Assembly: GCA_034434515.1 (NCBI GenBank)
Contig: DAOTZA010000043.1
Location: forward strand, 1,999-65,998
Source: Anaerolineales bacterium
Lineage (GTDB): Bacteria; Chloroflexota; Anaerolineae; Anaerolineales; UBA4823
DNA length: 64,000 nucleotides
Reading direction: 5' to 3'
Shown: positions 1-64,000 of the stretch, piece after piece
How positions within the stretch are numbered: the first letter of the stretch is position 1
How the letters are laid out: each line of letters starts with the position of its first letter
Translations under genes and position numbers: made by a program
The notes under the pieces: generated by a model
The model's database searches: none
Told to the model about the DNA's origin: nothing
What the model saw: only the letters and a program-made list of their open reading frames with translations

Positions 1-2
1 TG

Positions 3-437
3 GATACCGCTTACTGGACAAACCGCGATCTGGCCTACCCTCGCTATGTTGAAAAAGCTGCCAAAATGGCGTATGAAATGGCAGGGATTAAGGAACCCCG
101 CAAAGAAATCCATATTGCTGAGCCCTATGACCCCTTTGACTACAAAGTCCTTCACCACCTTGAAGGTCTCCAATTGGCAGAGCGTGGCAAGTCAATCGAG
201 TTGTATCTCAACGGCGATGCCGAAAGAACGGGTAATCTACCCATTTGTCCTTCAGGTGGACTTTTAGGAGTTGGAAATCCAATTGCTGCAGCCGGCTTGA
301 TGAAAGTCGCCGAACTCTTCTGGCAATTGCGCGGCGAAGCTGGCCAACGCCAGGTGCCGGGCAATCCCAAGCGAGGTTTAGCACAAGCCTGGGGAGACTT
401 AATGCAAGTCGGCACTGTGATCATCCTTGGTCGATAA
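3..437 (+). CDS. Thiolase-family protein (SCP-x / nonspecific acyl-CoA C-acyltransferase type), C-terminal part; 5' end lies outside the window
   Basis: The frame is open from base 3 (DTAYWTNRDLAYPRYVEKAAKMAYEMAGI...). It has a thiolase C-terminal catalytic region (CPSGGLLGVGNPIAAAG) and is followed by DUF35 genes, the usual partners. Confidence 0.8.
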   Translation, partial: DTAYWTNRDLAYPRYVEKAAKMAYEMAGIKEPRKEIHIAEPYDPFDYKVLHHLEGLQLAERGKSIELYLNGDAERTGNLPICPSGGLLGVGNPIAAAGLMKVAELFWQLRGEAGQRQVPGNPKRGLAQAWGDLMQVGTVIILGR

Positions 438-451
438 CAAATAAAGGGAGT

Positions 452-961
452 ATGGCAATGCAAAAGAATCCTTACGTTAATCTAATATCGCTCACCGAAG
501 ATGACTTTAACAGTGGGCACGTGTTGTTTCGCCACGATGAGCTTAACGCTGTCTATGCCTGGGACACAGGTATTGCGATCGGACATTTTTTAGGGGGTTT
601 GAAGGCTGGCATTATCCTTGGTACATACTGCGCAAACTGTCGTAAAACAGTCACACCACCGCGAATCTTTTGTGAGTGGTGCTTCCGCCCGATGCAAGGG
701 TTTGTGCAGCTCTCAGACACCGGCATCGTCAATACTTTCTCGATTTGTTACGTCACCTGGGACGTAAAACGCATCAGTGAACCCGAAATCCCAGCCGTAA
801 TCGAGATCGATGGCGCATCGCCTGGACATGGATTTCTGCATAAACTTGGCGAAGTTTCTCCCGCAGAAGTACAAATTGGCATGAGAGTACAAGCTGTCTG
901 GAAGCCACCTGAAGAACGCTCTGGGAGTATCACAGATATTCTTTATTTCCGGAAAATATAG
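452..961 (+). CDS. DUF35 family Zn-ribbon/OB-fold protein (acyl-CoA-associated)
   Basis: ATG at 452 is preceded by AAAGGGAG. Zn-ribbon CANCRKTVTPPRIFCEWC is followed by an OB-fold-like C-terminus. The longer ORF-track start at 245 overlaps the thiolase and was rejected. Confidence 0.75.
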   Translation: MAMQKNPYVNLISLTEDDFNSGHVLFRHDELNAVYAWDTGIAIGHFLGGLKAGIILGTYCANCRKTVTPPRIFCEWCFRPMQGFVQLSDTGIVNTFSICYVTWDVKRISEPEIPAVIEIDGASPGHGFLHKLGEVSPAEVQIGMRVQAVWKPPEERSGSITDILYFRKI

Positions 962-970
962 GAGGCCTGG

Positions 971-1438
971 ATGTTTGCTACCTTCCCTTTTGCTTTTGAA
1001 ACCCCCTCTCAATGGCATGGTGAACTACCGGTAACCAGTCGCTACACGGCTGGCATTGCACTGGAGAAGTTTTTCCTGGCTCTCAGAGAAGAAGGAACAT
1101 TCCTCGGCGCGAATTGTCCGACTTGTTCGAAAACCTATGTTCCACTTACACTGTTCTGCCCTCAATGTTTAGCAGAATTGCAAGAGACGGTTAAGGTTGG
1201 ACTTCAGGGAGAAATCTACACCTATACGATCCTGTATAAAAATTTAGACGGTTCGCCGCTGGAAACTCCCCAAGTTGTCGCTTTTATTAAGATCGCCGAT
1301 GGTGGTATCATTCATCGAGTCGCAGGAATAGCCCCCGATCAGGTAACCATTGGCACACTTGTTGCAGCCGATTTAAAACCAAAAGAAGAGCGCACGGGTT
1401 CAATTTTCGATATTCGGGCATTTAAACCACTTGTTTAG
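971..1438 (+). CDS. DUF35 family Zn-ribbon/OB-fold protein, second tandem copy
   Basis: Zn-ribbon CPTCSKTYVPLTLFCPQC plus an OB-fold-like C-terminus. RBS GGAGG lies just upstream of the ATG at 971. Confidence 0.75.
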   Translation: MFATFPFAFETPSQWHGELPVTSRYTAGIALEKFFLALREEGTFLGANCPTCSKTYVPLTLFCPQCLAELQETVKVGLQGEIYTYTILYKNLDGSPLETPQVVAFIKIADGGIIHRVAGIAPDQVTIGTLVAADLKPKEERTGSIFDIRAFKPLV

Positions 1439-1491
1439 GAGTTCGAACAGGCAAGAAGCTACCCAAATTCTTATCCTAGTCCAAAAATGTC

Positions 1492-1519
1492 ATGGATAGG
1501 GACATAACTCCCTATCCAT
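1492..1519 (+). repeat. Perfect 11-bp inverted repeat (hairpin) between the DUF35 gene and the lipoprotein gene
   Basis: ATGGATAGGGA (1492-1502), loop CATAAC, TCCCTATCCAT (1509-1519). No clear T-run follows. Confidence 0.5.
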
Positions 1520-1558
1520 ATCTTCGATGTGGAAATGATCTTGATGATGCCTTCACCC

Positions 1559-4069
1559 ATGAACAAGAAAACCCCTTATTTTTGTCTCGTGTTCATCATA
1601 TCCATTCTCTTGTATGGTTGCACCTTGAAGGGTTTCGACCTCTCTCAGGTGATCCCTTCTACCCCGAATCTTCCATCGTTACCTTCTATCAGAAATCAAG
1701 AAAATCGCAACCTGGCTAAAGTAACCTTTCGAGTTCAAGTACCGGCCAATACGCCTGCTGACCAGGGGATCAACTTAAAGGTCATGGAAGAGATAACCGG
1801 CTTGGCTTTTTATCCTCAACGTTATCCCATGCAACCGGAAAGTCCGCAATTTTTTTCCTACCAAATGGAAGTTCCGTTAGGAAGTGTTTTGAAATATCGT
1901 TACGTGCGTTCCTCCTCCACTGCCGAAATCCAGGAGCATATCTCAGATGGACGCCAGGTACGCTACCGCATGGTTCATGTGACCGGTGACATTACTGTTG
2001 AGGACGTCGTCGGTCGCTGGACAGATACCCCATTTGTTGGAACTACCGGGCGAATTAGTGGCATAGTCTTAAGCGCCGCCGATCAACAACCGCTCCCAAA
2101 CATCTTGATTGCTTGTGCAGGTGTTCAAACCCTAACATCGTCCGATGGTTCGTTTTTAATCGAGGGTTTACTTCCCGGCATTCATAACCTGGTCGCCTAT
2201 TCTCTCGATGGACAGTATCAGTCCTTTCAACAAGGGGCAAGAGTGGCAGCCGATTCGACAACGCCGGCAACCATTCAAATGCAACCAGCCAAACTGGTCG
2301 GAGTCGTCTTTACGGTGAAGGCACCTCCAAATACGATCCCTGCCGTACCGCTTCGATTGGCCGGCAACCTCTACCAACTTGGCAATACTTTTGCTGATTT
2401 GCGAGGAGGGGTGAGCACCATTGCCTCTCGTATGCCTGCCTTATCGCTGCTTCCCGATGGTCGCTATTCTCTAACCATAGCTCTGCCTGCTGGAGCAGAT
2501 ATTCATTACCTTTATACGCTTGGCGATGGTCTCTGGAACACTGAAATTGACGAAAACGGCGTGCCAGTCGTCCGCCAATTTATTGTGCCAGAAGAAGACA
2601 CGTTGATTGAAGATACCATTTCAAACTGGACGATGAAAAACTCAGCGCCTATCTCATTTGACATCACCATTCCCGAAGATACCCCAAATGTCGATTTTGT
2701 GTCCATTCAACTTAAGCCGGTCTATGGTTGGACAGAACCGATTCCCATGTGGAAGCTGGGGAATAAACGCTGGGGCTTCATCCTAAATAGTCCCCTGATG
2801 TTTGTTGAGCGACTCCACTATCGCTTCTGCCGTAACGACCAATGCGGCATCGCCGATTCGATTGAAACAAAAGGCATCGAGAATAGCGGTTTACCGATTT
2901 CTTCCAGCTTATTCTCTCAATCGATCAAAGAATCTGTGCCAGCCTGGGCATGGCTAGATCGCTCTCAGCAGCCTCAGGAGATTGCCACGGCTGAGGTTCA
3001 AGGGCGCGAAAACGGCTTTTTAGCCGCCATAGAGTTTCAACCCATCTACCACCCCTCTTATAACGCCCATTACGCCTATCTCCTGGATGAGGTGCAACAG
3101 CTCAATGCCAATTGGCTCATCCTCACCCCAACCTGGACCTATACGCGCCTGACACCCCCGACCTTTGAGTTAGTGCCCGGGAATGACCCGTTATGGTTCG
3201 ATATGCTTCCCTGGATTCGCCAAACCACCGAGCGTGGTTTGAATGTCGCCATTTTCCCCCAACCGCGCTTCTTGAATGAGCAGTCCGAATGGTGGCTAGC
3301 AGCTACCCGAGATTTTCCCTGGTGGCAGGTGTGGTTTGAACGCTATCGGAATTTTGCTATTTATCACGCCGACCTTGCTTCAAAATCCAACGCTAACGCC
3401 CTGATCTTAGGTGGCGAGTGGTTAACCCCGGCATACCCCAACGGCATCCTTTCGGATGGTTCACCCTCCCTGGTCCCCGGGGACGCCGAAATGCGGTGGC
3501 GGTACCTGATCCAGGAACTGCGCAGCCATTTTAATGGGCCAATTATCTGGGCGCTCACCGTTCGGCAAGCGGAACAATCTCCGCCGGCTTTTTTAGATTC
3601 TGTGGATGCGATTTATCTTCTTTGGTCTGAGCCTTTGACGGAAGTTGGGAACCCCTCCCCAACCCTGGAAGACATGACCAAAGTGGCTGAAAATCACCTG
3701 GATTCGGTGGGAGGTTCTCTGCAAGGAAAATACAGAAGAGCAATCTTTTTAGGCGTTTCCTATCCATCATCTCCCGGTGCTTTCTATGGTTGCAGCATTG
3801 CACCGGCAAGTCATTGTACAACCTGGGAGGAACTTGCCCAACCTGTCACCGCAACCGTGGATCCTGATATTGACCTACAAGCCCAGGTAACCGCTTATAA
3901 TGTCATGTTAAATGTCATCAATAGGCGTAGTTGGGTGAGCGGCTTTGTCTCCCGTGGATTTTATCCTCCAGCAGCCCTGTTAGATGCCTCGACATCTATT
4001 CATGGAAAACCTGCCTCTGCCTTACTCAGCTATTGGTACGAGCGCATTCTATTTGAAGAAGAGGAATAA
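1559..4069 (+). CDS. Large secreted lipoprotein of unknown function, with a carboxypeptidase-regulatory-like beta-sandwich region and a C-terminal region that may be glycoside-hydrolase-like
   Basis: Lipoprotein signal MNKKTPYFCLVFIISILLYGC (lipobox LYGC). The SGIVLSAADQQPLPNILIACAGVQTLTSSDGSFLIEGLLPG segment resembles CarboxypepD_reg repeats. The Trp-rich C-terminal half is unassigned. The start choice (1559 versus GTG at 1529) is uncertain. Confidence 0.55.
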   Translation: MNKKTPYFCLVFIISILLYGCTLKGFDLSQVIPSTPNLPSLPSIRNQENRNLAKVTFRVQVPANTPADQGINLKVMEEITGLAFYPQRYPMQPESPQFFSYQMEVPLGSVLKYRYVRSSSTAEIQEHISDGRQVRYRMVHVTGDITVEDVVGRWTDTPFVGTTGRISGIVLSAADQQPLPNILIACAGVQTLTSSDGSFLIEGLLPGIHNLVAYSLDGQYQSFQQGARVAADSTTPATIQMQPAKLVGVVFTVKAPPNTIPAVPLRLAGNLYQLGNTFADLRGGVSTIASRMPALSLLPDGRYSLTIALPAGADIHYLYTLGDGLWNTEIDENGVPVVRQFIVPEEDTLIEDTISNWTMKNSAPISFDITIPEDTPNVDFVSIQLKPVYGWTEPIPMWKLGNKRWGFILNSPLMFVERLHYRFCRNDQCGIADSIETKGIENSGLPISSSLFSQSIKESVPAWAWLDRSQQPQEIATAEVQGRENGFLAAIEFQPIYHPSYNAHYAYLLDEVQQLNANWLILTPTWTYTRLTPPTFELVPGNDPLWFDMLPWIRQTTERGLNVAIFPQPRFLNEQSEWWLAATRDFPWWQVWFERYRNFAIYHADLASKSNANALILGGEWLTPAYPNGILSDGSPSLVPGDAEMRWRYLIQELRSHFNGPIIWALTVRQAEQSPPAFLDSVDAIYLLWSEPLTEVGNPSPTLEDMTKVAENHLDSVGGSLQGKYRRAIFLGVSYPSSPGAFYGCSIAPASHCTTWEELAQPVTATVDPDIDLQAQVTAYNVMLNVINRRSWVSGFVSRGFYPPAALLDASTSIHGKPASALLSYWYERILFEEEE

Positions 4070-4102
4070 ACGGAAAGCCCCGGAAGTAGGGGCTTTCCGT
4101 TT
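4068..4102. terminator. Bidirectional intrinsic terminator hairpin between convergent genes
   Basis: AAACGGAAAGCCCC (4068-4081), loop GGAAGTA, GGGGCTTTCCGTTT (4089-4102) form a 14-bp perfect stem flanked by A/T runs. It overlaps both stop codons. Confidence 0.6.
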
Positions 4103-4367
4103 ATCCACCTGCAATAGCAGGAATTAAGTGGATGACATCCCCATCTTTGGGCTGGTAATCTAACTCTACATTCTGGCGATTGACCACAATCAACGTTTGC
4201 TCTGGGTCAATCGCTAATCCTAGAGCCATCAACGCCTCTTCGATCGTCTGTCCCCGTTGCATTTGATATTGCAATGTGGTCACGCGGCCATTGGGAGTCT
4301 CAATCTGTAAGACAGTATGCAATTGAAAAGTCACCTCTAGTTTATTCACTTTCCAAAATCGACTCAA
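4101..4367 (-). CDS. MoaD/ThiS-family ubiquitin-like sulfur-carrier protein
   Basis: About 85 aa, ending ...HLIPAIAGG (C-terminal Gly-Gly). It overlaps the stop of the upstream AOR gene by 4 nt. The start is uncertain (TTG at 4367 or GTG at 4349). Confidence 0.65.
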   Translation of the reverse strand: MSRFWKVNKLEVTFQLHTVLQIETPNGRVTTLQYQMQRGQTIEEALMALGLAIDPEQTLIVVNRQNVELDYQPKDGDVIHLIPAIAGG

Positions 4368-6067
4368 AGCTGATCAAAAATATGATCCAGATCTTCCTCA
4401 GGCACATCAAAAACAGAATTGTTCGGCGGCAAGGGTTCATATTTCATAAACTCGGGCAGTCGGTCATCTGCAGCGGTAAATCCTGCTCGTCGGTTGAACT
4501 CTCGCTCTAACTTAATTGCCATCTTTCCCAACACTTGCAGGAAGTTTTCTGCCACGCCCCATCCGTACCGAGCTTCAATTAATTGCTTTATCGTCTCTGG
4601 GACACCCGCAAATCCATTGCCGGCGAAAACACAGGCACCAAGGGAGTCGTAACCCGCCATATTGATCTGGACGGTTTTCGAGACCTCAGCCTGCACCTTC
4701 GGATCGAGGTGGTCAATCTTTGCCCGAATGGTCAACCCCGCGGTATGATCCGCACCCTGGGGTGAAGTTGCGTACGTGACTCCGGTGCCCTTAATTGCCC
4801 GTGGTTCATAGGCGCTCATCGCCTGCCCTTTAACCACCGGCACTCGGCGGACATTAAATGCCCTGCCCGTAACCGCTGCGCCATTTCCTAACACCCTGCC
4901 TAATACTGTCCCCTGGCGAATTTCCTGAATTAGCTCCATAGCTCGATTGCTATCCCCAAATTCCATCAAGCCAGCTTCGGCTGCCACTCCCAAGGCAGCT
5001 CCGATGTCAATTGTATCCAAACCCAGATCGTTGATCTCGTAATTCATCCGAGCGATCATATCTAGATTGTCGATCCCAAGATTAGGGCCTAACAAACCAA
5101 CCGTTTCATATTCCAAAGGCGAAACGATGGATTTACCATTCTCATCCGCATAAACATTGGAACATCGGATAGTGCAGCCTGGCATACAGGCATGGGTAGT
5201 TTCGGCTTCGCCACCGCGTTGCAGAAGGAGCTCGCGCATCGTTTCGCCGCGGATCCGCTCCAATCCCTCGAAATGTCCGGCCGAAAAGTTGCGAGTTGGC
5301 ATTCCTCCAAATCCATCCGACATGCCAGGCATGGCATTCGTGCCGTAATCGGCATAAATTTTCGTCTGGGGGTGTTCCATCAAGGATTTTGTAAATCGCT
5401 TTTGAGCGGTCTTAAAGCTCTCCAAATCCTTAATTTCGGGTTTAACGCCATCTTTAGCATCAATTACAATCGCTTTGATTTGCTTAGAACCCATCACTGC
5501 GCCTAATCCTCCTCTGGCGGCAATGCGGGATGGCACTCGATCCTTATCAAGGTTTTGGATACCGGCTGCCAATTGTCGGCGCTCTCCGGCAGGGCCAATC
5601 AGCGCAATCGCGACATCTTTGCCATACCGTTCTAGTAACTTCTCGGCTGTAGCATACACTCCCAATCCAACCAGATCCTGCGCCGGTTCAAATTTCACCC
5701 CGTCCTTACTTAGGTAGAGAACCCACCAGCGGTCATCTTGCGGCACGTTTTCTAACAACAAGGTTTTGATTCCTAAATAAACCAGCTTCAAACCCGTTGT
5801 CCCTCCAGCATTCGATTCTTTTACGCCCCCTGTCAGAGGGCTTTTTCCTCCGAACGAGATGCGATCACAACTGGAAAGCATATGACCGACGAGCAAACCC
5901 GGTGCGAGTATCAGTTTATTAAAGGGGCCTAAAGGGTCACACAGCGGATTGACCTCATCCAACAGCGCGCGGGCGATCAACGCCCTTCCGCCTAACTGCT
6001 CCCACGTGGAAGGAACTTCTTCCCTGGCAAATGTCTGCTTTGTCGTATCAATTCTCCAAACATTCAT
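4364..6067 (-). CDS. Aldehyde:ferredoxin oxidoreductase family protein (tungsten/molybdopterin, AOR paralogue 1, 567 aa)
   Basis: AOR N-terminus (KLILAPGLLVG...GGKSPLTGG) and pterin motif DLGLDTIDIG. Cys cluster ACMPGCTIRC plus the distal Cys in LGACVFAG. RBS GGAGG precedes the ATG. Confidence 0.85.
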   Translation of the reverse strand: MNVWRIDTTKQTFAREEVPSTWEQLGGRALIARALLDEVNPLCDPLGPFNKLILAPGLLVGHMLSSCDRISFGGKSPLTGGVKESNAGGTTGLKLVYLGIKTLLLENVPQDDRWWVLYLSKDGVKFEPAQDLVGLGVYATAEKLLERYGKDVAIALIGPAGERRQLAAGIQNLDKDRVPSRIAARGGLGAVMGSKQIKAIVIDAKDGVKPEIKDLESFKTAQKRFTKSLMEHPQTKIYADYGTNAMPGMSDGFGGMPTRNFSAGHFEGLERIRGETMRELLLQRGGEAETTHACMPGCTIRCSNVYADENGKSIVSPLEYETVGLLGPNLGIDNLDMIARMNYEINDLGLDTIDIGAALGVAAEAGLMEFGDSNRAMELIQEIRQGTVLGRVLGNGAAVTGRAFNVRRVPVVKGQAMSAYEPRAIKGTGVTYATSPQGADHTAGLTIRAKIDHLDPKVQAEVSKTVQINMAGYDSLGACVFAGNGFAGVPETIKQLIEARYGWGVAENFLQVLGKMAIKLEREFNRRAGFTAADDRLPEFMKYEPLPPNNSVFDVPEEDLDHIFDQL

Positions 6068-6102
6068 TGAAAACCTCCGTGTTCTATTCTTAACTCAATA
6101 TT

Positions 6103-7362
6103 TTATCCCGAAAGTTTTGCTATGATAGAAGTCGCTTCAGGTAAAACAATCACCTTTGCATCTTTACCTAAGATGTCCAAAGCATGGTCAACAGCTTCTT
6201 GGACCGTTAAGAACGGTTGCCACCGGATTTGACGCACTATGCTGTCGTCAAAAGAAGAAACGCAAAAAATCCTTGCTTTCTGCTCAATCAGCGCTATGGC
6301 GGCCGCAATATGGCCTCCTTGCACAAATTTTTCCTGGATTCTCCGAATCGCCTCTTCTGGGGTTGGAATTTCCATCATCCATTGTTCCAGCACCGCGTTG
6401 CCAAAACCTTCCGTACATTCTGCAACCAGAATGATGATGCCGTTGTCGCAAACAAAATCCTTGGCAGATTGCAAAGCTTTGTTGGACTGTAATAAATTGA
6501 TATCTTTTGGATAACCTCCAGGACTGGCAATGACAATATTAGCCCGCCGGGAAATTTCGATGGCGCCGCGTTCGATCACAGCCCGACATCCAGCCCGATG
6601 AGCTTCGATCACATCCCCGGCAAATGCCGCTACAATGCGATGTTGGTGATCGACAATCACATTCAGAATAAAATCCACCCCCAACATCGCAACCCCTTCT
6701 TCCAAATCCTCCCGCACAGGGTTACCTTCAATCCTCATCGCCGCAGCTTCTGGAGAAACCATCCAGCGATGATTGGCATAAATGGTTTCTCGCGATGCAC
6801 AGCCAGGCAAAATTGCTTTTGCACCTCCTGAAAAGCCTGCAAAATAATGAAATTCGATGTTACCCAAACAAATACGCACATCGGCTTCGACAAGTGGACG
6901 GAAGATTTCAACCCTTGTGCCCCGGCTGGTTATCCCCAACGTTACAACATCGTCTGGATCATGGTTTATTGCCCGAATGCGTTGGAATATTTTTGGAGAA
7001 ATCGCCTTTTGCATCTCCTCTTCGCTCATTGGGCGATGAATTCCTAAGGCAAATACGACAAAGATATCTTCATCAGGTATTCCGGCAGCCTCCAATTCAC
7101 CAATCACAAAAGGCAACATTTTGTCTGAAGGCGTGGGTCTGGTTAAGTCACTGGTAACAATGGCAATATTTTGACCACGGCGAACAATCTCCCGTAAACG
7201 TGGGCTTCCAATTGGATTTTCCATTGCCTGCCGAAGCGTCTGGGTCTCATTAATTTCATCAACGATCGACTTGGGATAATAAATCCCCAGCAAATTTTGA
7301 CGCGGGATTTCCAGGCGGATTATTTCTCTGCCATACGGAAGCCAGACTTCTTCTCGTTCCAT
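6103..7362 (-). CDS. LarA-family nickel-pincer-cofactor-dependent 2-hydroxyacid racemase/epimerase homologue
   Basis: Motifs as I recall them from lactate racemase: SDLTRPTPS, GIHRPM, EFHYFAGFSGGAKAILPG (His plus tethering Lys), ANH. Length is 419 aa. Confidence 0.75.
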   Translation of the reverse strand: MEREEVWLPYGREIIRLEIPRQNLLGIYYPKSIVDEINETQTLRQAMENPIGSPRLREIVRRGQNIAIVTSDLTRPTPSDKMLPFVIGELEAAGIPDEDIFVVFALGIHRPMSEEEMQKAISPKIFQRIRAINHDPDDVVTLGITSRGTRVEIFRPLVEADVRICLGNIEFHYFAGFSGGAKAILPGCASRETIYANHRWMVSPEAAAMRIEGNPVREDLEEGVAMLGVDFILNVIVDHQHRIVAAFAGDVIEAHRAGCRAVIERGAIEISRRANIVIASPGGYPKDINLLQSNKALQSAKDFVCDNGIIILVAECTEGFGNAVLEQWMMEIPTPEEAIRRIQEKFVQGGHIAAAIALIEQKARIFCVSSFDDSIVRQIRWQPFLTVQEAVDHALDILGKDAKVIVLPEATSIIAKLSG

Positions 7363-7388
7363 CTCGTTTCAAGCTAGCATCTTCAGCA

Positions 7389-7426
7389 TACTGCCTTCTT
7401 TCCTCGGGATGGGAAAGAAGGCAGTA
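7389..7426 (-). repeat. 15-bp perfect hairpin in the 99-nt spacer between the gabT-like and larA-like genes
   Basis: TACTGCCTTCTTTCC (7389-7403), 8-nt loop, GGAAAGAAGGCAGTA (7412-7426). No U-run on either strand. CTCGTTT and AAACGAG flank it and could pair. Confidence 0.6.
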
Positions 7427-7461
7427 CGATTATAAACGAGCTAAACCTTTTTCATCATCGA

Positions 7462-8745
7462 TTACGAAAATTTAGGTATTACTTCTCTTAACGAATCGTG
7501 GAAAATTGAAAGTGCCAGGTCGATTTCTTCCTTTGACACAATCAATGGAGGTATCCAACGGATTGTATTGTCCCAGGTACCACAGGTCAAGAGCATTAAT
7601 TTTTTATCTAAGCAGGCATGCACAACATCTTTGGCAGTTTTCTTATCCGGTTTGCGATCCGAGGTTCGAAATTCAGAGCCGATCATTAAGCCGAGTCCGC
7701 GAACATCACCAATGACCGGGAACTCCTCCTGAAGATGTTGCAAGCCTCGTTTCAGTTGCGCGCCGCGTTCGACTGCGTTTTCGAGCATCTTTTCGCTCTT
7801 CATTGCTCGAATGGTTGCAACAGCCGCAGCCGCCGCCACGGCATTGCCTCCGTACGTTCCACCATGAGAGCCTGGTACCCATTTCTCCATCAGTTCTTTA
7901 CGACTGAAGACACCCGCCAATGGCATCCCGGAAGCCAAACCCTTTGCCACGGTCATAATGTCGGGAACAATATCAAAATGTTGAAAAGAGAACCATTTTC
8001 CGGTACGACCAAAACCCGCTTGGACTTCATCACAGATGAGCAAAATTCCATGCTGATCACAGATTTTGCGCAATCCCTGCATAAAACTCCTGGGCGGAAC
8101 GACATACCCTCCTTCGCCCAGGACAGGTTCGATCAAGATGGCAGCCGTTTCCTCAGGAGCCGTCTGACTGAGCAGCAGAAACTCTAACTCCTCAAGACAC
8201 CAGCGGCTGGTTGTTTCTTCATCCCATCCATAGCGATAGGCATAGGGGTAAGGAGCAACAAAAACACCCGCCATCAAGGGTTGATAGCCGACCCGATAAA
8301 TCGTCTTCGAAGCGGTTAAGGACATCGTTGCAATGGTGCGGCCATGAAAGCTACCTTGAAAAACGATGATGTTTGTTCGCTTGGTTGCGTGTCGGGCAAG
8401 CTTAATCGCCCCCTCAATCGCTTCGGCGCCTGAGTTTGTGAAGAAGAAACAATCGATTTGCTCTGGGACAATCGTCTGTAGCTCGTCAATTAACTCGATG
8501 ATAGGCTTGTGCTTCACCAGGTTCATTTGAGCATGGATGAACCTGGCGGCTTGTTCTTGTATCGCTTTAACAACCGCGGGATGGCAGTGTCCCGTGTTGG
8601 TGACTCCAATCCCGCAAGTGAAATCCAGGTATTTTTCTCCACTGATGTCATACACCCAACAACCTTCCGCCTTCTCCGAGACAATGTGGGTATAAGGCAT
8701 CCAGACGGGTGATAGATGGCTCAGGGTTTCTTCGTATCTATTCAT
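7462..8745 (-). CDS. gabT: Class-III PLP aminotransferase, 4-aminobutyrate aminotransferase-like
   Basis: Start at ATG 8745 with RBS AAGGAG; the ORF-track start at 8793 overlaps the upstream gene. Similar to GabT along its whole length (TNTGHCHP, FHGRT, EPVLGEGG, DEVQAGFGRTGK, GGTYGGN, GDVRGLGLM). Confidence 0.75.
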   Translation of the reverse strand: MNRYEETLSHLSPVWMPYTHIVSEKAEGCWVYDISGEKYLDFTCGIGVTNTGHCHPAVVKAIQEQAARFIHAQMNLVKHKPIIELIDELQTIVPEQIDCFFFTNSGAEAIEGAIKLARHATKRTNIIVFQGSFHGRTIATMSLTASKTIYRVGYQPLMAGVFVAPYPYAYRYGWDEETTSRWCLEELEFLLLSQTAPEETAAILIEPVLGEGGYVVPPRSFMQGLRKICDQHGILLICDEVQAGFGRTGKWFSFQHFDIVPDIMTVAKGLASGMPLAGVFSRKELMEKWVPGSHGGTYGGNAVAAAAAVATIRAMKSEKMLENAVERGAQLKRGLQHLQEEFPVIGDVRGLGLMIGSEFRTSDRKPDKKTAKDVVHACLDKKLMLLTCGTWDNTIRWIPPLIVSKEEIDLALSIFHDSLREVIPKFS

Positions 8746-8765
8746 TGATGTCTCCTTTTGTTTTG

Positions 8766-10676
8766 TTATAGACCAACAGCATCTGCTACCCATTCGATAC
8801 CCAAATCGACAAAGTTCGCTCGGGTGGGTAGACCATCTTGTGTCCAGCCCATGATCTGATAATACAGATCTAGAGCTTTTTCGAACTCATCCCTATCAAT
8901 CGCCACCCCTGCGGTCGGGCCGGTACCCACCAGTGGCTTGAAGAATTTGTTGGGCAAGGTATCATCTTTGCGGCTGAAGCCTTCGCGCAGATTGAAGGCT
9001 CGCATCATGTTGATCCGTCGCTCACCGACTTTCATCAACTCATACAGAGAAACATCCCACCCGGTAACCGCCTTTACCATATTCACTAATTCGGTAGGTC
9101 CATAAAGGGTCCAGGCAGGCCCCCATACAAACTGGCACAGCTCCAGGGTGTCCAAAATGCTATAGAAGATTTGACTATATGCTGCAAAGCGTACCTTTTC
9201 AGCGTTCAAACTACCTTCTGGTGGTGGATCCTTCAAATCCAATTCCGCCAGACGTTTCAAATACAGCTCACTGGTGCCGGCTTCATACATCGGGTCGTGT
9301 TCGCTAGATTGATGGTCTGCTCCGAAGGGATTGACGGCGTAGATCACCGCTAAGGACTTTTTCGCTTGTGGCATATGCGCCGGAGCTTCCTCGTTTTTCA
9401 CTGTGATGAGACATTCCTCAGCTTCCGGGCCCCAGATTTTAGCTGCCCGTGCCGACCCTTGCGAGAGAATTGGACCTAACGCGCCACTCACAGTAACAAT
9501 CTGACGCAACGCCTCCAACATCGCCTCAGCATTACCAAATTTCAATTCCAACCCACCAGTCTGTTCTTTACCAATGATGCCTTTCTCAAAGCATTCCATG
9601 GCGAAGGCGATAGTTGCCCCGCAGGTGATCGTATCCACCCCGTATTGATTGCATATCTCATTCGCCTTGCTGATAGCAACCAGATCACCAACCCCACAAT
9701 ACGACCCAAAGGTGCTAAGGGTCTCATACTCCGGTCCACCATACAGAGGATCGACTGTCAAGGGGCCTTCTTTTACTTCGACAACCCGTTTGCATCTTAC
9801 TACGCAAGCATAGCAGGTGTCGCGTTCCTTGAGGATCGTATCATACATGGTCTCCCCGCTGATCTGCTCACACAGTTCAAACTGCCCCTCGTTATAGTTG
9901 CGTGTCGGCAGAGTTCCCCAGGCATTTTGAGGCATAACAACGCTGGCAGTACCGTACTTCCCCAAACCGTCGACATCCGGGTTTTCCGGCATCCATTTTG
10001 GCCCCAATTTATTGATCTCAGCCAATTTTTTCGCATCAAAGATAGCCGGTTTTTGGGTGCCGCGCACTGCTATGGCTCGCAAATTCTTGCTTGCCATCAC
10101 CAGGCCCATCCCCGTGCGTCCATTGTTGCGATTGCTCATGCTCACCACGCTAGAGAAAAACACCCCGTTCTCGGCTGCCGGTCCAACCTGAAGCACCTCC
10201 GCCTTTGGTTCTCCCAATTCCTGCCGGATGATAGCTTCAGCCTCCCCGGTTAACTTGCCTACCAAATGAGAGGCATCGTGGATTTCTGCCTTGCCATTCA
10301 AAATCGAAAGATAGACCGGCTTTTCTGATCTGCCACGCACCACAATCCCATCAAAACCGGCAAATTTCAATTCGGCAGGGAAGAAACCACCTCCCTGACT
10401 ATCCCCGATGGCACCGCTCATGGGCGACTTGGCATTGATATTTACCCGACTCTGGCCCGAAATCGCAGCCCCGGTCGTCACACTCACCATAATAGTCAGG
10501 ACATTTTCAGGACCAAGTGGCTCTGCCTTTGGAGGCACATCTCTCAAAATGTAGTACATTCCCATCGCCGAACCGCCCATGTACTTGCGATAAAACGCTT
10601 CTGGGGGTTCTTCAACTTCGAGTTTACGCCGTGTCAGATCAACATGTAAGATTTTTCCGGTATATCCGTAAGGCAT
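8766..10676 (-). CDS. Aldehyde:ferredoxin oxidoreductase family protein (AOR paralogue 2, 636 aa)
   Basis: Start at ATG 10676 after AAGGAG. N-terminus MPYGYTGKILHVDLT. [4Fe-4S] motif CYACVVRC and pterin motif YGVDTITCG. Confidence 0.85.
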   Translation of the reverse strand: MPYGYTGKILHVDLTRRKLEVEEPPEAFYRKYMGGSAMGMYYILRDVPPKAEPLGPENVLTIMVSVTTGAAISGQSRVNINAKSPMSGAIGDSQGGGFFPAELKFAGFDGIVVRGRSEKPVYLSILNGKAEIHDASHLVGKLTGEAEAIIRQELGEPKAEVLQVGPAAENGVFFSSVVSMSNRNNGRTGMGLVMASKNLRAIAVRGTQKPAIFDAKKLAEINKLGPKWMPENPDVDGLGKYGTASVVMPQNAWGTLPTRNYNEGQFELCEQISGETMYDTILKERDTCYACVVRCKRVVEVKEGPLTVDPLYGGPEYETLSTFGSYCGVGDLVAISKANEICNQYGVDTITCGATIAFAMECFEKGIIGKEQTGGLELKFGNAEAMLEALRQIVTVSGALGPILSQGSARAAKIWGPEAEECLITVKNEEAPAHMPQAKKSLAVIYAVNPFGADHQSSEHDPMYEAGTSELYLKRLAELDLKDPPPEGSLNAEKVRFAAYSQIFYSILDTLELCQFVWGPAWTLYGPTELVNMVKAVTGWDVSLYELMKVGERRINMMRAFNLREGFSRKDDTLPNKFFKPLVGTGPTAGVAIDRDEFEKALDLYYQIMGWTQDGLPTRANFVDLGIEWVADAVGL

Positions 10677-10742
10677 TTTTTCACTCCTTTCTATATTTCC
10701 TAATTTTTGTATTACCAATATTTTGGCGACTCCTTCAGTCTC

Positions 10743-12320
10743 TTATTCTTCAGCAGACAACCCCTTGAAACCAATTGCATTGGTCATGTCCACCGGATTT
10801 CCAAAAATATCGGTCAGCGATTTGGGTGGATCCATCTTCTGGGTCAGCAGGGATACAACAATGAAGAAAATCACAGACAGGATAAAAGCCGGAGTTGAGG
10901 CGATATAGATTGCATCCCATGTGGCGCACTCGACTTCGAGTTCACAGACTTCAAGGGTTTGCGGGTAGTAATAGAAAGTCAGGATGATCCACGAAATCAC
11001 TCCGCTAAAGAATGACGCCAGCGCGCCAGTATGGTTGGCTTTCTTCCAGTGCATCCCGATAATATACGGAGCTGCCATCCCAACCAGAATGCTTGTATTA
11101 CTCAAGACGGCCAGGCGATAAATCGTTGAAGCAAATAAAGCAATGATTAAGCTTAACAAGCCACTGACCAGCAAAGATAAACGCGTCAATAGTAACTCGG
11201 TCTTATCGCTGAGATTGGGCTTAAAAACTTTGATGATATTCTGGGTAAACATCGTCGCGCCGGCCAGCAAGGAACTATCCGAGGTACTCATTAAGGCTGA
11301 GGCAAGGGCGGCAATAAACGCCGCAGCCAACACTGGCGGCAAGAATTTCATTGCCATCGTGACTAATATGAATTCCGCCTCATCTGCTCCAATGTCCGAG
11401 CCAACAGCACCATAGGCAGCCATTCCAATCAAGGGCGACAAGATGCCAAAACCCAAATAAAGGGCAGCAGCCAGATAAGTGGATTGAACAGCCACTTTCT
11501 CATTTTGAGCAGCACAGGTGCGTTGCAAATAATCCTGTGCTGGAATAGCCCCTAAACCCAAGGCAATCCAGGCTGCCACATAATACAAGGCTCCCAATCC
11601 ACCCGTGTAACCAAGATACCCCTCGTCTTTTATTGGCCAGATAGCAAAAGGCTCAGAAACATACTGCGCCCCAGCCAGGCCAAAAAATTCCCGGACGCCT
11701 CCTACATGGCTGATGATCCCAATCGTAATCATCACCAGCCCAAAGGAGGTCAGGAACATCTGCATAAAGTCTAACGCTGTATCCGCCCACAACCCGCCAA
11801 GGAGGGTGTAGAAAGTAACCACAACCGCAACCATGATCATACCCGCTGAAAGCGGCCACCCCAGCAAGGCAGCCAGGATCGCTCCACCAGCCACAATTTG
11901 GGCTGCCGTCCATCCAAAATACGTGATAATCTGAGTCACCGTTCCAATCACCGACATTGCAGTTCCATATCGATGTTGGAAAAAATCCATGATCGTGATA
12001 TATTGAGCACGGCGGGCAATGCGGACAATCAAAAAGCCGGCGATAACCAAACACATTGTTGCCCCAAACGGATCAAAGACGACCCCTTGAAAGCCATACT
12101 GATAGGCGAAGGAGCTGGATCCCATCAGCGTCTCAGCCGCAAACCAGGTTGCCATGATTGACGGAGCAGCCATCCAAACCGGCAACCTTCTTCCCGCTAG
12201 CACATAGTCCACGTTTGTCTCCACCTTTTTTGACGCCCAATATCCAATGATCATGCGGATAATCAGAATAATCACAATTCCCCCAATGACAATACCCGCA
12301 TATTCGTATTCGCCGTTCAT
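10743..12320 (-). CDS. Sodium:solute symporter (SSS/SSF) family transporter, intact paralogue
   Basis: 525 aa and polytopic. SSS N-terminal signature (DYVLAGRRLP...ATWFAAETLMG). RBS AAGGAG. Confidence 0.8.
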   Translation of the reverse strand: MNGEYEYAGIVIGGIVIILIIRMIIGYWASKKVETNVDYVLAGRRLPVWMAAPSIMATWFAAETLMGSSSFAYQYGFQGVVFDPFGATMCLVIAGFLIVRIARRAQYITIMDFFQHRYGTAMSVIGTVTQIITYFGWTAAQIVAGGAILAALLGWPLSAGMIMVAVVVTFYTLLGGLWADTALDFMQMFLTSFGLVMITIGIISHVGGVREFFGLAGAQYVSEPFAIWPIKDEGYLGYTGGLGALYYVAAWIALGLGAIPAQDYLQRTCAAQNEKVAVQSTYLAAALYLGFGILSPLIGMAAYGAVGSDIGADEAEFILVTMAMKFLPPVLAAAFIAALASALMSTSDSSLLAGATMFTQNIIKVFKPNLSDKTELLLTRLSLLVSGLLSLIIALFASTIYRLAVLSNTSILVGMAAPYIIGMHWKKANHTGALASFFSGVISWIILTFYYYPQTLEVCELEVECATWDAIYIASTPAFILSVIFFIVVSLLTQKMDPPKSLTDIFGNPVDMTNAIGFKGLSAEE

Positions 12321-12359
12321 TCGTCACTCCTTCTCGAACTTTAATATATATATTGGGGG

Positions 12360-13565
12360 TTAATATTCCTTAACCTTATACGGAAAACCGTAGCTCTCCA
12401 TTCGCTCCATAAAGGGAAGCGGGTCAAAGGCCTCAGGGCCAAATACTCCAGCGCCTTTCCAGATTCCATGCTCTATGAGTTCCCAGCCAATAACCGGGTT
12501 AAAAGCTGTTTGGGCAACAACGGCTTGACAGCCTAATCGGCGCATGCATTCCTCATTATCCGCAACCTGATAGATATAAACCTGGCGCGGCTTTCCATCT
12601 TTGATGCCTTTCACCCAGGTGCCAGCGCAGGTTTTACCAAACATTTTATCTCCTAAATGGGCTGGGTCCGGCAGACAGGCCGCCACAACGTCCCGAGGAG
12701 CAACCCAAACGTCTTTCACCTTGATCGGCTCTTTGTTGTCCAATCCCAACATCTTCAGGGTCTTGAGTACGTTGATAAATTGATCACCAAGTCCATATTT
12801 AAAGGTGACTCGCTTACACTTAATCCAGCGAGGGATTAACAACACCTCTTCGTGTTCAACATTGACACATTCAATTTTTCCAATTCCTTCGGGAAACTCG
12901 AAGACTTCTGGTTCCGAGAACGGTTCGGTCGTATACCAGCCTTTGTCTGCCTCCCAAATCACCGGCGGATTCAGACATTCTTCGATGGTCGTCCAGATGG
13001 AAAAGTTCGGTGCAAACTCATAACCGCGCACCTCAAGATTTGCCCCATCCCGGATCCCAATTTCCTCAATTTCATCAAAGAGATAATCCTGTGCATAGCG
13101 GGCAAAAACATCTGCCATGCCTGGTTCAACCCCCAAGCCCAGGATCGCCAGAAGTCCTTTTTTCTCCCACAGTTCAGCGCGTTCGAACTGGTAATCACCT
13201 AATTTCACGCCACATTGCCGATATGGATCAGATGGATGTGGCTCTGATAACGACATTGCCATATCCATATACGAACAACCGTAATGGTAAGCCGCTTCAA
13301 ATATCGGCACATTGAAAGAGGGATCGCAAGCATTCATGATTAAATCAACTTTATACTTCTTTGCCAGCTCCTCGATTTGCTCCTGATGGCTTGCATCTAC
13401 CCACTCACCCGGGAAACGCTGAGTATCTCCCAGTTTACCTTGAACTTCCTTGATTCGTTCAGTATTGTAGTCGGAGAGTACCACTTGCTTTACCCAGGGT
13501 TGCGATTTGGCAATCACTGCGATTGCCTCGCCGACTCCACCTACGCCAACTAACAGGACCTTCAT
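12360..13565 (-). CDS. Saccharopine-dehydrogenase-fold enzyme, carboxy(nor)spermidine dehydrogenase-like
   Basis: N-terminal Rossmann motif KVLLVGVGGVGEAIA. Internal segments (YLFDEIEEIGIRDGAN; LPDPAHLG...TCAGTWVKGIKDGKPRQVYIY; GVFGPEAFDPLPFMERM) resemble the CANSDH branch as I remember it. RBS GAGGAG. Confidence 0.65.
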   Translation of the reverse strand: MKVLLVGVGGVGEAIAVIAKSQPWVKQVVLSDYNTERIKEVQGKLGDTQRFPGEWVDASHQEQIEELAKKYKVDLIMNACDPSFNVPIFEAAYHYGCSYMDMAMSLSEPHPSDPYRQCGVKLGDYQFERAELWEKKGLLAILGLGVEPGMADVFARYAQDYLFDEIEEIGIRDGANLEVRGYEFAPNFSIWTTIEECLNPPVIWEADKGWYTTEPFSEPEVFEFPEGIGKIECVNVEHEEVLLIPRWIKCKRVTFKYGLGDQFINVLKTLKMLGLDNKEPIKVKDVWVAPRDVVAACLPDPAHLGDKMFGKTCAGTWVKGIKDGKPRQVYIYQVADNEECMRRLGCQAVVAQTAFNPVIGWELIEHGIWKGAGVFGPEAFDPLPFMERMESYGFPYKVKEY

Positions 13566-13606
13566 GGTCGATTTATCTCCTCTCTATTTCTTCATTTGTG
13601 ACCCTG

Positions 13607-13659
13607 CAGAGACACTACCATAGAATGAATTTGTATTTTCTAAAGGCAGTGTCTCTGCG
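13607..13659 (-). repeat. 14-bp (one mismatch) hairpin in the 106-nt spacer between the patA-like and CANSDH-like genes
   Basis: GCAGAGACACTACC (13607-13620), 25-nt loop, GGCAGTGTCTCTGC (13646-13659). No U-run follows on the transcribed (minus) strand. Confidence 0.55.
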
Positions 13660-13671
13660 CCATGATTTTTC

Positions 13672-15033
13672 TTAATGAATGGTCTTGGCGACCTCGGCTA
13701 AGGTATCTGCAAGGCGATTCAAGACTTCGTCGATTTGTTCATATGTGATGACCAATGGAGGCTCAATGCGAATGGTATGCGCGCTGGTAAGCGTTCCGGC
13801 AACCAGGACCCCGCGCTTAAATAGGCCGGCTGCCACCTTATATCCGACTTCAGCATCATGGAAATGTTGACCAATTAACAACCCCTTACCGGTGATACTA
13901 TGGTAGATTTGCGGATACTTTGCAGCCAGTTCCTGCAATTTTGGCATAAGGTATTCACCCTTTGCTGCAGCTTGTTCCCACAACCGATCACGCAGAGTCA
14001 CGTGGATGGCAGCAATTGCTGCGCTACAAGCCAATGCGCCGCCACCGGTAGTCGTGGTATGAATAAACGGATTTGGGTACATCATGCACTGCCAGATTTC
14101 CTCGGTTGAGCAAAACGCGCTGACCGGCATCACACCTCCACCAAGCGACTTCGCCACCGAAAGGATATCTGGCACCACATTCCAGTGCTCAACTCCCCAC
14201 AACTTTCCGGTGCGCCCCATACCGGTTTGCACTTCATCCGCGATTAGCAATACTCCATAATGTTTCGTTAGCTCCCGGACGCGCGGCCAGAAATCATCGG
14301 GTGGAACGATGGCCCCTGCTTCTCCTTGAATAGGCTCAAAGAGAACCGCGGCAATATCAATCCCCACTTTTTTGCAGATATCCAGTTGTCGTTCCACGGC
14401 ATCTGCATCACCAAACGGCACATGATAAACCGGCCCGCCATAGAGAAGCCCTGGGGGTTGTCGATAATCGGCCTTACCCATCATGCTCAGTGAACCCATT
14501 GTTTTACCATGAAAAGCTTTTACCGCCACGATAAAGCCACTCTTCTTGGTATACATCTTTGCCAGTTTAATTGCTCCTTCAACGGCTTCCGTTCCGCTTG
14601 CGCAGAAGAAACTGTACTTAATATCACCAGGGGTTATCTGTGCCATTAAACGGGCAAGCACACCGCGCAACGGATCGATCAGCTCCTGACTGGGCATTGG
14701 CGTGCGATTTAACTGATTCCGCACCGCTTCCACTACTTCTGGATGCGCCCAGCCTAAATCAAACAACCCATAGCCGCCGAGGCAATCAATATACTCCCGA
14801 CCGAGGACATCGCGAAAAATCGCACCATTGCCCGTCCATTCGGTAGCCGCCCAATCGCCCGCTTCGGTGACCGATTTTCGATACTCAAGCCAGCCTTTAT
14901 TGAAATGCTCAGCAAAGTTATACAAACTCTCTTCTATGATTTGTTTCCCCTCTGCCTCATTTACTTCGCTTTTCGCGATGATTTCCAACCACTTGCTGGC
15001 ATATTCCTGGGCTTGATCTAAAGTTTGAGGCAT
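13672..15033 (-). CDS. patA: Class-III PLP aminotransferase, putrescine (diamine) aminotransferase-like
   Basis: ATG at 15033 after AAGGAG. It has the long N-terminal extension and motifs of the YgjG/PatA subgroup (FAEHFNKGWLEYRKSV, IDCLGGYG, KYSFFCASGTEAVEGAIKLAK, FEPIQGEAG, DEVQTGMGRTGK, AKSLGGGVMP, HTTTTGG, TIRIEPPL). Confidence 0.7.
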   Translation of the reverse strand: MPQTLDQAQEYASKWLEIIAKSEVNEAEGKQIIEESLYNFAEHFNKGWLEYRKSVTEAGDWAATEWTGNGAIFRDVLGREYIDCLGGYGLFDLGWAHPEVVEAVRNQLNRTPMPSQELIDPLRGVLARLMAQITPGDIKYSFFCASGTEAVEGAIKLAKMYTKKSGFIVAVKAFHGKTMGSLSMMGKADYRQPPGLLYGGPVYHVPFGDADAVERQLDICKKVGIDIAAVLFEPIQGEAGAIVPPDDFWPRVRELTKHYGVLLIADEVQTGMGRTGKLWGVEHWNVVPDILSVAKSLGGGVMPVSAFCSTEEIWQCMMYPNPFIHTTTTGGGALACSAAIAAIHVTLRDRLWEQAAAKGEYLMPKLQELAAKYPQIYHSITGKGLLIGQHFHDAEVGYKVAAGLFKRGVLVAGTLTSAHTIRIEPPLVITYEQIDEVLNRLADTLAEVAKTIH

Positions 15034-15059
15034 AATCAATCTCCTTTCTAAAATTTTGG

Positions 15060-16688
15060 TTAGTCTGCTGTGGCTGTGGATACTTCTGCTTCCTCCTCAG
15101 GTTTAACCCAAATAGCTTCTTTCAAAGAGAGTAATCCAAGTTGCAGTTTCAGTTCTAACGGATTCCCATCCACATCGGTCAACTGCATCGCTGGATCCGA
15201 TTTTTGGGTTGCCAAAGAAACGACCACCTGCAAAACAGCCGAAATAATGAATGCCGGGAATGAGCTGATATAGACGGCATCCCAGAAAGCGCATTCGAAA
15301 TCGGCTTCACAAATTGCGTAAGTCGATGTATGATAGTAAAAGATGCCTAAGACCACCCACGCGACGAATCCTCCCACCAACGCCGCTATTGCACCGGATT
15401 TATTTGCCTTTTTCCAATACATCCCAAAGGCAAAGGGTGCAAACAATCCAATCAGCAAAATTGACCAGGCGACCATCGCCAGTTTATAGATGGTACCCGC
15501 CCAAAGCGCAATGGCGATGCTGATAAAACCGATCACCAGAACCATGATGCGAGTTAGCAGCAATTTTTATTTTTCACCCATTTCTTTGACAAACAATGGC
15601 ACGATATTTTCGGTCACCACCGAAGCCCCGGCAAGCACTGAAGAGTCCGAAGTACTCATCAGTGCCGAAGCCAGCGCTGCAATAAATAGGGCAGTCAAAA
15701 CCGGATGTAAATGTTCCATGGCGGCTGTTACTAGCAAGAATTCAGTCTGTTCCGGGGCGATATTTGGATTTAGTTTGAACATCATGATCCCGATCAAAGG
15801 AGACATAACCCCAAACGTGAGATACAGCACCCCAGCAATATACGAACCCCACACCGAAGTTGCTTCATTCTTGGCTGCCATCGATCGTTGCATCAGGTCT
15901 TGGGTAGGCACACTCCCAAAGCCAATTGCTAACCAGGCGGCAATCCAATAAAAGATACCAATATAGCCAGTATAGCCCAAATACCCCTCGTCTTTAATCG
16001 GCAATAAGGTTAGGGGATCCGAGACATATAATGATCCGGCTCCTTCGACCATCCCGCGAAAACCACCTACGGCATTTAACACCCCAATGAAAATCAAGGT
16101 CACCCCACCAGCGGTCAAGAACATTTGCATAAAGTCCAGCAGGGTATCCGCCCACATTCCCCCCATGAAAGTATAGAATGTCACAATGGTCGCTACCAGA
16201 ATCATCCCGGTTGCAACCGGCCAGCCTAAGAGAGCATGAATGATATTTCCGCCCGCCACGATTTGCGCCCCCGTCCAGGCAAAATAGGTTGCCAACTGAG
16301 CCAGCGAAGTCAGGAAACTCATTTCCTTCCCAAAGCGCCGTTCAAAGAAGTCAACCACCGTTAGATACCTGGCTCGGCGCATTAGACGAATAAAAAACAA
16401 CCCGGAAATGAACAAACAGGCCGCCGCCCCAAAGGGATCAAACACCACACCTTGCAAGCCATACTGGTAGGCAGTAGAACTTGCCCCCATCATCGTCTCA
16501 GCGGCGAACCAGGTTGCCATGATGGAGGCTGAAGCAAGGTAGATCGGTAACCGCCGCCCGGCAACAATATAATCGGCTGAATTTTCAACCTTGCGAGAGG
16601 CATAATAGCCAACTGCCAAACGAATCAGAAACAAAAATACGATTCCCCCAATAACGAGTCCAGCATATTCGTAGCCTTGCATTTCCAT
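15060..16688 (-). pseudogene. SSS-family transporter paralogue interrupted by a single in-frame TAA (15564-15566)
   Basis: ORFs 15567-16688 (373 aa) and 15060-15563 (167 aa) are in the same frame. They align end to end with the intact 525-aa paralogue, with ...VKEMGEK*KLLLTR matching ...KPNLSDKTELLLTR. There is no other lesion. Confidence 0.65.
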
Positions 16689-16774
16689 TTCTATCCTCCA
16701 AACTTAGGGGTCTTCATCTTTTGCTAATCATTGCTGGAAGTAAAATTTTTCTTCTCTGCGTTCTCACCTCCTCT

Positions 16775-18247
16775 TTAGAACTTTCGCGTCCATTCTTTTG
16801 GCCAGCGCTCGATGACCACTTTCTTTTGGGTAAAGAATTCAACGGCATCCATACTTTGCCCATGCAGATCTCCAAAGAAACTTTCTTTCCACCCACTAAA
16901 GGGGAAGTAAGCCATCGGCGCTGCAACACCAATGTTGATACCCACATTGCCTGCCTGGACATGATAGCGGAATTTTCGCGCAGCTTCTCCGCTTTTCGTA
17001 AACAAACAAGCCATGTTGCCATAGTCCCCTAAATTGACCAAATCAATGGCTTCCTCGATGGTATTGACCGGCATGACGCTGAGGACAGGGCCAAAAATCT
17101 CGGTGCGGAACAATTCGCCTTGCGGAGGGATGTTCAGGATGACGGTTGGCTTGACAAAATTGCCCTTCTCATAGCCTTTGATCACAGCCCCCCGACCATC
17201 CACCAGAATCGTCGCGTCTTCCTCTTCCGCCTTACCAATCAATCCTTCGATGCGCGCCTTGCTTTGCGGCGTGATGACCGGCCCCATCTCTACTCCTTCA
17301 TCCAAGCCATACCCTACCACGCGACTGCGGGCGATCTCACAGATTGCCTCGATGAAATCACGCTTCACTTCACCAACCGGCGCGACAATCGAGGTCGCTA
17401 AGCAACGTTGCCCGGCGCTGCCAAAGGCGCTATCTGCCAGCACTTTCGTTGCTGTCTCCAGATCAGCATCCGGCAAGACAACCGAGATATTTTTTGCGCC
17501 ACCCTGACACTGAGCCCGTTTTCCATTGGCAGCTGCTCGCGAGTAGATATAACGCGCCACAGGCGTTGAGCCGACCATGCTGATTGCCCGGATCAAGGGG
17601 TGATCCAGAATGGCATCCACCGTCTCTTTTGCGCCATTTACCAGATTAATCACTCCCTTGGGAAATCCACATTGCTCCATGAGAGCAAAGATTTTTTGCA
17701 TTGTCAAGGGCACCTTTTCCGATGGCTTGACAATAACGGTGTTTCCACAAGCCAATGCATAGGGCATGAACCAGAAGGGGATCATGCCAGGGAAGTTAAA
17801 CGGACAGATAATTGCCACGACTCCCACCGGCTGGCGAATAAAATATTCATCAATGCCCGGCGCAATATCTTCTGAGAAAGCCCCCTGCAGTAAAGAAGGG
17901 ATACCACTGGCAACTTCCACGTTCTCAACCGCACGGCGCATCTCACCCCGCGCTTCGATAATCGTCTTCCCACACTCCATGGTAATCTGGCGCGAAAGCT
18001 CCTCAAAATGCGCTTCCAGCAAGTTTTTTAACTTAAAGAGACATTGAATCCGATCCCCTGCCGGCGTCTCTCTCCAAACCTTTAACGCCCTTTGGGCAGC
18101 CTGAGCAGCTTCATCCACCTCTTGGGGTGGCGACAAGGGCACTTCCCCTAATTTTTCTGCCGTAGCCGGGTTATAAACTCCCCATACTTCAGTCGCTTTT
18201 GACACTCTCCATTCACCATCAATGTAGTTACGCACTTGGACGACCAT
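16775..18247 (-). CDS. mmsA: CoA-acylating methylmalonate/malonate-semialdehyde dehydrogenase
   Basis: ATG at 18247 after AAGGAG. ALDH fold with catalytic Cys (GQRCLA) and the MMSDH-type C-terminus ([25 protein letters not shown]...FFTQKKVV). Confidence 0.8.
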
Positions 18248-18272
18248 TGCCAAACTCCTTCAGGTTTACGCA

Positions 18273-19598
18273 TTACGAAAGAGTCACGTTGTCTAAGACA
18301 TCCCGAATTATCCCTAATCCCTCGTCTAGTTGTCCTTTATTGATCATCAACGGTGGAATAACAAAGATCATCGTCCCCATTGCCGACGCCATCGTGTAGG
18401 TGAACAAACCGCGCTCCTTCAGGGCTGCTCCGATTTTTTGCATTAGCGGTATCGGTAAGGGCTTTTTGGTCGAGCGATCTTCGACAAGCTCTATGGTTGA
18501 GAATAAACCGATATAGCGCACATCCCCTACCATCGAATAACGGGCTTTGATCTGCTCCAATTGCTCTCCGAGATATTTGCCAAGCTCAAAGGCATTTTCA
18601 ATAAGATGCTCTTCCTGATAAACCTGAATGGTCGCCAAACCGGCTGCGCAGGCGAGTGGATGACCGCTGTACGTCAAACCGCACCAGAGCATTTTATCCT
18701 CAAAGAAGTCGGCGATCTTCTGACGCACCACGACAACACCCAGGGGAACATAACCTGACGTCACCCCTTTAGCGCTGGTGATCATATCGGGAACTACATT
18801 CCAGTTATCTACCGCAAACCACTTTCCCGTCCTCCCCCACCCGCTCATGACCTCGTCTGAGATCAATAAAATGTCATACTTGTCACAGATTTCTCGAATC
18901 CTCGGCCAGTAATCATCCGGTGGAACGATCAAACCATTTGAGCCAGTGACACCTTCCATGATAATTGCTGCAATCCGATCCGGCCCTTCATAGTGGATAA
19001 TCTCCTCAACATGCGAAATACATTCGCGATGGCAAGTCTCCCGCGTCCAGCCAAACGGGCAGCGATAACAATGAGGGTCAAGGAAATGAACGACTCCAGG
19101 AATACCCGGTTCAGCAGCCAAACGGCGTGGATCACCAGTCAGGGTGATTGCTCCATGTGTCGCGCCATGATAGGCACGATAGCGAGAGAGAATTTTCTGG
19201 CGGCCGGTGTAATGGCGAGCGATCTTAATCGCATTTTCATTTGCCTCTGCTCCGCCTAAGCAGAAGAAGGTCTTTTTAAGATCTCCAGGAGTTACTTCGG
19301 CTATTTTTTCACCCAAATCGCCGCGCGGTTTTGTGGCAAGACCAGGGTGGGCAAAACAAAGCGTTTCTGCTTGTTTTTTAATCGCCTCGATAACTTTAGG
19401 ATGTTGATGGCCGATATTCAGATTCATAAGTTGGGAAGAGAAATCCAAATAGCGCTTCCCATCCGCATCCCAAAAATACACCCCTTCAGCGCGCACAATC
19501 GGAATCGGTTGGACAGTGTTCTGGACTGACCAGGAGAAAAAGGTGTATTCCCGGTTTTTCGATACAATCGTTTGTGCTTCAGAATATTGAGTGCTCAC
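18273..19598 (-). CDS. Class-III PLP omega-aminotransferase (beta-alanine/taurine:pyruvate aminotransferase-like)
   Basis: GTG start after GGAGG. Motifs NIGHQHP, YHGAT, DEVMSGWGRTGKWFA, TSAKGVTSGYVPLG, TYSGHPLACAA. Confidence 0.7.
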   Translation of the reverse strand: MSTQYSEAQTIVSKNREYTFFSWSVQNTVQPIPIVRAEGVYFWDADGKRYLDFSSQLMNLNIGHQHPKVIEAIKKQAETLCFAHPGLATKPRGDLGEKIAEVTPGDLKKTFFCLGGAEANENAIKIARHYTGRQKILSRYRAYHGATHGAITLTGDPRRLAAEPGIPGVVHFLDPHCYRCPFGWTRETCHRECISHVEEIIHYEGPDRIAAIIMEGVTGSNGLIVPPDDYWPRIREICDKYDILLISDEVMSGWGRTGKWFAVDNWNVVPDMITSAKGVTSGYVPLGVVVVRQKIADFFEDKMLWCGLTYSGHPLACAAGLATIQVYQEEHLIENAFELGKYLGEQLEQIKARYSMVGDVRYIGLFSTIELVEDRSTKKPLPIPLMQKIGAALKERGLFTYTMASAMGTMIFVIPPLMINKGQLDEGLGIIRDVLDNVTLS

Positions 19599-19626
19599 AG
19601 TACCTCCGTAAGTGTTTATAACTGAT

Positions 19627-20925
19627 TTAGTGGGTGGTCTTAATGACCGTTTCCATCACTTCGAGCGTTCGATCGATAACCTCCTCAGTGTGCGAATAAC
19701 ATAAGAACCAGGGTTCACGGGGGTCATGGTCAGGCATCACGCCCCGCACAATGGCGGCTTCGACCAAACGAAGATAATAATCTTGATCGCTTTGACTGAA
19801 ACTTCGTTGATCGGTAACCTGCTCAACGCCAATAGCAAAAGAAAACATTGCCCCATATCCGTTTACACTTACCGGAATACCCTGGCTGGCAAAGAGTTCC
19901 CTAAGCCCTTGCTTCAAACGCTCCCCGCGCCGTTCAATCTCCTTGAGAACAGGTTTCGATTTAAGCGCCCTCAGTGTCGCATGAGCTGCTGCTACGCCGC
20001 ATTTGTTGTTGTTAAAAGTGCCTCCTTGAGCAACACCTCTGCCAATAATCGACATAACTTCGCGCTTCCCCCCAAAAGCAGCTAAGGGATACCCGTTTGC
20101 GAGCGCTTTGGCATATGTCGCCAGGTCAGGGTCAATTCTATAGAATTCCTGCGCCCCGCCGTTGGCTATGCGAAAGCCGGTTTTTACTTCGTCCAATATC
20201 ATCACACAGCCATATTCATTGCAGCGTTGTCGAATGTGATTCAGGAACCCCGGCAAGGGTTCAATGGCTGCACAATTCCCCATACATGGCTCGACGATTA
20301 CCCCTGCAATCTGCTCGCCATAACTTCGCATCATCTTATCAAAAACTTCAAAATCATTAAACGGCACCGTAATCACCAAATCTCCGATACAGCGAGGAAT
20401 ACCAGAGCTAGCCGGGATTGGAACCGGGCTGTTTCGATTTCCATAGGTTTCTGCCGGGCTATATGTGGACCAAAGGGTATAATCCTGAAACCCGTGGTAC
20501 ATCCCCTCAAATTTCAAAATTTTCTCTCGACCGGTGTATGCTCGCGCTACGCGGATAGCATGCATGGTTGCTTCAGTGCCAGAACAAGCAAAACGCACCA
20601 TTTCTATCGCCGGGCACATTTCAACCATCATTTCTGCCACTTCGATCTCCAATTCAATCGTCATGGCAGCCATTGTGCCGCGGCTGATCTCTTCCTTAAC
20701 GAAGTCATCGACCTCAGGGTAGGAGTGGCCTAAAATGATCGGCCCAAAACCCAGGCGATAATCAATATACTGATTTCCATCGACATCCCACAAATAACAT
20801 CCTTGGGCTTTTTGCAGATAAGGGGTAATTGCCTCCCCCCAATAACGAAAGTTTGAGTTAACCCCTAAAGGCAGGTAACGTTTTGCCCGTTCCTGCAACG
20901 CTTTGCTTTTCGGTAAATGGAGCAT
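19627..20925 (-). CDS. Glutamate-1-semialdehyde 2,1-aminomutase-family PLP enzyme (aminotransferase/aminomutase paralogue, probably not the haem-pathway HemL)
   Basis: RYLPLGVNSNFRYW, GFGPIILGH, FACSGTEATMHAIRVARAYTGR, DEVKTGFRIA, YAKALANGYP. The catabolic context argues against true hemL. Confidence 0.65.
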   Translation of the reverse strand: MLHLPKSKALQERAKRYLPLGVNSNFRYWGEAITPYLQKAQGCYLWDVDGNQYIDYRLGFGPIILGHSYPEVDDFVKEEISRGTMAAMTIELEIEVAEMMVEMCPAIEMVRFACSGTEATMHAIRVARAYTGREKILKFEGMYHGFQDYTLWSTYSPAETYGNRNSPVPIPASSGIPRCIGDLVITVPFNDFEVFDKMMRSYGEQIAGVIVEPCMGNCAAIEPLPGFLNHIRQRCNEYGCVMILDEVKTGFRIANGGAQEFYRIDPDLATYAKALANGYPLAAFGGKREVMSIIGRGVAQGGTFNNNKCGVAAAHATLRALKSKPVLKEIERRGERLKQGLRELFASQGIPVSVNGYGAMFSFAIGVEQVTDQRSFSQSDQDYYLRLVEAAIVRGVMPDHDPREPWFLCYSHTEEVIDRTLEVMETVIKTTH

Positions 20926-20950
20926 AGGATTCCCTCCAAGGTAAAATATT

Positions 20951-21436
20951 TTAGGTTATTGATTCGCTCTTTTCACAGACCTCTAAAGGGATTGACCACT
21001 GATAAACATCTTTCAATACGGATGGAACAATTGAAGTAACCGTCTTTCGAACACCGGGTGTCTTACCAATGACTTGGGTGACAAAACGATAAACCTCCTC
21101 ATTACTTCGCGCAATCAATTGCACGCTGACATCTGTTTCCCCAATCGCATAAGCCACATAACTCACGCAACTGTATTCTGTCATCTTGTGGGCAACTTCT
21201 TCAATGCAGTCCGACTCCACCTCCAGCATCACATCCGCAACAACTCCGTATCCCAGGCTCTTTGGATTGACAACCGCCCTGATTCGGATAATATCTCTTT
21301 CGATTAATTTTTCCAAGCGATAACGAGCAGATCGCTCGGAAATACCCAGCCTGCGAGCAATCTCACTACAGGTTAATCGCCCATCCTCAATTAACAAATC
21401 AACAATTTTTTTATCAGTAATGTCGATTTTATACAT
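20951..21436 (-). CDS. Lrp/AsnC-family transcriptional regulator
   Basis: MYKIDITDKKIVDLLIEDGRLTCSEIARRLGISERSARYRLEKL (HTH) plus a C-terminal RAM-like domain. It is the first gene of the co-directional cluster. The start at 21436 was chosen by family N-terminus; no SD is visible. Confidence 0.8.
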   Translation of the reverse strand: MYKIDITDKKIVDLLIEDGRLTCSEIARRLGISERSARYRLEKLIERDIIRIRAVVNPKSLGYGVVADVMLEVESDCIEEVAHKMTEYSCVSYVAYAIGETDVSVQLIARSNEEVYRFVTQVIGKTPGVRKTVTSIVPSVLKDVYQWSIPLEVCEKSESIT

Positions 21437-21461
21437 GAATTTGGAAAATATTGTAGGTTTA

Positions 21462-21511
21462 TGACAAATATCATAATGCTTAAAACACAAAATTTCAAGT
21501 GACAAATGTCA
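21462..21511 (-). promoter_or_regulatory. Candidate sigma70-type promoter bracketed by two copies of a 12-bp palindrome (candidate Lrp-type operator)
   Basis: On the minus strand: -35 TTGAAA (21493-21498), 17-nt spacer, -10 TATGAT (21470-21475). Palindromes are TGACAAATGTCA (21500-21511, perfect) and TGACAAATATCA (21462-21473, one mismatch), with centres 38 bp apart. Confidence 0.4.
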
Positions 21512-21583
21512 TATCCGCCGAAAATTGATGGATTTTAGTCGAAAACAGGTTCTCCCTATTTCACATCCTCATCAAAGCCTTTT

Positions 21584-22048
21584 ATGGTAAAATCAATGCA
21601 AATGGAAGAAGGACAAGAAGGCACCCACCAAACTGCACGATTTCCAAGCGCTGACGCGGAAACAACAAATCAGCGCAAGGTCATTATCCTATCGAGCATC
21701 ATTGGCATCCTCGTGCTAGCTGTGCTCATCTTTTCAACGTATTGGATGCTCACCAATGCAGACAAAACTTCGACTATTCGAGATATTTTCATCATCTTTT
21801 TAGGGTTTGAATTTCTGCTGATTGGAGTTGCCCTAATCATCCTTATCCTTCAGCTTGCTCGATTAATCAATTTACTTCAAAATGAAGTTAAACCCATTCT
21901 GGATTCAACCAATGAAACGGTGAACACCCTTCGGGGAACCACAGCCTTTCTCAGTGATAATTTAGTTGAACCGGTCATGAAACTCAATGAGGTTATTGCT
22001 GGTTTTCAACGTCTCTTACAAATATCAGGTCTAACGAAAAAGAAATAA
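21584..22048 (+). CDS. Membrane protein, DUF948-like (two TM segments plus a coiled C-terminus)
   Basis: Hydrophobic segments VIILSSIIGILVLAVLIFSTYW and IFIIFLGFEFLLIGVALIILIL. The tail LINLLQNEVKPILDSTNETVNTLRG is typical of DUF948-type stress proteins. Start is uncertain (21584/21596/21602). Confidence 0.5.
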   Translation: MVKSMQMEEGQEGTHQTARFPSADAETTNQRKVIILSSIIGILVLAVLIFSTYWMLTNADKTSTIRDIFIIFLGFEFLLIGVALIILILQLARLINLLQNEVKPILDSTNETVNTLRGTTAFLSDNLVEPVMKLNEVIAGFQRLLQISGLTKKK

Positions 22049-22069
22049 AATTCCAAAGGAGTGTGTAAT

Positions 22070-22489
22070 ATGTCCGATCGAGATAGCGATTTCAGTGCAT
22101 TTCTAGCTGGATTTATTTTCGGCGGTTTAATTGGCGCAGCCATAGCTCTCTTGTATGCTCCTCAATCTGGCGAAGAAACCCGCACCATTATTCGCGAAAA
22201 GAGTATAGAGCTCAAAGACAAAGCTGTCGAAACGGCTGAAGAAGCTCGCGCTCGAGCTGAAAAAGCCTTGGAAGAAGCCCACGCTAAAGCAGAAAAAGCG
22301 CTCGCTGAGACTCGCCAACGTGCCGAAGAGCTTGCCAAACTTACTAAAGAGCAAGCCATTGAGCTACAACAGCGCGGCCAGGAACTCTTTGAAGAACAGA
22401 AAACCAAATTAGAACAGGTTATCGAGTCGGGTAAAAAAGCTGTCAAAAAAGAGCCCCCGGAAGGCGAAGCGCCAGCTTCTTCGTCTTGA
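22070..22489 (+). CDS. YtxH-domain protein
   Basis: FLAGFIFGGLIGAAIALLYAPQSGEETR signature followed by an Ala/Glu/Lys-rich helical region. RBS AAGGAG. Confidence 0.7.
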   Translation: MSDRDSDFSAFLAGFIFGGLIGAAIALLYAPQSGEETRTIIREKSIELKDKAVETAEEARARAEKALEEAHAKAEKALAETRQRAEELAKLTKEQAIELQQRGQELFEEQKTKLEQVIESGKKAVKKEPPEGEAPASSS

Positions 22490-22522
22490 TATGCCAATCT
22501 CAAACCCAATACTGAGCCAATT

Positions 22523-22543
22523 AGGACGGCAAGTTGCCGTCCT
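22523..22543. terminator. Hairpin between convergent ytxH-like and nnr genes
   Basis: AGGACGGCA / TGCCGTCCT form a 9-bp stem with a 3-nt loop. The flanking T-run is weak. Confidence 0.35.
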
Positions 22544-22600
22544 GATTTCAGTTAATCGTACAAAACTCATTCAATATAGATACGACTGGCGCGCTGTCTA

Positions 22601-24160
22601 CTATCTTCCCAAATCCCGAAATACATCCACCATTGACTCAAGTAAATCTGTGGCTAAAACACAGCGAGTTGTTCCCAACTTTTCCGCTGCTCGCAATCCT
22701 GCCTGAGCATGGAGCCACACGCCAGCAACGGCAGCCTCAAAGCCATTCATGCCCTGCGCTCTCAGCCCACCAATTAGACCGGCTAACACATCTCCACTCC
22801 CGGCGCGAGCCAGTGCTGAGGTAGCAACCGGATTAATCGCGGTGCGACCATCAGGATCGGCAATTACCGTGAAAGCACCTTTCAAGACAACAATTTGCCC
22901 CCATTGATTGGCAAATTTTTCCGCAACTTGAACGCGATCCGATTGAATATCAGCAACACGTAGACCAGTCAAGACGCTCATTTCGCCTGGATGTGGGGTT
23001 AATACGGTTTGAGGCGGGATTTTTTGATACCAACGTTCGTATCTGGTAAGCAATTTTAAGCCATCAGCATCGACTACGAGCGGTGGAATTCTGTCGCGAC
23101 CAAAATCTAGTATTCTTTTAACTAATCCAGACGTGCTCTCATGGTAACCAAAGCCAGGTCCCAAAACGAGGGCATCAATTGAATTCAGGCGTCCTGACAA
23201 AATTTGATCTCCTGCTGCCGAGAGATAACCCTGTTGCTCTGGCAGGATCAACCAGGTGGCTTCGGGGATTTGACCGGCTAGAGCTTGATAGACTGACCGC
23301 ACAACTCCCAAAGTTACCAATCCACAACCGCCCAAATAGGCTGCTTTCGCAGCCAAGTAGGCTGCACCGGTAAAGTCTTCACTTCCGGCTAAGATCAACG
23401 TCGTCCCAAACGTGCCTTTGTGAGAATTATCAGACCGCATGGGTAGCATCTCACGCACCCACTCAGCATCAATAACCCTCCGCCGAATATCGCTCCAGGT
23501 TGGAAATCTATCCGATAAACCAATATCCGCAACCAAAATCCGTCCACAGAATGCATAAGCGGGAAATTTTAATAGTCCAGCTTTGACCGCTGCCATTGTA
23601 ACGGTGATTTCTGCTGGAATTACTTCTTCAGCCACTTCACCGCTATCACAATCCACTCCGGATGGACAATCAACGGCGATAACATGGACAGGCGTATGCT
23701 TGACAAACTCTTTGACAATCCTCAATACCCTACCTATTGATTCTTTCAATGGCAACTCAAAGCCGGTCCCCAACACACCATCCAATAGGACTTCACTTTG
23801 CTGCAAAACAATCTGTAACTGTTGAAAATCCTTATCCTCCTGGATGGAGATCAAAATTCCATTTCGACTCAATAACCTTTGAACGAGTGGATCATCCACC
23901 GACCTTTCCTTTACCAGATAAGCAATCACTTTCCAGCCTTGTTCGGCCAGATAAGTCAAAGCGACCAAAGTATCCCCGCCATTATTTCCAGAGCCTACTA
24001 AGCCCATTGCAGTCCGATTAGTCCGACTGCGAAGTTCTTGATCAATGATGCGTCCCAAATTTGTCCCTGCATTTTCCATCATTTGGGCATAGGTTAGCCC
24101 CAACCGATCAGCCTCTTGCTCAACAGCGCGCATCTCAGAGACACTCACATACTTCATCAT
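22601..24160 (-). CDS. nnr: Bifunctional NAD(P)H-hydrate repair enzyme (epimerase / ADP-dependent dehydratase, YjeF family)
   Basis: N-terminal YjeF_N (GLVGSGNNGGDTLVA) and C-terminal carbohydrate-kinase-like domain (HKGTFGTTLILAGS..., GSGDVLAGLIGG). Its ATG overlaps the AOR3 stop (ATGA). Confidence 0.85.
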   Translation of the reverse strand: MMKYVSVSEMRAVEQEADRLGLTYAQMMENAGTNLGRIIDQELRSRTNRTAMGLVGSGNNGGDTLVALTYLAEQGWKVIAYLVKERSVDDPLVQRLLSRNGILISIQEDKDFQQLQIVLQQSEVLLDGVLGTGFELPLKESIGRVLRIVKEFVKHTPVHVIAVDCPSGVDCDSGEVAEEVIPAEITVTMAAVKAGLLKFPAYAFCGRILVADIGLSDRFPTWSDIRRRVIDAEWVREMLPMRSDNSHKGTFGTTLILAGSEDFTGAAYLAAKAAYLGGCGLVTLGVVRSVYQALAGQIPEATWLILPEQQGYLSAAGDQILSGRLNSIDALVLGPGFGYHESTSGLVKRILDFGRDRIPPLVVDADGLKLLTRYERWYQKIPPQTVLTPHPGEMSVLTGLRVADIQSDRVQVAEKFANQWGQIVVLKGAFTVIADPDGRTAINPVATSALARAGSGDVLAGLIGGLRAQGMNGFEAAVAGVWLHAQAGLRAAEKLGTTRCVLATDLLESMVDVFRDLGR

Positions 24161-26001
24161 AGCTTGCTTGCCTCCGTCTTATCCCAAAGATCAGGAAGAA
24201 GCCACTCTAAGTCAAGTTGACGTAACTTTTTAGGCAACGGTTTACCTGACCGTATATCCCACTCTCTGGCGCGATAATACGCCTCACGCATTTCATCGAA
24301 AGGCACAATAAAACTTTTAAGTTCACCCTGACCATCTTCATAAGGTTGTCGAAAGGCTTTGGGTAATCTCTCGGAAGCAGGGTCAAGGCAAAGACGGAGA
24401 TTAATGGCCCGCTTCAAATTCCAACCTCTCTCCCCAATTCGCATTAAATCTGGCAGATCGAGCTCGTAACCAGCGGCGGCGTTGATCAACGCTACAATAT
24501 CCTGCGGCGGTACATTGGCAAAGATACACATTACTAGGCTGTTAAATACCGTGCGCCAGTCCTGATGCAGACAAACATTTCTGGCTTTCTCCGCCCCACC
24601 AAGCCGAGGATGGGTCTCTAATCCAATGCTCGCCTCCACTTGTCCGATTTCAACAAAAAAGTAATCAGATTGATTATGACTAGCGCCAATTGGAGATGTG
24701 GCATAGACCAGAGCCATCCCTGAAGCCCCTCTGGGATCATGATAGGCAACTTCTAACCCATTGACCTGCACCGCCTCATCGGGGACTTGAAAAACCTCAG
24801 CCAAGCGCTTACTACCAAGAGCCAATAATTCTCCGAACCCCTCTCGAGGCGGGATTTTTGCGATCAACTGCATGACAATATCACTATCTCCCCACCTTAG
24901 CTCTAAACCATCCGTATCCGTGGTTTTAATGATCCCTTGTTCATATAAATTAAATGCCAGGCCTATGGTGTTGCTGGTGCTGATTGTGTCCAATCCTAAT
25001 CGATCGCAGATTTCACCCAGTTCAGTGATGGCAATCGGATCTGAGATCAGCAAATTTGGCCCAAAGCCAACAATCGTCTCATATTCTGGCCCTTTCTTTT
25101 TGGGTAAGCTATCGTACTGGACCACCCGGCCACAGGCAATCACACAGGCATGACAGGCACTTACCCCCTTGAGCAGATTTTCGGCAAAATACGATCCGGA
25201 GATATTCGGCACACCTTCAAAGACACTTTGGTGAAAATATCGTTTCGGCATCAAACCCAAATAATCGAAGTATTCGGCTGCGCCTGCTGTGCCAAGTTCC
25301 CGCAATACCAGAGATTGGTTATCGATGCGCAACCCCCGATTCGCCTCAGCCCGGAAGGGATCATAGACTTCTGGGATAGAAACAGGAATGGTTTTTGTAC
25401 CCCGCACGGCAATGGCTTTCAGATTCTTAGCCCCCATAACTGCCCCTAACCCGGTTCTGCCAGCAACCCGACCGTGATCGGTTAAGATCAAGGAATAGGG
25501 GATACCTGCTTCACCTGCAGGTCCAATAACAGCTACCCGGAAACCCTTTTCCCCAATTTCCAGTAAAACCCCCTGTTGCGTTGTATAAGTATCCGCCCCC
25601 CATAACTTGCGTGCATCGAATATCTTCACTTTCCCATCATCAATAACCAAAAACTGAGGGAAAGGCGCCTTACCCCGAATCATGAGCCCATCAAACCCTG
25701 CTTTCCGCAATTCCGTTCCCCAAAATCCTCCACAGTTTGACTCTGCCCAAAGTTGCGTTGCCGGCGATTTTCCACAGACGACAAACCTACCAACTGCCGG
25801 CCCCGCAGTTCCACTAAGAGGCCCAACCATGAACAACAAGGGAGCTTCTGGTGACAAGGGATCTAAATCACGCCTTAACTCCTCATATAAAATGCGGGCA
25901 CCTAAAGAGGCGCCTCCCAGATATTGAAATTGCCATTGGACAGGAATTTCGAATGAGCCACATTCCCCAGTTGTAAGGTTGACTTCTAAGAGCGGTTGCA
26001 T
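24157..26001 (-). CDS. Aldehyde:ferredoxin oxidoreductase family protein (AOR paralogue 3, 614 aa)
   Basis: [4Fe-4S] motif CHACVIAC, pterin motif LGLDTISTS and distal Cys LVMCIFAN. The N-terminal AOR domain is present. Confidence 0.85.
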   Translation of the reverse strand: MQPLLEVNLTTGECGSFEIPVQWQFQYLGGASLGARILYEELRRDLDPLSPEAPLLFMVGPLSGTAGPAVGRFVVCGKSPATQLWAESNCGGFWGTELRKAGFDGLMIRGKAPFPQFLVIDDGKVKIFDARKLWGADTYTTQQGVLLEIGEKGFRVAVIGPAGEAGIPYSLILTDHGRVAGRTGLGAVMGAKNLKAIAVRGTKTIPVSIPEVYDPFRAEANRGLRIDNQSLVLRELGTAGAAEYFDYLGLMPKRYFHQSVFEGVPNISGSYFAENLLKGVSACHACVIACGRVVQYDSLPKKKGPEYETIVGFGPNLLISDPIAITELGEICDRLGLDTISTSNTIGLAFNLYEQGIIKTTDTDGLELRWGDSDIVMQLIAKIPPREGFGELLALGSKRLAEVFQVPDEAVQVNGLEVAYHDPRGASGMALVYATSPIGASHNQSDYFFVEIGQVEASIGLETHPRLGGAEKARNVCLHQDWRTVFNSLVMCIFANVPPQDIVALINAAAGYELDLPDLMRIGERGWNLKRAINLRLCLDPASERLPKAFRQPYEDGQGELKSFIVPFDEMREAYYRAREWDIRSGKPLPKKLRQLDLEWLLPDLWDKTEASKL

Positions 26002-26198
26002 GGTGAAATCCTTTGCATTGATTGAAAGTTTGACGACCTAACAAAATTGTACGGTAGAAAAAAAGCATTTTTTAGTAAGATTATTATACCGTTTACGTTG
26101 GTTTGCCAATCGCCAATTTGTCTCATCTGGCATGTTTCTAGCAACGAGGAAAAGCAATGACAGCTCGGATTATAGCAAAGAGTCATTTCACAGCATTC

Positions 26199-26227
26199 TT
26201 GACACCCCTTCCAAGAATGACTATAAT
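26199..26227 (+). promoter_or_regulatory. Consensus sigma70 promoter for tRNA-Gly
   Basis: TTGACA (26199-26204), 17-nt spacer, TATAAT (26222-26227). It ends 15 nt before the tRNA 5' end. Confidence 0.6.
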
Positions 26228-26242
26228 ATTTGCAACTTGTAA

Positions 26243-26314
26243 GCGGGTGTCGCCAAGCGGTAAGGCAGCAGCTTCCCAAGCTGCCATTCGTGGGTTCGAA
26301 TCCCATCACCCGCT
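26243..26314 (+). tRNA. tRNA-Gly (anticodon CCC)
   Basis: 72-nt cloverleaf folded by hand: acceptor GCGGGTG/CACCCGC, anticodon stem GCAGC/GCTGC with loop TTCCCAA, T-arm GTGGG-TTCGAAT-CCCAT, discriminator U. CCA is not encoded. Confidence 0.9.
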
Positions 26315-26381
26315 CTTTTTATTTTAGATTAAGGAGAAATTTACAGGATTTTTATGACATTTAATGTAAAGTAAGACTGAT

Positions 26382-26771
26382 ATGGAAACGCTACAGAACC
26401 CTCTTATCCTTTATGTAGAAGATAATCTCGATAACCGCATTCTGGTTAGACGCATTTTGGAGGCAGAAGGCTTTCAGGTTGAAGAAGCATCCTCTGGACC
26501 TGAAGCTTTCGAAAAACTAAAAACAATAACACCAGACCTGATCCTGATGGATATCAACTTACCTGAAATCGATGGCTACACATTAACTTCCACTCTAAAA
26601 TCGCAATTCTCTACAAGCATCCCCATCGTTGCCTTGACCGCCAATGTTATGAAAGGCGATCGGGAAAAGACCTTACAAGCTGGCTGTGACGGGTATATAC
26701 AAAAACCGATTGATGTTGATGCCCTTCCCAGTCAGGTGCGCTCCTTCTTAAGCTCTAAAACAAAAGGATAA
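26382..26771 (+). CDS. Single-domain response regulator (CheY-like receiver)
   Basis: ILYVEDN..., phospho-acceptor context LILMDINLP, ALTAN, and K in IQKPI. Confidence 0.85.
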   Translation: METLQNPLILYVEDNLDNRILVRRILEAEGFQVEEASSGPEAFEKLKTITPDLILMDINLPEIDGYTLTSTLKSQFSTSIPIVALTANVMKGDREKTLQAGCDGYIQKPIDVDALPSQVRSFLSSKTKG

Positions 26772-26773
26772 AT

Positions 26774-27208
26774 ATGGCCGGAGCTTTCACCCAAAAAGAT
26801 TCCCACAGTATTGAATTGCAAGATATTACCGTTTTAGTTGTCGAAGACAATGTTTCCAATTTTGTCTTGATAGCCCGGTTACTCGGTTACTTAGGGATCC
26901 ATTGCGAATGGAAAACCTCTGGCTATGAGGTTGTTGAGTATGCCGATTTACTCCCAAAATTGGATTTAATTCTAATGGATATTCGTTTGCCTTATGAAGA
27001 TGGTTATGAGGCTCTCAAGAAAATCCGATCGTCACCTAAGCTCGCCTCTATTCCTGTGATAGCAATAACTGCAGAAGCATCGATGGAACAGATGCAAAAA
27101 GCCCATGCCGCTGGTTTTGATGGCTTCATTGGCAAACCAATTAATCCAGATCGCTTTCCAGAACAGATTCAACAAATCCTGAACGGAGACCCCGTCTGGG
27201 AGCTTTAG
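26774..27208 (+). CDS. Single-domain response regulator (CheY-like receiver), second copy
   Basis: VLVVEDN..., LILMDIRLP, AITAE, IGKPI. It starts 2 nt after the previous stop. Confidence 0.85.
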   Translation: MAGAFTQKDSHSIELQDITVLVVEDNVSNFVLIARLLGYLGIHCEWKTSGYEVVEYADLLPKLDLILMDIRLPYEDGYEALKKIRSSPKLASIPVIAITAEASMEQMQKAHAAGFDGFIGKPINPDRFPEQIQQILNGDPVWEL

Positions 27209-27233
27209 GATTTTTATAGGGAAAGAAAAGAAC

Positions 27234-27947
27234 ATGAATCCACCAAATGACATCATCGAAAATCCAAATATCTTCGACCAGAGTGAGCCTGACTACCTAG
27301 GGCTCTCTGAAGCACGCTCGGAAGAACAAAGTTACTTTCTTAACGATGCGTTGATCTTAATCGAGAGCTTCTTTCGAACGATATCGGGGATTCGGGATAT
27401 TCGATCTTATATCACGATATTTCGCAGCGAAGAGTCTCAAATTTTTCAACTGAAAGACCAGAAGCTACTCGCTACCCCGCCTACACCGCTGATGAATTAC
27501 CTAATCACAGAGATGATGAAAAGCGGTTCTACGTTGCTGTTCACCGACAATTCTCCAAAATCAGCCGAAAACATCGGCAAACCAAGTGGCTCATCCTGGT
27601 TGATTGCGCCTTTGATGAGAGAACACCAGATTATCGGCGCCATTATCGTCCAGGGTCCTAGAAATGGCCCCTATTTTTCCGAGAGTGATAAGCAAATATT
27701 GGCGTCTCTTACCGAACCAATCTCAAATCTTTTCCAAAATGTCCTTAACCTTCAATCTACCCGTAGAGCTCTCGACATACAATATGAAGCAGTTAACGCT
27801 ATTGCAAGAATTCAAGAAGATCTGGCGAAATTGACCGATAAACTCCTCGAAACCCTTGATGTCGATTTGGTACTTCAAACCAGTGTGATCGAGCTACGAG
27901 ATTTGTTTGACCTTGCAGAAGTTGAGATTCGATTGGTTACCGATTAA
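27234..27947 (+). CDS. GAF-like domain protein (function unknown)
   Basis: WLIAPLMREHQIIGAIIVQGP...FSESDKQILASLTEPISNLFQN resembles the C-terminal half of a GAF domain. Confidence 0.5.
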   Translation: MNPPNDIIENPNIFDQSEPDYLGLSEARSEEQSYFLNDALILIESFFRTISGIRDIRSYITIFRSEESQIFQLKDQKLLATPPTPLMNYLITEMMKSGSTLLFTDNSPKSAENIGKPSGSSWLIAPLMREHQIIGAIIVQGPRNGPYFSESDKQILASLTEPISNLFQNVLNLQSTRRALDIQYEAVNAIARIQEDLAKLTDKLLETLDVDLVLQTSVIELRDLFDLAEVEIRLVTD

Positions 27948-27983
27948 TTCTGGGATGCAATTGCTATAAAGAGGAAAAGGGCC

Positions 27984-30443
27984 ATGAAATTCTTCCCCTC
28001 ACTTCAGAAAGTTTCCATCCATACCCGGGTAATCGGGATGTTAACCCTGCTATCCCTTCTGGCAGTTTCTGGAACAGTTTTAAGCGCTCTTTATACGACT
28101 CAAGAGATCGGTAATAGCACCCAAAATTTGAGTGGTGAGATTATCAAAGAGCAAATCACCAGCTCTTTGGTTTCTCTGAATCAAAATGTTGCCATAGATA
28201 CCAGCCGATCTCTGGAAAAGACCGCTAACGATGTTGAATTTCTTGCTCAATACATCCTTGAGATCTGGACCAAACCAGAACAAGAGGTAATGAATTGGGC
28301 TAACGAAGAAATCATCAGAAAAGGCTTATCTGGACAATACTTAAATAGCAAAAGCAACGATTCCAGCCTTTTTGTTCCCAAATACGTTCAACTGACGCCT
28401 GTAATTAAGAATGAAATAGAAAAAAGCCGATATTTAGACTTAATTTTCGAATCGGTTCAAAAAGGGAATCCAAACATTGCCGCCATTTATTTTGCTTCCC
28501 CAAATAATGTAACCAGATATTATCCAAATATCGATCTTGGCAATGTTGTCCCCCCAGACTTTACCGTAACCGAACGCCCTTGGTATCTCGCCGCCATTGA
28601 AAATTCAACCCCTCGCCCCAAGGTTGTTTGGTCTACAATTTATGTAGATGCTACCGGTCTTGGTTTGGTCAGCACCGCCTCCCGTGCCATTTATGATCAT
28701 GGAAAATTGATCGGTGTGGTTGGGATCGATTTACTCGTTGAGGACATCCTTGCCAATGTAGAGGAATCCTTTCAATTGAAAGCAGGATACAACTTTTTAA
28801 TTGACTATCAAGGCTATGCGCTTGCTATGCCTCGCCAGGCATATCTCGATATTCTTGAACGCCAACCCGCAGAAGGCGAATCATTAACTAATCTTAGAGA
28901 CACACGGAACGATTTTCTTCCCATAATTGTCGAAATGCGCCGCGGCAATAGCGGTCTAAAAGAACTCAATATTGGATCGAGGAATTTATTTGTTGCCTAT
29001 ACCTCAGTCCCCAATGTTGATTGGAGTATAGCCAGCGTCGTAGATGCCGCCAGTTATCTCCAGCCCCTTTCTGAACTGGAAAATAAGCTCCAATCTAACA
29101 CCCAACGTTTAATTATTGTGCAAATTCTCCCCTTATCAGCAGCCGTTTTAGTTGTCATTATCTTCCTGGGATTAATTCTTGCTAACGTTATTACAACCCC
29201 AATCCAGCAACTTGCCACCGCTGCTGAAAAACTCAGCCGGAGTGAGTGGGAGGTTGAAATCCCTGAAGACGCCCCGGGAGAAATCGGCTTGTTTGCCCAA
29301 ACCTTCCGCAACATGGCAAATCAACTGAGAGATATCATTGCCAACCTGGAAGAAAAGGTTGCTGAGCGAACTGAAGCTTTACGTAGGAGAGCTATCCAGT
29401 TACAGGCTTCGGTTGAAGTTGGTCGTGCCGTTGCCTCCGAACGAGAGCTGGAAAAATTGCTCTCAATGGTTACCCATTTGATTAGTGAGCGCTTTGGTTT
29501 TTATCATGTTGGTATTTTTCTTGTTGACCCCAAAGGGGAGTACGCCTGGCTAAAGGCTGCTAATAGCGAAGGGGGACAGCGAATGTTGCAACGTCAACAT
29601 CGCTTGAAAGTGAACGAACAGGGAATTGTGGGGTATGTTACCGGAACTGGAAAAGCCCGCATCGCCTTAGATGTTGGCGAAGACGCAGTATTTTTCAATA
29701 ACCCAGACCTTCCCTTCACGCGTTCTGAAATGGCACTTCCCTTGATTGCCCAAGGAAAACTTCTCGGGGCTTTGGACATCCAGAGTGAACAAGGCGGAGC
29801 ATTCACCGAGGAGGATATCGAAGTACTCAGCGGTATGGCAAACCTGATTGCTATTGCCATCCAAAACGCAGAGCTGTTTGCAGAAACCCAGGCAGCTCTC
29901 GAAGCGACTCGCCGGGCTTATCAAGAAATGAGTTTACGGGGTTGGATCGAATTGATCAACCGCTCCCAACATCCAGCCTACCTCAGCACACCCTTGAAAA
30001 AACTGACCCCCTTAACCCACTTATCCGCTCCTATAATAGAAAAAGTCCGTCAAACCAACTCCATTCAAAAGGGAGACGATCATGAATTAGCAATCCCAAT
30101 TATGGTTAAAGGCAATCGGATTGGAGTTCTCCGTCTACGTCGGCAAGCTCACCAACCCCCCTTTACCGATACCGATATTGATTTGTTCCAGGATATTGCC
30201 CTGCGGATTGGAACCGCTCTGGAAGCAGCTCGTCTCTATCAAGAATCACAAAAAAGAGCGTTGCGCGAAAAACTGGTCGGCGAAATCACTTCAAAGATTC
30301 GCTCCTCGAATGAACCGAAAGAGATTCTCAAGATAGCCATTGAAGAATTGCAAAAAGCTCTTCAGGCCACCAAGGCGCAAGTGGCTTTCTTCTCATCGAA
30401 ATCAGCTCTAAGTGATAACGGACACCGTGAGGGATTAGAATGA
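27984..30443 (+). CDS. Membrane sensor: TM - periplasmic Cache-like domain - TM - HAMP - GAF - GAF, with no recognisable transmitter/output domain
   Basis: N-terminal TM (VIGMLTLLSLLAVSGTVLSALY) and second TM (LPLSAAVLVVIIFLGLILANVI). HAMP (TTPIQQLATAAEKL...FAQTFRNMANQL). Two GAF-like blocks. No H-box, HATPase, GGDEF or other output motif seen. Confidence 0.7.
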   Translation: MKFFPSLQKVSIHTRVIGMLTLLSLLAVSGTVLSALYTTQEIGNSTQNLSGEIIKEQITSSLVSLNQNVAIDTSRSLEKTANDVEFLAQYILEIWTKPEQEVMNWANEEIIRKGLSGQYLNSKSNDSSLFVPKYVQLTPVIKNEIEKSRYLDLIFESVQKGNPNIAAIYFASPNNVTRYYPNIDLGNVVPPDFTVTERPWYLAAIENSTPRPKVVWSTIYVDATGLGLVSTASRAIYDHGKLIGVVGIDLLVEDILANVEESFQLKAGYNFLIDYQGYALAMPRQAYLDILERQPAEGESLTNLRDTRNDFLPIIVEMRRGNSGLKELNIGSRNLFVAYTSVPNVDWSIASVVDAASYLQPLSELENKLQSNTQRLIIVQILPLSAAVLVVIIFLGLILANVITTPIQQLATAAEKLSRSEWEVEIPEDAPGEIGLFAQTFRNMANQLRDIIANLEEKVAERTEALRRRAIQLQASVEVGRAVASERELEKLLSMVTHLISERFGFYHVGIFLVDPKGEYAWLKAANSEGGQRMLQRQHRLKVNEQGIVGYVTGTGKARIALDVGEDAVFFNNPDLPFTRSEMALPLIAQGKLLGALDIQSEQGGAFTEEDIEVLSGMANLIAIAIQNAELFAETQAALEATRRAYQEMSLRGWIELINRSQHPAYLSTPLKKLTPLTHLSAPIIEKVRQTNSIQKGDDHELAIPIMVKGNRIGVLRLRRQAHQPPFTDTDIDLFQDIALRIGTALEAARLYQESQKRALREKLVGEITSKIRSSNEPKEILKIAIEELQKALQATKAQVAFFSSKSALSDNGHREGLE

Positions 30444-31228
30444 GTTACGTGATAGCGATTGCAAATCAAAAAGGTGGAGTGGCAAAAACCACCACAGCCG
30501 TTGGATTGAGCGGAGCACTTGTCCAGGAAGGTTATGATGTTTTGGCAATTGATCTGGATGCACAAGCCAATCTCACCATAGCATTAGGCATAAATCCTCT
30601 TCAGGTGCGACGCTCGATTGCCGATATTTTTGTTAATGCTGAAAAGCTTGCTTCTGTCATCCAGGATACCAATCTGCCCGGTCTGGAGCTTGTCCCGGCC
30701 AATAAAGACATGGAACTATCTGAGCGCTTTGTCCCATTACGCCAAAATCATGAAATTCTCTTACGCCAACAATTATCCACACCCGAAATCTCATCTGTTT
30801 ATGATTTCATTGTTCTGGATTGTCCTCCGTACCTTGGAGCAATCACCACCAACGCCCTGGTGGCAGCGCAAATGCTCATCATCCCCACGCAAGCCGAGGT
30901 TTTTTCTCTGAACGCGCTGAAGAACATGATTGCCCAGGTCAAAACAATTCGCCAAACCTTCAATCCTGGCCTCACCTACCGCATCCTCATCACCCTCCGC
31001 GACCTCCGCAGTCGCATTCATCGCACTATGAGCGAACAGCTCTTCAATGCTTTTCCAAATGGCATTCTGAATACAACTATCGACTTAGACACCAAACTGC
31101 GAGAGAGCGCAATGGCGGGTATGCCGGTCACCTATTGTTACCCAAAGAGCCGAGGGGCACAGCAATATCGGTCACTTGCGATGGAGATCTTAGAATATGT
31201 GCGCCAAAAAAATCTCATCCCAGCTTGA
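30440..31228 (+). CDS. ParA/MinD-family P-loop ATPase
   Basis: Deviant Walker A IAIANQKGGVAKTTT, DLDAQANLT, and Walker B FIVLDCPP. ATGA overlap with the sensor gene stop. Confidence 0.85.
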   Translation: MSYVIAIANQKGGVAKTTTAVGLSGALVQEGYDVLAIDLDAQANLTIALGINPLQVRRSIADIFVNAEKLASVIQDTNLPGLELVPANKDMELSERFVPLRQNHEILLRQQLSTPEISSVYDFIVLDCPPYLGAITTNALVAAQMLIIPTQAEVFSLNALKNMIAQVKTIRQTFNPGLTYRILITLRDLRSRIHRTMSEQLFNAFPNGILNTTIDLDTKLRESAMAGMPVTYCYPKSRGAQQYRSLAMEILEYVRQKNLIPA

Positions 31229-33962
31229 AAATTTGCTTATTGAGCTAAATCAAGAGGCACTTCAAACCCAACCGGAGGGATCACCGAATCTACAACCGCA
31301 ATCTGCTCTGTCAAATATCTCCTTAGATACCGACAGAGCAGAGAAACTGCCTCTGACCGGTGATCTAATCAAAGGATACCCGGTACGTCACCCGGAGTCA
31401 TTTAGTCCCTCAGGCAGGGAGACGGTAATTGTTCAATCGAATGGCAGGATAAAAGCTGTCCCATTATCGGCCGGTGAGACGCCTCCATCTGAGTTGTTTC
31501 TTACCGATCTGGGACCGAAAGCCTACCAAACTCATCAATTACTTCTCCAAGATGCGCAAGACCATCAACCCGCTGTTCTGTCCCTGGCAAAACCGCTTGG
31601 CGAGCAAGCGTTTCTGGTTGAATTTATCAAAGACACATCTCAACCCAAGTGGGATCCCGATGAAATCCTTCTACTGGAACAGGTTACCGACCAGTTACAA
31701 CTTGCTCTTGAAAACGCCAACTTGTTCCAAAAAACAAAAGAGGCGTTGCAAGAGACCGAACAAAGAGCAAAAGAATTACGTATCCTGAATGAATTTGGAC
31801 TGTCGCTAACCAATGCTAATAATTTCGAGACAATCTATCAAACCGTCTTTGAGTGTGTCTCTCGCTTAATGAATGCTCACAATTTCTATGTTGCCATCTA
31901 CAACGAGCGAACCGAAAGCATTTCTTTTCCATTCGTTATCTTAGATGGAATTCCGCTGGATGAAACTCACCCAGAGGCAGGGTTTTGGATGGGAGAAATG
32001 CCCGTTGAAGGTTTGACCGGCCATGTAATTCAAACCAAACAACCGCTATTACTGACCGAAGGTGTTGAAAATCAATTGCGCCATTCAAACCTGAATTTTA
32101 TCCAAATCGGAGCAGTGGCTGCCAAATCCTGGTTGGGCGTCCCAATGCTCTATGGCGATAAGGTGATTGGCGTAATCTCCGTCCAGCATGAACAGATTCC
32201 CAACTTATATGACCAACATCATGTGGAGCTCTTAACCACCATTGGTAACCAGACGGCGATTGCTATCCAGAATGTTCAGTTCCTTCAAGAATTAAGTCAA
32301 CGGGCAGAACAATTGCAAACGGCTGCTGAAATCGCCCGCGATACTTCTGGTACGCTCGCGTTGGATCAATTACTAAACCGAGTCGTCAACCTGGTCAGAG
32401 ATCGCTTTGGTTTCTACCATTCTTCCATTTTCCTGATTGATGAAGATCGCCACTACGCTGTCGTGCGGGAGTCGACTGGCGAAGCCGGAGAGGCAATGAA
32501 ACGCGCGGGGCATAAGCTGGCAGTCGGATCACAATCGATCATCGGCTATGTGACTCAACATGGCGAACCTTTGGTCATTAACGATGTGTCGCAAAGCGAC
32601 ATCCATCGCCCCAATCCGCTTCTCCCTGAGACGAAATCCGAATTAGGCATTCCCTTGAAAATTGGCGACCAGGTGATTGGCGCTCTCGATGTGCAATCCA
32701 CACAAAAGAATGCCTTTTCAGCCGATGACGTCTCAGTCTTGCAATTGCTTGCCGATCAAATTGCGGTTGCCATCAGTAATGCTCAGGCTTACGAGCTCTC
32801 GCAGCAAGCAATTGAGGAAATGGCAAAAGCCGATCAATTAAAGAGCCAGTTCCTGGCGAATATGAGCCATGAGTTACGCACACCGCTCAATTCCATCATC
32901 GGCTTCTCAAGAGTGATCTTAAAGGGCATCGATGGCCCAATAACTGACTTGCAAAGACAAGACCTCAATGCAATCTACAACTCTGGACAGCACTTGCTCA
33001 GCCTCATCAATGACATTCTCGACTTGTCAAAAATCGAGGCCGGCAAGATGGAATTAATGTTTGAAGATGATGTCAATCTCAGCGAAATCATTCAAAGTGT
33101 TTTACCTACGGTGCGAGGGTTAATCAAAGATAAACCCATTGAGTTACACGTCAATCTAGACCCCAATGTTCCCCTGGTTCGCGCTGACCCGACAAAAATT
33201 CGTCAAATCTTGCTCAATTTGCTTTCGAATGCAGCCAAATTTACCGAACAAGGCTCAATTACGATTCAAACCCAAATCGAAAGAATCAATTCTCATGAAG
33301 AAGTCCAGATCAGTGTAACCGACACGGGTATAGGAATTGCTGAAGAAGACCAATCAAAGCTATTCGAACCTTTCTCGCAGGTCGATGCCTCACCGACTCG
33401 GAAAACCGGTGGTACCGGTCTGGGACTTTCAATCTCACGCTATCTGGTGGAGATGCATGGGGGTAAGATTGGCTTGAAGAGCGAATTAGGGAAAGGTTCG
33501 ACCTTTTATTTCACCATCCCCGTTCCAGGCTCCCACCAAGAGCCTTCTGAAGCGCCAAGCGCAACTCAAAACTCCATCCCATCCAATACGGTATTAGCCA
33601 TAGACCGGGAAGAGCTGGTTCTCAACCTGTACGAACGTTACCTGGCTGACTATGAACTTCGAGTTGTAAAATGCTCTTTACCCGAACAGGCTATCCAACT
33701 GGCAGAAACATTATCCCCTTCAGTGATCATCATCGACACAGCAATAGAGTTCAATTCTGACCCCACCAAGGATGGTTGGCATCTCATCCAGGAATTAAAA
33801 TCAAAGCCTACCACAGCAAAAATCCCGATTGTGATCTGTTCTCTAATTGAGGACCGGGAACGTGCCAGGCAGGTTGGGGTCAGTGAATATTTACTTAAGC
33901 CCATAATGGAAGATGATTTAACCTCAGCCCTAAAAAAGATCATCCAAGGTGTGAAAACATAG
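31197..33962 (+). CDS. Hybrid sensor histidine kinase (GAF-GAF-HisKA-HATPase_c-receiver-like)
   Basis: H-box FLANMSHELRTPLNSI, N-box LLNLLSNAAKFT, G-boxes DTGIGI and GGTGLGLSI. The C-terminal REC-like domain (VIIIDTAIE...) has a degenerate acidic pocket. The start may be the TTG at 31233 instead of the ATG at 31197, which overlaps parA by 32 nt. Confidence 0.8.
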   Translation: MCAKKISSQLENLLIELNQEALQTQPEGSPNLQPQSALSNISLDTDRAEKLPLTGDLIKGYPVRHPESFSPSGRETVIVQSNGRIKAVPLSAGETPPSELFLTDLGPKAYQTHQLLLQDAQDHQPAVLSLAKPLGEQAFLVEFIKDTSQPKWDPDEILLLEQVTDQLQLALENANLFQKTKEALQETEQRAKELRILNEFGLSLTNANNFETIYQTVFECVSRLMNAHNFYVAIYNERTESISFPFVILDGIPLDETHPEAGFWMGEMPVEGLTGHVIQTKQPLLLTEGVENQLRHSNLNFIQIGAVAAKSWLGVPMLYGDKVIGVISVQHEQIPNLYDQHHVELLTTIGNQTAIAIQNVQFLQELSQRAEQLQTAAEIARDTSGTLALDQLLNRVVNLVRDRFGFYHSSIFLIDEDRHYAVVRESTGEAGEAMKRAGHKLAVGSQSIIGYVTQHGEPLVINDVSQSDIHRPNPLLPETKSELGIPLKIGDQVIGALDVQSTQKNAFSADDVSVLQLLADQIAVAISNAQAYELSQQAIEEMAKADQLKSQFLANMSHELRTPLNSIIGFSRVILKGIDGPITDLQRQDLNAIYNSGQHLLSLINDILDLSKIEAGKMELMFEDDVNLSEIIQSVLPTVRGLIKDKPIELHVNLDPNVPLVRADPTKIRQILLNLLSNAAKFTEQGSITIQTQIERINSHEEVQISVTDTGIGIAEEDQSKLFEPFSQVDASPTRKTGGTGLGLSISRYLVEMHGGKIGLKSELGKGSTFYFTIPVPGSHQEPSEAPSATQNSIPSNTVLAIDREELVLNLYERYLADYELRVVKCSLPEQAIQLAETLSPSVIIIDTAIEFNSDPTKDGWHLIQELKSKPTTAKIPIVICSLIEDRERARQVGVSEYLLKPIMEDDLTSALKKIIQGVKT

Positions 33963-35651
33963 ATGTCTCAAACCAACTTCTTCGTTCAATGCCTGGATTG
34001 TGAAAACACAGAACCCTTTCGGGTTAATCAAACAGCTTGCTCCCATTGTGGGAGCAACTGGCGTGAAGTACACTACGACCTTGCAGAGGTAAAAGAGATT
34101 TTCGAAAAATCTTTACCCGAACGCCCCTTTAATTTGTGGCGGTATCGCGAGTTATTACCTGTTACCGAATATCTTCCCTATCTATCCATGGGGGAGGGCG
34201 GTACCCCACTCATTCACGCCAATAACCTCGGAATGATGCTTGGCTGTCCTACTTTATTTGTCAAAGATGAACGTCAAGGTCCTACGAACTCATTTAAAGA
34301 CCGTCAAGCAGCAGTAGCCATTGCGGCAATGAAGGAAGCGTCCGTCACTGAAGCGGTTTTAGCCTCAACCGGCAATGTAGCCATTGCTTACTCTGCCTAT
34401 GCCGCCAGAGCCGGAATTAAGTTGTGGGCTTTTCTAACCAGCCTTGTCCCTCTGGAAAAAATGCGCGAAGTAGCTATTTACGGTACAAAGGTCATTAAGG
34501 TTACAGGCACTTACGATGAAGCCAAGCGACTAGCAGCAGAGTTTGCGCGCCAACGCCACCTTCACCTCGAACGCGGGGCTTGCTCGATCCCTTCAGTCGA
34601 ATCGATGAAAACCCTAGCTTTTGAAATCGCTGAGCAATTGACCTATTCTCTGAGCTCGGTTTCCTCTACCCAGTCTGTTATAGCGACAAAATGGAAAGCA
34701 CCCGACTGGTACGTGCAATCCGTCAGTGGCGGAATAGGTCCATTGGGTGTCCTGAAAGGATTTACAGAATTGTATCAAATGGGATTGATCGATCGAATCC
34801 CTTCAATCGCCTGTATCCAAGCAGAGGGATGCGCTCCGATGGTAAAAGCTTGGAAAGCCAATAAAGCCGTTGCCGATCCAATCCTGAATCCCCAAACACA
34901 TATTACTACCCTCTCAACCGGCGACCCTGGTCGCACGTATACCCTGCTCCGAGAGAGAATATTAGAATCCGGAGGAGGGGCATTTGAAAGTGTCAGTGAC
35001 GAAGAAACCTTTCGCACCATTCATATCCTTGCTAAACTCGAGGGTCTATCTACTGAATCGGCTGCTGCAGTCGCTTTTGCTGGGGCGATAAAGCTATTTC
35101 GACAAGGCATCATCAAACCCAACGAAATTGTGGTCATAAACTGCACCGGCCACACAATGCCGGTTGAAAACCTCATTTTGGGTGATGGTTGGGCAACCGA
35201 CATTTCTGTTTCCAGAGTTGAGATGGAAACCAAACCTCAAGAAGGCCTCTATGGGGCATTAAGCAACCTGACCCCAGAAAAGGTGCGAAAAATTGTCATT
35301 ATCGATGACATCGAAGACGCTCGCCGTCTACTGCGAAGGATTTTACAATCTCAAGGCGACTTTATCATTCGTGAAGCGGAAAATGGCATTAAAGGCATTC
35401 AATTGATTAAAGAAGACCCGCCAGACGTAATTATCTTAGATTTAATGATGCCCGAAGTAGATGGTTTTGCCGTCCTGAATCAGCTCCAGGAATACCCTGA
35501 TTTGGCGTCCATTCCTGTCATTGTGGTCACAGCCAAAGAATTGACGAAAGAGGAAACCCTGTTGCTGAAAGGGAAAGTAAAAGCCTTAATGCATAAGGGA
35601 AAATTTATGAGCGACGATCTGGCCGATGAAATATTAGAAGCCATTCATTGA
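33963..35651 (+). CDS. Threonine-synthase-like fold-type-II PLP enzyme fused to a C-terminal response-regulator receiver domain
   Basis: N-terminal Zn-ribbon CLDCEN...CSHCGS. PLP-lysine motif PTNSFKDRQAA and a threonine-synthase-like core. C-terminal canonical REC (VIIDDIED..., VIILDLMMPEVDG, VVTAKE). Its ATG directly abuts the kinase stop codon. Confidence 0.75.
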   Translation: MSQTNFFVQCLDCENTEPFRVNQTACSHCGSNWREVHYDLAEVKEIFEKSLPERPFNLWRYRELLPVTEYLPYLSMGEGGTPLIHANNLGMMLGCPTLFVKDERQGPTNSFKDRQAAVAIAAMKEASVTEAVLASTGNVAIAYSAYAARAGIKLWAFLTSLVPLEKMREVAIYGTKVIKVTGTYDEAKRLAAEFARQRHLHLERGACSIPSVESMKTLAFEIAEQLTYSLSSVSSTQSVIATKWKAPDWYVQSVSGGIGPLGVLKGFTELYQMGLIDRIPSIACIQAEGCAPMVKAWKANKAVADPILNPQTHITTLSTGDPGRTYTLLRERILESGGGAFESVSDEETFRTIHILAKLEGLSTESAAAVAFAGAIKLFRQGIIKPNEIVVINCTGHTMPVENLILGDGWATDISVSRVEMETKPQEGLYGALSNLTPEKVRKIVIIDDIEDARRLLRRILQSQGDFIIREAENGIKGIQLIKEDPPDVIILDLMMPEVDGFAVLNQLQEYPDLASIPVIVVTAKELTKEETLLLKGKVKALMHKGKFMSDDLADEILEAIH

Positions 35652-35664
35652 CCTCTCGAAAGCA

Positions 35665-36666
35665 ATGCTTGAAAAAACTGCTGCGCCGTTAAAAATCCAG
35701 ACCTATACCCTGTCGGTTCGCGGCGTTTTTCCAGCAGTTTTATCGGCAATCCTCCTTGGCTTCGCCCCCATTTTTGGCAAACTTGCCATTCAAAATGGCG
35801 TTTCCCCTTTGTTCGTTGTAACGGTCCGGACGGTTCTGGCAACTTTGTTTATGGCTATCACATTGCTGTTTACGAACCGGCTCAACTTTTATATCTACCC
35901 TGCGGGTTTAATGGCATGTGCATTGGCGGGAACATTGAATGGAATCGGTTCACTTTTTTATTATCTGGCTTTATCGATGATCAACGCCAACCTGGGACAA
36001 TTGATCTTCTTAACTTATCCGGTCTTTGTCACCCTATGGATGGTTTTTGATCACTATAAACCATCATCGGTTTCCCTGCTAAGACTTGCACTCATCGTCC
36101 TTGGGATTGTTTTGTTAATTTACGGGATACATACCCCTGTACGTCTTAGAGGCATCCTTTTTATGTTGATTGCCGCAGCTTGCTATGGATTGCATCTGCC
36201 TATCAACCAACGTGTCCTTTATGAAATGCCAGCTCCCACAGTAACTTTCTATACCTTGCTCTTCATGTCACTTGCTGTTATACCATCCAGCTTATTGATT
36301 CCTCAGCCACTGCAATTATCCCCTGAAAAATCACTTGAACTTCTACCGTTCTTTCCGGTACTGGCTTTAGCTCTGGTTACTTTTCTTTCGAGATTAACCC
36401 TTTTTTTGGGCGTAAAGCGGATTGGTGGACTTCAAACGGCTTTGCTGGGAGTGACGGAACTCTTGGTAACGCTGACTCTGGCAAAGGTATGGCTATACGA
36501 AACTTTCAACTTCCTTCAATGGGTTGGCGCACTGTTGATCCTGTTAAGCCTTCTGCTAATTGGTCTCGAAAAGCCTCCTCAACGGCAAGCAGCAAAACCC
36601 ACTCTTCTTCACTGGTTACAACACTTGCCATCTAAAGAGCCTCCTAACCCTCCGCTAATCGACTAG
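35665..36666 (+). CDS. EamA/DMT-superfamily transporter (10 TM)
   Basis: Two EamA-like halves, hydrophobic throughout. It starts 13 nt after the previous gene. Confidence 0.75.
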
Positions 36667-36785
36667 CCTTTGCAAGGCTAACTGAACACTGCATTCCATT
36701 TTGGCTTAACCAATCTGATTCGGCAAACAAGACGCTGCCTTGTGTTATACTACTCCTAAACCTATCTAATCCTTGGGAGTCTGCT

Positions 36786-37703
36786 ATGAAACATTTTCTT
36801 GATGTCCTGGATTATTCTTCAGAAGATTTGCAAGCGATGTTAGATTTGGCAATAAAACTCAAAAAACAATGGAAAGCAGGTGGAAATCCACCCTTGCTCA
36901 GAGGGAAAGTCCTGGGAATGATCTTTCAAAAGCCTAGCCTGCGCACACGGGTTTCTTTTGATATGGCTATGCGACATTTAGGCGGGGATGCGTTGTATCT
37001 TTCACCAGCAGAAATCGGCCTAGGCAAACGAGAAGCCATCAGCGACGTAGCCCGAGTCTTATCCGGTTATGTAGACGCTATTATGGCGCGGGTGTTTGAA
37101 CACGAACACGTTCTCGAACTGGCTCGTTGGGCAAGTGTTCCGGTGATCAATGGCCTAAGCGACTACAATCATCCCTGCCAGGCAATGGCAGATGCCTTGA
37201 CGATTTACGAAAAATTTGGCAAGCTAAAAGGAATTCAAGTAACCTTCGTCGGTGATGGAAACAATGTGGCAGTCTCTTTGATGCACGTTTGCGTAAAACT
37301 CGGCGCGAACTTCACCATCGCTAATCCAGAAGGTTATGATATGCCCACGCAAGCTGTCGAACTTGCTAAAGAGGTCGCCCGCAAAACCGGCAGTCAACTA
37401 AATTTCTTGCGCGACCCTCATCAAGCTGTCAAAGGCGCCCAGGTAATCTATACCGATACCTGGACCAGCATGGGACAAGAAGAAGAAGCTCAAATTCGAG
37501 AGAAAGTATTCCCCCCATATCAGGTCAACCCACAATTGGTCTCTGAAGCCGACAAAGATGTCATCGTCATGCACTGTTTGCCTGCCCATCGTGGGCAAGA
37601 GATCACGGACGAAGTCGCCGATGGACCGCATTCTGCTCTCTTCCCTCAGGCTCACAATCGACTTCATGCTCAAAAAGCAATTCTGGTTAAGTTGCTAACT
37701 TAG
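36786..37703 (+). CDS. argF: Ornithine carbamoyltransferase
   Basis: Carbamoyl-phosphate motif [10 protein letters not shown], plus [17 protein letters not shown] and [10 protein letters not shown]. 305 aa. Confidence 0.8.
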
Positions 37704-37721
37704 CAGAAAAGAGGTCATTCT

Positions 37722-38804
37722 ATGAATATTGGAGTTCCGAAAGAGCGACGTCCTTTTGAATTTCGCGTCGGTTTAACCCCGGCTGGCGTGCAAATGCTTG
37801 TCGAACAGGGCCACATCTGCTATGTCGAACACGAAGCCGGTTTGGCAGCCGGTTTTGTCGATCAGGAATATGAAAATGCCGGCGCCCGGATTGTCTATTC
37901 TCCCCATGAAGTCTTTGGCAGAGCAGACCTACTGCTCAAGGTTGCCCGCCCCACTCTTGAGGAGATTAACTGGCTACGCCCGGGATCAACGGTTACCGGC
38001 CTGCTTCACCTCACCTCAGCCAGACAGGAAAAGATCGAAGCCCTACTTAAATCTCAAATCACTGCAATCGCTTTTGAACAAGTTTCGCTTCCAGATGGCA
38101 CCATGCCAATTCGTCGTCCTCTTGCTACTATAGGCGGTGTGATGGTGTCTCAAATAGCAGCGCGTCTTTTGCAAACCGATGCTGGGGGCAAAGGGATGCT
38201 CTTAGGCGGTGTGGTGGGGGTTCCTCCCGCTGAGGTGGTTATTGTCGGCGCAGGTGTTACCGGCACAGCAGCGACAAAAGGTTTTGTTGGGATGGGCGCT
38301 CATGTTACCGTATTAGATACCAATATTGCTGCTCTCGAAAGGTTATATGATCGCTTCCCAAGTATTTTGACCCTGATCAGCAACCCAATTAATCTCAGAC
38401 GTGTCGTTTCGTACGCCGATGTTCTTGTCGGAGCGGTTTTGGTTCCTCATCAGCGCTCTCCCATCGTCATTACTCGCGAGATGGTTAAGCTTATGAAACC
38501 GCGCTCGATCATTATTGACATGAGCATAGATGAAGGCGGTTGTGTCGAGACATCCAGACCGACTACTCACGACCGCCCAACTTATATTGAAGAAGGGGTT
38601 GTGCATTATTGCGTCCCAAATGTGCCAAGTGTAATTGCTCGTACAGCCACCTATGCTTATGTCAACGCTGCTTTTCCCTATATCCAGGAATTAGCTAATA
38701 AAGGGGTTGAACGAGCTATTCAAGAAGATGGCGCTTTGGGAATCGCTGTAGCAACGCACCGCGGTCAAACTATTCATCTCAGCAGACTCACTCCGGCTGT
38801 ATAG
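37722..38804 (+). CDS. ald: Alanine dehydrogenase family protein
   Basis: MNIGVPKERRPFEFRVGLTPAGV..., NAD-binding VVIVGAGVTGTAA, and YCVPNVPS. Confidence 0.75.
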   Translation: MNIGVPKERRPFEFRVGLTPAGVQMLVEQGHICYVEHEAGLAAGFVDQEYENAGARIVYSPHEVFGRADLLLKVARPTLEEINWLRPGSTVTGLLHLTSARQEKIEALLKSQITAIAFEQVSLPDGTMPIRRPLATIGGVMVSQIAARLLQTDAGGKGMLLGGVVGVPPAEVVIVGAGVTGTAATKGFVGMGAHVTVLDTNIAALERLYDRFPSILTLISNPINLRRVVSYADVLVGAVLVPHQRSPIVITREMVKLMKPRSIIIDMSIDEGGCVETSRPTTHDRPTYIEEGVVHYCVPNVPSVIARTATYAYVNAAFPYIQELANKGVERAIQEDGALGIAVATHRGQTIHLSRLTPAV

Positions 38805-38814
38805 GAAGGCGTAC

Positions 38815-40110
38815 ATGGACTGGATTCAACAATATCAATCTAGAATTGTTACAGCCGAGGAAGCAGTAAGAAATATCAAATCTCATCAACGGCTTTTCCT
38901 GACCGGGAACTGTTCGGTACCTCAAAAACTCCTTGCTGCTCTCGTCGAATTTGCCCCAAATCTCGAGAATGTAGAGATATGCCACGCCCTTACCGTCGGA
39001 CCGGCCGACTACGTCAAACCAGAGATGCAGGGTCATCTTCGTGTTAACACCATGTTTATCAGCAGCAACATCCGTAAAGCTGTTCACGAAGGACGCGTTG
39101 ACTTTACCCCCGTCTTGTTATCCGAATTTCCACTCCTATTCAAGCGCAAAATCTTACCAGTAGATGTGGCCTTAATTCACGTCTCCCCACCGGATGAACA
39201 TGGCTTTTGCAGCTTCGGCATTGAGGTTGGACTGACAAAAAGCGTTGCTGAATCGGCAGCCATGATTATCGCCGAAGTCAACCAACAGATGCCGCGTACC
39301 CTTGGAGACTCCTTTATTCACGTTAGTCGCTTGAATTACATGGTGCCAACCGATTACGAACTCCCTGAACTCCCCATGGCGGATGAAGAAAATGCAGAAA
39401 TCTACGAAAAAATTGCCTCCTATGTCGCCGAGCTCATTCCGGATGGAGCAACCATGCAAATGGGAATCGGGGCTATCCCAGACGCTGTCTTAAAACATCT
39501 ATTTACCAAAAAAGATTTGGGGGTTCACACCGAAATGTTTTCTGATGGCGTTATCGACCTCGTCGAAGCCGGAGTTTTAACCAACAGTCGCAAAACATTG
39601 CACCCCGGAAAAATCATTGCTGGCTTCATACTCGGGACAAAACGCCTATACAAATGGGTAGACGACAACCCATTAATTGAACTTCACCCAACTGAATATG
39701 TCAATGATCCGTTTATCATCGCTCAAAATGAGCGTATGGTTGCAATCAACTCGGCTATCGAGGTAGATCTCACCGGGCAAGTCTGTGCAGATAGCATTGG
39801 ACATCGGCTCTTCAGTGGCGTCGGTGGACAATTGGATTTCATCTATGGTTCCTCACGCTCGAAAGGCGGTGTGCCCATAATCGCCCTGCCCAGCACAGCA
39901 AAAGACTTTAGCCGTATTGTTGCCACGCTTAAGCCCGGTGCAGGTGTTGTCACCACTCGCAACCACGTTCATTACATCATTACTGAACACGGAATTGCTG
40001 ACCTATACGGGAAAACCATTCGCCAGCGAGCTCAAGCGTTAATCAACATCGCCCATCCCAAGTTCCGCGAAGAATTAACCCGTCAAGCCAAAGAAATGAA
40101 TTATATTTAG
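38815..40110 (+). CDS. Acetyl-CoA hydrolase/transferase family protein (4-hydroxybutyrate CoA-transferase-like)
   Basis: GATMQMGIGAIPDAV, catalytic-Glu context HTEMFSDG, INSAIEVDLTGQV, SGVGGQLDF. 431 aa. Confidence 0.75.
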   Translation: MDWIQQYQSRIVTAEEAVRNIKSHQRLFLTGNCSVPQKLLAALVEFAPNLENVEICHALTVGPADYVKPEMQGHLRVNTMFISSNIRKAVHEGRVDFTPVLLSEFPLLFKRKILPVDVALIHVSPPDEHGFCSFGIEVGLTKSVAESAAMIIAEVNQQMPRTLGDSFIHVSRLNYMVPTDYELPELPMADEENAEIYEKIASYVAELIPDGATMQMGIGAIPDAVLKHLFTKKDLGVHTEMFSDGVIDLVEAGVLTNSRKTLHPGKIIAGFILGTKRLYKWVDDNPLIELHPTEYVNDPFIIAQNERMVAINSAIEVDLTGQVCADSIGHRLFSGVGGQLDFIYGSSRSKGGVPIIALPSTAKDFSRIVATLKPGAGVVTTRNHVHYIITEHGIADLYGKTIRQRAQALINIAHPKFREELTRQAKEMNYI

Positions 40111-40112
40111 GG

Positions 40113-41546
40113 ATGATTTGCAAAACCAAGATTGTCGCCACAATTGGTCCAGCCAGCTCGGATTTTGCAACCCTTAGCGAACTCATCCGGGCTGGTGTTC
40201 GCATCTTCCGCATTAACTGTTCCCATGGCAGCAAGGCGGAGCGAATTCAGCTCATTCGATTATGCAGACAGGCTTCTAAAAGTTTGGATATCCCCATTGC
40301 GATCATGATCGATTTACAAGGGCCGAAAATTCGTATCGGAGAATTAGAAAAACCGTCCATCACCCTGCAAATCGGACAAACCGTAAAAGTTACCAATCAA
40401 CCGATCCGCGGCGATGAAAAATCCTTTTCCATTGAATTCCCTGGACTGATGAATAATATCCAGATTGGTAATCGCATCTTGTTAGATGATGGGAAAATTG
40501 AACTGAAAGTCATTCGGAAACAGACATATGCCCTTGAAGCGGAAGTAATCGTTGGCGGCGAATTGCTTCCCCGCAAAGGCGCTAACTTTCCCGATTCTGA
40601 ATTGTCTCTCTCTGGGATTACCGAAAAAGACCTCGATGATCTTCGTATGGGCATGGATAATTCCATTGATGCCATTGCCCTATCGTTTGTCCAGAGTGAA
40701 AAGGATATTCTCGACTTAAAACAACATATTGAAAATAGATATCCAAAGAGTAAAAATGTTCCCCTCATTGCCAAAATCGAACGTCCGCAAGCCCTAGCGC
40801 ACTTATCAGCGATTCTGGAACATGCTGACGGGGTTATGGTGGCGAGAGGGGATTTAGCCATTGAAATCTCTCCTGCATGTGTTCCAACAGCTCAAAAAGA
40901 AATTATCACTACAGCCAATCGAATGGGGAAGTATGTCATCACCGCAACTCAAATGCTAGAGTCGATGATTGAAAACGCAATCCCCACCCGAGCAGAAGCC
41001 AATGATGTAGCCAACGCAGTATTCGATGGAAGTGATGCCGTGATGCTTTCTGCTGAAACCTCGATCGGAAAACATCCCATTCTTGCCGTCAAAACGATGG
41101 TCTCGATCATCGAAGAGGCAGAAAAAAACCTTGCTCATTGGTCGGTCTGGGATGGAAAACTCACCCCCAAATCGGCTGATGAGGACAGTTATTTTGTCAT
41201 CGAAGCTGCACGTGATCTCAGCAAAGATCGAAATGTAAACGCCATCTGCGTATTCACCCAAAGCGGTCGGACAGCTATTCTTCTATCCAAAACGCGCCCT
41301 GATGTACCCATCTATGCCTTTACCCCAAACCCGGATACCTACACTCAACTCAGCCTTTATTGGGGAGTTCAAAGTTTCCTGACCCCGCGAGCCAACAATC
41401 TGGATGAAATATTATCCATCATCGAAAATTCAGTTTCCCAACCAGATCACCTCAAGTCAGGCGACCAGGTCGTATTGATCTGCGGCTATCCTGTTCAGAA
41501 ATTCAGGTCTGCTAACCTGGTCATGCTCCACACTTTCCCTTATTGA
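40113..41546 (+). CDS. pyk: Pyruvate kinase
   Basis: KTKIVATIGPAS, FRINCSHG, IMIDLQGPKIR, MVARGDLAIE, MLSAETSIGKHP. Confidence 0.9.
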   Translation: MICKTKIVATIGPASSDFATLSELIRAGVRIFRINCSHGSKAERIQLIRLCRQASKSLDIPIAIMIDLQGPKIRIGELEKPSITLQIGQTVKVTNQPIRGDEKSFSIEFPGLMNNIQIGNRILLDDGKIELKVIRKQTYALEAEVIVGGELLPRKGANFPDSELSLSGITEKDLDDLRMGMDNSIDAIALSFVQSEKDILDLKQHIENRYPKSKNVPLIAKIERPQALAHLSAILEHADGVMVARGDLAIEISPACVPTAQKEIITTANRMGKYVITATQMLESMIENAIPTRAEANDVANAVFDGSDAVMLSAETSIGKHPILAVKTMVSIIEEAEKNLAHWSVWDGKLTPKSADEDSYFVIEAARDLSKDRNVNAICVFTQSGRTAILLSKTRPDVPIYAFTPNPDTYTQLSLYWGVQSFLTPRANNLDEILSIIENSVSQPDHLKSGDQVVLICGYPVQKFRSANLVMLHTFPY

Positions 41547-41572
41547 ATCCAAAATGAAGATCTATTCATCCA

Positions 41573-43915
41573 ATGGCGGCTCTCTCTCCTCAAATCCCCT
41601 TTTTTAGCGGAATTCCCCTGCCTTCAACCTATCCCCTCGCTCGCTTCCTGCCCCCCTTCTATCGTTATACAGCGTCTTCATACTTGAAAGAATTCTTATT
41701 GCCAAACCTCGCTGATAAAGGATATGTCCTTGACCCATTTGGTATCTCTCCCTTTCTGCCAATCGAACTAGCTAACGCTGGAGTTGCGGTAATCGTCTGT
41801 TGCAACAATCCAATTCTGCGAAACATCATACTTTTACTTTCACTCACTCCGGACTCGTATGAATTTCAAGCGATTTTAGCTGAGATTTCAACCCTGAGAA
41901 AAATCGACACCCGCCTTGAGACTTTCTTCCGCTCTTTATACTCTTCAATTTGTAACACCTGTCTATCCGAAATCGAAGTTAATGCCTACCTTTGGGAAAG
42001 AGACAGCTCAAGCGGTTTGCACCGCCTGACCTCAAAGCAAGTTCAATGCCCAAGCTGCGGTAGCGAGGGTTTCTTTTCCGTCACTGTTCAAGACTTTCAA
42101 AATCTCCAAAGATTACCTCCTCGTTCTCTCATCGAAACACAGGCAGCCAGCAAAGTCGTTGACAAAAATGATCCGGCATATGCTACGGTTATCGAATCTC
42201 TAAACGTTTATCCAACACGTGCTCTCTACGCCCTGATTACTTTGCTCAACAAATTGGATGAATTGGGCTTTACTCACCGCCAACTACAAATCTTGTACGG
42301 AACATTGATTGGCGTTTTTGATCTCAGCAATGGGTTATGGGCAATTTCGTCAAAACGTCATCGTCCCAAACAACTTTCCTTACCCACCCAATTCGTAGAA
42401 ATGAATTTCTGGAAATCCTTGGAAAAGTCAGCCGAACTGTGGGCAATATCGATTCAGGAGGCTGACATTCACCCTGTCATCCTAACCGAGTTACCAGTAC
42501 TTCCCCGCCAAGGCCAAATTGCGGTATTCCCTGGCCGTTTAAAAGAGTTGCTTCACAGCTTACCGGCCAAAGAGATCGTGGCTATTGTAACCGCCCTCCC
42601 CCGACCAAATCAAGCTTTCTGGACTCTCTCTGCAATTTGGAGTGGATGGTTGGAAGGCAAAGAAAAAGTAAAACCTTTGAAATCTGCTTTGCTTCGTAAG
42701 CGATATGATTGGGGATGGCATTGCCGAGCTTTAGCAGCTACCTTTCAAGAACTTTCCGAACACCTTCCCCAAAACATCTCTTGTTTTGCCCTGATCGAGG
42801 AATACGAAGCGAACTTACTGTCGGCAGCGCTATTCGCTGGGGATCATGCTGGCCTGCGATTAGAAAATCTGGCTTTAAGGAGCGAGCAAGGACGCGCTCA
42901 GATTTACTGGCGCATCTCTCCCCCGCCTTCTCAAAATCCGCTCTTATCTACCGAAGACCAGGTTCAACTTCTCTCCAAAGTCAAAGCTCATATAGCTGAA
43001 ACCATTCAAAACCACATCCAAAACCTGCTTGAACCCGCCCACTTCTCCCAAATCCACGCTGCAGCTTTGGCAAGTGTTGTCCATTCTATCCATCCCACCA
43101 ACCACAAAATCTTTCCTGCCAATTCGATCCTTGAAATTGCGCCTCTCAAAAGCATTGTGGATTATCCAAACTTTTTCCTAACCCTTTTCCAAGAAACCCT
43201 TGGAGCATTCCCCTCGCTGGTTTCCCTTGATGAAAACGAAAAAAGTCTGGAAAATCGTTCCTGGTGGATCGCTCAACCCCGTTTTGATCACCCGCCCATC
43301 TCAGACCAGATCGAAGAAAGTGTTTACCAGTATTTACTCAAACATCAATCAGGCACTTTTTTCCAGATCGATCAAGCTATTTGCATTTCATCCAGATCGC
43401 TCAGTGCACCATCCTTGATGCTCATCCGAGAGTGCCTTGATTCATACGGAAATTATGATGAAGCTACGCGATCTTGGAGCTTACGGAAGGAAGAAGAACC
43501 AACGAAACGCGCCGATGAGTTATCTGAAATCCAGAAGCACATTCTGGTATTCGGAAAAATGCTCGGTTTTACCATCCAGGACGAATCACCCCTGACTTGG
43601 CTCGACCAGACCGGTCGTCCTGTAGCATTCTGGTCGCTTCAGCATTCCGCTGCCATACACGCCTTGCTCAAGGTTTCTCAAACATCAGCGCTGCAAATCT
43701 ATCTCGTACTTCCCGGCAGTCGAGTGAACTTGCTCCTTCACAAGATACAACGCTATCCCTTCCTGATGGACAGAATTGCCAAGCAAATCCATATTATCCG
43801 TTTTCGACAAATTCGTTGGCTGGCTTCTCAGCCTAGAATTAATCTGCCCCTTTTTGAAGAGTGGTTAACCACCGACCCAATCAAGTACCACAGTTCACAA
43901 TTATCCCTCTGGTAG
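41573..43915 (+). CDS. Hypothetical 780-aa protein with an N-terminal degenerate methyltransferase-like motif and a Zn-ribbon
   Basis: YVLDPFGISPF resembles MTase motif I (LDPFxGSG) but lacks the second Gly pair. It has CPSCGSEG, and no DPPY/NPPY-type motif (the closest is ALPRPNQAF). Confidence 0.4.
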   Translation: MAALSPQIPFFSGIPLPSTYPLARFLPPFYRYTASSYLKEFLLPNLADKGYVLDPFGISPFLPIELANAGVAVIVCCNNPILRNIILLLSLTPDSYEFQAILAEISTLRKIDTRLETFFRSLYSSICNTCLSEIEVNAYLWERDSSSGLHRLTSKQVQCPSCGSEGFFSVTVQDFQNLQRLPPRSLIETQAASKVVDKNDPAYATVIESLNVYPTRALYALITLLNKLDELGFTHRQLQILYGTLIGVFDLSNGLWAISSKRHRPKQLSLPTQFVEMNFWKSLEKSAELWAISIQEADIHPVILTELPVLPRQGQIAVFPGRLKELLHSLPAKEIVAIVTALPRPNQAFWTLSAIWSGWLEGKEKVKPLKSALLRKRYDWGWHCRALAATFQELSEHLPQNISCFALIEEYEANLLSAALFAGDHAGLRLENLALRSEQGRAQIYWRISPPPSQNPLLSTEDQVQLLSKVKAHIAETIQNHIQNLLEPAHFSQIHAAALASVVHSIHPTNHKIFPANSILEIAPLKSIVDYPNFFLTLFQETLGAFPSLVSLDENEKSLENRSWWIAQPRFDHPPISDQIEESVYQYLLKHQSGTFFQIDQAICISSRSLSAPSLMLIRECLDSYGNYDEATRSWSLRKEEEPTKRADELSEIQKHILVFGKMLGFTIQDESPLTWLDQTGRPVAFWSLQHSAAIHALLKVSQTSALQIYLVLPGSRVNLLLHKIQRYPFLMDRIAKQIHIIRFRQIRWLASQPRINLPLFEEWLTTDPIKYHSSQLSLW

Positions 43916-43920
43916 GTTAA

Positions 43921-44106
43921 TAACCCCAAAACAACAACCCCACCGTGCCGTGTGCTGCGAAGTTTTGAACCTGCCTTCGCAGGTGGGTTCCTCCCCAAAT
44001 GATCCGCCTTGGCTTCCGCCTATCGCGTCACATTTGTGAGCTTGGAACCCTTTTTGTGGGTGTTGGCCCAAAACCCGAGCACAGCATCACGAACACAGTA
44101 GGGTTA
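43921..44106. ncRNA. Candidate structured RNA (rod-like, ~186 nt; 6S-like or 3'-UTR-derived sRNA) in a convergent intergenic region
   Basis: Nested long-range pairings: TAACCC(43921-26)/GGGTTA(44101-06); GTG(43945-47)/CAC(44088-90); TGTGCT(43951-56)/AGCACA(44078-83); GTTTTG(43962-67)/CAAAAC(44069-74); GGGTTCC(43985-91)/GGAACCC(44044-50). Local hairpin ACCTGC-CTTC-GCAGGT (43969-84). A possible minus-strand extended -10 TGGTATAAG sits at 44112-44120. Confidence 0.3.
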
Positions 44107-44151
44107 ACATTCTTATACCATAAAATCTAAATCATGAGTAGAGTTTTTAGA

Positions 44152-45939
44152 TTAAGACTTTTGCAAGTTTGGAGGATAAACGACTCGAATATGCAGCTCC
44201 TCCAATTGTTTCTCCTCAACGGGCGATGGCGCATCTGCCATAACATCTCTTGCTGCTTGATTTTTTGGAAAGGCAATCACTTCTCGAATATTGGGTTCGC
44301 CGGCCAAAATCATACAGATGCGATCGATACCCGGTGCAATTCCACCATGCGGTGGCGTGCCATATTCAAAGGCTTCTAACATATGACCAAATCGTGCCCG
44401 GGCAACTTCTAAATCCAGTCCAATTAACTTGAATACTTTTTCCTGTAGAGCTCGATCATGGATTCGGATAGAACCGCCACCGACTTCATAATTGTTCAAC
44501 ACCAGGTCGTATTGTTGACCCCGCGCCTTACTAGGATCAATATCTAAAAGAGGGATATCTTCGGGCATTGGGGCTGTAAAAAGATGGTGACTCGGATCCC
44601 ATCTCTTTTCCTCTTCGTTCCAAACAACGTAAGGAAAATCGATCACCCAACAAAAAGCCAAAACATTATCATCAATGAGATTCAATTTTTCGGCCAAATA
44701 GACTCTCAACCGCCCAAGCGCCTCAAAGACAATTTCATCTTTATCGGCAACAAAGACCAGCAAGTCCCCTTCTTCGACTTGCATGCGCTCGAATAACTTT
44801 TTTTGTAATTCATGCGAGAGAAATTTGGCAAAAGTCGAACGAATTTCACCCTCCCGCGGCAAAGCGATATAAGCTAATCCCTTTGCCCCAAATTGTTTTA
44901 CATACTCCGTCAGCTCATCAATTTGCTTTCGACTGTAATCTCCACAGCCCTTTATATTAATCCCCCGCACACTTCCCCCGCCGCGGATGGCTTGTTCAAA
45001 TACTGCAAAGCCACATTCGGTTACAAGATCACTGACATTAATCAACTCCAATCCATACCGCAAGTCTGGATTGTCCTTTCCAAAGCGTTCCATAGCCTCC
45101 CGATAAGACAATCTAGGGAAAGGAGAAGCCAGTAGTCTCTTTTCCGGGACAACCGTTGCCACGAGTTTGGTGAATAAATCCTCCGTTAATTGCATAATAT
45201 CTTCGCGCTCAACAAAAGACATCTCCAAATCTAATTGGGTAAATTCGGGTTGCCGATCGCCACGTTGATCCTCATCGCGAAAACAGCGTGCAATTTGAAA
45301 ATAACGTTCTACCCCTGCGACCATCAGCAACTGTTTGAGCTGCTGGGGAGATTGTGGCAAAGCATAAAACTCTCCAGGATGCACCCTGGAAGGTACCAGA
45401 TAGTCTCGCGCTCCTTCTGGGGTAGTCTTAAACAAGATCGGGGTTTCAATCTCCCAAAAGCCACGCTCATCCAGATAATCGCGAATAAACTTAACCACTC
45501 GGTGGCGTAATTCTAAATTTCGACGCATCTTTTCTCGTCGTAAATCCAGATAGCGATATTTCAGACGCGTATTTTCATCAGCCTCTTCATTTTTATTGAT
45601 CAAAAACGGTGGTGTTTTGGCCGGGTTTAAGATTTGCACGGTCTGAGCATCTACCTCAATCTCACCGGTCGGTAAGAAGGGGTTTTCAGAGCCAGCCGGT
45701 CGGCGTCGCACAAGCCCCTCGACCTGAATAACCCATTCCATTCTCAACACATCGGCAGCGCGATGTGCTTCTGGAGCCGCATTAGAGTCAAATACAACCT
45801 GCGTAATCCCAAATCGATCGCGCAAATCGATGAAAGTTACTCCCCCATGATCACGACGACGATGTACCCATCCCGCCAGCTTGACCGTTTTCCCCACATC
45901 ACTTGTTCTTAATTCACCACATGTATGAGTTTTATACAT
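44152..45939 (-). CDS. aspS: Aspartyl-tRNA synthetase (bacterial type)
   Basis: [11 protein letters not shown]..., the OB anticodon-binding N-terminus, and class II motifs ([34 protein letters not shown]). Confidence 0.9.
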
Positions 45940-45951
45940 AAATCACTCCCA

Positions 45952-46560
45952 TTAATGATTAGGTTCTTCTTCTGAATGTTCTTCTAAAAAGGTGACTTCG
46001 CCTCGATGACTTCTTTGGGTTAACTCGAAAAGGACAATTAGAGCCCGACAGCATTCTTTTCCAGCATTTCGCCAACGATGTTGTTGGTTGCCGAGAAACA
46101 TCAAGGTATCTCCAGGCTCCAAAAGGTAACGAGCCCCTTCAATTTCATATTCAATCTGCCCTTCCAAGCAATACACAAACTCATTTCCCGAATGGCAAAT
46201 CTTGAAACGCCCGCTCCCCCCTCCCGCCTCCAAAGTTAGCAAAAATGGCTGAATGCCTCCCGAAAATTGAGTACATCCCAACCCTTCCCAAATTCCTCTC
46301 AAAAACGGCATTTGCACATTTTGCTCTTTTTTACAAAAGACAACCTTTTCTTGAGAAACATTTTCCTGAAAAAACTGCCCCATTGGCACATTAAAGACCT
46401 CGGCTATTTTATACAGCGTGCCAATAGAAGGCGAGGTTAAATTTCGTTCAATGCGTCTTAAGGCATTCATCGAGATGCCGCTGCTTTTTGAAACCGCATA
46501 AAGAGACAATTTCCTATCCAGGCGCAATTCTTTAATTCGCTTACCCAAATTTAAAGCCAT
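45952..46560 (-). CDS. XRE-family HTH transcriptional regulator with a C-terminal cupin domain
   Basis: HTH LGKRIKELRLDRKLSLYAVSKSSGISMNALRRIERN. Cupin block HSGNEFVYCLEGQIEYEIEG...GDTLMF. The start at 46560 was chosen by family N-terminus. Confidence 0.75.
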   Translation of the reverse strand: MALNLGKRIKELRLDRKLSLYAVSKSSGISMNALRRIERNLTSPSIGTLYKIAEVFNVPMGQFFQENVSQEKVVFCKKEQNVQMPFLRGIWEGLGCTQFSGGIQPFLLTLEAGGGSGRFKICHSGNEFVYCLEGQIEYEIEGARYLLEPGDTLMFLGNQQHRWRNAGKECCRALIVLFELTQRSHRGEVTFLEEHSEEEPNH

Positions 46561-46769
46561 TTCAGTTAATTCCTGGCATATGTTATATCGAAACCCAGCC
46601 CAGTTCGATGGCAAAACTAAACGGTTATTATAACTCGAAATGGGAGGCATTATGACGTTTGTAATTGGGATTACAGAAGGATTATCCTTGTGAAATCTGT
46701 AACATTTACTATACTAATTGTATCAATAAATCCAAAGAGATGATCTTAAATAACAAAGGGACTTGGACG

Positions 46770-49535
46770 ATGGACCGTACTGTTTTACCTACATTTGACC
46801 CCGTTCATGATGTTTTGCACTATGAGAAGAAACCGCTTGACGTTTTGTTTGCTCCGAAAAATGTCGCCTTAATCGGCGCTACCGAATCGCCAAATACCGT
46901 CGGACGAACAGTGTTATGGAATCTAATTAGTAGCCCGTTTGGTGGGGCGGTTTTTCCCGTCAACCCCAAACGCTCCAGCGTGTTGGGGATCAAGGCTTAC
47001 CCATCAATTGCCGAGGTCCCCGAACCGGTCGATGTGGTTGTGGTAACCACACCTGCACCAACCATCCCGGAGATTATTCGGCAGTCAGTTGAAGTTGGAG
47101 TGAAAGGTGCGATTATTATCTCAGCTGGCTTTAAGGAAATTGGTCCCGAAGGGGCAGAGTTAGAACGTCAAATCCTGGAACATGCCCGCCGAGGCAACAT
47201 GCGCATTATTGGGCCAAACTGTCTGGGTGTTATGTGCCCAATCACCGGATTCAACGCTACCTTTGCTTCAACGATTGCGCATAAAGGATCGGTAGGGTTT
47301 ATCAGTCAAAGTGGAGCCTTGTGCACCGCCGTTCTCGATTGGAGCCTAAAAGTAAACGTCGGCTTTAGCGCTTTCGTTTCGGTGGGCTCTATGCTCGACG
47401 TTGGGTGGGGAGACTTAATATACTATCTTGGAGACGATCCCAATACAGATAGCATTGTTATCTACATGGAGACAATTGGAGATGCCCGAGCATTTCTATC
47501 AGCCGCGCGTGAAGTGGCATACATTAAGCCAATCATCGTCATAAAGCCCGGTCGTACAGCAGGAGCTGCTAAAGCCGCCGCGTCCCACACTGGATCGTTA
47601 ACCGGCAGCGATGAAGTGCTCGAAGCTGCTTTCCGCCGCAGTGGCGTCTTACGGGTAAACTCAATTGCCGAGCTGTTCTACATGGCTGATGTGTTAGCGA
47701 AGCAACCTCGTCCGAAAGGTCCGCGCTTGACAATTTTGACCAATGCTGGTGGACCTGGTGTGATTGCAACGGATGCATTACTTATGAATGGCGGCCAACT
47801 AACTGAACTTAGCCTGGAAACAATGGAAGCTCTCGATCAAATCCTCCCTCCCGTCTGGAGTAAAAATAACCCGATCGATATCATCGGAGATGCTAGTCCA
47901 GAACGCTACGCCAAAGCCCTTGAGGTAGCCGCCAAAGATCCCAATAGCGATGGCTTACTGGTCATACTTACTCCCCAGGCAATGACAGATCCCACTAAGA
48001 CGGCTGAACAATTAGTGCCTTACGCACAAAGCCTTGGAAAACCCATTTTAGCCAGTTGGATGGGAGGCGAGGAAGTCGAGGAAGGAGCTCGTATCCTGAC
48101 TCGAGCAAAAATCCCTAATTTCCCGTATCCCGATACGGCCGCCAGAATGTTCAACTATATGGCCCAGTTTGCCGAAAACCTTGCCAGTTTATATGAAACC
48201 CCTCCGTCTAATAACACCGATGTAACTGCTGCGCTAAACAAAGAAGCTGCCGCCAGGATCATTGACAAGGTACGTCAGGAAGGACGCACTCTCCTAACGG
48301 AATACGAGTCCAAGCAAATCTTGAGCTGCTACCAGATTCCGGTCGTCCAAACCCTGATTGCCGATAACGAAGAACAGGCTGTTCATTTCGCCAATCAAAT
48401 TGGTTATCCGGTGGTTCTAAAACTGCACTCCGAGACCATTACCCACAAAACCGATGTTGGTGGCGTGCAATTGAACCTTCAATCAGATGAAGAGGTACGC
48501 CGGGCTTTCCAGGCAATCAAAACCTCCTTGCATACCAAAGTAGGCGAGAAATCTCAGGATGGTAAACCTCACTTCCTGGGTGTTACCGTTCAGCCCATGA
48601 TTTCTCCCGAAGGATATGAAATTATCCTTGGAAGTAGTGTGGATCCACAATTTGGGCCAGTGTTGCTATTCGGTTTAGGTGGACAATTAGTTGAGGTATT
48701 CAAAGATCGTGCCCTGGGTTTGCCGCCATTAAACGCCACTTTAGCCAGACGCATGATGGAACAAACGAAGATCTATAAAGCCCTCAAAGGGGTAAGGGGA
48801 CGGAAATCCGTTGATCTCACCGCTCTGGAGCAACTGCTGGTGCGTTTTAGCCGCTTGGTCACCGATAATCTATGGATCAAGGAGATGGACATCAACCCCT
48901 TATTAGTGTCCCCCGATCGGATTATCGCCCTCGATGCACGTGTGGTGATACACGAACCGTATCTTAGAGAGGATCAATTACCAAAATTGGCCATCCGTCC
49001 CTATCCAACCCAATATGTAACAAGCTGGACAGACAAATTCAATTGTACCTATACAATCCGTCCAACCCTGCCCGAAGATGAACATCTCCTGGTCAAGTTC
49101 CACGAAAATCTCTCCGATCGCACAGTCTATTTGCGATACTTGCACCCTATGCTATTGAGTCAACGGGCAGCTCACGAGCGCCTAGCTCGTATTTGCCATG
49201 GAGATTATGACCGAGAAATTACCCTGGTAGTCGAACAGGAAGAATGTGAGAGTGGAGAAAGGCGCATTGTCGGAGCCGGACGTCTGAGTAAAATTCACTC
49301 CCTTGACGAAGCTCGCTTTAGTATCCTCATTAGCGACCTGTACCAGGGAAAAGGAATCGGAACAGAGCTAATGAAACAGATTCTCCATGTGGCGCGGGAA
49401 GAAAAGTTACGCCGCATCGAGGGAATCATTACACCCGATAATGAGGCAATGAAACATCTCGTCCAAAAAATGGGCTTCACCCTTCGGCCAATTAACGAAA
49501 ACAAACATTTATGCGCCGAGATCTACATTCAATAG
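46770..49535 (+). CDS. Pat-type protein acetyltransferase: NDP-forming acyl-CoA synthetase-like region (CoA-binding, ligase-CoA, ATP-grasp) fused to C-terminal GNAT
   Basis: CoA-binding N-terminus ([15 protein letters not shown]). The ligase region has SHTGSLTG and an ATP-grasp block. C-terminal GNAT motif A is [11 protein letters not shown]. Start is uncertain (46665/46740/46770). Confidence 0.75.
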
Positions 49536-49563
49536 CCTCTCTAGTAACCTGACCTGAAAAGAG

Positions 49564-49601
49564 ATGGGTTCTCTGCTAGACAGAGAACCCATTTTGATTT
49601 T
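49564..49601 (+). terminator. Rho-independent terminator after the pat-like gene
   Basis: ATGGGTTCTCTG (49564-75), loop CTAGA, CAGAGAACCCAT (49581-92), then TTTGATTTT. Confidence 0.75.
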
Positions 49602-49717
49602 GCAGGAATAGCTGACGCTATATTCGAAAATCACCCAGAATATCAACTTTTTCACCCTCTACGCTCTAAACCTCGCCTTCGTTTGAGTGATACAATATTG
49701 CTCTCAATTATTTTTTA

Positions 49718-50884
49718 ATGCTTGCGAGGTATGTTGGAATGTTCTGGATCAGGAAATGGTTACTTTTTTCACTTTGGCTCGGGATGCTGGTAAGCTTAAG
49801 CGCGTGTGCAAATTCGAGTCCCACAGCGTTACCCCAACTTTCCAGTTCTGACGCTTCGGTCAAGAACACCACTGGAGTCATCGTCGAAGGGAGAGTCATC
49901 CCAAAAACTTTTGTTAATCTTTCTTTTCAAGTTAGTGGTAAAGTCAGTGAAATTCTGGTCAAAGAAGGGCAGCAGGTAAAAAGAGGAGATATCCTGATAA
50001 GGTTGGGCAATCGAGCTGAAGTGGAAGCTGATGTTGCCCGCGCTGAATTAGAGCTTTTGAATGCTCAGCAAGCTCTCGATGATCTCATCAACAACCACTT
50101 AATTGAACGTTCAAAAGCCTTAGAAGCTGTTGCCAGAGCCAATGAAAAAGTCCGTGACGCAAAATATCAACTCGATAATTTTACTGTTCCTCAGAATCAA
50201 CAAAGGTTGGATGCTGTAGAGGCAGTAAAGATTATGGAGGAACGCCTCGATCAAGCTCGTCTCGCTTTTGAGCCATATAAAAACGATTCGTTGCTCAACG
50301 ATACTCGTAAAAAGTTAAAAGAAACTCTGGACAATGCCCAGAGTGACTACAACGCAGCGGTTAAACGGCTGAATTATGAAGTAGCGCTTGAAGCAGCAAA
50401 GGCAGAATTGCAACAAGCCTTAGATCATTGGGCGGCGGTAAAAGATGGACCCGATCCTCAGCAATTAGCCCTTGCTAAAGCCAGAGTGAACGCAACCGAG
50501 AAAGCTCTTCTGGCTGCTCAAGCCCGTTTAGAGAATTTGGAGCTTCGGGCTACCATTGATGGAACAGTTGCGAAAATCAATGCAGTGGTCGGAAGTCAGG
50601 TAACCCCTAATTTGGTCGTCATCACCTTAGCTGATCTCTCATCCTGGTATGTGGAAACTGACAATCTTACCGAAGTTGAGGTTGTGGATATTGAACCTGC
50701 ACAAATGGTCACAATTGTCCCCGATGCAATCCCTGAATTAACCTTGCAAGGAAAAGTAGAAAGTATCAGTCAGGTCTTTGAAGAGAAAAATGGTGATATC
50801 ACCTATACCACAAAAATACTTTTAGTAGCGTACGATTCGCGCCTGCGCTGGGGCATGACGGTTTTAGTCACGTTCCAAAAATAA
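49718..50884 (+). CDS. HlyD/membrane-fusion-protein family periplasmic adaptor (lipoprotein-type signal)
   Basis: Signal LLFSLWLGMLVSLSAC. Lipoyl-like hairpin VSGKVSEILVKEGQQVKRGDILIRL, long coiled-coil and beta-barrel C-terminus. The start could be 49739. Confidence 0.7.
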   Translation: MLARYVGMFWIRKWLLFSLWLGMLVSLSACANSSPTALPQLSSSDASVKNTTGVIVEGRVIPKTFVNLSFQVSGKVSEILVKEGQQVKRGDILIRLGNRAEVEADVARAELELLNAQQALDDLINNHLIERSKALEAVARANEKVRDAKYQLDNFTVPQNQQRLDAVEAVKIMEERLDQARLAFEPYKNDSLLNDTRKKLKETLDNAQSDYNAAVKRLNYEVALEAAKAELQQALDHWAAVKDGPDPQQLALAKARVNATEKALLAAQARLENLELRATIDGTVAKINAVVGSQVTPNLVVITLADLSSWYVETDNLTEVEVVDIEPAQMVTIVPDAIPELTLQGKVESISQVFEEKNGDITYTTKILLVAYDSRLRWGMTVLVTFQK

Positions 50885-50945
50885 TCATTCTGGGGTAAAA
50901 TCGGGGAAATCCTGTTAGCATTGAGAGTCTTAGACGGAGGCGTTC

Positions 50946-52049
50946 TTGTCTTCCTTGCGTAAATTCGCCAAAATCATCGGTTTATTTATCATAAACATTG
51001 TTGTACTCGTAACAGTGGGATTTGCGGTTTATCTCGGATGGTTACGGTTTACCCATCAAACCTATCCAGTTTTGGCATCGGATGCGGCATCCTTACCCCT
51101 TGAGTCCAATCCATCTGGTCAAACAGACCAAGAAACAATCCAACCTACCTTACCCACTGCTTCTCAAATATCACTGGAGCGAAACATATCCCGTCGCGCA
51201 ACCTATCTGACGATTATCCCCCAACGTCCCCCCACGGAGGTTCTTACCTATACGGTCAAATCCGGTGACACCCTGTTTACGATCGCTGAACGATACAATA
51301 TTAAACCGGCTACCCTTTTATGGGGAAACTACGAAGTCTTACAAGATAACCCTCATTTTCTCAAACCCGGTCAAATCTTAAATATTCTACCAGTTGACGG
51401 CACCTATTATCAATGGCAAGAAGGGGATACGATAGAAAAAGTCGCCCAATTCTTTAAAACAGATGCTCAAAAAATCCTCGAATTTTCCGGAAATAATATC
51501 GATCTGACAAAAGTTAATGAACCGAATTCAGGTATTGAGCCTGGCACCTGGATCGTTGTTCCAGGTGGAAAACGAGCGATAAAAGACTGGGGACCTCCAG
51601 CAATTACACGCAAGAATCCAGCCTCCGCCCGTTTTTATGGCTCAGGTTCTTGCGGTGAGGTTTATGAAGGCGCAGTCGGTTCGGGCAGTTTTGTCTGGCC
51701 AACCACCGAACGGACGATTTCAGGCTATCGATATGATCCTACCGTTCACCCGGCGATCGACATTGCCGGGCAAATTGGCAACCCTGTCTTTGCAGCGGAT
51801 GCCGGCGTGGTGGTTTACTCTGGCTGGAGTGATTTCGGTTACGGTTATCTCATCGTGATTGACCATGGGAATGGATGGCAATCTGCTTATGCGCACTTAA
51901 ATTCGATTGCAGCCGGGTGTGGCGTCAGCGTTTTTCGTGGCGGTGTCATTGGAACCCTAGGCAACTCTGGCAATTCAACCGGCCCCCATTTACATTTTGA
52001 ATTGATCTTTAACGGAGCGAAAGTCAACCCGCTTGAATTTATCCAGTAA
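50946..52049 (+). CDS. LysM-domain M23 family metallopeptidase
   Basis: N-terminal TM and LysM (YTVKSGDTLFTIAERYNI). M23 motifs HPAIDIAG and GNSGNSTGPHLHFE. TTG start as given in the ORF track. Confidence 0.8.
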   Translation: MSSLRKFAKIIGLFIINIVVLVTVGFAVYLGWLRFTHQTYPVLASDAASLPLESNPSGQTDQETIQPTLPTASQISLERNISRRATYLTIIPQRPPTEVLTYTVKSGDTLFTIAERYNIKPATLLWGNYEVLQDNPHFLKPGQILNILPVDGTYYQWQEGDTIEKVAQFFKTDAQKILEFSGNNIDLTKVNEPNSGIEPGTWIVVPGGKRAIKDWGPPAITRKNPASARFYGSGSCGEVYEGAVGSGSFVWPTTERTISGYRYDPTVHPAIDIAGQIGNPVFAADAGVVVYSGWSDFGYGYLIVIDHGNGWQSAYAHLNSIAAGCGVSVFRGGVIGTLGNSGNSTGPHLHFELIFNGAKVNPLEFIQ

Positions 52050-52153
52050 CAAGGATAAGCAGCTTCGGCGTAATAAAAATCCTTTGGATTGCCATCTGCA
52101 GAATCCTTGAGAATCAATTACAATTCAATATATTTCATTTGGAGGTTCTTAAA

Positions 52154-52465
52154 ATGAGTGCTCAATTTTCTTCAGAGATCACCAGCGATGATAAATTATG
52201 GGCTGCTTTAGGATATATTTTTTCTCCCATCATCCCTATCATCTTGCTTTTGATGGAAGAAAAGAAAAATCGCCCCTTCATCAAGTTTCATGCTGTACAA
52301 GCCATCGCAGCTTTCGTTGTGATCTTTCTTCTTGCTACCATTACTTTCGGTTGCGGTTCTATCATCGTCCTGGTTATGTTCTACTGGGCATATAAAGCCT
52401 ATCAGGGCGAATATGTTGAAATTCCCGTCATAACCAATTTCATCAAAAACCAGGGTTGGGTTTAG
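52154..52465 (+). CDS. Small membrane protein, DUF4870-like
   Basis: ATG at 52154 after GGAGG (52141-45). KLWAALGYIF...FIKFHAVQA pattern with three hydrophobic segments. Confidence 0.6.
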   Translation: MSAQFSSEITSDDKLWAALGYIFSPIIPIILLLMEEKKNRPFIKFHAVQAIAAFVVIFLLATITFGCGSIIVLVMFYWAYKAYQGEYVEIPVITNFIKNQGWV

Positions 52466-52590
52466 ACTAAACTCGCACAAGGATCGAACCAATGGGCTTT
52501 TCAAAAATAATGATCAGCCCTATGGTTTCGTTTAACCTATGCAAAGTCGCATAACTATTATATAATCAATTTAGAAAAAACAAAATAGAA

Positions 52591-52780
52591 CTGCAGGGGA
52601 GAGGCTCAAACGTGAGCGCCGAAGGGGCAAGTTCAGTAGATAGGCGAGCTGGACGAAACTCTCAGGCAAAAGGACCCTGCAGGGATGACCTCTGGAAAGT
52701 CTTCCTATCCCAAAGATAGGTTGCACCGACGGGGCAAACGGAGAACCAACTTCCGTGAATCTCTCAGGTCAAAGACAGAG
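52591..52780 (+). promoter_or_regulatory. Tandem glycine riboswitch (two aptamers)
   Basis: Aptamer 1: P1 CTGCAGG(52591-97)/CCTGCAG(52676-82), GGGAGAGG, GCCGAAGGGGCAA, CTCAGGCAAAAGGAC. Aptamer 2: P1 CTCTG(52690-94)/CAGAG(52776-80), CACCGACGGGGCAA, CTCAGGTCAAAGACA. It lies directly upstream of gcvH. Confidence 0.85.
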
Positions 52781-52813
52781 GCGCGCGAAAGGTTTCGTGC
52801 GCCTTATTCTTTT
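52780..52813 (+). terminator. Riboswitch expression-platform intrinsic terminator
   Basis: GGCGCGCGAAA (52780-90) pairs with TTTCGTGCGCC (52793-803, one G-U), followed by TTATTCTTTT. It abuts the 3' strand of aptamer-2 P1. Confidence 0.7.
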
Positions 52814-52846
52814 CTAACCCCATTCATTTTTCTTCAGGAGGTACCG

Positions 52847-53236
52847 ATGAACATTCCATCTGACTTAAAATACACCAAAAATGACGAATGGCTGCGTGTG
52901 GACGGAAATCAAGGCACAATTGGGATTACCGATTATGCCCAAGAACAACTCTCCGATATCGTCTTTGTTGAGATTCTGGTCAACGAAGGAGACGAAGTCA
53001 AACAAGGTGACACCTGCGCCACTGTCGAAAGTGTAAAAGCTGCTGCAGATGTCTACATGCCCGTCAGTGGCAAAGTCATTGCCATTAATCAAGCTCTCCC
53101 CGATAAACCCGAAACCGTCAACAGCGATCCCTACGGGGACGCCTGGATGGTCAAGATTGAAATCACCAATCCTGCTGAAGTCGAACAGTTGATGGATGCC
53201 GCTGCTTATCAAGCCCATTTGGCAGAAAAAGAGTAG
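52847..53236 (+). CDS. gcvH: Glycine cleavage system protein H
   Basis: ATG at 52847 after AGGAGG. Lipoyl-lysine motif ATVESVKAAADVY. The ORF-track start at 52685 would read through the riboswitch and was rejected. Confidence 0.9.
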   Translation: MNIPSDLKYTKNDEWLRVDGNQGTIGITDYAQEQLSDIVFVEILVNEGDEVKQGDTCATVESVKAAADVYMPVSGKVIAINQALPDKPETVNSDPYGDAWMVKIEITNPAEVEQLMDAAAYQAHLAEKE

Positions 53237-53244
53237 GAGGAGCG

Positions 53245-54594
53245 ATGTTTCTTCCCCATACCGATAAAGAACGTCAAGAAATGCTGGCAACAATTGGCGT
53301 AAATAGCATCGAGGAGTTATTTGCTGCAATCCCTGAAAAGTATCGCTTCCCCGACCTGAATTTACCCTCCGCCCTCACCGAGATGGAAGCTCAGGAGGTA
53401 GTCTCTGACTTAGCATCATGGAACGATAATCTCAAAGAGATGATCTGCTTCCTCGGAGCAGGGGCATATAACCACTATGTGCCGGCCGTAGTGGATGCCA
53501 TTATCCGTAGAGGGGAGTTCCTTACTGCTTATACCCCTTACCAGGCTGAAGTCTCTCAAGGTACGCTTCAAGCCATATTCGACTATCAAAGCTTAATGAC
53601 CGCGCTGACCGGCATGGATGTATCGAATGCCTCCCATTATGATGGGGCAACAGCCGTAGCAGAAGCGATTACCATGGCAAATGCCCACTTTCGCGGCAAA
53701 CGAAACCGCGTCATCCTTTCCCCTGCCCTGCATCCCCATTATCGGCAGACAACCAGGACCTATCACGCCAATACAGGCATTCAATTCATCGGGGATGATC
53801 CAGGAGCTGACCTTCAAGCTCACCCCAATCATCTCGCCGATCTCCTGGACGCAAACACCGCCCTGGTCATCGTACAATACCCGGACTTCTTTGGCCGAAT
53901 CTATGATTACACCCAACTGGCTGAAAAAGTTCATCAAGCTGGGGCTCTTTTTGCAGTCTCGGTAAATCCGATTGCGCTGGGTCTGCTTAAAGCGCCAGGC
54001 GAGTTTGGTGCCGATATCGTTACCGGTGAAGGACAACCCTTAGGGATTCCTCTTTCGTATGGCGGTCCCTATTTAGGGATATTCACCACCCGCAAAGAAT
54101 TTGTCAGAAAAATGGCCGGCCGTTTGGTTGGCGAGACCGTTGATAACCGCGGTCAAAAAGCCTACGTCCTGACTCTCACCGCCCGCGAACAACACATCCG
54201 CCGCGAAAAAGCCACCTCGAATATTTGCACCAATCAGGGGCTCATGGCGCTGGCAGCGGCTGTCTACCTTAGCCTGGTTGGCAAGCACGGTCTCCGTCAA
54301 GTTGCTGAGCTTTGCTATCACAAAGCTCACTACGCAGCTCAAAAAATCGCTGCCATTGAAGGTTTTTCCCTATGGTCGAACGCTCCCTTCTTCAACGAGT
54401 TTGTGGTCAAAACACCATTGCCTCCCCCAGAATTAAACGAAAAGCTACTTGAATACGGGATCGTTGGTGGTTATGACCTTGGTCAAGATTATCCTGCGTT
54501 GAAAAACCACCTCATGTTCGCTGTAACCGAGATGAACAGTAGAGAAGAAATTGATTATCTGGTATCAACGCTTGTGGAGGTGTGTCATGCCTGA
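53245..54594 (+). CDS. gcvPA: Glycine dehydrogenase (decarboxylating) subunit 1
   Basis: Typical N-terminus MFLPHTDKERQEMLATIGV..., plus AYTPYQAEVSQGTLQAIF and REQHIRREKATSNICTNQ. Confidence 0.9.
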   Translation: MFLPHTDKERQEMLATIGVNSIEELFAAIPEKYRFPDLNLPSALTEMEAQEVVSDLASWNDNLKEMICFLGAGAYNHYVPAVVDAIIRRGEFLTAYTPYQAEVSQGTLQAIFDYQSLMTALTGMDVSNASHYDGATAVAEAITMANAHFRGKRNRVILSPALHPHYRQTTRTYHANTGIQFIGDDPGADLQAHPNHLADLLDANTALVIVQYPDFFGRIYDYTQLAEKVHQAGALFAVSVNPIALGLLKAPGEFGADIVTGEGQPLGIPLSYGGPYLGIFTTRKEFVRKMAGRLVGETVDNRGQKAYVLTLTAREQHIRREKATSNICTNQGLMALAAAVYLSLVGKHGLRQVAELCYHKAHYAAQKIAAIEGFSLWSNAPFFNEFVVKTPLPPPELNEKLLEYGIVGGYDLGQDYPALKNHLMFAVTEMNSREEIDYLVSTLVEVCHA

Positions 54595-56053
54595 ACCGGA
54601 TCTGTGTGAAATTTCCGTCCCTAATCGAATTGGATTTCGTTTTCCAGAAGTCGATGTACCCAAAGCTGCTTTGCCAGAGGGTCTCGTTCGAGAGATTTTG
54701 CCCCTCCCAGAGTTGTATGAAGTAGATGTAGTTCGACGCTACACGCGCCTTTCCCAGCTCAATCACTCGATTGATACCGGATACTATCCCCTTGGATCAT
54801 GTACGATGAAATACAACCCCAAGATAAACGAAGAGATGGCAAGACAAGCAGGTTTTGCCGCTGTTCATCCACTTCAACCGATTCAATCGGTGCAAGGCTG
54901 TCTGGCATTGATGTACGATCTTCAGGAGTGGTTGAAGGAAATTGGCGGCTTTGCCGGAGTTACCCTTCAACCGGCCGCTGGCGCCCAAGGGGAATTAACC
55001 GGTATCTTAATCATTCGCGCCTATCACCAGGATCGAGGCGATCTCAAGCGGACAAAAATACTTATTCCCGATTCTGCGCATGGCACTAACCCGGCGACTT
55101 CTGCTATGAGTGGGATGACCGTTGTTGAAATCAAATCTGACTCTCGTGGCAATGTCGATTTGGACGCTCTACGAGAACATTGTGACGACACCTTAGCCGG
55201 TCTCATGTTGACTAACCCGAACACGCTTGGGTTGTTCGATGAAAACCTCGAAGAGGTGATTCGGCTTGTGCATGAATCTGGTGGCCTGGTCTATGGGGAT
55301 GGGGCAAACATGAACGCCCTGCTTGGAATTGTTCGACCTGGCGACATCGGCATCGATGTTTTACATTACAATCTGCATAAAACCTTTTCAACTCCCCATG
55401 GTGGCGGTGGACCAGGTTCAGGTCCTGTTGGAGTCCGCTCTCATTTAGTGGACTTTCTGCCCTCTCCCATTGTAATGATCACCGATGAAGGTGATGATGA
55501 GACCCCTCCGATCTACGGGTTCTACACACCACCAAAAACCATCGGACGGGTAAAGTCTTTTCATGGGCACTTTGGGATGATGGTCCGCGCCTATACATAT
55601 ATGTTGATGCACGGAAAAGAAGGCTTACGCAAAGTCTCAGAACACGCGGTTCTCAATGCCAACTATCTCCTTGCCCGACTACGTCATGTTTACCACGTGC
55701 CTTATGACCGTATCTGTATGCATGAATTTGTCGCCGAAGGACGCTGGGACGATGCGCCTGAAATACGCGCCCTGGACATTTCCAAACGTCTCATGGACTT
55801 TGGTTTCCACCCACCAACCAACTACTTTCCACTGATTGTCCATGAAGCCTTGATGATCGAACCCACCGAAACCGAAAGCAAACAAACCCTTGACGCTTTC
55901 GTGGATGCCTTAATCACCATTGCCGAAGAAGCACGCACAAATCCTGAAATTCTCAAAACAGCCCCCCACCGAACCCCGGTTGGCAGAGTGGATGAGGTAA
56001 AAGCCGCCAAAGACTTGATCCTGGCTTGCGGTGTTGGTGTAGAAGAAGATTAA
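54587..56053 (+). CDS. gcvPB: Glycine dehydrogenase (decarboxylating) subunit 2
   Basis: ATG at 54587 overlaps the gcvPA stop by 8 nt. PLP-lysine context HYNLHKTFSTPHGGGGPG. Confidence 0.9.
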   Translation: MPEPDLCEISVPNRIGFRFPEVDVPKAALPEGLVREILPLPELYEVDVVRRYTRLSQLNHSIDTGYYPLGSCTMKYNPKINEEMARQAGFAAVHPLQPIQSVQGCLALMYDLQEWLKEIGGFAGVTLQPAAGAQGELTGILIIRAYHQDRGDLKRTKILIPDSAHGTNPATSAMSGMTVVEIKSDSRGNVDLDALREHCDDTLAGLMLTNPNTLGLFDENLEEVIRLVHESGGLVYGDGANMNALLGIVRPGDIGIDVLHYNLHKTFSTPHGGGGPGSGPVGVRSHLVDFLPSPIVMITDEGDDETPPIYGFYTPPKTIGRVKSFHGHFGMMVRAYTYMLMHGKEGLRKVSEHAVLNANYLLARLRHVYHVPYDRICMHEFVAEGRWDDAPEIRALDISKRLMDFGFHPPTNYFPLIVHEALMIEPTETESKQTLDAFVDALITIAEEARTNPEILKTAPHRTPVGRVDEVKAAKDLILACGVGVEED

Positions 56054-56073
56054 CAAAATAAGCTCATGTCAGT

Positions 56074-56113
56074 AACTTCCGCAGAAGTATCGTCTCTGCG
56101 GAAGTTTCTTTTT
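56074..56113 (+). terminator. Rho-independent terminator of the gcv operon
   Basis: AACTTCCGCAGA (56074-85), 9-nt loop, TCTGCGGAAGTT (56095-106), then TCTTTTT. Confidence 0.8.
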
Positions 56114-56193
56114 AAACAGATTTGACAACCAACTGATTTAATCCCTTAAACCCCTTCAAACTGAAGTAAAATTACTTTTCGTCTGAGAAGACT

Positions 56194-57909
56194 ATGGACA
56201 AAACAAAACGCTTTTTATTTGTAAAACCCCGTAAAACGGTCGAAGTTACCCTACCGGATGGTCGGACGATTCGCGGCCCTCGAAACGCTCCAATTCGAGA
56301 TTTTTTCGCATTGCTCCAAGACGAGAAAATCCCCCCAATTGTTGGGGCAATAGTGAACGATGAGCTTCGCGAATTAACCTATCCGGTAAAAATCGATTCA
56401 ACCGCTCGCCCAATTACAATGGGCGAAGCAGACGGAATGCGCATCTATCGGCGTTCCTTAACCATGTTGCTAGAGACAGCTTTTCATAAACTCTATCCCA
56501 ACGCTTATCTCACGATTGATCACTCAGTTTCGTCAGGCGGCTATTTCTGTCAGGTTTTCAATCGCCCCCCATTATCGGATACAGAACTTCAAAAACTAGA
56601 AGAGACCATGCGCCACATGGTGGCTGCCGACCTTCCCTTAATCCGCACTGAAATCCCCCTGCATGAAGCGATCCAGTACTTCGCATCAATAAACGCCGAT
56701 GACATGGTACGATTGCTCAAGTGGCGGCGAAAACCATATGTGACCCTGTACGAACTGGACGGTTTTCGCGATTATCACCATGGCTACATGGTACCTACGA
56801 CAGGATATCTAAAGTGGTTCGCCCTCAGTCAAACCGATGGCGGCTTCACGTTGCGATTTCCTCGTCGTCACGCTCCAACCCAACTCCTGCCTCTTCCAAG
56901 CTATTCCAAACTCCTTGAAGCTTTTCGCCAGTATGGAGACTGGTTAGATCGTTTAGGCATCGGCAATGTTGGCGCCCTGAACGACGCTATTGACGCCAAT
57001 CGGGCAGCCGAGATCATTCTCGTCTCTGAAGCCTTACACGAACAGATGGTCTCGAACATTGCTTCGATGATTTTGGAGTGTCAAGATAAAGTCCGCGTGA
57101 TTCTGGTTGCCGGTCCATCATCCTCTGGCAAAACCACTTTCTCAAAACGTCTTGCCATTCAATTGCTTGCGCGAGGTCTCGCACCGTTTCCTCTTGAAAT
57201 GGATAATTATTTCGTCAATCGCGAAGACACTCCGCGAGACGAAAACGGAAATTATGATTTTGAATCGGTTAATGCCCTAAAATGGCAACAATTGGACCAA
57301 GATCTTTCCAACCTCATCGCCGGGCGAGAAGTACAACTACCGCGCTATGATTTCAAAAGCGGCACAAGCCATCCCGGGGATATTGTTCAACTATCTCATA
57401 ACCATATAATTATTCTGGAGGGAATTCACGGGCTTAATCCAAAACTATTTCAATTTGTGCAAGAAAACCAAATCTTTCGCATCTATGTATCCGCCTTAAC
57501 ACAATTGAACCTGGATCGTCACAATCGAGTGTCAACTACCGATACACGCTTGATCCGTCGCATTGTCCGTGATTCGCGCGAGCGCGGCTATAATGCTCAA
57601 CACACCATCCGCATCTGGGAATCGGTGCGAAGAGGGGAAAAACGATATATTTTCCCTTACCAAAACAACGCCGATGTCATGTTCAACTCAGCATTGGTCT
57701 ATGAGCTGTCGGCATTAAAACCCCTTGCTGAACCGCTTCTGCGTCAGGTTCCCCATGGCACCCCGGAATATATTGAGGCAAAACGTCTGCTCGCCTTCTT
57801 AGAATGGTTCTTACCGCTAGATAGCAATCTTGTCCCTGACAACTCGATTTTACGGGAATTCATTGGCGGCTCAATTTTGAAAGAATTCAAACTCTGGAAC
57901 AATCACTGA
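56194..57909 (+). CDS. Uridine-kinase/phosphoribulokinase-family P-loop kinase with an N-terminal ThrRS-like (TGS plus second-additional-domain-like) extension
   Basis: Walker A VAGPSSSGKTTFSKRL in the C-terminal half. The N-terminal ~280 aa resemble the threonyl-tRNA synthetase N-terminal region (VTLPDGRTI..., HSVSSGGYFC). Confidence 0.6.
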   Translation: MDKTKRFLFVKPRKTVEVTLPDGRTIRGPRNAPIRDFFALLQDEKIPPIVGAIVNDELRELTYPVKIDSTARPITMGEADGMRIYRRSLTMLLETAFHKLYPNAYLTIDHSVSSGGYFCQVFNRPPLSDTELQKLEETMRHMVAADLPLIRTEIPLHEAIQYFASINADDMVRLLKWRRKPYVTLYELDGFRDYHHGYMVPTTGYLKWFALSQTDGGFTLRFPRRHAPTQLLPLPSYSKLLEAFRQYGDWLDRLGIGNVGALNDAIDANRAAEIILVSEALHEQMVSNIASMILECQDKVRVILVAGPSSSGKTTFSKRLAIQLLARGLAPFPLEMDNYFVNREDTPRDENGNYDFESVNALKWQQLDQDLSNLIAGREVQLPRYDFKSGTSHPGDIVQLSHNHIIILEGIHGLNPKLFQFVQENQIFRIYVSALTQLNLDRHNRVSTTDTRLIRRIVRDSRERGYNAQHTIRIWESVRRGEKRYIFPYQNNADVMFNSALVYELSALKPLAEPLLRQVPHGTPEYIEAKRLLAFLEWFLPLDSNLVPDNSILREFIGGSILKEFKLWNNH

Positions 57910-57935
57910 CAAACCGCGTTATCTCGAAAACAAAC

Positions 57936-59024
57936 ATGTTCGAATTTCAGTTAATAGCCACCGATGGAAATGCCCGAGTTGGATCATTCTGCACTCCTCA
58001 TGGAGAAATTCCCACCCCTATCTTTGCTCCTGTTGGAACTCAGGCGACGGTCAAATCTCTTACTCCCAAACAATTGGAGGAAATTGGCGCCATTTTAGTC
58101 CTCGCCAATACCTATCACTTGTTCCTTCGCCCCGGCGATGAACGTATTGCCCGCCTCGGTGGATTACACCAGTTTATGAATTGGAGAAAGCCCATCCTCA
58201 CCGATTCGGGTGGTTTTCAAGTATTCTCATTAGCAAAAATCAATCACATCGATGAAGATGGCGTGACCTTTAAGAGCCATATTGATGGCTCTTTTCAACG
58301 ATTAACCCCCGAAAAATCGATTGCCATCCAGGAAAACTTAGGGGCAGATATTATTATGGCATTTGACCAGTGTCCTCCTCCTTATGACCGAGAACTCAAC
58401 GAACAAGCATTAGAACGCACCCATGCCTGGGCGGAGCGTTGTTTAAAGGCAAAAACTCGCTCCGACCAGGCTCTATTTGGCATCGTGCAAGGAGGAGTTT
58501 TTGAGGATTTGCGCAAAAAATCTGCTGAATTTATTGCTTCACTAAACTTACCCGGTAACGCCATCGGGGGATTATCGGTCGGAGAGACTAAGGAAGAAAT
58601 GTTTCGCGTCCTTGAGTTGATCGACTCAATTTTACCCAAGGGCAAACCGCGCTATTTAATGGGGGTTGGCACGCCGTACGATATTGTTCAAGGTGTGGCC
58701 CGCGGGATTGATATTTTCGACTGCGTCTTACCGACCCGTTTGGCGCGTCATACCACCGCTCTCCGTAGAAAAGATCGTCTGAATCTGGTAAACGCCATAT
58801 ACACCGAAGATTCTCAACCCATTGATGACTCTTGCGAGTGCTACACCTGTCAAAATTTTTCCAGAGCTTACCTGCGTCATCTAATTCTTGCCAAAGAAAT
58901 GTTGGCCGCCACCCTGTTGTCCATTCACAACGTTTACACCCTCCTAAAATTAACCCAAGAAATCCGTCAGGCAGTCCTTATGAAATCTTTTAACACCTTA
59001 CTCGAGGAATTTCAATCATTATGA
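57936..59024 (+). CDS. tgt: Queuine tRNA-ribosyltransferase (tRNA-guanine transglycosylase)
   Basis: TPHGEIPTPIFAPVGTQATVK, LTDSGGFQVFSL, and Zn site CECYTC...H. Confidence 0.9.
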   Translation: MFEFQLIATDGNARVGSFCTPHGEIPTPIFAPVGTQATVKSLTPKQLEEIGAILVLANTYHLFLRPGDERIARLGGLHQFMNWRKPILTDSGGFQVFSLAKINHIDEDGVTFKSHIDGSFQRLTPEKSIAIQENLGADIIMAFDQCPPPYDRELNEQALERTHAWAERCLKAKTRSDQALFGIVQGGVFEDLRKKSAEFIASLNLPGNAIGGLSVGETKEEMFRVLELIDSILPKGKPRYLMGVGTPYDIVQGVARGIDIFDCVLPTRLARHTTALRRKDRLNLVNAIYTEDSQPIDDSCECYTCQNFSRAYLRHLILAKEMLAATLLSIHNVYTLLKLTQEIRQAVLMKSFNTLLEEFQSL

Positions 59025-59839
59025 CACTATGGCAATCAATTTTACTGGGCATCCTCCAAGGGCTAACCGAATTTATTCCCATCTCATCCTCTGCCCATCT
59101 CGCCTTGTTACCTTACTTTTTTAGCTGGCAAGTTTCTCCAGATATCGATTTCATTTACAACATCCTGGTTCAGTTTGCAACCCTTGGTGCAGTCTTTGCT
59201 TATTATTGGCAAGACCTTTGGAACCTATTCCAATCGGTCTTGCTTAATCTGGCAAAAGGTGCTATCTGGCGGAATCCAGATAGCCGGCTTGCCTTGGCTC
59301 TAGTAATCGGGACATTGCCGGTTGTTGTAATTGGTTATCCGCTCAAAGACCTGGTTGAACAAGCCTTTAACCAACCTCTTTGGGTGGGTGTTGCATTACT
59401 AATAACCTCCCTCCTCCTGTTTCTCTCTGAGAAGCGCTTCAAAACCAATCCCAAAAGCCACCCACTCACCCTGATAGATGCTCTTGTGATTGGACTTTGG
59501 CAGACCCTGGCGATCTTTCCCGGCATCTCACGTTCCGGAGCAACCATAGCTGGAGGGCTATTTCGCAATCTCGATCGCCAACAAGCGACCCGATTCTCCT
59601 TTTTGCTGTCTATCCCCGCTCTAACCGGCGCCGGCGTCGTTTCGCTCCTGGATCTGATTCGCTTACCGAATTTCACCCAATTTCTCCCGGTAATCCTGCC
59701 GGGCTGCCTGGTTGCCCTGGTTGTAGGATACTTCTCGATCTACTGGCTGGTTAGATATGTTCAGAATCATCCCCTGTATATCTTTTCTATATATTGCTTG
59801 ATTTTAGGTATAATCGTAATCCTCAGTATAATTCTATGA
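59021..59839 (+). CDS. uppP: Undecaprenyl-diphosphate phosphatase
   Basis: GLTEFIPISSSAHL and PGISRSGATIAG motifs; polytopic. ATGA overlap with tgt. Confidence 0.9.
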   Translation: MTLWQSILLGILQGLTEFIPISSSAHLALLPYFFSWQVSPDIDFIYNILVQFATLGAVFAYYWQDLWNLFQSVLLNLAKGAIWRNPDSRLALALVIGTLPVVVIGYPLKDLVEQAFNQPLWVGVALLITSLLLFLSEKRFKTNPKSHPLTLIDALVIGLWQTLAIFPGISRSGATIAGGLFRNLDRQQATRFSFLLSIPALTGAGVVSLLDLIRLPNFTQFLPVILPGCLVALVVGYFSIYWLVRYVQNHPLYIFSIYCLILGIIVILSIIL

Positions 59840-59875
59840 ATACGATGCCTTCCTTATTCCTTCAAGCAACTTAAC

Positions 59876-60790
59876 ATGAGAATATTATTTATCGTCAATC
59901 CTATCTCCGGACGGGGAGCCGGTGAACGTGCTATCCCCTTTATTCAAAACTTTATCGATAAAAACCATCTCACAGGGTCGATCATTGTCACCCAATACCC
60001 TGCTCACGCGATTGAGATTGCATCCCAAAAGGCTCGAGATTTTGATATCCTTGTCGCCACCGGTGGAGACGGAACATCAAATGAAGTGATCAATGTTCTA
60101 ATGCAAGCAAAATCACATGGGACAGTAATGCCGGCTTTAGGGGTATTAAGCGTTGGCAGAGGGAACGATTTTGCCTTTGGCATTGGCGTACCCAAAGGAT
60201 TGGAAAAGGGCTTCGCGGTGTTGCTCAACCATCAGGTGCGCTCCATTGATATTGGCTTTATTCAAGGCGGTGACTATCCTCAGGGACGCTTTTTCGGGAA
60301 CGGTGTGGGCATTGGGTTTGATGCTGTGGTTGGTTTTGTCGCTGCTCGTAGTCGCCTGACCGGATTTTTATCCTATATCGTAGCAGCGATCAAAACGGCG
60401 TTTATTTTCTTTACCGCTCCTTTGCTGGAGCTTCAATTCGATCAAAAGACTCAAACTGTCCCCGCCCTGATGGTATCGGTTATGAATGGCAGGCGCATGG
60501 GAGGTGGATTTATGATGGCACCCCATTCCCTCAATAACGACGGTCTCCTCGATGTTTGTATCGTTCAAGAAGTACCCAAAGCTCAAATTTTCGCCTTAAT
60601 TCCCCACTTTCTGCGCGGTTCGCAATTCTCCAAAAAAAGTGTCTTTCTCGAGCAAACCAGAACCCTACAGGTAACCGCCATTAAAGGTTCTTTACCCATA
60701 CATGCAGACGGAGAGACCATCTGCACCGAGGGAAAATCTGTCTCAATTCAAAATCTCCCAAACGCTCTCCAGGTAGTGGTGCCACGATGA
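59876..60790 (+). CDS. Diacylglycerol-kinase catalytic-domain lipid kinase (YegS/BmrU family)
   Basis: FIVNPISGRG..., GGDGTSNEV, and GRGNDFA. Confidence 0.8.
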   Translation: MRILFIVNPISGRGAGERAIPFIQNFIDKNHLTGSIIVTQYPAHAIEIASQKARDFDILVATGGDGTSNEVINVLMQAKSHGTVMPALGVLSVGRGNDFAFGIGVPKGLEKGFAVLLNHQVRSIDIGFIQGGDYPQGRFFGNGVGIGFDAVVGFVAARSRLTGFLSYIVAAIKTAFIFFTAPLLELQFDQKTQTVPALMVSVMNGRRMGGGFMMAPHSLNNDGLLDVCIVQEVPKAQIFALIPHFLRGSQFSKKSVFLEQTRTLQVTAIKGSLPIHADGETICTEGKSVSIQNLPNALQVVVPR

Positions 60791-61515
60791 TCCCCCAAAC
60801 TGTTGCTTTTCCCATCACTCGTTTTTTGAACTTTATCATTCGGCAAGGCAGTTCAATCGTCCTCGACATTGATGCTGCCGATCTCAACAAAGTTCCCCGA
60901 AAGGGCCCCCTAATCATTGCTACGAACCATATCAATTTCATCGAAGTCCCCGTGGTTTATACGCATCTTCAACCCCGCCCGATCACGGGTTTGGTAAAAG
61001 TTGAAACCTGGAATAATCCGTTGATGGGCTTGCTATTTGACTTATGGGGCGGCATTCCTGTACGGCGCGGGGAGGCAGATGTCACTGCTGCTAAACGCTG
61101 CCTGGAAGCGCTGAAAGCAGGGAAGATTGTCGCGGTTGCTCCTGAGGGCACCCGCAGCGGAGATGGACGACTACGCAAGGGGAATGCCGGCATTGTCTTC
61201 CTTGCAATGAAATCTCACGCTCCAATTCTGCCTATCGCGTTTTACGGTGCAGAGCAATACTGGCAAGACCTCCGCAATTTGAATAAAATCCCCTTTCGTA
61301 TCCGAGTGGGACGACCTTTTATGATCGATGTTCCCGAGAAAGTGATTAACCAGAGAATCCGCAACCAGATCGCGGATGAAATCATGATTCAAATTGCCTT
61401 ACTTTTGCCTTCATCGTACCATGGATATTATGCAGGGCGAGTGAGTGAAAAACCCAAATATCTAAAACCTCTTGTCGCGGACTTCGAAGTAAGAGAACTT
61501 TCCATTTCGAATTGA
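60787..61515 (+). CDS. Lysophospholipid (1-acyl-sn-glycerol-3-phosphate) acyltransferase family protein
   Basis: Acyltransferase blocks ATNHINFIE (HX4E instead of the usual HX4D), PEGTRS and the IVPIA-like LPIAF. 4-nt overlap with the lipid kinase gene. Confidence 0.7.
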   Translation: MIPQTVAFPITRFLNFIIRQGSSIVLDIDAADLNKVPRKGPLIIATNHINFIEVPVVYTHLQPRPITGLVKVETWNNPLMGLLFDLWGGIPVRRGEADVTAAKRCLEALKAGKIVAVAPEGTRSGDGRLRKGNAGIVFLAMKSHAPILPIAFYGAEQYWQDLRNLNKIPFRIRVGRPFMIDVPEKVINQRIRNQIADEIMIQIALLLPSSYHGYYAGRVSEKPKYLKPLVADFEVRELSISN

Positions 61516-61574
61516 GAGAATTCCTATAGATTAACCTTCAAAAGCGAAACACTTTCCGTTATACTTAGCGCAAG

Positions 61575-62378
61575 ATGGATAAAGAATCACACACCACGCC
61601 CTTATTACCTGAAATGTCCAACAAAAAACGGCGGTCTGCCAGCGGTCAACCGCTATTTGTTTTGGCAGTTTATAGTTGGACATTTCCAATTGCGATCCTG
61701 ATAGCTTTTATCGCTGGCATCTTCCTCGGATATTTCGTACGCCCAGGCTCGAATCCTGGCCAAGCCGCTCAACCAACCGCTGTTCAAAATCAAAACAACA
61801 CCGCTCAAAACGAAGCTTCGCGGCAACAAATGCTGGCTTTGCTTGCCGAGCAAACCAGAAATACCATTGGCAATGAGCAAGCACCGGTTCGAATGTACGA
61901 ATTCAGCGATTTTCGTTGTCCTTATTGCGCCAGATATAACCTCGATACGGGCAAGAAAATTTTTTCTAAATATGTTGATACCGGAAAAGTTTATTTAGGT
62001 TTTGTGCACCTGGCAATTCTTGGTGAAGATTCCGTACGGGTTGCGCTTGCCAGCGAATGCGCTGCAGAACAACAAAGATTTTGGGAATATCACGACCTCC
62101 TTTTCGCGCAACGCCAAGGCGGACAAAACCCAGACTACAGCAACGAAAACCTGAAATCCCTTGCTCAACAACTCAACTTAGATATAAAAGCTTTCTCCGA
62201 GTGCCTCGACTCAGGTCGTTACACCTCAACCGTGCTCCAACAAACTCAATTCGCCCGTCAGATAGGTCTTACCAGCACCCCATCCTTTCTTATCAATGGA
62301 AAAGCAATCATTGGCGCTCAACCGTATGAAGTGTTTGAAGAGGTCATTGAAGAAGCCCTAAAAGAGAGCGCTCAATAA
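61575..62378 (+). CDS. Membrane-anchored DsbA-family thiol:disulfide oxidoreductase
   Basis: N-terminal TM (FVLAVYSWTFPIAILIAFIAGIFLGYF) and thioredoxin-fold active site FRCPYCARY. Confidence 0.8.
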   Translation: MDKESHTTPLLPEMSNKKRRSASGQPLFVLAVYSWTFPIAILIAFIAGIFLGYFVRPGSNPGQAAQPTAVQNQNNTAQNEASRQQMLALLAEQTRNTIGNEQAPVRMYEFSDFRCPYCARYNLDTGKKIFSKYVDTGKVYLGFVHLAILGEDSVRVALASECAAEQQRFWEYHDLLFAQRQGGQNPDYSNENLKSLAQQLNLDIKAFSECLDSGRYTSTVLQQTQFARQIGLTSTPSFLINGKAIIGAQPYEVFEEVIEEALKESAQ

Positions 62379-62383
62379 GGCTA

Positions 62384-63415
62384 TCATGATGCCACCTCCA
62401 ATACCTTAGCGCCTTTAATCTTACGATTTTTTAAGTCCAAAATCGCTTGATTTGCCTGATCAAAAGGATAAATTTGAACCTCCGGGCGGATGTCTTCTCC
62501 GGCTATTAATCGTAAGCATTCCTCAACATCCCGGCGCGTGACATTGGCAACGCTTTTGATTTCTTTTTCCATCCACAATTGGGAAGGATAATCCAGTTCG
62601 GTTAAGAGATGGCGATCGAAATCTTCTTTGCGGATGGCATTAATCACCAGGCGACCTCCTGGAGCAAGATTTCGCAGGGCTTCCAACACAGGTTTCCAGG
62701 CAGGGGTGGTATCAATGATAGCATCAAGGGCTTTCGGCGATGCTTCCTCGATAGCACCTGCCCAAACCGCCCCAAGTTTTTGGGCAAATTCTCGCTCACC
62801 CACACTACGTGAGAAAACATATACCTCGCTTTCCGGAAATATGGCTTTGGTCATCATGAGCACAAGGTGTGCCGAAGCACCAAAGCCAGTCAAACCCAAT
62901 CTCATCCCGTTTCTTAATTCTGTAAGCCTTAAGGAGCGGTATCCGATTGCTCCGGCACACAAAAGTGGCGCAGCCTGATAGGCATCCAGGTTTTCAGGAA
63001 TCGAATAAGCAAAGTTCTCATTTACCACCATATATTCAGCATAACCACCAGGAGCATCTCGTCCGGTTGCTTTAAATTCCCCACAAAGGTTTTCCTCACC
63101 CCGCAAACAAAAAGTGCATCTTCCACAAGCCGCATAGATCCACGCCACCCCAACCCAATCACCGATCTGAAATTTCTGCGCAAGTTTTCCTCTCTCAACC
63201 ACTTGCCCAACAACCTGATGACCTGGCACCATCGGTAATAGCGGTGGAGCAGCTCGACCTTCAATCTCATCGATCTCGGTATGACAAACCCCACAAGTTT
63301 CAACCTTAATCAATATCTGATCGGCACCAGGCTGCGGAACGGGCAACTCAATCATTTTCAACGGAGCCAAATCGTCTTTAATAGGAGTAATCCGCTCAAT
63401 GACCCAGGCTTTCAT
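62384..63415 (-). CDS. Zinc-dependent alcohol dehydrogenase (MDR family)
   Basis: Catalytic Zn ligands GVCHTE...H, structural Zn CGRCTFCLRGEENLC, and NAD motif LTGFGASA. The start ATG at 63415 was chosen over the upstream start. Confidence 0.8.
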   Translation of the reverse strand: MKAWVIERITPIKDDLAPLKMIELPVPQPGADQILIKVETCGVCHTEIDEIEGRAAPPLLPMVPGHQVVGQVVERGKLAQKFQIGDWVGVAWIYAACGRCTFCLRGEENLCGEFKATGRDAPGGYAEYMVVNENFAYSIPENLDAYQAAPLLCAGAIGYRSLRLTELRNGMRLGLTGFGASAHLVLMMTKAIFPESEVYVFSRSVGEREFAQKLGAVWAGAIEEASPKALDAIIDTTPAWKPVLEALRNLAPGGRLVINAIRKEDFDRHLLTELDYPSQLWMEKEIKSVANVTRRDVEECLRLIAGEDIRPEVQIYPFDQANQAILDLKNRKIKGAKVLEVAS

Positions 63416-63453
63416 TCCTACCTCCACGGCGACGGATATTGTACAAACCAGGT

Positions 63454-64000
63454 TTATAACATTCGCCAGTAATTTCGGTGGCGTTTATACCAGGTTACTC
63501 CAATGGCTTCCATATCCGACTTGCTGGCAAGATTCTTTTCATCCACTTGAACAACTTCGACGTGCTCAAAGGGATACTGTCGGACTGCCTTTTGTAACTC
63601 CGTATAGAGAATTACATTTGCTCCAGACCCCCAATATTCGGGTAATAAGCCAGCTCCATTCACATTTAACCACTTCGTCCTGCGTTTCTCCAACCATAAC
63701 CAAAACCACCCGATAGGAAAAATTCTACCTTTTGCCTTTTGTAATCCTCTCGAAATGTCGTGATAAGAGATCAAAAAACCGATCACTTTTTCCCCCTTCA
63801 TTACTACCTTGACCAGAGGTGGATCGGCGATACTGATAATCGAGTGTGCAATCATTTCTAATTCTTTCTCGGTCGGTGGAACAAAACTGTAATTTTGGGC
63901 AAAAGCTTCAGCATGTACTCTGGCAACAATTGGAATCCACGCTTTCATCTCCTCTTTGGAGGTAAAATTTTTTACGTGAAAGCCCCTCTTTTCCTTAACT
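63454..64000 (-). CDS. GNAT-like acetyltransferase-fold protein; 5' end lies outside the window
   Basis: The frame stays open upstream of the first Met to the window edge (...VKEKRGFHVKNFTSKEEMKAW...). The segment LLPEYWGSGANVILYTELQKA resembles GNAT motif A. The assignment is weak. Confidence 0.45.
   Translation of the reverse strand, partial: VKEKRGFHVKNFTSKEEMKAWIPIVARVHAEAFAQNYSFVPPTEKELEMIAHSIISIADPPLVKVVMKGEKVIGFLISYHDISRGLQKAKGRIFPIGWFWLWLEKRRTKWLNVNGAGLLPEYWGSGANVILYTELQKAVRQYPFEHVEVVQVDEKNLASKSDMEAIGVTWYKRHRNYWRML

Follow-up and report, generated by a model that had tools for sequence, protein, structure and literature searches.

The locus consists of 13 tightly packed open reading frames on the minus strand, at 4101-21436 of the window (the whole 64-kb stretch of Anaerolineales DNA that we analysed), with a promoter-like site before the first gene and a hairpin after the last. 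In the direction of reading of the genes, the features are as follows.

21470..21498, minus strand: promoter-like site TTGAAA-17-TATGAT, 5' of the regulator gene (consensus scan, 10/12 matches; a consensus match only)
20951..21436, minus strand: Lrp/AsnC-family regulator, first gene, 161 aa, ATG at 21436 (Pfam HTH_AsnC-type and AsnC_trans_reg)
19627..20925, minus strand: HemL-fold class-III aminotransferase, GntE-type amine/aldehyde transaminase (NCBIfam NF041362, 635 bits, cutoff 525)
18273..19598, minus strand: omega-aminotransferase, PRK06062 subfamily (NF004718, 551 bits, cutoff 472)
16775..18253, minus strand: CoA-acylating (methyl)malonate-semialdehyde dehydrogenase, MMSDH (TIGR01722, 541.5 bits, cutoff 448.5)
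15060..16688, minus strand: SSS1, sodium:solute symporter, inactivated (Pfam SSF on both halves)
13672..15039, minus strand: PatA/YgjG-type putrescine (diamine) aminotransferase (NF008570, 615.6 bits, cutoff 612)
12360..13565, minus strand: SDHL, saccharopine-dehydrogenase-fold protein (Pfam Sacchrp_dh_NADP and Sacchrp_dh_C)
10743..12320, minus strand: SSS2, intact sodium:solute symporter (TIGR00813, 184.5 bits, cutoff 184)
8766..10676, minus strand: AOR1, aldehyde:ferredoxin oxidoreductase (AOR) family, 636 aa (AFOR_N and AFOR_C)
7462..8745, minus strand: GabT/PuuE-like 4-aminobutyrate-type aminotransferase, 427 aa (NF005993, 577.7 bits, cutoff 574)
6103..7362, minus strand: LarA-family nickel-pincer 2-hydroxyacid racemase homologue (Lar_N and LarA_C)
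4364..6067, minus strand: AOR2, short AOR-family protein with a variant Cys motif, 567 aa (AFOR_N and AFOR_C)
4101..4367, minus strand: MoaD/ThiS-like small protein (Pfam ThiS, 35.7 bits, cutoff 22.5)
4064..4106, no strand: GC-rich 18-bp hairpin (terminator scan, 18 pairs, 9/18 G-C)

Gene packing and protein families

An ORF check found all 13 consecutive genes where a preliminary description of this DNA had placed them, and every family label given there was reproduced by Pfam and NCBIfam. With gene starts as called on identical public contigs, from which the start of the Lrp/AsnC gene is also taken, the intergenic gaps are 19-106 nt, as described; the 4-nt overlap described alongside them is one of two options at the AOR2/MoaD junction, where the TTG start at 4367 gives a TTGA overlap and the GTG start at 4349 a 14-nt gap. 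The cluster spans from the Lrp/AsnC start at 21436 to the hairpin, which separates the MoaD-like gene from a GH113-like gene convergent with it and is likely a terminator. The short gaps, and the fact that the one strong terminator comes after the last gene, point to one transcript or a few. A third AOR is found at 24157-26001, just outside the 13-gene cluster and in a different context.

Placement of the aminotransferases bore out the PatA-like and GabT-like assignments, both of which pass their family cutoffs, although the PatA-type enzyme falls under that of TIGR03372 (500.8 against 658.65). The closest solved structures to the GabT-like enzyme are E. coli GabT (1SF2) and PuuE (6WJ8), at ~1e-95. 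The gene called GSA-aminomutase-like does have the HemL fold, and its closest solved structures are GSA aminomutases (~1e-89), but it scores best as a GntE-type transaminase and misses the cutoff of the hemL equivalog (416 bits against 527). For the omega-aminotransferase, the closest solved structure is the taurine:2-oxoglutarate aminotransferase 6JIX (1e-116), with the polyamine:pyruvate transaminase 9J4Z at 3e-73. Since its pairing with MMSDH is conserved (the two adjoin in at least 16 loci), beta-alanine is still favoured despite the taurine-type structure, and we infer that it is a beta-alanine aminotransferase.

The closest solved structure to AOR1 is P. furiosus AOR (1AOR, 2e-106), and its motifs are CxxCxxxC...C, EYET and GADH. 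AOR2 is closest to 9MQX (3e-73); it has C-x3-C-x3-C spacing and lacks ~40 C-terminal residues, both features being common to its orthologue in locus L042. Cluster and active-site motifs are kept in all AORs. The MoaD-like protein ends in Gly-Gly (...IPAIAGG) and, by analogy with aorD/aorE (PMC6365974), is a probable tungsten-cofactor maturation factor. As to the transporters, the interruption of SSS1 is a single nonsense codon, a C-to-T change (CAA to TAA) at gene nucleotide 1120 with the stop at 15567-15569; the gene is intact (542 aa) in 4 of 6 near-identical metagenome contigs (L002, L003, L005, L006). SSS2 is 55% identical to SSS1 and fails the PutP and PanF equivalogs.

Conservation and the exchange of AORs for aldehyde dehydrogenases

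The neighbourhood proved to be conserved: more than 20 Anaerolineales species have the same gene order, with SDHL 70-86% identical to that of the window. This order runs GntE-like aminotransferase, PRK06062 aminotransferase, MMSDH, PatA, PotABCD, AsnC, SDHL, then an optional permease, AOR1, GabT-like aminotransferase, PRK07046 aminotransferase and AOR2. Because it is kept in so many species, the arrangement is not chance. Orthologues of the HemL-fold aminotransferase (51-68% identity) occur in the same aminotransferase-aminotransferase-MMSDH block, those of MMSDH are 60-72% identical, those of PatA (70-86%) lie directly upstream of potABCD, and those of the GabT-like enzyme (60-75%) come after AOR1 or a triplet of aldehyde dehydrogenases (ALDHs). 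AOR2 has orthologues (62-67%) in 16 loci, with MoaD-like genes also 3' of it in L012 and L016 and toxin-antitoxin pairs 5' of it in L036, L039 and L044. Lrp/AsnC orthologues (51-60%) head the cluster in L007, L008, L012, L018, L024, L027, L028 and L040. In related clusters, PotA passes TIGR01187 (384 bits, cutoff 355.6), and PotB, PotC and PotD are the best matches for the remaining importer subunits; at the position of SSS2, other genomes carry either an SSS orthologue or a permease of the APC family. Minimal clusters, such as L007, consist of AsnC, SDHL, permease and AOR, with nothing more, and the anaerobic Anoxynatronum has SDHL with a polyferredoxin and an AOR. From these comparisons, the conserved core of the system is SDHL, a transporter and an AOR.

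The LarA-like gene belongs to its family as described (505.4 bits on the NF052593 malate racemase LarAH6 model, cutoff 500), but not to the conserved system: no homologue was detected across the related loci searched, most of which carry a PRK07046 HemL-like aminotransferase in its slot. As judged from these loci, it is a lineage-specific insert, and it has no necessary role in the scheme proposed below, a point against that scheme.

Enough flank was available for 33 Chloroflexota loci: 24 have an AOR 3' of SDHL on the same strand, 2 have ALDHs near it, and none has both; within clusters, AOR and ALDHs never co-occur. L030, L037 and L049 have tandem ALDHs (three each in L030 and L037) where an AOR would otherwise separate SDHL from the GabT-like gene. 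Model scoring, which covered the one swapped locus L037, placed two of its three ALDHs above the cutoff of the PRK13473 aminobutyraldehyde-dehydrogenase model (682 and 697 bits, cutoff 615), and in tblastn the three of L030 match them at 87-91% identity. Three is also the number of aldehyde oxidations that the pathway proposed below would need. By position, the swap is a non-orthologous displacement, and since PatD-type ALDHs stand in the same slot, a pathway role for the AORs is implied. This supports the earlier suggestion that AORs replace NAD-dependent aldehyde dehydrogenases here, as does the finding that, apart from MMSDH, neither the cluster nor the rest of the 64-kb window contains an Aldedh-family gene; PatD/GabD homologues could lie elsewhere in the genome. 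The remaining 7 of the 33 loci have neither AOR nor ALDH nearby, which counts against a polyamine pathway.

The saccharopine-dehydrogenase-fold protein

SDHL had been called carboxy(nor)spermidine-dehydrogenase-like, and this holds for the fold family and not for the equivalog, NF043000, where it reaches 208 bits and the cutoff is 800. Its PDB matches are 4INA, 4RL6, 8DEB and 8H4Z (27-34% identity), and its identity to solved carboxyspermidine dehydrogenases is 23-34%. Where the solved relatives bind the NADPH 2'-phosphate with Ser-Arg, SDHL has D32/Y33, and 82 of 84 clade members have D-Y-N/D instead of S-R-T; M104, E147 and Q352 are further clade signatures. By these sequence features, SDHL is a new clade of its own in the CASDH/CANSDH/CAPADH superfamily, and its coenzyme signature is of NAD type. 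The CAPADH/CASDH catalytic residues are retained as D173, E196, H238, E239 and T353 (residue roles from PMC10413350 and PMC10599626).

We infer that SDHL frees aminoaldehydes from polyamines in a reaction that is linked to NAD+ and needs no oxygen. Its product is probably an aminoaldehyde, because an AOR or an aminobutyraldehyde-type dehydrogenase partners it in the minimal, Anoxynatronum and Mycobacterium clusters, in the last of which SDHL is accompanied by an aminotransferase, Lrp/AsnC and a gene with the annotation gamma-aminobutyraldehyde dehydrogenase. Conservation of CAPADH D165 and H227 as D173 and H238 counts against the polyamine reading: in CAPADH these two residues are proposed to hold the aspartate-semialdehyde moiety by its alpha-amino and carboxylate groups (PMC10599626), and because they are conserved, a carboxylated substrate is still conceivable.

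A candidate pathway and its alternatives

The sequence and the comparisons show which gene families are present, that their order is conserved, that transporters are swapped and that ALDHs can take the place of AORs. Building on this, we favour, with moderate confidence, a single conserved operon, adapted to life without oxygen, that breaks down polyamines taken up by the cell and the omega-amino acids formed from them. Substrates would enter via SSS symporters, or in most relatives via PotABCD or an APC permease. SDHL with NAD+ would cleave spermidine or norspermidine at a C-N bond of the secondary amine, in a reversal of carboxyspermidine-dehydrogenase chemistry, giving a diamine and 3-aminopropanal or 4-aminobutanal, and the PatA-type aminotransferase would convert putrescine to 4-aminobutanal. 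AOR1 would then oxidize the aminoaldehydes, giving beta-alanine, GABA and reduced ferredoxin; the potential of the acid/aldehyde couple is about -0.5 to -0.6 V (PMC6365974), and this very exergonic oxidation may pull the unfavourable SDHL dehydrogenation forward. GABA would pass through the GabT-like aminotransferase to succinate semialdehyde and through AOR2 to succinate, while the omega-aminotransferase and MMSDH would take beta-alanine via malonate semialdehyde to acetyl-CoA. The HemL-fold aminotransferase probably acts on 1,3-diaminopropane or another amine, the MoaD-like protein would mature the tungsten cofactor, and Lrp/AsnC would regulate the operon. Counting against this scheme, two of the four aminotransferases are dispensable to it, no ferredoxin gene was found inside the cluster, the window's transporters are SSS-type and distant from PutP/PanF rather than Pot-type, and most Streptomyces SDHL copies stand alone next to a TetR regulator, with no informative context.

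In a diamine/omega-amino-acid operon with AORs, SDHL could instead be a primary-amine dehydrogenase of the deaminating kind, comparable to lysine 6-dehydrogenase, and turn putrescine or cadaverine directly into aminoaldehyde and ammonia while leaving triamines uncleaved. Lysine 6-dehydrogenase is in the same Pfam family (PMC10599626), the minimal AsnC/SDHL/permease/AOR set, with or without the GabT-like gene, fits a route from diamine via aminoaldehyde to omega-amino acid, and the predicted NAD-type coenzyme site suits any oxidative role. We consider this unlikely, since the PDB relatives at E<0.01 are all CASDH/CAPADH-type reductive-condensation enzymes, with no solved lysine dehydrogenase or saccharopine reductase matched in that search, such an enzyme would in most clusters duplicate the co-encoded PatA, and the PotD-like binding proteins score nearer to spermidine-type PotD than to putrescine-type PotF. 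It is also quite unlikely that the cluster is a mosaic of unconnected modules that happen to lie on one strand (beta-alanine; putrescine; SDH-like/AOR; LarA/AOR) with the AORs as broad-range aldehyde detoxifiers rather than pathway steps: more than 20 species keep the modules side by side in an unchanged order, PatD-type ALDHs take the AOR slot, and the gaps and single terminator suggest one or few transcripts. AORs are nonetheless of broad specificity, with a detoxification role proposed (PMC6365974), gene content does vary by genome (LarA only here, transporter swaps, the three toxin-antitoxin insertions), and the third AOR lies nearby in its different context.

Very unlikely, in our view, is a core of SDHL, AOR and aminotransferase that degrades a basic amino acid, taking lysine via aminoadipate semialdehyde and 2-aminoadipate to 2-oxoadipate. 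Amino-acid systems typically have APC/SSS permeases and Lrp/AsnC regulators, the GabT-like enzyme matches a 2-aminoadipate transaminase model (361 bits, cutoff 650), and a 48%-identical SDHL relative adjoins a lysine-2,3-aminomutase-like gene; yet the conserved cluster includes PotABCD-type importers and PatA-type aminotransferases, the L037 ALDHs are of aminobutyraldehyde-dehydrogenase and not piperideine-6-carboxylate type, and the mycobacterial annotation cited above is that of RefSeq. A biosynthetic operon, in which AOR reduces beta-alanine or GABA to aminoaldehydes that SDHL joins to a diamine to give spermidine or homospermidine, with no need for aspartate semialdehyde or decarboxylated SAM, would agree with the reductive-condensation direction of all characterised SDHL homologues (PMC11999265, PMC10599626) and with acid reduction by AORs, possible with strong reductants (PMC6365974). 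The importers, the decarboxylating MMSDH and an SDHL coenzyme site that appears NAD-type rather than NADPH-type speak against it. Moreover, sister clusters swap the AORs for non-acylating NAD(P) ALDHs, which are not known to work physiologically in any but the aldehyde-to-acid direction. We regard the biosynthetic reading as hardly credible.

Our literature searches found no published description of this system, in agreement with the earlier remark that no such cluster was known to have been characterised as a unit. In the S. meliloti control, the decarboxylase gene nspC adjoins its dehydrogenase gene, whereas SDHL loci are without it (none in the window or the ~90 loci searched). In Streptomyces, Mycobacterium and other Actinomycetota, the SDHL partner, where present, is an aminobutyraldehyde-type dehydrogenase and not an AOR (ALDHs in 5/26 loci, AOR in 0/26). 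Orthologous Anaerolineales clusters usually have a PotABCD-type polyamine ABC importer, in contrast to the SSS symporters of this window. In the catabolic operon that we propose, this hot-spring Anaerolineae host would use ferredoxin-linked AORs where relatives use NAD-dependent aminoaldehyde dehydrogenases, probably converting polyamines to succinate and acetyl-CoA.

Gene array and its aminotransferases

The cluster, from an Anaerolineae bacterium, consists of 13 consecutive minus-strand ORFs (window 4101-21505), to which families were assigned with Pfam and NCBIfam models.

Genes of the cluster from the regulator gene to the end of the array: window coordinates, strand and assignment, with bit scores against model cutoffs
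20951-21436, minus: Lrp/AsnC regulator (Pfam HTH_AsnC-type and AsnC_trans_reg)
19627-20925, minus: HemL-fold class-III aminotransferase (GntE-type transaminase, 635 bits, cutoff 525)
18273-19598, minus: omega-aminotransferase, PRK06062 subfamily (551.5 bits, cutoff 472)
16775-18253, minus: CoA-acylating (methyl)malonate-semialdehyde dehydrogenase, MMSDH (TIGR01722, 541.5 bits, cutoff 448.5)
15060-16688, minus: sodium:solute symporter SSS1, in two pieces (Pfam SSF in each half)
13672-15039, minus: PatA-type putrescine aminotransferase (NF008570, 615.6 bits, cutoff 612)
12360-13565, minus: SDHL, saccharopine-dehydrogenase-fold protein (Pfam PF03435 and PF16653)
10743-12320, minus: intact sodium:solute symporter SSS2 (TIGR00813, 184.5 bits, cutoff 184)
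8766-10676, minus: AOR1, aldehyde:ferredoxin oxidoreductase family (AFOR_N and AFOR_C)
7462-8745, minus: GabT/PuuE-like aminotransferase (PRK08117, 577.7 bits, cutoff 574)
6103-7362, minus: LarA-family protein (malate racemase LarAH6 model NF052593, 505.4 bits, cutoff 500; borderline)
4364-6067, minus: AOR2, aldehyde:ferredoxin oxidoreductase family (AFOR_N and AFOR_C)
4101-4367, minus: ThiS/MoaD-like protein (PF02597, 35.7 bits, cutoff 22.5; C-terminus ...AIAGG)

With gene starts taken as called on identical public contigs, the intergenic gaps are 19-106 nt; at the last junction, AOR2 and the MoaD-like gene overlap by 4 nt or lie 14 nt apart, according to which start codon is chosen. These results bear out the genes, families and tight spacing of the preliminary description, including its interrupted transporter: SSS1 is split by a single nonsense mutation (CAA to TAA at 15567-15569). 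This codon is polymorphic at the strain level among near-identical hot-spring metagenome contigs, being TAA in the window, L001 and L004, and CAA with an intact 542-aa SSS1 in L002, L003, L005 and L006. A promoter-like site lies upstream of the regulator gene and an 18-bp hairpin at the end of the array. The small last protein has the ThiS-family domain and terminal Gly-Gly of MoaD/ThiS sulfur carriers. An Rfam scan detected no regulatory RNA within the cluster; elsewhere in the window it matched a 6S RNA (43933-44107, minus), a tRNA (26243-26314, plus) and a glycine riboswitch (52586-52687, plus) directly upstream of gcvH and two gcvP genes.

The PatA-like and GabT-like aminotransferases named in the preliminary description are both present. 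The PatA-type protein scores above the NF008570 cutoff and below that of TIGR03372 (500.8 against 658.65), and the GabT-like protein is above the PRK08117 subfamily cutoff and below every GabT equivalog cutoff, its nearest solved structures being E. coli GabT and PuuE. Nothing in the nearest structures or family models contradicts the roles proposed earlier for the aminotransferases, a placement that does not in itself prove substrate identity. The PRK06062 protein is nearest to taurine:2-oxoglutarate aminotransferase (1e-116), and polyamine:pyruvate and putrescine transaminases were also matched. We considered and rejected taurine degradation for this enzyme: a sulfoacetaldehyde-processing enzyme is absent and its conserved neighbor is MMSDH, and for these reasons beta-alanine is favored as the probable substrate. 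The MMSDH subfamily score and the adjoining omega-aminotransferase together are those of a beta-alanine/beta-aminoisobutyrate module. For the HemL-fold protein, which is part of a catabolic block, GSA aminomutases are the closest structures and a transaminase model gives the top score; given this context, its NCBIfam name, "guanitoxin biosynthesis transaminase GntE", is almost certainly an over-annotation.

Coenzyme site and partner genes of SDHL

Among solved structures, the only relatives of SDHL are 4INA, 4RL6, 8DEB (Bacteroides fragilis CASDH) and 8H4Z (Synechocystis CAPADH), to which the window's protein is 27-34% identical and its clade 23-34%; these four are 57-70% identical among themselves, and identity within the SDHL clade is at least 49%. 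On the carboxy(nor)spermidine dehydrogenase equivalog NF043000, SDHL scores 207.9 bits, below the cutoff of 800. Mapping on 84 clade members showed that the catalytic residues D173, E196, H238, E239 and T353 are kept, corresponding to D165, E187, H227, E228 and T343 of the mutagenized CAPADH set (PMC10599626). The clade has signatures of its own, with M104, E147 and Q352 in place of Asn, Asp and Thr, respectively.

The most telling difference is at the coenzyme site. In B. fragilis CASDH, S34, R35 and T36 contact the 2'-phosphate of NADPH, and the enzyme does not use NADH (PMC10413350). At this segment the window's SDHL has D32-Y33-N34; Asp-Tyr-Asn/Asp occurs in 82 of the 84 SDHL sequences, and S-R in all four solved relatives and in S. 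meliloti CASDH. An acidic residue at that position is the classical NAD+ signature, and such a predicted preference suits an oxidative, catabolic enzyme. The decarboxylase gene nspC/CASDC, obligatory partner in biosynthesis and typically a neighbor, was also sought. A tblastn search with S. meliloti nspC did not find it in the 64-kb window, and across about 90 SDHL loci it gave one match only, at 22% identity; as a control, S. meliloti nspC adjoins its CASDH (L098). The characterized members of the wider family are all biosynthetic (PMC11999265, PMC10599626).

From these features we infer that SDHL may run the chemistry of its family backwards on a polyamine, releasing an aminoaldehyde. Two other readings bear on the substrate. 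If the substrate-pocket residues of CAPADH are taken as a guide to a carboxylated moiety, D165 and H227 are conserved in SDHL as D173 and H238, so that a carboxylated substrate is possible; these two residues may be catalytic. A live alternative is that SDHL is a deaminating, lysine-dehydrogenase-like enzyme acting on a diamine, to which the NAD+-type coenzyme signature would also be suited.

Recurrence of the cluster and exchange of its aldehyde-oxidizing genes

We searched GTDB, with one genome per species, using an alignment of five SDHL sequences as query. At least 592 loci were obtained, of which the best 80 were fetched and annotated using the proteins of the window as blastp and tblastn queries; the gene content of high-GC Actinomycetota loci was determined by tblastn of reference proteins and from GC3-filtered ORFs. 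Among these best 80 of at least 592 loci, the neighborhood recurs as an Anaerolineales supercluster. From its first gene on, it reads: two aminotransferases (GntE-like, then PRK06062), MMSDH, the PatA-type aminotransferase, an ABC transporter of four genes, AsnC and SDHL; then, after a permease that may be missing, AOR1, the GabT-like aminotransferase, a PRK07046 HemL-like aminotransferase and AOR2. The ABC transporter is PotABCD-like: its PotA is above the TIGR01187 polyamine cutoff (384 against 355.6), and the other subunits best match PotB, PotC and PotD. The slot 3' of SDHL holds an SSS2 orthologue or an APC-family permease, depending on the locus. The LarA slot (6103-7362) holds the PRK07046 aminotransferase in most relatives and LarA in the window's lineage only; no LarA homologue was detected in any related locus searched, and the Pfam lists of the 64-kb window contain no larB, larC or larE. 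Since the supercluster recurs with swapped transporters, the window is one variant of a widespread operon, in which the symporters stand in for PotABCD and LarA for the PRK07046 aminotransferase.

Other loci are smaller or differently composed. The smallest version (L007) has AsnC, SDHL, an APC permease and an AOR, and in the anaerobic clostridium Anoxynatronum (L073) SDHL is accompanied by a 4Fe-4S polyferredoxin, an AOR, a symporter and an arginase-family gene, this being the only locus where a polyferredoxin adjoins the AOR. A Mycobacterium ulcerans record shows an aminotransferase, Lrp/AsnC, a gene named gamma-aminobutyraldehyde dehydrogenase by RefSeq, and SDHL. Most Streptomyces and Nonomuraea copies (L065-L083, L096; about 60% identical) occur on their own next to a divergent TetR-family regulator, in some cases on large linear plasmids; only a minority adjoin Pot-like transporters and PatD-like aldehyde dehydrogenases (ALDHs).

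Several neighbors of SDHL deserve separate mention. Three Chloroflexota loci (L019, L044, L068) carry a tandem second SDH-like gene (56-58% identical), and in a Spirochaetales locus (L064), where an EamA transporter and an ALDH are present too, a 28%-identical paralogue adjoins SDHL; these copies suggest substrate diversification. An arginase/agmatinase-family gene accompanied by an ALDH or AOR stands beside SDHL at L009, L073/L074 and L089, a hint that guanidino-polyamines, for example aminopropylagmatine, are the substrates of some clade members. At L092, the context of a more distant relative (P0134, 48% identical to SDHL) is of another kind: its neighbors are a radical SAM gene of lysine-2,3-aminomutase type and the gene of an MttB-family methyltransferase. 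The neighborhoods of two further distant relatives, P0127 and P0145, are short contigs or transposases.

All three AORs, AOR1 and AOR2 of the cluster and AOR3 outside it, have both AFOR_N and AFOR_C (Pfam), and their best PDB matches are true AORs (P. furiosus 1AOR, 9MQX and A. aromaticum 8C0Z). Invariant in all three are C291, C295, C514, E316-Y-E-T and H455 (AOR1 numbering), and the [4Fe-4S] cysteines are thus kept, as are the active-site motifs EYET and GADH; AOR2 and its orthologues have a variant C-x3-C-x3-C spacing and about 40 fewer C-terminal residues. AOR3 (24157-26001, minus, 614 aa) is closest to P. furiosus AOR, places three AORs within 22 kb, and overlaps by 4 nt the gene for a bifunctional YjeF/Nnr NAD(P)HX epimerase-dehydratase (22601-24160, minus). 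AOR2 is followed by a MoaD-like gene in the window as well as in L012 and L016; the MoaD-like aorD and aorE of the A. aromaticum aor operon are putative maturation factors (PMC6365974). The gene and Pfam lists of the window contain no AorA/AorC partner or ferredoxin gene, and no tungstate-transport gene was found in the 64 kb. Small ORFs before AOR2 in sister loci were considered as candidate ferredoxins and rejected, being toxin-antitoxin-like by sequence features; one of them encodes a Cys-rich protein of unknown family. Putative ribbon-helix-helix antitoxin and PIN toxin pairs, recognized by such features, lie directly upstream of AOR2 in three species, inside the conserved cluster (L036 16283-17003, L039 11540-12279, L044 15918-16659).

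MMSDH is the only Aldedh gene within the 64-kb window, where PatD and GabD have no representative, as the preliminary description had noted for the cluster. PatD-type genes do occupy the corresponding position in L030 and L037, where three tandem ALDHs and no AOR separate SDHL from the GabT-like aminotransferase. Scoring was done on L037: two of its three ALDHs exceed the NCBI aminobutyraldehyde-dehydrogenase cutoff (682 and 697 against 615) and the third is of a different ALDH type; the L030 ALDHs are 87-91% identical to these three (tblastn). L049 opens like this array, and its sequence ends early. The three ALDHs match the number of aldehyde oxidations needed by a spermidine/putrescine route. 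We also tallied loci whose sequence extends 5 kb or more beyond SDHL on the downstream side, counting AORs on the same strand. Among 33 Chloroflexota loci, an AOR lies downstream in 24, ALDHs instead in 2, both in 0 and neither in 7; the corresponding numbers for 26 Actinomycetota loci are 0, 5, 0 and 21, the five having PatD-like ALDHs, mostly with Pot-like transporters and an AsnC regulator. This pattern would be expected if AOR and PatD-type ALDH share one task on the product of SDHL, and if that reading holds, the AOR would be the anaerobes' version of the PatD-type step. Such an exchange in otherwise orthologous operons is a clean non-orthologous displacement; it lends independent comparative support to the earlier interpretation of a polyamine route with AORs in place of ALDHs.

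Proposed polyamine route and known systems

Based on these findings, we infer the following route in all its steps. Polyamines would be imported, and SDHL with NAD+ would convert a triamine to a diamine and an aminoaldehyde. PatA would transaminate putrescine to 4-aminobutanal, and oxidation of the aminoaldehydes by AOR1 would give beta-alanine and GABA. GABA could then be taken to succinate by the GabT-like aminotransferase and AOR2, and beta-alanine to acetyl-CoA by the omega-aminotransferase and MMSDH. Gene order suggests this division of labor, AOR1 acting on the products of SDHL and PatA and AOR2 on that of the GabT-like enzyme. The acid/aldehyde couple has a very low potential (about -0.5 to -0.6 V; PMC6365974), owing to which the AOR steps would be irreversible; by reducing ferredoxin, they could draw the dehydrogenation upstream of them forward.

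Our literature searches found nothing relevant on AORs with polyamines, aminoaldehydes or aminobutyraldehyde, or on saccharopine-dehydrogenase-like enzymes in polyamine catabolism; the Anaerolineae papers found mention AORs only generically ("aldehydes from amino-acid oxidation"). Polyamines are abundant, nitrogen-rich compounds of microbial mats, sludge, sediments and guts. To our knowledge, spermidine is cleaved by oxygen-dependent oxidases, by flavin/haem dehydrogenases or after gamma-glutamylation, and triamine degradation by strict anaerobes is essentially undescribed. The cluster offers a concrete candidate route for it, with a candidate enzyme for the missing cleavage step. Tentatively, and with rather more doubt than confidence, we propose SDHL as the founding member of a new class of enzymes: dehydrogenases that depend on NAD+, need no oxygen and cleave polyamine C-N bonds, using carboxyspermidine-dehydrogenase chemistry in reverse on spermidine or norspermidine. 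Hundreds of genomes would carry it, from Chloroflexota, Clostridia, Spirochaetes and Actinomycetota (Streptomyces and Mycobacterium among them). The thermodynamic pull in anaerobes would come from tungsten AORs, which would save the aldehyde reducing power as reduced ferredoxin, the two jointly making the first described anaerobic triamine-degradation route. If true, tungsten AORs would gain a defined physiological role in amino- and carboxy-aldehyde oxidation. The occurrence of the clade in Streptomyces and Mycobacterium places it in hosts where genetics is practical.

With CASDH, CANSDH and CAPADH (8DEB, 4RL6, 4INA, 8H4Z), SDHL shares fold, domain pair and catalytic residues; it differs in having D-Y rather than S-R and M104/E147/Q352 rather than N/D/T, and in lacking a decarboxylase partner, and its genomic context is catabolic whereas theirs is biosynthetic. 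The tungsten AOR of Aromatoleum aromaticum, in anaerobic phenylalanine degradation, shows that an AOR-family enzyme can replace an NAD-dependent aldehyde dehydrogenase in the catabolism of an amino compound, there phenylacetaldehyde dehydrogenase (PMC6365974), and it too has MoaD-like genes in its operon. That enzyme, however, is a heterohexamer (AorABC) that includes polyferredoxin and FAD subunits and also reduces NAD+, whereas the window AORs, without AorA/AorC, are most like the single-subunit archaeal AOR and presumably act on amino- and carboxy-aldehydes.

The transaminase route of polyamine catabolism would be the known part of our scheme, and the AORs and the uncharacterized SDH-fold enzyme its variant part. 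The E. coli putrescine pathway (PatA/YgjG, PatD/YdcW, GabT/PuuE, GabD) has in common with it the PatA-type and GabT/PuuE-nearest aminotransferases and the logic of diamine to aminoaldehyde, omega-amino acid, semialdehyde and succinate. In contrast, two AOR-family enzymes would act at the PatD and GabD steps in the window, which adds the SDH-like enzyme and the beta-alanine/MMSDH branch and has its genes in one operon with transporters and an Lrp/AsnC regulator. In Pseudomonas aeruginosa, the flavin/haem enzyme SpdH cleaves spermidine to a diamine and an aminoaldehyde, and bauABCD takes beta-alanine through malonate semialdehyde to acetyl-CoA with an omega-aminotransferase and an MmsA-type dehydrogenase. 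This cleavage logic and beta-alanine route resemble our proposed scheme, but SpdH is unrelated to SDHL and the aldehyde steps there are carried out by NAD(P) ALDHs; in the window, cleavage would fall to an NAD-linked SDH-fold protein and the aldehyde steps to AORs.

Follow-up and report, generated by a model that had tools for sequence, protein, structure and literature searches.

Results

An eight-gene signaling cluster downstream of a tRNA gene

The DNA analyzed here (the window) is a stretch of 64,000 nucleotides from an Anaerolineales (Chloroflexota) genome. Eight co-directional open reading frames on the + strand, designated g1 to g8, span positions 26382-36666 and are preceded by a tRNA gene. 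The features discussed below are as follows:

26199-26227, +, sigma-70-type promoter-like site TTGACA-17-TATAAT, by consensus match only (12/12)
26243-26315, +, tRNA-Gly(CCC) gene (ARAGORN; Rfam tRNA, 63.6 bits)
26382-26771, +, g1, CheY-like stand-alone receiver, 129 aa (Pfam REC, 4e-29)
26774-27208, +, g2, stand-alone receiver, 144 aa (Pfam REC, 1e-21)
27234-27947, +, g3, GAF-like protein, 237 aa (marginal, partial GAF_2 match, 30.2 bits against a cut-off of 28.6)
27984-30443, +, g4, membrane sensor dCache_1-HAMP-GAF-GAF (Pfam), second transmembrane segment at residues 376-397
28560-28730, +, near-complete amino-acid-binding motif in the g4 dCache domain, F193-x4-R198-x-W200-Y201-x18-Y220-x28-D249 (sequence motif)
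30440-31228, +, g5, ParA/Soj-type ATPase (AAA_31, 4.9e-48)
31197-33962, +, g6, soluble hybrid histidine kinase GAF-GAF-HisKA(H558)-HATPase_c-REC(D847) (Pfam)
31197-31259, +, conserved basic N-terminal peptide of g6, MCAKKISSQLENLLIELNQEA, its first 32 nt within the ParA ORF
33963-35651, +, g7, Zn ribbon (C10, C13, C26, C29), ThrC-like PLP domain (K112) and C-terminal receiver (D493) (Pfam PALP, 6.5e-58; REC, 5e-19)
35289-35648, +, receiver domain of g7, residues 443-562 (Pfam REC)
35665-36666, +, g8, EamA/DMT-family permease, 333 aa (two EamA repeats, 1.7e-29)

Recomputed ORF coordinates reproduced the spacings given in a preliminary description of this DNA (2, 25, 36, -4, -32, 0 and 13 nt). 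Two of the junctions have a start/stop overlap, including the 4 nt by which the stop codon of g4 overlaps the start of g5, and a third abuts. The eight domain architectures proposed there were borne out by a Pfam scan, as were the four REC domains and the single kinase core; the "five or six" GAF modules turned out to be five GAFs plus a degenerate sixth at the N-terminus of g6. As had also been claimed, no DNA-binding domain was found by Pfam in the eight proteins. The tRNA-Gly(CCC) gene, absent from that description, lies on the same strand 66 nt 5′ of g1, with the promoter-like site 15 nt further 5′. In 29 of 43 relatives, too, a same-strand tRNA-Gly(CCC) gene precedes the REC-REC pair by less than 400 nt. 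Many amino-acid catabolism genes surround the locus. Neither hom nor thrB adjoins it in the window or in the annotated relatives inspected.

The locus is conserved throughout class Anaerolineae

The window operon is a compact version of a real gene cluster that is conserved throughout the class, with the order tRNA-Gly(CCC), REC, REC, GAF proteins, (dCache-)HAMP-GAF sensor, ParA-like ATPase, multi-GAF kinase, ThrC-like-REC and EamA. Loci with 87-96% ThrC-REC identity (L001/L081, L005 and L089) have the identical eight genes in the identical order. At 55-65% ThrC-REC identity, the core order is kept across ~80 species-level Anaerolineae genomes while the flanking genes vary, which supports the earlier view of the genes as a single functional unit. 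The kinase gene is immediately 5′ of ThrC-REC in 65 of 69 loci, 66 of 82 have a same-strand EamA gene immediately 3′ of it, and a ParA gene lies 5′ of the kinase in 38 of 55.

One divergent clade, in which the enzyme has the form PALP-REC-REC and is 52% identical, encodes sensor and kinase as a single 2753-aa sensor-HAMP-GAF...HK protein, whose gene lies directly 5′ of the enzyme gene and overlaps it by 8 nt. This fusion identifies the kinase and ThrC-REC as the invariant pair and g4 plus g6 as a split form; the preliminary description had likewise placed sensing and kinase functions on separate polypeptides. ParA is absent from this clade and from one further subclade and is therefore accessory rather than core.

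Between the window and L081, g7 is 87% and g2 89% identical, compared with 88% for AspRS, 89% for AlaDH and 69-74% for the sensor and kinase. By this sequence measure, g7 evolves as slowly as core enzymes, and because g2 does so as well, the locus is probably important to Anaerolineae physiology. It is present in a cultured organism, Ornatilinea apprima P3M-1 (L043).

Stand-alone receivers and the GAF-like protein

The acidic pair, phospho-acceptor Asp, Thr/Ser and Lys of a receiver are all present in both g1 and g2. The former is 84-86% identical in close relatives and pairs with g2 in 47 loci. The signature motifs of g2 are CEWKTSGYEVVE and PDRFPxQ...W; it shares 59-66% identity with five aligned orthologues, with 63 invariant positions, unusual motifs among them, and 71-82% with sequences in at least 479 metagenome stretches. 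In 39/39 long metagenome loci, as in several from GTDB, the REC-REC pair stands at the head of the locus, and in most relatives it is 10-20 kb away from the kinase. With conservation equal to or above that of the enzyme g7, g1 and g2 could be the real output. On alignment, g3 corresponds to the C-terminal portions of GAF proteins in three relatives (L025, L077 and L097); it is a shortened equivalent of the long GAF-only proteins that relatives have at this position.

Sensor and kinase are separate proteins

Amino-acid-binding dCache domains (dCache_1AA) carry the AA_motif Y121-x4-R126-x-W128-Y129-x(13-17)-Y144-x(27-34)-D173 (PMC8915833). The extracytoplasmic domain of g4 matches it at five of six positions, with F in place of Y121 and a spacer of 18 residues rather than the published 13-17. 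Judging from this near-complete motif, the ligand of g4 in the window genome is probably an amino acid. The amino-acid-type motif also occurs in ~820-aa orthologues at 14 of 54 loci, and many orthologous loci encode a different periplasmic domain. Pfam detected no transmitter domain in g4.

The kinase of a two-component system is instead provided by g6, which has HisKA (1.2e-21) and HATPase_c (3.4e-31) domains, the H-box SHELRTPL with H558, and no transmembrane segment. Its position immediately 5′ of ThrC-REC in nearly all loci suggests that phosphotransfer may run from g6 to g7. The preliminary description had proposed a phosphorelay. No Hpt domain was found at E≤0.01 by Pfam in the eight proteins, nor in the annotated relatives, so that a strict His-Asp-His-Asp relay is unsupported.

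A ParA-like ATPase overlaps the kinase gene

The deviant Walker A motif of g5 (KGGVAKTT, residues 11-18, at 30470-30493) includes the signature lysine of the ParA/MinD family, and its nearest solved structures are ParA/Soj proteins (2e-38 to 1e-31). No ParB-like gene was found by Pfam among the eight. Two start codons had been considered for g6, at -32 or +4 relative to g5. Our data favor the former, as the kinase starts 14-47 nt inside ParA in 30 of 39 ParA-kinase pairs, and in the same pairs the overlapping start encodes a peptide with the motif M-x-[KR]-[KR]-x-L-x-x-R-L-[ED]-x-L-F-x-[DE]-L and 2-6 K/R in its first 12 residues. A positively charged N-terminal peptide is common to partners of ParA/MinD ATPases, the chemoreceptor TlpT among them (PMC7993993). 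By analogy, the peptide of g6 appears to be of the kind used by ParA partners, and g6 may thus be the partner of g5. Pfam found no MCP signaling domain, CheW or CheA in the eight proteins, so the locus lacks the marks of a chemosensory array.

A ThrC-like PLP enzyme with a C-terminal receiver

The best Foldseek matches of the g7 AF2 model (mean pLDDT 78.6) were threonine synthases, with E ~1e-23 and target-normalized TM scores of 0.80-0.83, which places g7 in the ThrC fold. Confidence fell below 50 at residues 402-427, the linker between enzyme and receiver, and at residues 539-554, and the α4-β5 region of the receiver was modeled with low confidence. The phospho-acceptor residues of the receiver are conserved across the family: D/E448, D449 and D493 in 82/82 members, T523 in 77/79 and K545 in 79/79. 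The PLP lysine K112 in SFKDR is likewise found in 82/82. The STGN loop is invariant, and so are the Zn ribbon and a large part of the pocket.

The best family model for g7 is a threonine synthase, NF006050, yet g7 scores below all curated threonine-synthase cut-offs (NF006050, 248.1 vs 303; TIGR00260, 155.3 vs 167.1). In T. thermophilus numbering, the substitutions G64Q, T88V, S155G, Q164M and N188G are present in 82/82 family members. All five positions are identical in four solved bacterial ThrCs (2ZSJ, 2D1F, 1UIM and 6CGQ), and G64, T88, S155 and Q164 in the Arabidopsis enzyme as well. In place of R160 there is S, A, T or C, and N154 is R in 64/82. Thus, T88, N154, S155, R160 and N188, which we take to be the substrate phosphate-site residues of T. 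thermophilus ThrC (1V7C), are replaced in the g7 family. Phosphate might be bound by the arginines gained at positions 154 and 157, and R160 is missing from archaeal-type ThrC-like proteins as well. The sub-cut-off scores and the remodeled pocket leave the identity of g7 as a threonine synthase unestablished.

No second ThrC was found in ~170 loci, which cover the surroundings of this locus only. Among non-fused clade members, P0123 (54% identical) lies among housekeeping genes; others are in clusters resembling specialized metabolism (radical SAM/SPASM + TauE; epimerase + methyltransferase). Other Zn-ribbon ThrC-like enzymes are fused to a LeuA allosteric domain, PadR or FHA, so an appended regulator is a recurring theme in this group. 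The neighboring permease g8 matched no substrate-specific transporter family (TIGR00950, 50 vs 230). From gene order, the PLP enzyme may be the output and EamA the exporter of its product.

Discussion

From the domain architectures, the conserved gene order, the intact catalytic residues and the ThrC fold, all observed directly, we infer a scheme that we give about an even chance of being correct: a split two-component system specific to class Anaerolineae, in which a PLP enzyme gated by phosphorylation acts as the cognate regulator and is coupled to a transporter. The membrane protein g4 would sense an extracellular signal, probably an amino acid in the window genome. Since neither g4 nor the accessory GAF protein g3 has a transmitter, both would have to act on the soluble kinase g6 through protein contact. 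The basic N-terminal peptide of g6 would be recognized by g5 as a partner signal, and g5 would position, partition or bridge kinase assemblies. After autophosphorylation at H558, g6 would hand the phosphoryl group straight to receivers, without an Hpt intermediate and with D493 of ThrC-REC as the main target. Once phosphorylated, this C-terminal receiver would switch the N-terminal PLP domain in its activity or its oligomeric state, and the adjacent EamA permease would move the substrate or product of g7 through the membrane. The stand-alone receivers g1 and g2 and the receiver of g6 itself would serve as sinks, connectors or a second output branch. Several points count against this scheme. 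The receiver of g7 follows the enzyme, whereas typical response regulators have the opposite order, and its α4-β5 region is modeled with low confidence; g2 is at least as strongly conserved as g7; ParA is missing from two clades; the amino-acid-type dCache occurs at only 14 of 54 loci; and adjacency of genes is no proof of phosphotransfer. Of the preliminary interpretation, the conserved unit, the split between sensing and kinase and the lack of a DNA-binding output stand, and a strict phosphorelay is unsupported.

The roles of output and sink might also be exchanged, such that CheY-like g1 and g2 are the real outputs, acting on conserved cellular machinery, and ThrC-REC, rather than being a regulated enzyme, is a sink for phosphate or an input, a "trigger enzyme" that informs the kinase of amino-acid or PLP status. 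This would account for the strong and widespread conservation of g2, with its 63 invariant positions and unusual motifs, for its marginally higher identity between the window and L081 (89% vs 87% for g7), and for the REC-REC pair at the head of the locus; several receivers competing for one kinase without an Hpt domain is, moreover, a typical sink/connector design. We consider it rather doubtful, however, as in 65/69 loci the kinase adjoins ThrC-REC and not g1/g2, which are 10-20 kb away in most relatives, as the invariant PLP lysine, Zn ribbon and much of the pocket argue for catalysis, and as the close EamA linkage (66/82) is hard to reconcile with a pure sink. It is unlikely, too, that g7 is simply a housekeeping threonine synthase and g8 an RhtA-like threonine/homoserine exporter, in a cluster that tunes threonine supply to external amino acids with no novel metabolite or signal: g7 falls under the cut-off of every thrC model, five pocket positions are substituted in 82/82 members and R160 is lost, other non-fused relatives are in specialized-metabolism-like clusters, and neither hom nor thrB adjoins the locus. 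These points have to be set against the threonine synthases that are the best family models (NF006050, 248 bits) and share the fold, the invariant SFKDR and STGN motifs, the core-enzyme evolutionary rate, the housekeeping neighborhood of P0123 and the abundance of amino-acid catabolism genes nearby. The LeuA-type allosteric domain on sister Zn-ribbon proteins is likewise as expected of a feedback-regulated biosynthetic enzyme, and E. coli RhtA, a threonine/homoserine exporter, is an EamA/DMT family member.

That the eight genes are neighbors through inherited synteny, with no joint function, is hardly credible. Although synteny in the closest relatives extends to flanking housekeeping genes (AFOR, OTCase, AlaDH and acetyl-CoA hydrolase), loci at 55-65% identity differ in their flanks and retain the core order; in addition, there are start/stop overlaps at two junctions and an abutment at another, and the ParA-kinase overlap is conserved together with the peptide it encodes. 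A more far-reaching and very unlikely extension of the phosphorylation-gated enzyme scheme is a self-contained amino-acid circuit of filamentous Anaerolineae: g7 would make a non-proteinogenic or diagnostic amino acid, EamA would export it, the g4 dCache domain would detect it outside with feedback through the GAF kinase, and ParA would partition kinase assemblies among the cells of a filament, giving a quorum- or neighbor-sensing loop.

If phosphorylation of the g7 receiver controls the PLP domain, g7 would be a response regulator with an amino-acid-metabolizing PLP enzyme as its output, and two-component signaling would be wired straight into metabolism and transport without transcription. 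A histidine kinase would also join the cargos or partners of ParA-type ATPases. The locus is conserved throughout an entire class of filamentous bacteria that has received little study and is abundant in digesters, sediments and hot springs, and the existence of a cultured carrier, O. apprima P3M-1, opens these questions to experiment.

Comparison with known systems

The literature searched contained no paper describing such a system, in agreement with the preliminary description, which had not recognized the architecture, and none on a ThrC-type PLP enzyme-receiver fusion. The closest parallels to g7 are response regulators with enzymatic output, such as the CheB methylesterase, the PleD/WspR diguanylate cyclases and RpfG. 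Like these, g7 has a receiver with intact phospho-acceptor residues fused to an enzyme, its gene lies beside that of a histidine kinase, and its logic would be post-translational rather than transcriptional. It differs in that the enzyme is of the ThrC-family PLP fold type II and the receiver is C-terminal, not N-terminal. Compared with bacterial threonine synthases (2ZSJ, 2D1F, 1UIM and 6CGQ; 28-33% identity), g7 shares the fold, the SFKDR PLP-lysine motif and the STGN loop but has an N-terminal Zn ribbon, a C-terminal receiver, sub-cut-off scores and, across its family, substitutions at G64, T88, N154, S155, R160, Q164 and N188. Allosterically regulated PLP enzymes of fold type II include plant threonine synthase with its SAM-binding extension, IlvA with C-terminal regulatory domains and cystathionine beta-synthase with a Bateman module. 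In these, as in g7, a regulatory domain is appended to a catalytic PALP domain, although g7 would be controlled by a sensor kinase that phosphorylates an Asp rather than by metabolite binding.

On the input side, g4 resembles PctA and its dCache_1AA relatives (PMC8915833) in having R-x-W-Y...Y...D in an extracytoplasmic dCache_1 domain followed by HAMP, but its domain is joined to GAF-GAF without a transmitter, and the first motif position and the 18-residue spacer deviate. A ParA-family ATPase gene within a signaling locus is also found for PpfA, with the cytoplasmic chemoreceptor TlpT, of Rhodobacter sphaeroides and ParC of Vibrio; here, the cargo would be a multi-GAF histidine kinase as the presumed partner. 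In CqsA/CqsS quorum sensing, the gene for a PLP-dependent autoinducer synthase lies beside that of a hybrid sensor kinase. Purely as an analogy, the g6-g7 pair shares this adjacency, and a self-made molecule might be sensed outside; the PLP fold type is different, and here the enzyme itself bears the receiver and is accompanied by ParA and an exporter.

Results

An eight-gene signalling operon with a tRNA gene just upstream

The operon comprises eight ORFs on the + strand (g1 to g8, in order), separated by 2, 25, 36, −4, −32, 0 and 13 nt.

Operon genes (window 26382–36666) with architectures from Pfam
g1 and g2, + strand: each a stand-alone receiver
g3, + strand: a marginal, partial GAF (30.2 bits versus a cut-off of 28.6)
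g4, + strand: dCache_1-HAMP-GAF-GAF without a transmitter; second membrane segment at residues 376–397
g5, + strand: ParA/AAA_31 ATPase, Walker A motif KGGVAKTT
g6, + strand: soluble kinase, GAF-GAF-HisKA-HATPase-REC
g7, + strand: PALP (ThrC-like) domain with a C-terminal receiver
g8, + strand: EamA/DMT permease

Pfam bore out all eight architectures proposed in the preliminary description, and its claim that there is no DNA-binding output agrees with the absence of any DNA-binding domain from g1–g8 at E ≤ 0.01. It had also called the system a phosphorelay. No Hpt domain was detected in g1–g8 at E ≤ 0.01, and the label should be given up unless an Hpt protein turns up. NCBIfam assigned a specific named equivalog to none of the eight proteins. 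We also considered a split GAF domain starting in the C-terminal tails of g3 and g4 and ending in the N-terminus of g6, and rejected it because the concatenated pieces gave no junction-spanning GAF match in Pfam.

The preliminary description had overlooked a tRNA-Gly(CCC) gene (window 26243–26315) on the same strand as the operon, 66 nt 5′ of g1. A perfect sigma-70 consensus, TTGACA-17-TATAAT, lies before it at 26199–26227. Of 43 loci with sufficient sequence 5′ of the REC-REC pair, 29 have a same-strand tRNA-Gly(CCC) less than 400 nt away from it; this linkage could reflect co-transcription from the tRNA promoter or merely stable synteny. An Rfam scan of window 25500–37500 for riboswitches and leaders returned the tRNA only, and a scan for terminators and promoters within the operon gave only weak consensus matches, near shuffled expectation. 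Two other ORFs are probably spurious: one of 107 aa without a Pfam match (25986–26309, − strand) that overlaps the tRNA/promoter region, and one of 142 aa in an alternative frame inside the ParA gene (30820–31248, + strand).

Genes around the operon
4364–21505, − strand: dense upstream amino-acid/amine catabolism cluster with four class-III aminotransferases, two aldehyde:ferredoxin oxidoreductases, an aldehyde dehydrogenase, two Na+/solute symporters (one possibly split, 15060–16688), saccharopine dehydrogenase, a LarA-like protein and an Lrp/AsnC regulator
24157–26001, − strand: third aldehyde:ferredoxin oxidoreductase, nearer the operon
Downstream: OTCase, alanine dehydrogenase, acetyl-CoA hydrolase and pyruvate kinase
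41573–43915, + strand: 780-aa protein without a Pfam match

The 780-aa protein is kept 3′ of acetyl-CoA hydrolase/pyruvate kinase in related loci (52% identical in L081, 35% in L084).

A kinase and a ThrC-REC enzyme form the conserved core

The closest relatives of g7, the ThrC-REC fusion, came from Anaerolineales MAGs. In the nearest loci, JANXBJ01 SKYB29 (L001/L081), QEXX01 Nak19 (L005) and a 1.38-Mb metagenome contig (L089), ThrC-REC is 87–96% identical and the gene order is identical to that of the window operon. All eight genes are present in L001/L081 and L089; the L005 contig ends within ThrC-REC, before EamA could appear. Flanking genes are common to the window and L001/L081, and L089 shares the upstream flank.

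Scanning one genome per species, we recovered 80 Anaerolineae ThrC-REC loci (55–88% identity), including the cultured Ornatilinea apprima (L043) and a Leptolinea MAG (L058). ORFs in related loci were called and then annotated by domain queries from the window. The co-occurrence that the preliminary description proposed to look for was recovered: of 69 loci with 3 kb or more of sequence 5′ of ThrC-REC, 65 have a histidine kinase directly before it on the same strand; EamA directly follows in 66 of 82; and 38 of the 55 loci that extend 9 kb or more in the 5′ direction have a ParA gene there. Gene order is conserved in full in L001/L081 and L089, and its core in distant Anaerolineae. A REC-HK gene takes the place of EamA in 14 of 82 loci, five of which have EamA just past it on the opposite strand. 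Kinase lengths range from ~ 750 to ~ 2900 residues, with up to eleven GAF domains.

Loci of one subclade, which includes Thermoflexales MAGs (L054, L060, L064–L068, L070–L073, L076 and L078), have REC-HK in place of EamA after ThrC-REC; their upstream GAF kinase lacks a receiver in most cases and there is no ParA within 10 kb. In many distant relatives (L010, L013, L015, L023, L025, L034, L077 and L083), a convergent second system absent from the window lies right 3′ of EamA on the − strand, consisting of an OmpR-type regulator (~ 270 aa), REC-(GAF)-HK and GAF-GAF-HK. It could provide a transcriptional branch in genomes that have it.

Using g2 to seed a metagenome scan, we obtained at least 479 stretches (71–82% identity). 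All 39 long loci have REC-REC followed by same-strand GAF-only and (Cache-)HAMP-GAF proteins, which occupy the 10 kb 3′ of REC-REC wherever the contig is long enough; ParA was reached in two. One compact metagenome locus reads REC, REC, GAF-HK-REC2, PALP-REC. Because such long arrays follow REC-REC in relatives, the window operon is a condensed version of a larger locus, where g3 is the counterpart of the long GAF proteins. In a distant PALP-REC-REC clade (52% identical), without ParA or EamA, a single 2753-aa sensor-HAMP-GAF-PAS...HK protein is encoded by a gene overlapping the enzyme gene by 8 nt. What stays constant is therefore the pairing of a multi-GAF kinase with a ThrC-like-REC enzyme; g4 and g6 represent one such kinase split in two, with ParA (g5) encoded between the halves.

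The sensor varies between loci and the kinase gene is interlocked with the ParA gene

The dCache domain of g4 carries the motif F193-x4-R198-x-W200-Y201-x18-Y220-x28-D249. Compared with the published amino-acid-binding motif of dCache (PMC8915833), its first residue is F instead of Y and one spacer exceeds the stated range by a single residue. The motif recurs in orthologues of ~ 820 aa from 14 of 54 loci, and other loci have different periplasmic domains, so the input layer is variable.

In 30 of 39 ParA–kinase pairs, the kinase start codon lies 14–47 nt inside the ParA ORF, with 32–35 nt the commonest overlap (32 in the window). The overlapping kinases begin M-x-[KR]-[KR]-x-L-x-x-R-L-[ED]-x-L-F-x-[DE]-L, with 2–6 basic residues among the first twelve, and most other pairs have a variant basic N-terminus. 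The conserved overlap and peptide settle the start of g6 at 31197. Partners of ParA/MinD ATPases with such a basic peptide include the cytoplasmic chemoreceptor TlpT, the partner of PpfA (PMC7993993), and we infer that the kinase is a putative ParA partner or cargo. As one subclade lacks ParA, the ATPase is accessory to the core. Among ParA-downstream kinases considered (L007, L012, L015, L024, L027, L034, L043, L062 and L084), many carry G-W-x-W-E-C-D-x-x-G-x-[YF], possibly PAS-like, ~ 30–45 residues past the basic peptide; it is absent from g6.

The fused enzyme has a ThrC fold and an altered pocket

The AlphaFold model of g7 (mean pLDDT 78.6) has a ThrC fold. Its best Foldseek matches were threonine synthases (target-normalised TM 0.80–0.83), with the ThrC-like CapA2 structure 9k3c at rank 16. 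The AF2 model gave no information on receiver docking onto the enzyme, with low confidence at linker 402–427 and residues 539–554. The protein keeps an N-terminal four-cysteine ribbon, and all 82 family members preserve both SFKDR, which holds the PLP lysine, and the STGN loop. It nevertheless scores under every curated threonine-synthase cut-off. In its receiver, the acidic pair, D493, T523 and K545 are essentially invariant. Both g2 and g7 evolve at the slow rate of AspRS or alanine dehydrogenase, whereas the sensor and kinase evolve faster.

We aligned these 82 sequences to five solved ThrCs (T. thermophilus numbering). Five differences are fixed in the family (G64Q, T88V, S155G, Q164M and N188G), R160 is replaced by S, A, T or C, and N154 is R in 64 of 82. 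In the 1V7C work, T88, N154, S155, R160 and N188 reportedly line the substrate phosphate site; new arginines at 154 and 157 might stand in for the lost ligands. R160 is likewise absent from archaeal-type ThrC-like proteins.

Canonical ThrC queries detected no non-fused ThrC in the window or in ~ 170 loci, a search that covered locus neighbourhoods. When 1.84 billion representative proteins were searched exhaustively, the fusion clade stood sharply apart, the nearest non-fused proteins being 42–54% identical. Their gene contexts are heterogeneous (housekeeping genes; radical SAM/SPASM with TauE; epimerase with methyltransferase) and pointed to no substrate. The P0243 cluster has a Nitrososphaerales member. 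In more distant Zn-ribbon ThrC-like proteins the fusion partner is a LeuA allosteric domain, PadR or FHA, and appended regulators therefore recur in this group. Pfam, run on P0161 only, placed a C-terminal LeuA allosteric (dimerisation) domain in this protein, which P0187, P0204, P0234 and P0262 match in length and C-terminal sequence (all Zn-ribbon enzymes of ~ 610–627 aa, outside the window); P0186 has a C-terminal PadR and P0207 an N-terminal FHA. These proteins resemble members of the enzyme group that are regulated by feedback or by a signal.

Discussion

The evidence fits best with a split two-component system in which the ThrC-like-REC enzyme serves as the cognate regulator. In this model, g4 and the GAF proteins would pass signals to the soluble kinase by protein contact, ParA may position or bridge the kinase, the kinase would directly phosphorylate D493 of g7, the phosphorylated receiver would gate the PLP enzyme, and EamA would move its substrate or product. 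We give this model an even chance of being correct.

Alternatively, the CheY-like g1 and g2 could be the real output and g7 a sink or sensor, a reading we consider unlikely. It is also rather improbable that g7 is a plain housekeeping threonine synthase with an RhtA-like exporter, a special case without any novel product. That mere synteny holds the eight genes together is very hard to credit: in L083, L084 and L085, Pfam identified dCache-HAMP-GAF, ParA, multi-GAF HK, PALP-REC and EamA between differing flanking genes, so the order is more than residual synteny.

Searches of the literature for ThrC/PALP-receiver fusions, ParA with GAF kinases and Anaerolinea threonine synthase returned nothing relevant. 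Every part of the split two-component system belongs to a known family, and it is their combination that we did not find in the literature available. That combination brings together a ThrC-family enzyme that is fused to a receiver and invariably paired with giant GAF kinases, ParA and kinase genes that interlock, a permease of the EamA type and, at the head of the locus, a tRNA-Gly(CCC).

Follow-up and report, generated by a model that had tools for sequence, protein, structure and literature searches.

The locus considered here raises the question of what an enzyme resembling threonine synthase (ThrC) does when it is joined, in one polypeptide, to the receiver (REC) domain of a two-component system. 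The window, a 64,000-nucleotide stretch of contig DAOTZA010000043.1 from an Anaerolineales bacterium, encodes such a fusion with the following parts (coordinates are those of the window).

33963..35651, + strand: fusion protein of 562 aa (Zn-ribbon, ThrC-like PLP domain, linker and REC), ATG start and TGA stop
33978..34076, + strand: N-terminal Cys4 Zn-ribbon, residues 6–38 (C10, C13, C26, C29)
34185..35144, + strand: fold-type-II PLP catalytic core, residues 75–394 (Pfam PALP), codon of the Schiff-base K112 at 34296–34298
35145..35285, + strand: conserved interdomain linker, residues 395–441
35286..35630, + strand: receiver domain, residues 442–556 (Pfam), codon of the phospho-acceptor D493 at 35439–35441

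The first-pass annotation, made from the letters alone, had described one gene encoding a Cys4 ribbon, a PLP core and a REC, and this description was borne out. The 562-aa open reading frame is uninterrupted, and both Pfam matches exceed their cutoffs, with PALP at residues 75–394 (E = 6.5e-58, 196.8 bits versus a cutoff of 35) and Response_reg at residues 444–532 (E = 5.3e-19, 68.9 bits versus a gathering score of 30.2). The best PDB match of the REC (query residues 442–553) was RR468 of T. maritima (4ja2, E = 1e-17). All the quoted motifs were recovered, namely C10/C13/C26/C29, NSFKDRQAA (K112), VIIDDIED (D448/D449), ILDLMMP (D493) and VVTAKE (T523), and K545 was found in the REC in addition. 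The ribbon cysteines are invariant in 197 distinct family members, the sole exception being one alignment gap at C13, and beta strands are modelled at residues 6–10 and 34–38. The linker had been put at 25–30 aa, which is too short: about 45 aa (395–441) separate the PLP core from the REC, and this stretch is partly structured, with a modelled strand at 411–415 and a helix at 429–433. Model confidence (pLDDT) is low at 416–430, as it is in the beta5-alpha5 region of the REC. Six linker residues, L406, G407, E427, G428, L429 and A432, are invariant among 78 sequences.

That an assembly or frameshift artefact has joined a ThrC gene to a separate response-regulator gene is extremely improbable. 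Nothing was found in favour of it, and the invariant residues of the linker argue against it; the same uninterrupted architecture occurs in hundreds of independent assemblies drawn from NCBI, JGI, ENA and Logan, one isolate genome among them, and the artefact was ruled out on this ground. The data support a fusion that is genuine and ancient. Mapping across databases, which the first-pass annotation had proposed, found it encoded in at least 144 GTDB species genomes, including that of the cultured Ornatilinea apprima. All of the best 120 database clusters listed had the PALP plus REC architecture (61–96% identity), and a non-fusion tier at 38–46% consisted almost entirely of metagenome singletons. 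The fusions fall into three paralogous groups: group A, to which the query belongs; group B, of about 548 aa, with at least 120 matches and a few REC-less relatives among the matches listed; and group C, of about 700 aa, with two tandem RECs after the enzyme and at least 120 matches. Their taxonomic labels overlap, Anaerolineaceae occurring in both A and C and Aggregatilineales in both B and C.

The fusion gene lies within an operon (26382–36666) whose other members are as follows.

26382..26771, + strand: stand-alone receiver protein, 129 aa, first gene of the operon (orthologue at locus L001 annotated PF00072)
26774..27208, + strand: second stand-alone receiver protein, 144 aa (Pfam Response_reg, E = 1.1e-21)
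27234..27947, + strand: small GAF-domain protein, 237 aa (Pfam GAF_2, E = 5.9e-07)
27984..30443, + strand: dCache-HAMP-GAF-GAF sensor protein without a kinase domain, 819 aa (Pfam)
30440..31228, + strand: ParA/MinD-like ATPase, 262 aa (Pfam AAA_31, E = 4.9e-48; deviant Walker A motif KGGVAKTT)
31197..33962, + strand: hybrid histidine kinase GAF-GAF-HisKA-HATPase_c-REC, 921 aa (Pfam; H-box SHELRTP at residue 557)
35665..36666, + strand: EamA/DMT-family transporter, 333 aa (PF00892 in two matched stretches, E = 1.7e-29)

Just upstream of the first gene are a perfect sigma-70 consensus (26199–26227) and a tRNA-Gly. The small GAF protein is kept in the closest relatives (L001/L006 and L010) and is partial at the end of L002. 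Of 53 related loci in which 9 kb or more of sequence precedes the fusion, 40 encode a dCache-HAMP-GAF-GAF-like protein upstream in the same orientation and 36 encode a ParA/MinD-like ATPase upstream; in the window, the start of the ATPase gene overlaps the sensor gene by 4 nt. The kinase stop codon (TAG, 33960–33962) is followed at the next base by the ATG of the fusion, and the EamA gene starts 13 nt past the fusion stop, both as first annotated. The hybrid kinase is presumed to be the cognate kinase of the fusion. Of the 67 loci in which the upstream neighbour could be evaluated, 62 have a kinase gene immediately before the fusion in the same orientation. For 48 of 55 complete upstream kinases, the alignment also covers the C-terminal REC. 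EamA is the next gene downstream in 61 of 74 evaluable loci. Group B loci have the same kinase-fusion-EamA order, and group C loci keep the kinase linkage and lack EamA, having stand-alone RECs and a GNAT acetyltransferase downstream in its place; the originally described neighbourhood thus holds for the kinase in all three groups and for the transporter in groups A and B, not in C. The EamA gene scored 50.1 against the TIGR00950 cutoff of 230.2. The Rfam search of the window found no riboswitch or leader upstream of the fusion, its only matches being a tRNA-Gly, a 6S RNA and a distant glycine riboswitch.

Neither a DNA-binding domain nor any other effector was found in the operon, which leaves the enzyme, with its transporter, as the sole candidate output. 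The phosphoryl route to D493 has its complications, the kinase being a hybrid with a REC of its own beside two stand-alone RECs. With the REC of the fusion, a single kinase is accompanied by four REC domains in the operon, and no Hpt domain turned up there; such a composition is typical of sink or branch architectures. It speaks for a reading in which the PLP domain is the input rather than the output: with scarcely any turnover, or none, it would bind an amino acid or phospho-amino acid as a sensor and thereby tune phosphoryl gain or loss by the REC. The protein would then be a phosphate sink or connector, gated by a metabolite, within a pathway of several RECs. The C-terminal REC, unusual among enzymatic response regulators, and the Thermoflexales-type loci, in which a second REC-kinase lies immediately 3′ of the fusion, also point that way. 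However, the cassette encodes no downstream effector for a sink to modulate. Conservation within the protein is moreover highest in the PLP domain (mean agreement with the column consensus 0.78), and about 200 sequences show no variation in the catalytic lysine or anywhere in the cofactor-binding set. Stand-alone orthologues without a REC, described below, persist in cyanobacteria, implying that the PLP domain does something by itself. We consider a purely sensory PLP domain improbable.

The active-site lysine and the cofactor loop of the enzyme are intact: K112 and SFKDR are invariant among the 197 sequences, and STGN and the Gly-rich loop show little or no variation. Foldseek searches with the structural model returned ThrC structures as the best fold matches (TM-score on target 0.82–0.85), the best chains aligning with an rmsd of 2.2–2.9 Å; sequence identity is 28–34% over about 345 residues. 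Class I ThrC enzymes (Aquifex aeolicus 2ZSJ, Thermus thermophilus 1UIM/1V7C, M. tuberculosis 2D1F, B. subtilis 6CGQ/6NMX) share the fold, SFKDR and the STGN loop with the query, which differs from them in adding an N-terminal Zn-ribbon and a C-terminal linker and REC. Several motifs also differ: NS.NP.R.EGQKT of ThrC is replaced in the query family by ERGA(R/C)SIPSVE.MKT, GNAGN by SGG.GP, TIATAI.IG.P by TL(S/A)TGDPGR and TGNG by TGH.

These likenesses make it reasonable to ask whether the fusion is the organism's ordinary and only threonine synthase. The two-component signal would then throttle threonine, and hence isoleucine, synthesis, and EamA would serve as an overflow valve comparable to RhtA, an EamA-family threonine exporter of E. 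coli. ThrC supplies both the nearest solved structures and the best of the family models, the fusion is very widespread and strongly conserved in Anaerolineae, group B members carry the NCBI name "threonine synthase", and neither the window nor about 1.5 Mb of DNA flanking related loci yielded another ThrC, although absence from the flanks says little about the remaining genome. In addition, related Zn-ribbon ThrCs with scores above the cutoffs have a LeuA-type allosteric domain at the C-terminus, where the fusion has its REC, as would be expected for feedback control of a biosynthetic ThrC.

Against this, the query misses every ThrC equivalog cutoff, scoring 155.3 versus 167.1 for TIGR00260 and 248.1 versus 303 for NF006050 and falling far under the cutoffs of the remaining NCBIfam ThrC models. 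More distant Zn-ribbon ThrCs (P0149, P0151, P0161 and P0163) lie clearly above both the TIGR00260 and NF006050 cutoffs, P0246 is above that of TIGR00260 only, and P0122 is just above the ThrC cutoffs. The phosphate pocket differs as well. Omi et al. 2003 are said to have found the substrate phosphate of T. thermophilus ThrC held by T88, N154, S155, R160 and N188, positions whose numbering was cross-checked against the Aquifex alignment. By alignment to the Aquifex and M. tuberculosis ThrCs, the equivalents in the query are V139, R204, G205, S211 and G256, so that all five positions are replaced, and the replacements are conserved in the family. Because the cutoffs are missed and the pocket is remodelled, the cautious label "ThrC-like" of the first-pass annotation was apt; the PLP domain has the fold of ThrC and forms a lineage separate from it. 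The overlapping taxonomic labels of the three paralogous groups likewise speak against a housekeeping role, as does the genomic context, the gene in the loci examined never lying beside hom or thrB and always within a signalling cassette. True ThrC activity is nevertheless quite possible, since group B is named "threonine synthase" and P0122 lies just above the cutoffs. Nor do the pocket changes exclude O-phosphohomoserine, because the MetM-type Microcystis enzyme, which by motif reading also lacks the canonical Arg position, turned it over in vitro (PMC12172450).

Orthologues without a REC bear on both of these readings. They occur in the cyanobacteria Planktothrix tepida (WP_222425234.1) and Pseudanabaena sp. 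PCC 6802 (WP_225902657.1), have neither the kinase nor EamA as a neighbour, are 48–52% identical to the PLP part of the query, and share its subclade and motif set (SGG/SGA-MGP, TGNPG, SGH). They nest inside the fusion clade as sisters to group B (200/200 bootstraps): group B plus the REC-less sequences was monophyletic in 200/200 neighbour-joining bootstraps, and the fusions alone in 0/200. As far as the sequences tell, these orthologues show that the PLP domain can exist without a REC, and their position within the fusion clade implies that it functions alone and that the REC is an add-on. The P. tepida sequence (P0408) is 34.8% identical to Microcystis ThrC_1, which matches the "ThrC3" reported for P. 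tepida alongside a canonical ThrC2 and a MetM-type ThrC (PMC12172450); we have therefore taken it to be that protein, and it apparently represents a third ThrC paralogue coexisting with the canonical enzyme, which again counts against the housekeeping reading. Taken with the evidence from cutoffs and context, an ordinary threonine synthase under signal control seems a less than probable, if serious, possibility. Given the remodelled pocket and the apparent status of the cyanobacterial orthologue as a third paralogue, we favour a specialised, signal-gated enzyme over the housekeeping one.

The remodelled pocket could also fit a different chemistry. MetM and Microcystis ThrC belong to an O-phosphohomoserine-dependent homocysteine synthase family, and EamA of E. 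coli (YdeD) is an exporter of cysteine-pathway metabolites. The PLP domain might accordingly be a MetM-like or cysteate-synthase-like replacement enzyme combining O-phosphohomoserine or O-phosphoserine with a sulfur nucleophile, its product a sulfur amino acid made under signal control. YdeD counts for this reading, as do a query pocket unlike that of ThrC, the presence of the ThrC-like enzyme CapA2 (9k3c) among the top Foldseek matches, and the existence of ThrC homologues with such activities that are routinely annotated as ThrC (GapMind preprint; PMC12172450). However, identity between the query PLP domain and the MetM-type Microcystis enzyme is only 33%, the same value as with Aquifex ThrC. 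The Microcystis "moonlighting" ThrC has an N-terminal extension, is usually annotated as threonine synthase and uses O-phosphohomoserine; ThrC_1 is 51.6% identical to MetM of S. albulus (PMC12172450). Its motifs NINLRPYYSEGSKT, PLASGSLF, IGNPADG and TGNGLK are unlike those of the query, and MetM identity was ruled out on these differences together with the 33% identity to ThrC_1 (PMC12172450 Data S1). Cysteate synthase (TIGR03844) was ruled out at 79.8 bits versus a cutoff of 324.9. No open reading frame for a MetO-like sulfur carrier was found flanking the fusion, and Rfam found no SAM riboswitch in the window. A sulfur amino acid enzyme is thus, in our estimation, quite unlikely.

We favour the specialised enzyme, holding with a confidence close to even that the fusion is a response regulator with a ThrC-family PLP enzyme as its output, gated by a signal, coupled to a transporter and distinct from the housekeeping ThrC. 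Judged by its sequence, the receiver is fully competent. Among 197 sequences, its quintet comprises D448 (D in 179, E in 17), D449 (196/197), D493 (197/197), T523 (T in 191, S in 6) and K545 (196/197), and the quintet is conserved in groups B and C too, including both RECs of C. In the proposed mechanism, the GAF domains of the adjacent kinase, perhaps in concert with the Cache-HAMP-GAF protein, would detect a signal, upon which the kinase would phosphorylate D493; the phosphorylated REC, acting through the conserved linker, would alter the dimer arrangement or active-site closure of the PLP domain and so switch catalysis. To our knowledge, phosphate elimination from O-phosphohomoserine or O-phosphoserine is common to every ThrC-family enzyme characterised, which makes the same chemistry the most likely one here, and the enzyme probably acts on an O-phospho-amino acid. 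Threonine or a gamma- or beta-replacement product would be formed after phosphate elimination from one of these two substrates, and EamA would export the product or import the substrate.

Response regulators with enzymatic outputs include the CheB methylesterase, the PleD diguanylate cyclase, RpfG with its HD-GYP domain and the RssB/PP2C types. As in these, a phosphorylatable REC is present in cis with a catalytic domain and the gene lies beside a kinase, whereas the REC of the fusion is C-terminal to the enzyme and group C has two in tandem. A C-terminal regulatory module is familiar from other fold-type-II PLP enzymes, IlvA having ACT-like domains and cystathionine beta-synthase a Bateman module at the C-terminus, and within the ThrC family such add-ons recur as LeuA_dimer fusions (P0161, P0187). 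This shared placement suggests allosteric control of domain closure or oligomerisation in the query as well. In contrast to those modules, which bind metabolites (Ile/Val, SAM and Leu, respectively), that of the query would be a phosphorylation switch wired to a sensor kinase. The first-pass annotation had stated that no REC-regulated ThrC-like enzyme was, to its knowledge, characterised, and in the literature searched we likewise found no published description of a REC-linked one, nor any paper reporting a PLP-dependent amino-acid-metabolising enzyme as the output of a response regulator.

Transcription, motility and second messengers are what two-component systems are mainly known to control. 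If the reading is right, the direct coupling of a receiver to a PLP-dependent amino-acid enzyme would mean signal-dependent, post-translational control of an amino-acid-forming reaction and add an output class to censuses of response regulators. A bolder reading, which we regard as unlikely on present evidence, treats the three Anaerolineae groups together as an unrecognised class of two-component output, in which a kinase-gated PLP enzyme would make a non-housekeeping amino acid or derivative that is exported by EamA (A and B) or perhaps acetylated by GNAT (C) and serves as an intercellular signal or cross-feeding currency; R204, R/K207, R324 and H397 of the pocket would set a substrate or nucleophile other than that of ThrC. 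The hosts are filamentous, community-dwelling bacteria. The family is large, with its three groups spread over well over a hundred species of an environmentally abundant but little-studied class, and the cultured host O. apprima makes the question directly testable. Current annotation of this ThrC-like lineage is inconsistent, its members being called either "threonine synthase" or "pyridoxal-phosphate dependent enzyme", which matters for metabolic reconstructions of Anaerolineae. The class inhabits sludge, sediments and hot springs.

The fusion gene occupies 33963–35651 of the window on the forward strand and encodes 562 aa, in which Pfam matches to PALP (residues 75–394, E = 6.5e-58) and Response_reg (residues 444–532, E = 5.3e-19) both lie far above the gathering scores. 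The residues named in the first-pass annotation were found where it had placed them, namely the Cys4 Zn-ribbon and the Schiff-base lysine K112 (NSFKDRQAA) of the threonine synthase (ThrC)-like half and D448/D449, D493 and T523 of the receiver (REC) domain; K545 of the REC is also in place. Only the linker, put at 25–30 aa, had to be corrected to about 45 aa, and it contains invariant residues. An assembly or frameshift artefact, the risk raised for such a fusion, is ruled out by the recurrence of the PALP+REC architecture in the best 120 database clusters (120/120, 61–96% identical) and in at least 144 GTDB species genomes. Nearly all of these clusters are about 555–590 aa long, two being N-terminally truncated fragments, and their source names, where given, are Anaerolineales or Chloroflexota. 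With one genome scanned for each GTDB species, relatives were recovered in at least 144 genomes, of which 80 were used for the locus comparisons; these include the cultured Ornatilinea apprima P3M-1 and MAGs labelled Leptolinea, Anaerolinea, Thermoflexales and Ca. Aquidulcis. Three paralogous fusion groups were distinguished, for which the database labels are inconsistent; searches with groups B and C returned at least 120 clusters each, with a few REC-less relatives among those of B.

Fusion groups
Group A (query), ~562 aa, PALP-REC, Anaerolineales and relatives
Group B, ~548 aa, PALP-REC, Aggregatilineales, Anaerolineae
Group C, ~700 aa, PALP-REC-REC, Chloroflexota, Anaerolineae

Across 197 distinct fusion proteins, the Zn-ribbon cysteines (save one alignment gap at C13), SFKDR and STGN (except for a single T136A) are invariant, and conservation is highest in the PLP domain (mean agreement with the column consensus 0.78). 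In the REC, D493 is kept in 197/197 and D449 and K545 each in 196/197, while position 448 is D or E and position 523 T or S; these five positions are just as strongly conserved in group B and in each of the two group C RECs. This indicates that both halves are under selection as working domains. The AF2 model has a mean pLDDT of 79.4, and a variable insertion of 15–27 aa with low pLDDT (34638–34700, residues ~226–246) separates a PLP-domain helix from the APDWY strand; it is missing in canonical ThrC and in the nearest non-fusion relatives (P0122, P0126 and P0131–P0150), and shorter forms occur in the group C members P0123–P0125.

By sequence and fold, the closest solved relatives of the PLP domain are class I threonine synthases, including those of Aquifex (2ZSJ, E = 1e-46), Mtb, Thermus and B. 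subtilis, with Foldseek TM-scores on target of 0.82–0.85. The main rival reading, still plausible, that the fusion is the housekeeping ThrC of the class Anaerolineae with a built-in switch, would suit this resemblance; no second ThrC turned up in the window or in about 1.5 Mb of DNA flanking related loci. However, the query falls below every NCBIfam ThrC equivalog cutoff (TIGR00260, 155.3 versus 167.1; NF006050, 248.1 versus 303); Zn-ribbon ThrCs more distant from the query pass these cutoffs comfortably. The alignment also revealed a distinct motif set common to all fusion groups and shared in part with the nearest non-fusion relatives.

Motifs of canonical ThrC and of the fusion clade
NS.NP.R.EGQKT in canonical ThrC, ERGA(R/C)SIPSVE.MKT in the fusion clade
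GNAGN in canonical ThrC, SGG.GP in the fusion clade
TIATAI.IG.P in canonical ThrC, TL(S/A)TGDPGR in the fusion clade
TGNG in canonical ThrC, TGH in the fusion clade

At the positions of T88, N154, S155, R160 and N188, which we take to be the phosphate ligands in the Thermus ThrC–substrate-analogue structure, the query carries V139, R204, G205, S211 and G256, and these replacements are conserved in the family. H397 is invariant, and R204, R/K207 (Cys in the query) and R324 are basic residues new in the family, suggesting that the pocket is remodelled and not necessarily lost. Similarly, the O-phosphohomoserine-dependent homocysteine synthase (MetM)-type enzyme of Microcystis lacks the canonical Arg position in the motif comparison and still turns over O-phosphohomoserine (PMC12172450). 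MetM is frequently misannotated as ThrC, as the GapMind authors warn. The PLP part of the query is 33% identical both to Microcystis ThrC_1 (MetM-type, sequence from the proteomics table of PMC12172450) and to Aquifex ThrC, which places it in neither lineage. Neither a gene resembling MetO, the sulfur-carrier protein of MetM, nor a SAM riboswitch was found in the window. The ThrC-like label of the first-pass annotation therefore stands, and cysteate synthase is excluded by profile score.

A small set of REC-less proteins (395–426 aa) with the fusion-clade motifs was found in cyanobacteria, including Planktothrix and Pseudanabaena sp. PCC 6802. In NJ bootstraps, groups A, B and C plus the REC-less forms were monophyletic in 199/200 replicates, group B plus the REC-less forms in 200/200, and the fusions alone in 0/200, so that the REC-less forms nest inside the fusion clade, a pattern that REC loss would explain most simply. 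The P. tepida orthologue P0408 shares 34.8% identity with Microcystis ThrC_1 and matches the reported 'ThrC3' (34.5%), which occurs beside a canonical ThrC2 and a MetM-type ThrC (PMC12172450). At least in P. tepida, then, the PLP lineage of the fusion appears to be an extra paralogue and not the housekeeping ThrC. The contexts of the REC-less orthologues contain neither kinases nor EamA; the cyanobacterial ones adjoin a convergent SDF-family (PF00375) transporter and an SBP_bac_3 amino-acid-binding protein (locus L086, 11221–13940; L089, 7336–10206), which is another amino-acid-transport neighbourhood. Their existence suggests that the PLP domain can work alone and that the REC is a regulatory add-on. 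It also speaks, together with the strictly conserved catalytic residues, against the less likely reading of the PLP domain as a sensor or the fusion as a phosphate sink.

In the window, the fusion belongs to a signalling operon in which gene boundaries overlap or abut.

Genes of the operon, in order
Gene 1, from ~26382, +, REC protein, 129 aa
Gene 2, +, REC protein, 144 aa
Gene 3, +, GAF protein, 237 aa
Gene 4, +, dCache-HAMP-GAF-GAF protein, 819 aa
Gene 5, +, ParA/MinD-like ATPase, 262 aa
Gene 6, 31197–33962, +, hybrid kinase GAF-GAF-HisKA-HATPase_c-REC, 921 aa
Gene 7, 33963–35651, +, fusion, 562 aa
Gene 8, +, EamA, 333 aa

As had been described, the TAG of the hybrid kinase is followed immediately by the ATG of the fusion. 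EamA begins 13 nt past the stop of the fusion. The C-terminal REC of the kinase (33585–33962) has D-R-E instead of the usual acidic pair and retains the acceptor Asp, Ser and Lys-Pro. From the first REC gene to EamA, none of the genes was found to encode a DNA-binding or other effector domain, and none of the operon, which encodes four RECs, yielded an Hpt domain. Within 26199–26315 (+), a perfect sigma-70 consensus (TTGACA-17-TATAAT, 12/12) stands directly 5′ of tRNA-Gly(CCC); the tRNA gene is 67 nt ahead of the first REC gene, and the operon may be transcribed by read-through from this tRNA promoter.

Among the 80 species loci, the gene immediately 5′ of the fusion is a kinase on the same strand in 62 of the 67 evaluable, and the gene immediately 3′ is EamA in 61 of the 74 evaluable. 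The remaining 13 carry there a 415-aa REC-HisKA-HATPase kinase, highly conserved in Thermoflexales-type loci (L072, 11666–12913; L065, 2056–3303; L076; L083); in several further loci of this type (L060, L070, L073, L075 and L081) an EamA gene is nearby on the opposite strand. Upstream, a ParA-like gene (36/53 loci) and a Cache/HAMP/GAF protein (40/53) recur. Group B preserves the order kinase–fusion–EamA. Group C loci retain the Cache/GAF proteins and the kinase; on the 3′ side their fusions have one or two stand-alone REC genes together with a conserved ~300-aa GNAT acetyltransferase (L090, 10001–13607; L091, 10001–14050), with EamA absent 3′ in both. Kinase linkage is thus near-universal, and only groups A and B show the link to the transporter.

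Taken together, the comparative evidence indicates that the catalytic and phospho-acceptor residues are intact, that the kinase and the transporter are conserved neighbours and that the PLP domain is autonomous. D493 would be phosphorylated by the GAF kinase, and the REC would act through the conserved linker on dimer geometry or active-site closure. The probable reaction is phosphate elimination from O-phosphohomoserine or O-phosphoserine, to our knowledge the reaction of all characterised family members, and EamA may move the product or substrate. Such REC control would be comparable to that in CheB, or to the control exerted by the regulatory modules at the C-termini of IlvA and cystathionine beta-synthase. 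A parallel exists in other lineages, where Zn-ribbon ThrCs of ~611–620 aa (P0161 and P0187, e.g. Ca. Peregrinibacteria QQS59532.1) exceed the ThrC cutoffs and carry a C-terminal LeuA_dimer allosteric domain, apparently a further undescribed case of a regulatory domain fused at this position. Since response regulators with an enzymatic output are well known, as are fold-type-II enzymes with C-terminal regulators, the PALP-REC fusion is not a new category. The literature searched on threonine synthase, response-regulator censuses and Anaerolineae returned no such fusion, in line with the earlier impression that a REC-regulated ThrC-like enzyme is uncharacterised; the family is large, conserved and experimentally tractable.

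Past EamA, 36786–41546 (+) encodes an ornithine carbamoyltransferase, an AlaDH/PNT-like dehydrogenase, an acetyl-CoA hydrolase/transferase and a pyruvate kinase. At least one of the AlaDH-like and acetyl-CoA-hydrolase genes is downstream in 20/53 related loci, which may reflect synteny alone or a metabolic connection. The GapMind preprint mentions a recently described family of ornithine cyclodeaminases, to which the AlaDH-like protein could belong. Elsewhere, the window contains a 6S RNA gene (43933–44107, −; 74 bits) and a glycine riboswitch aptamer (52586–52687, +; 70.6 bits). Every 2-kb bin of 1–64000 has a negative GC skew (cumulative −3.37), yet the genes of the studied region lie mostly on the forward strand.
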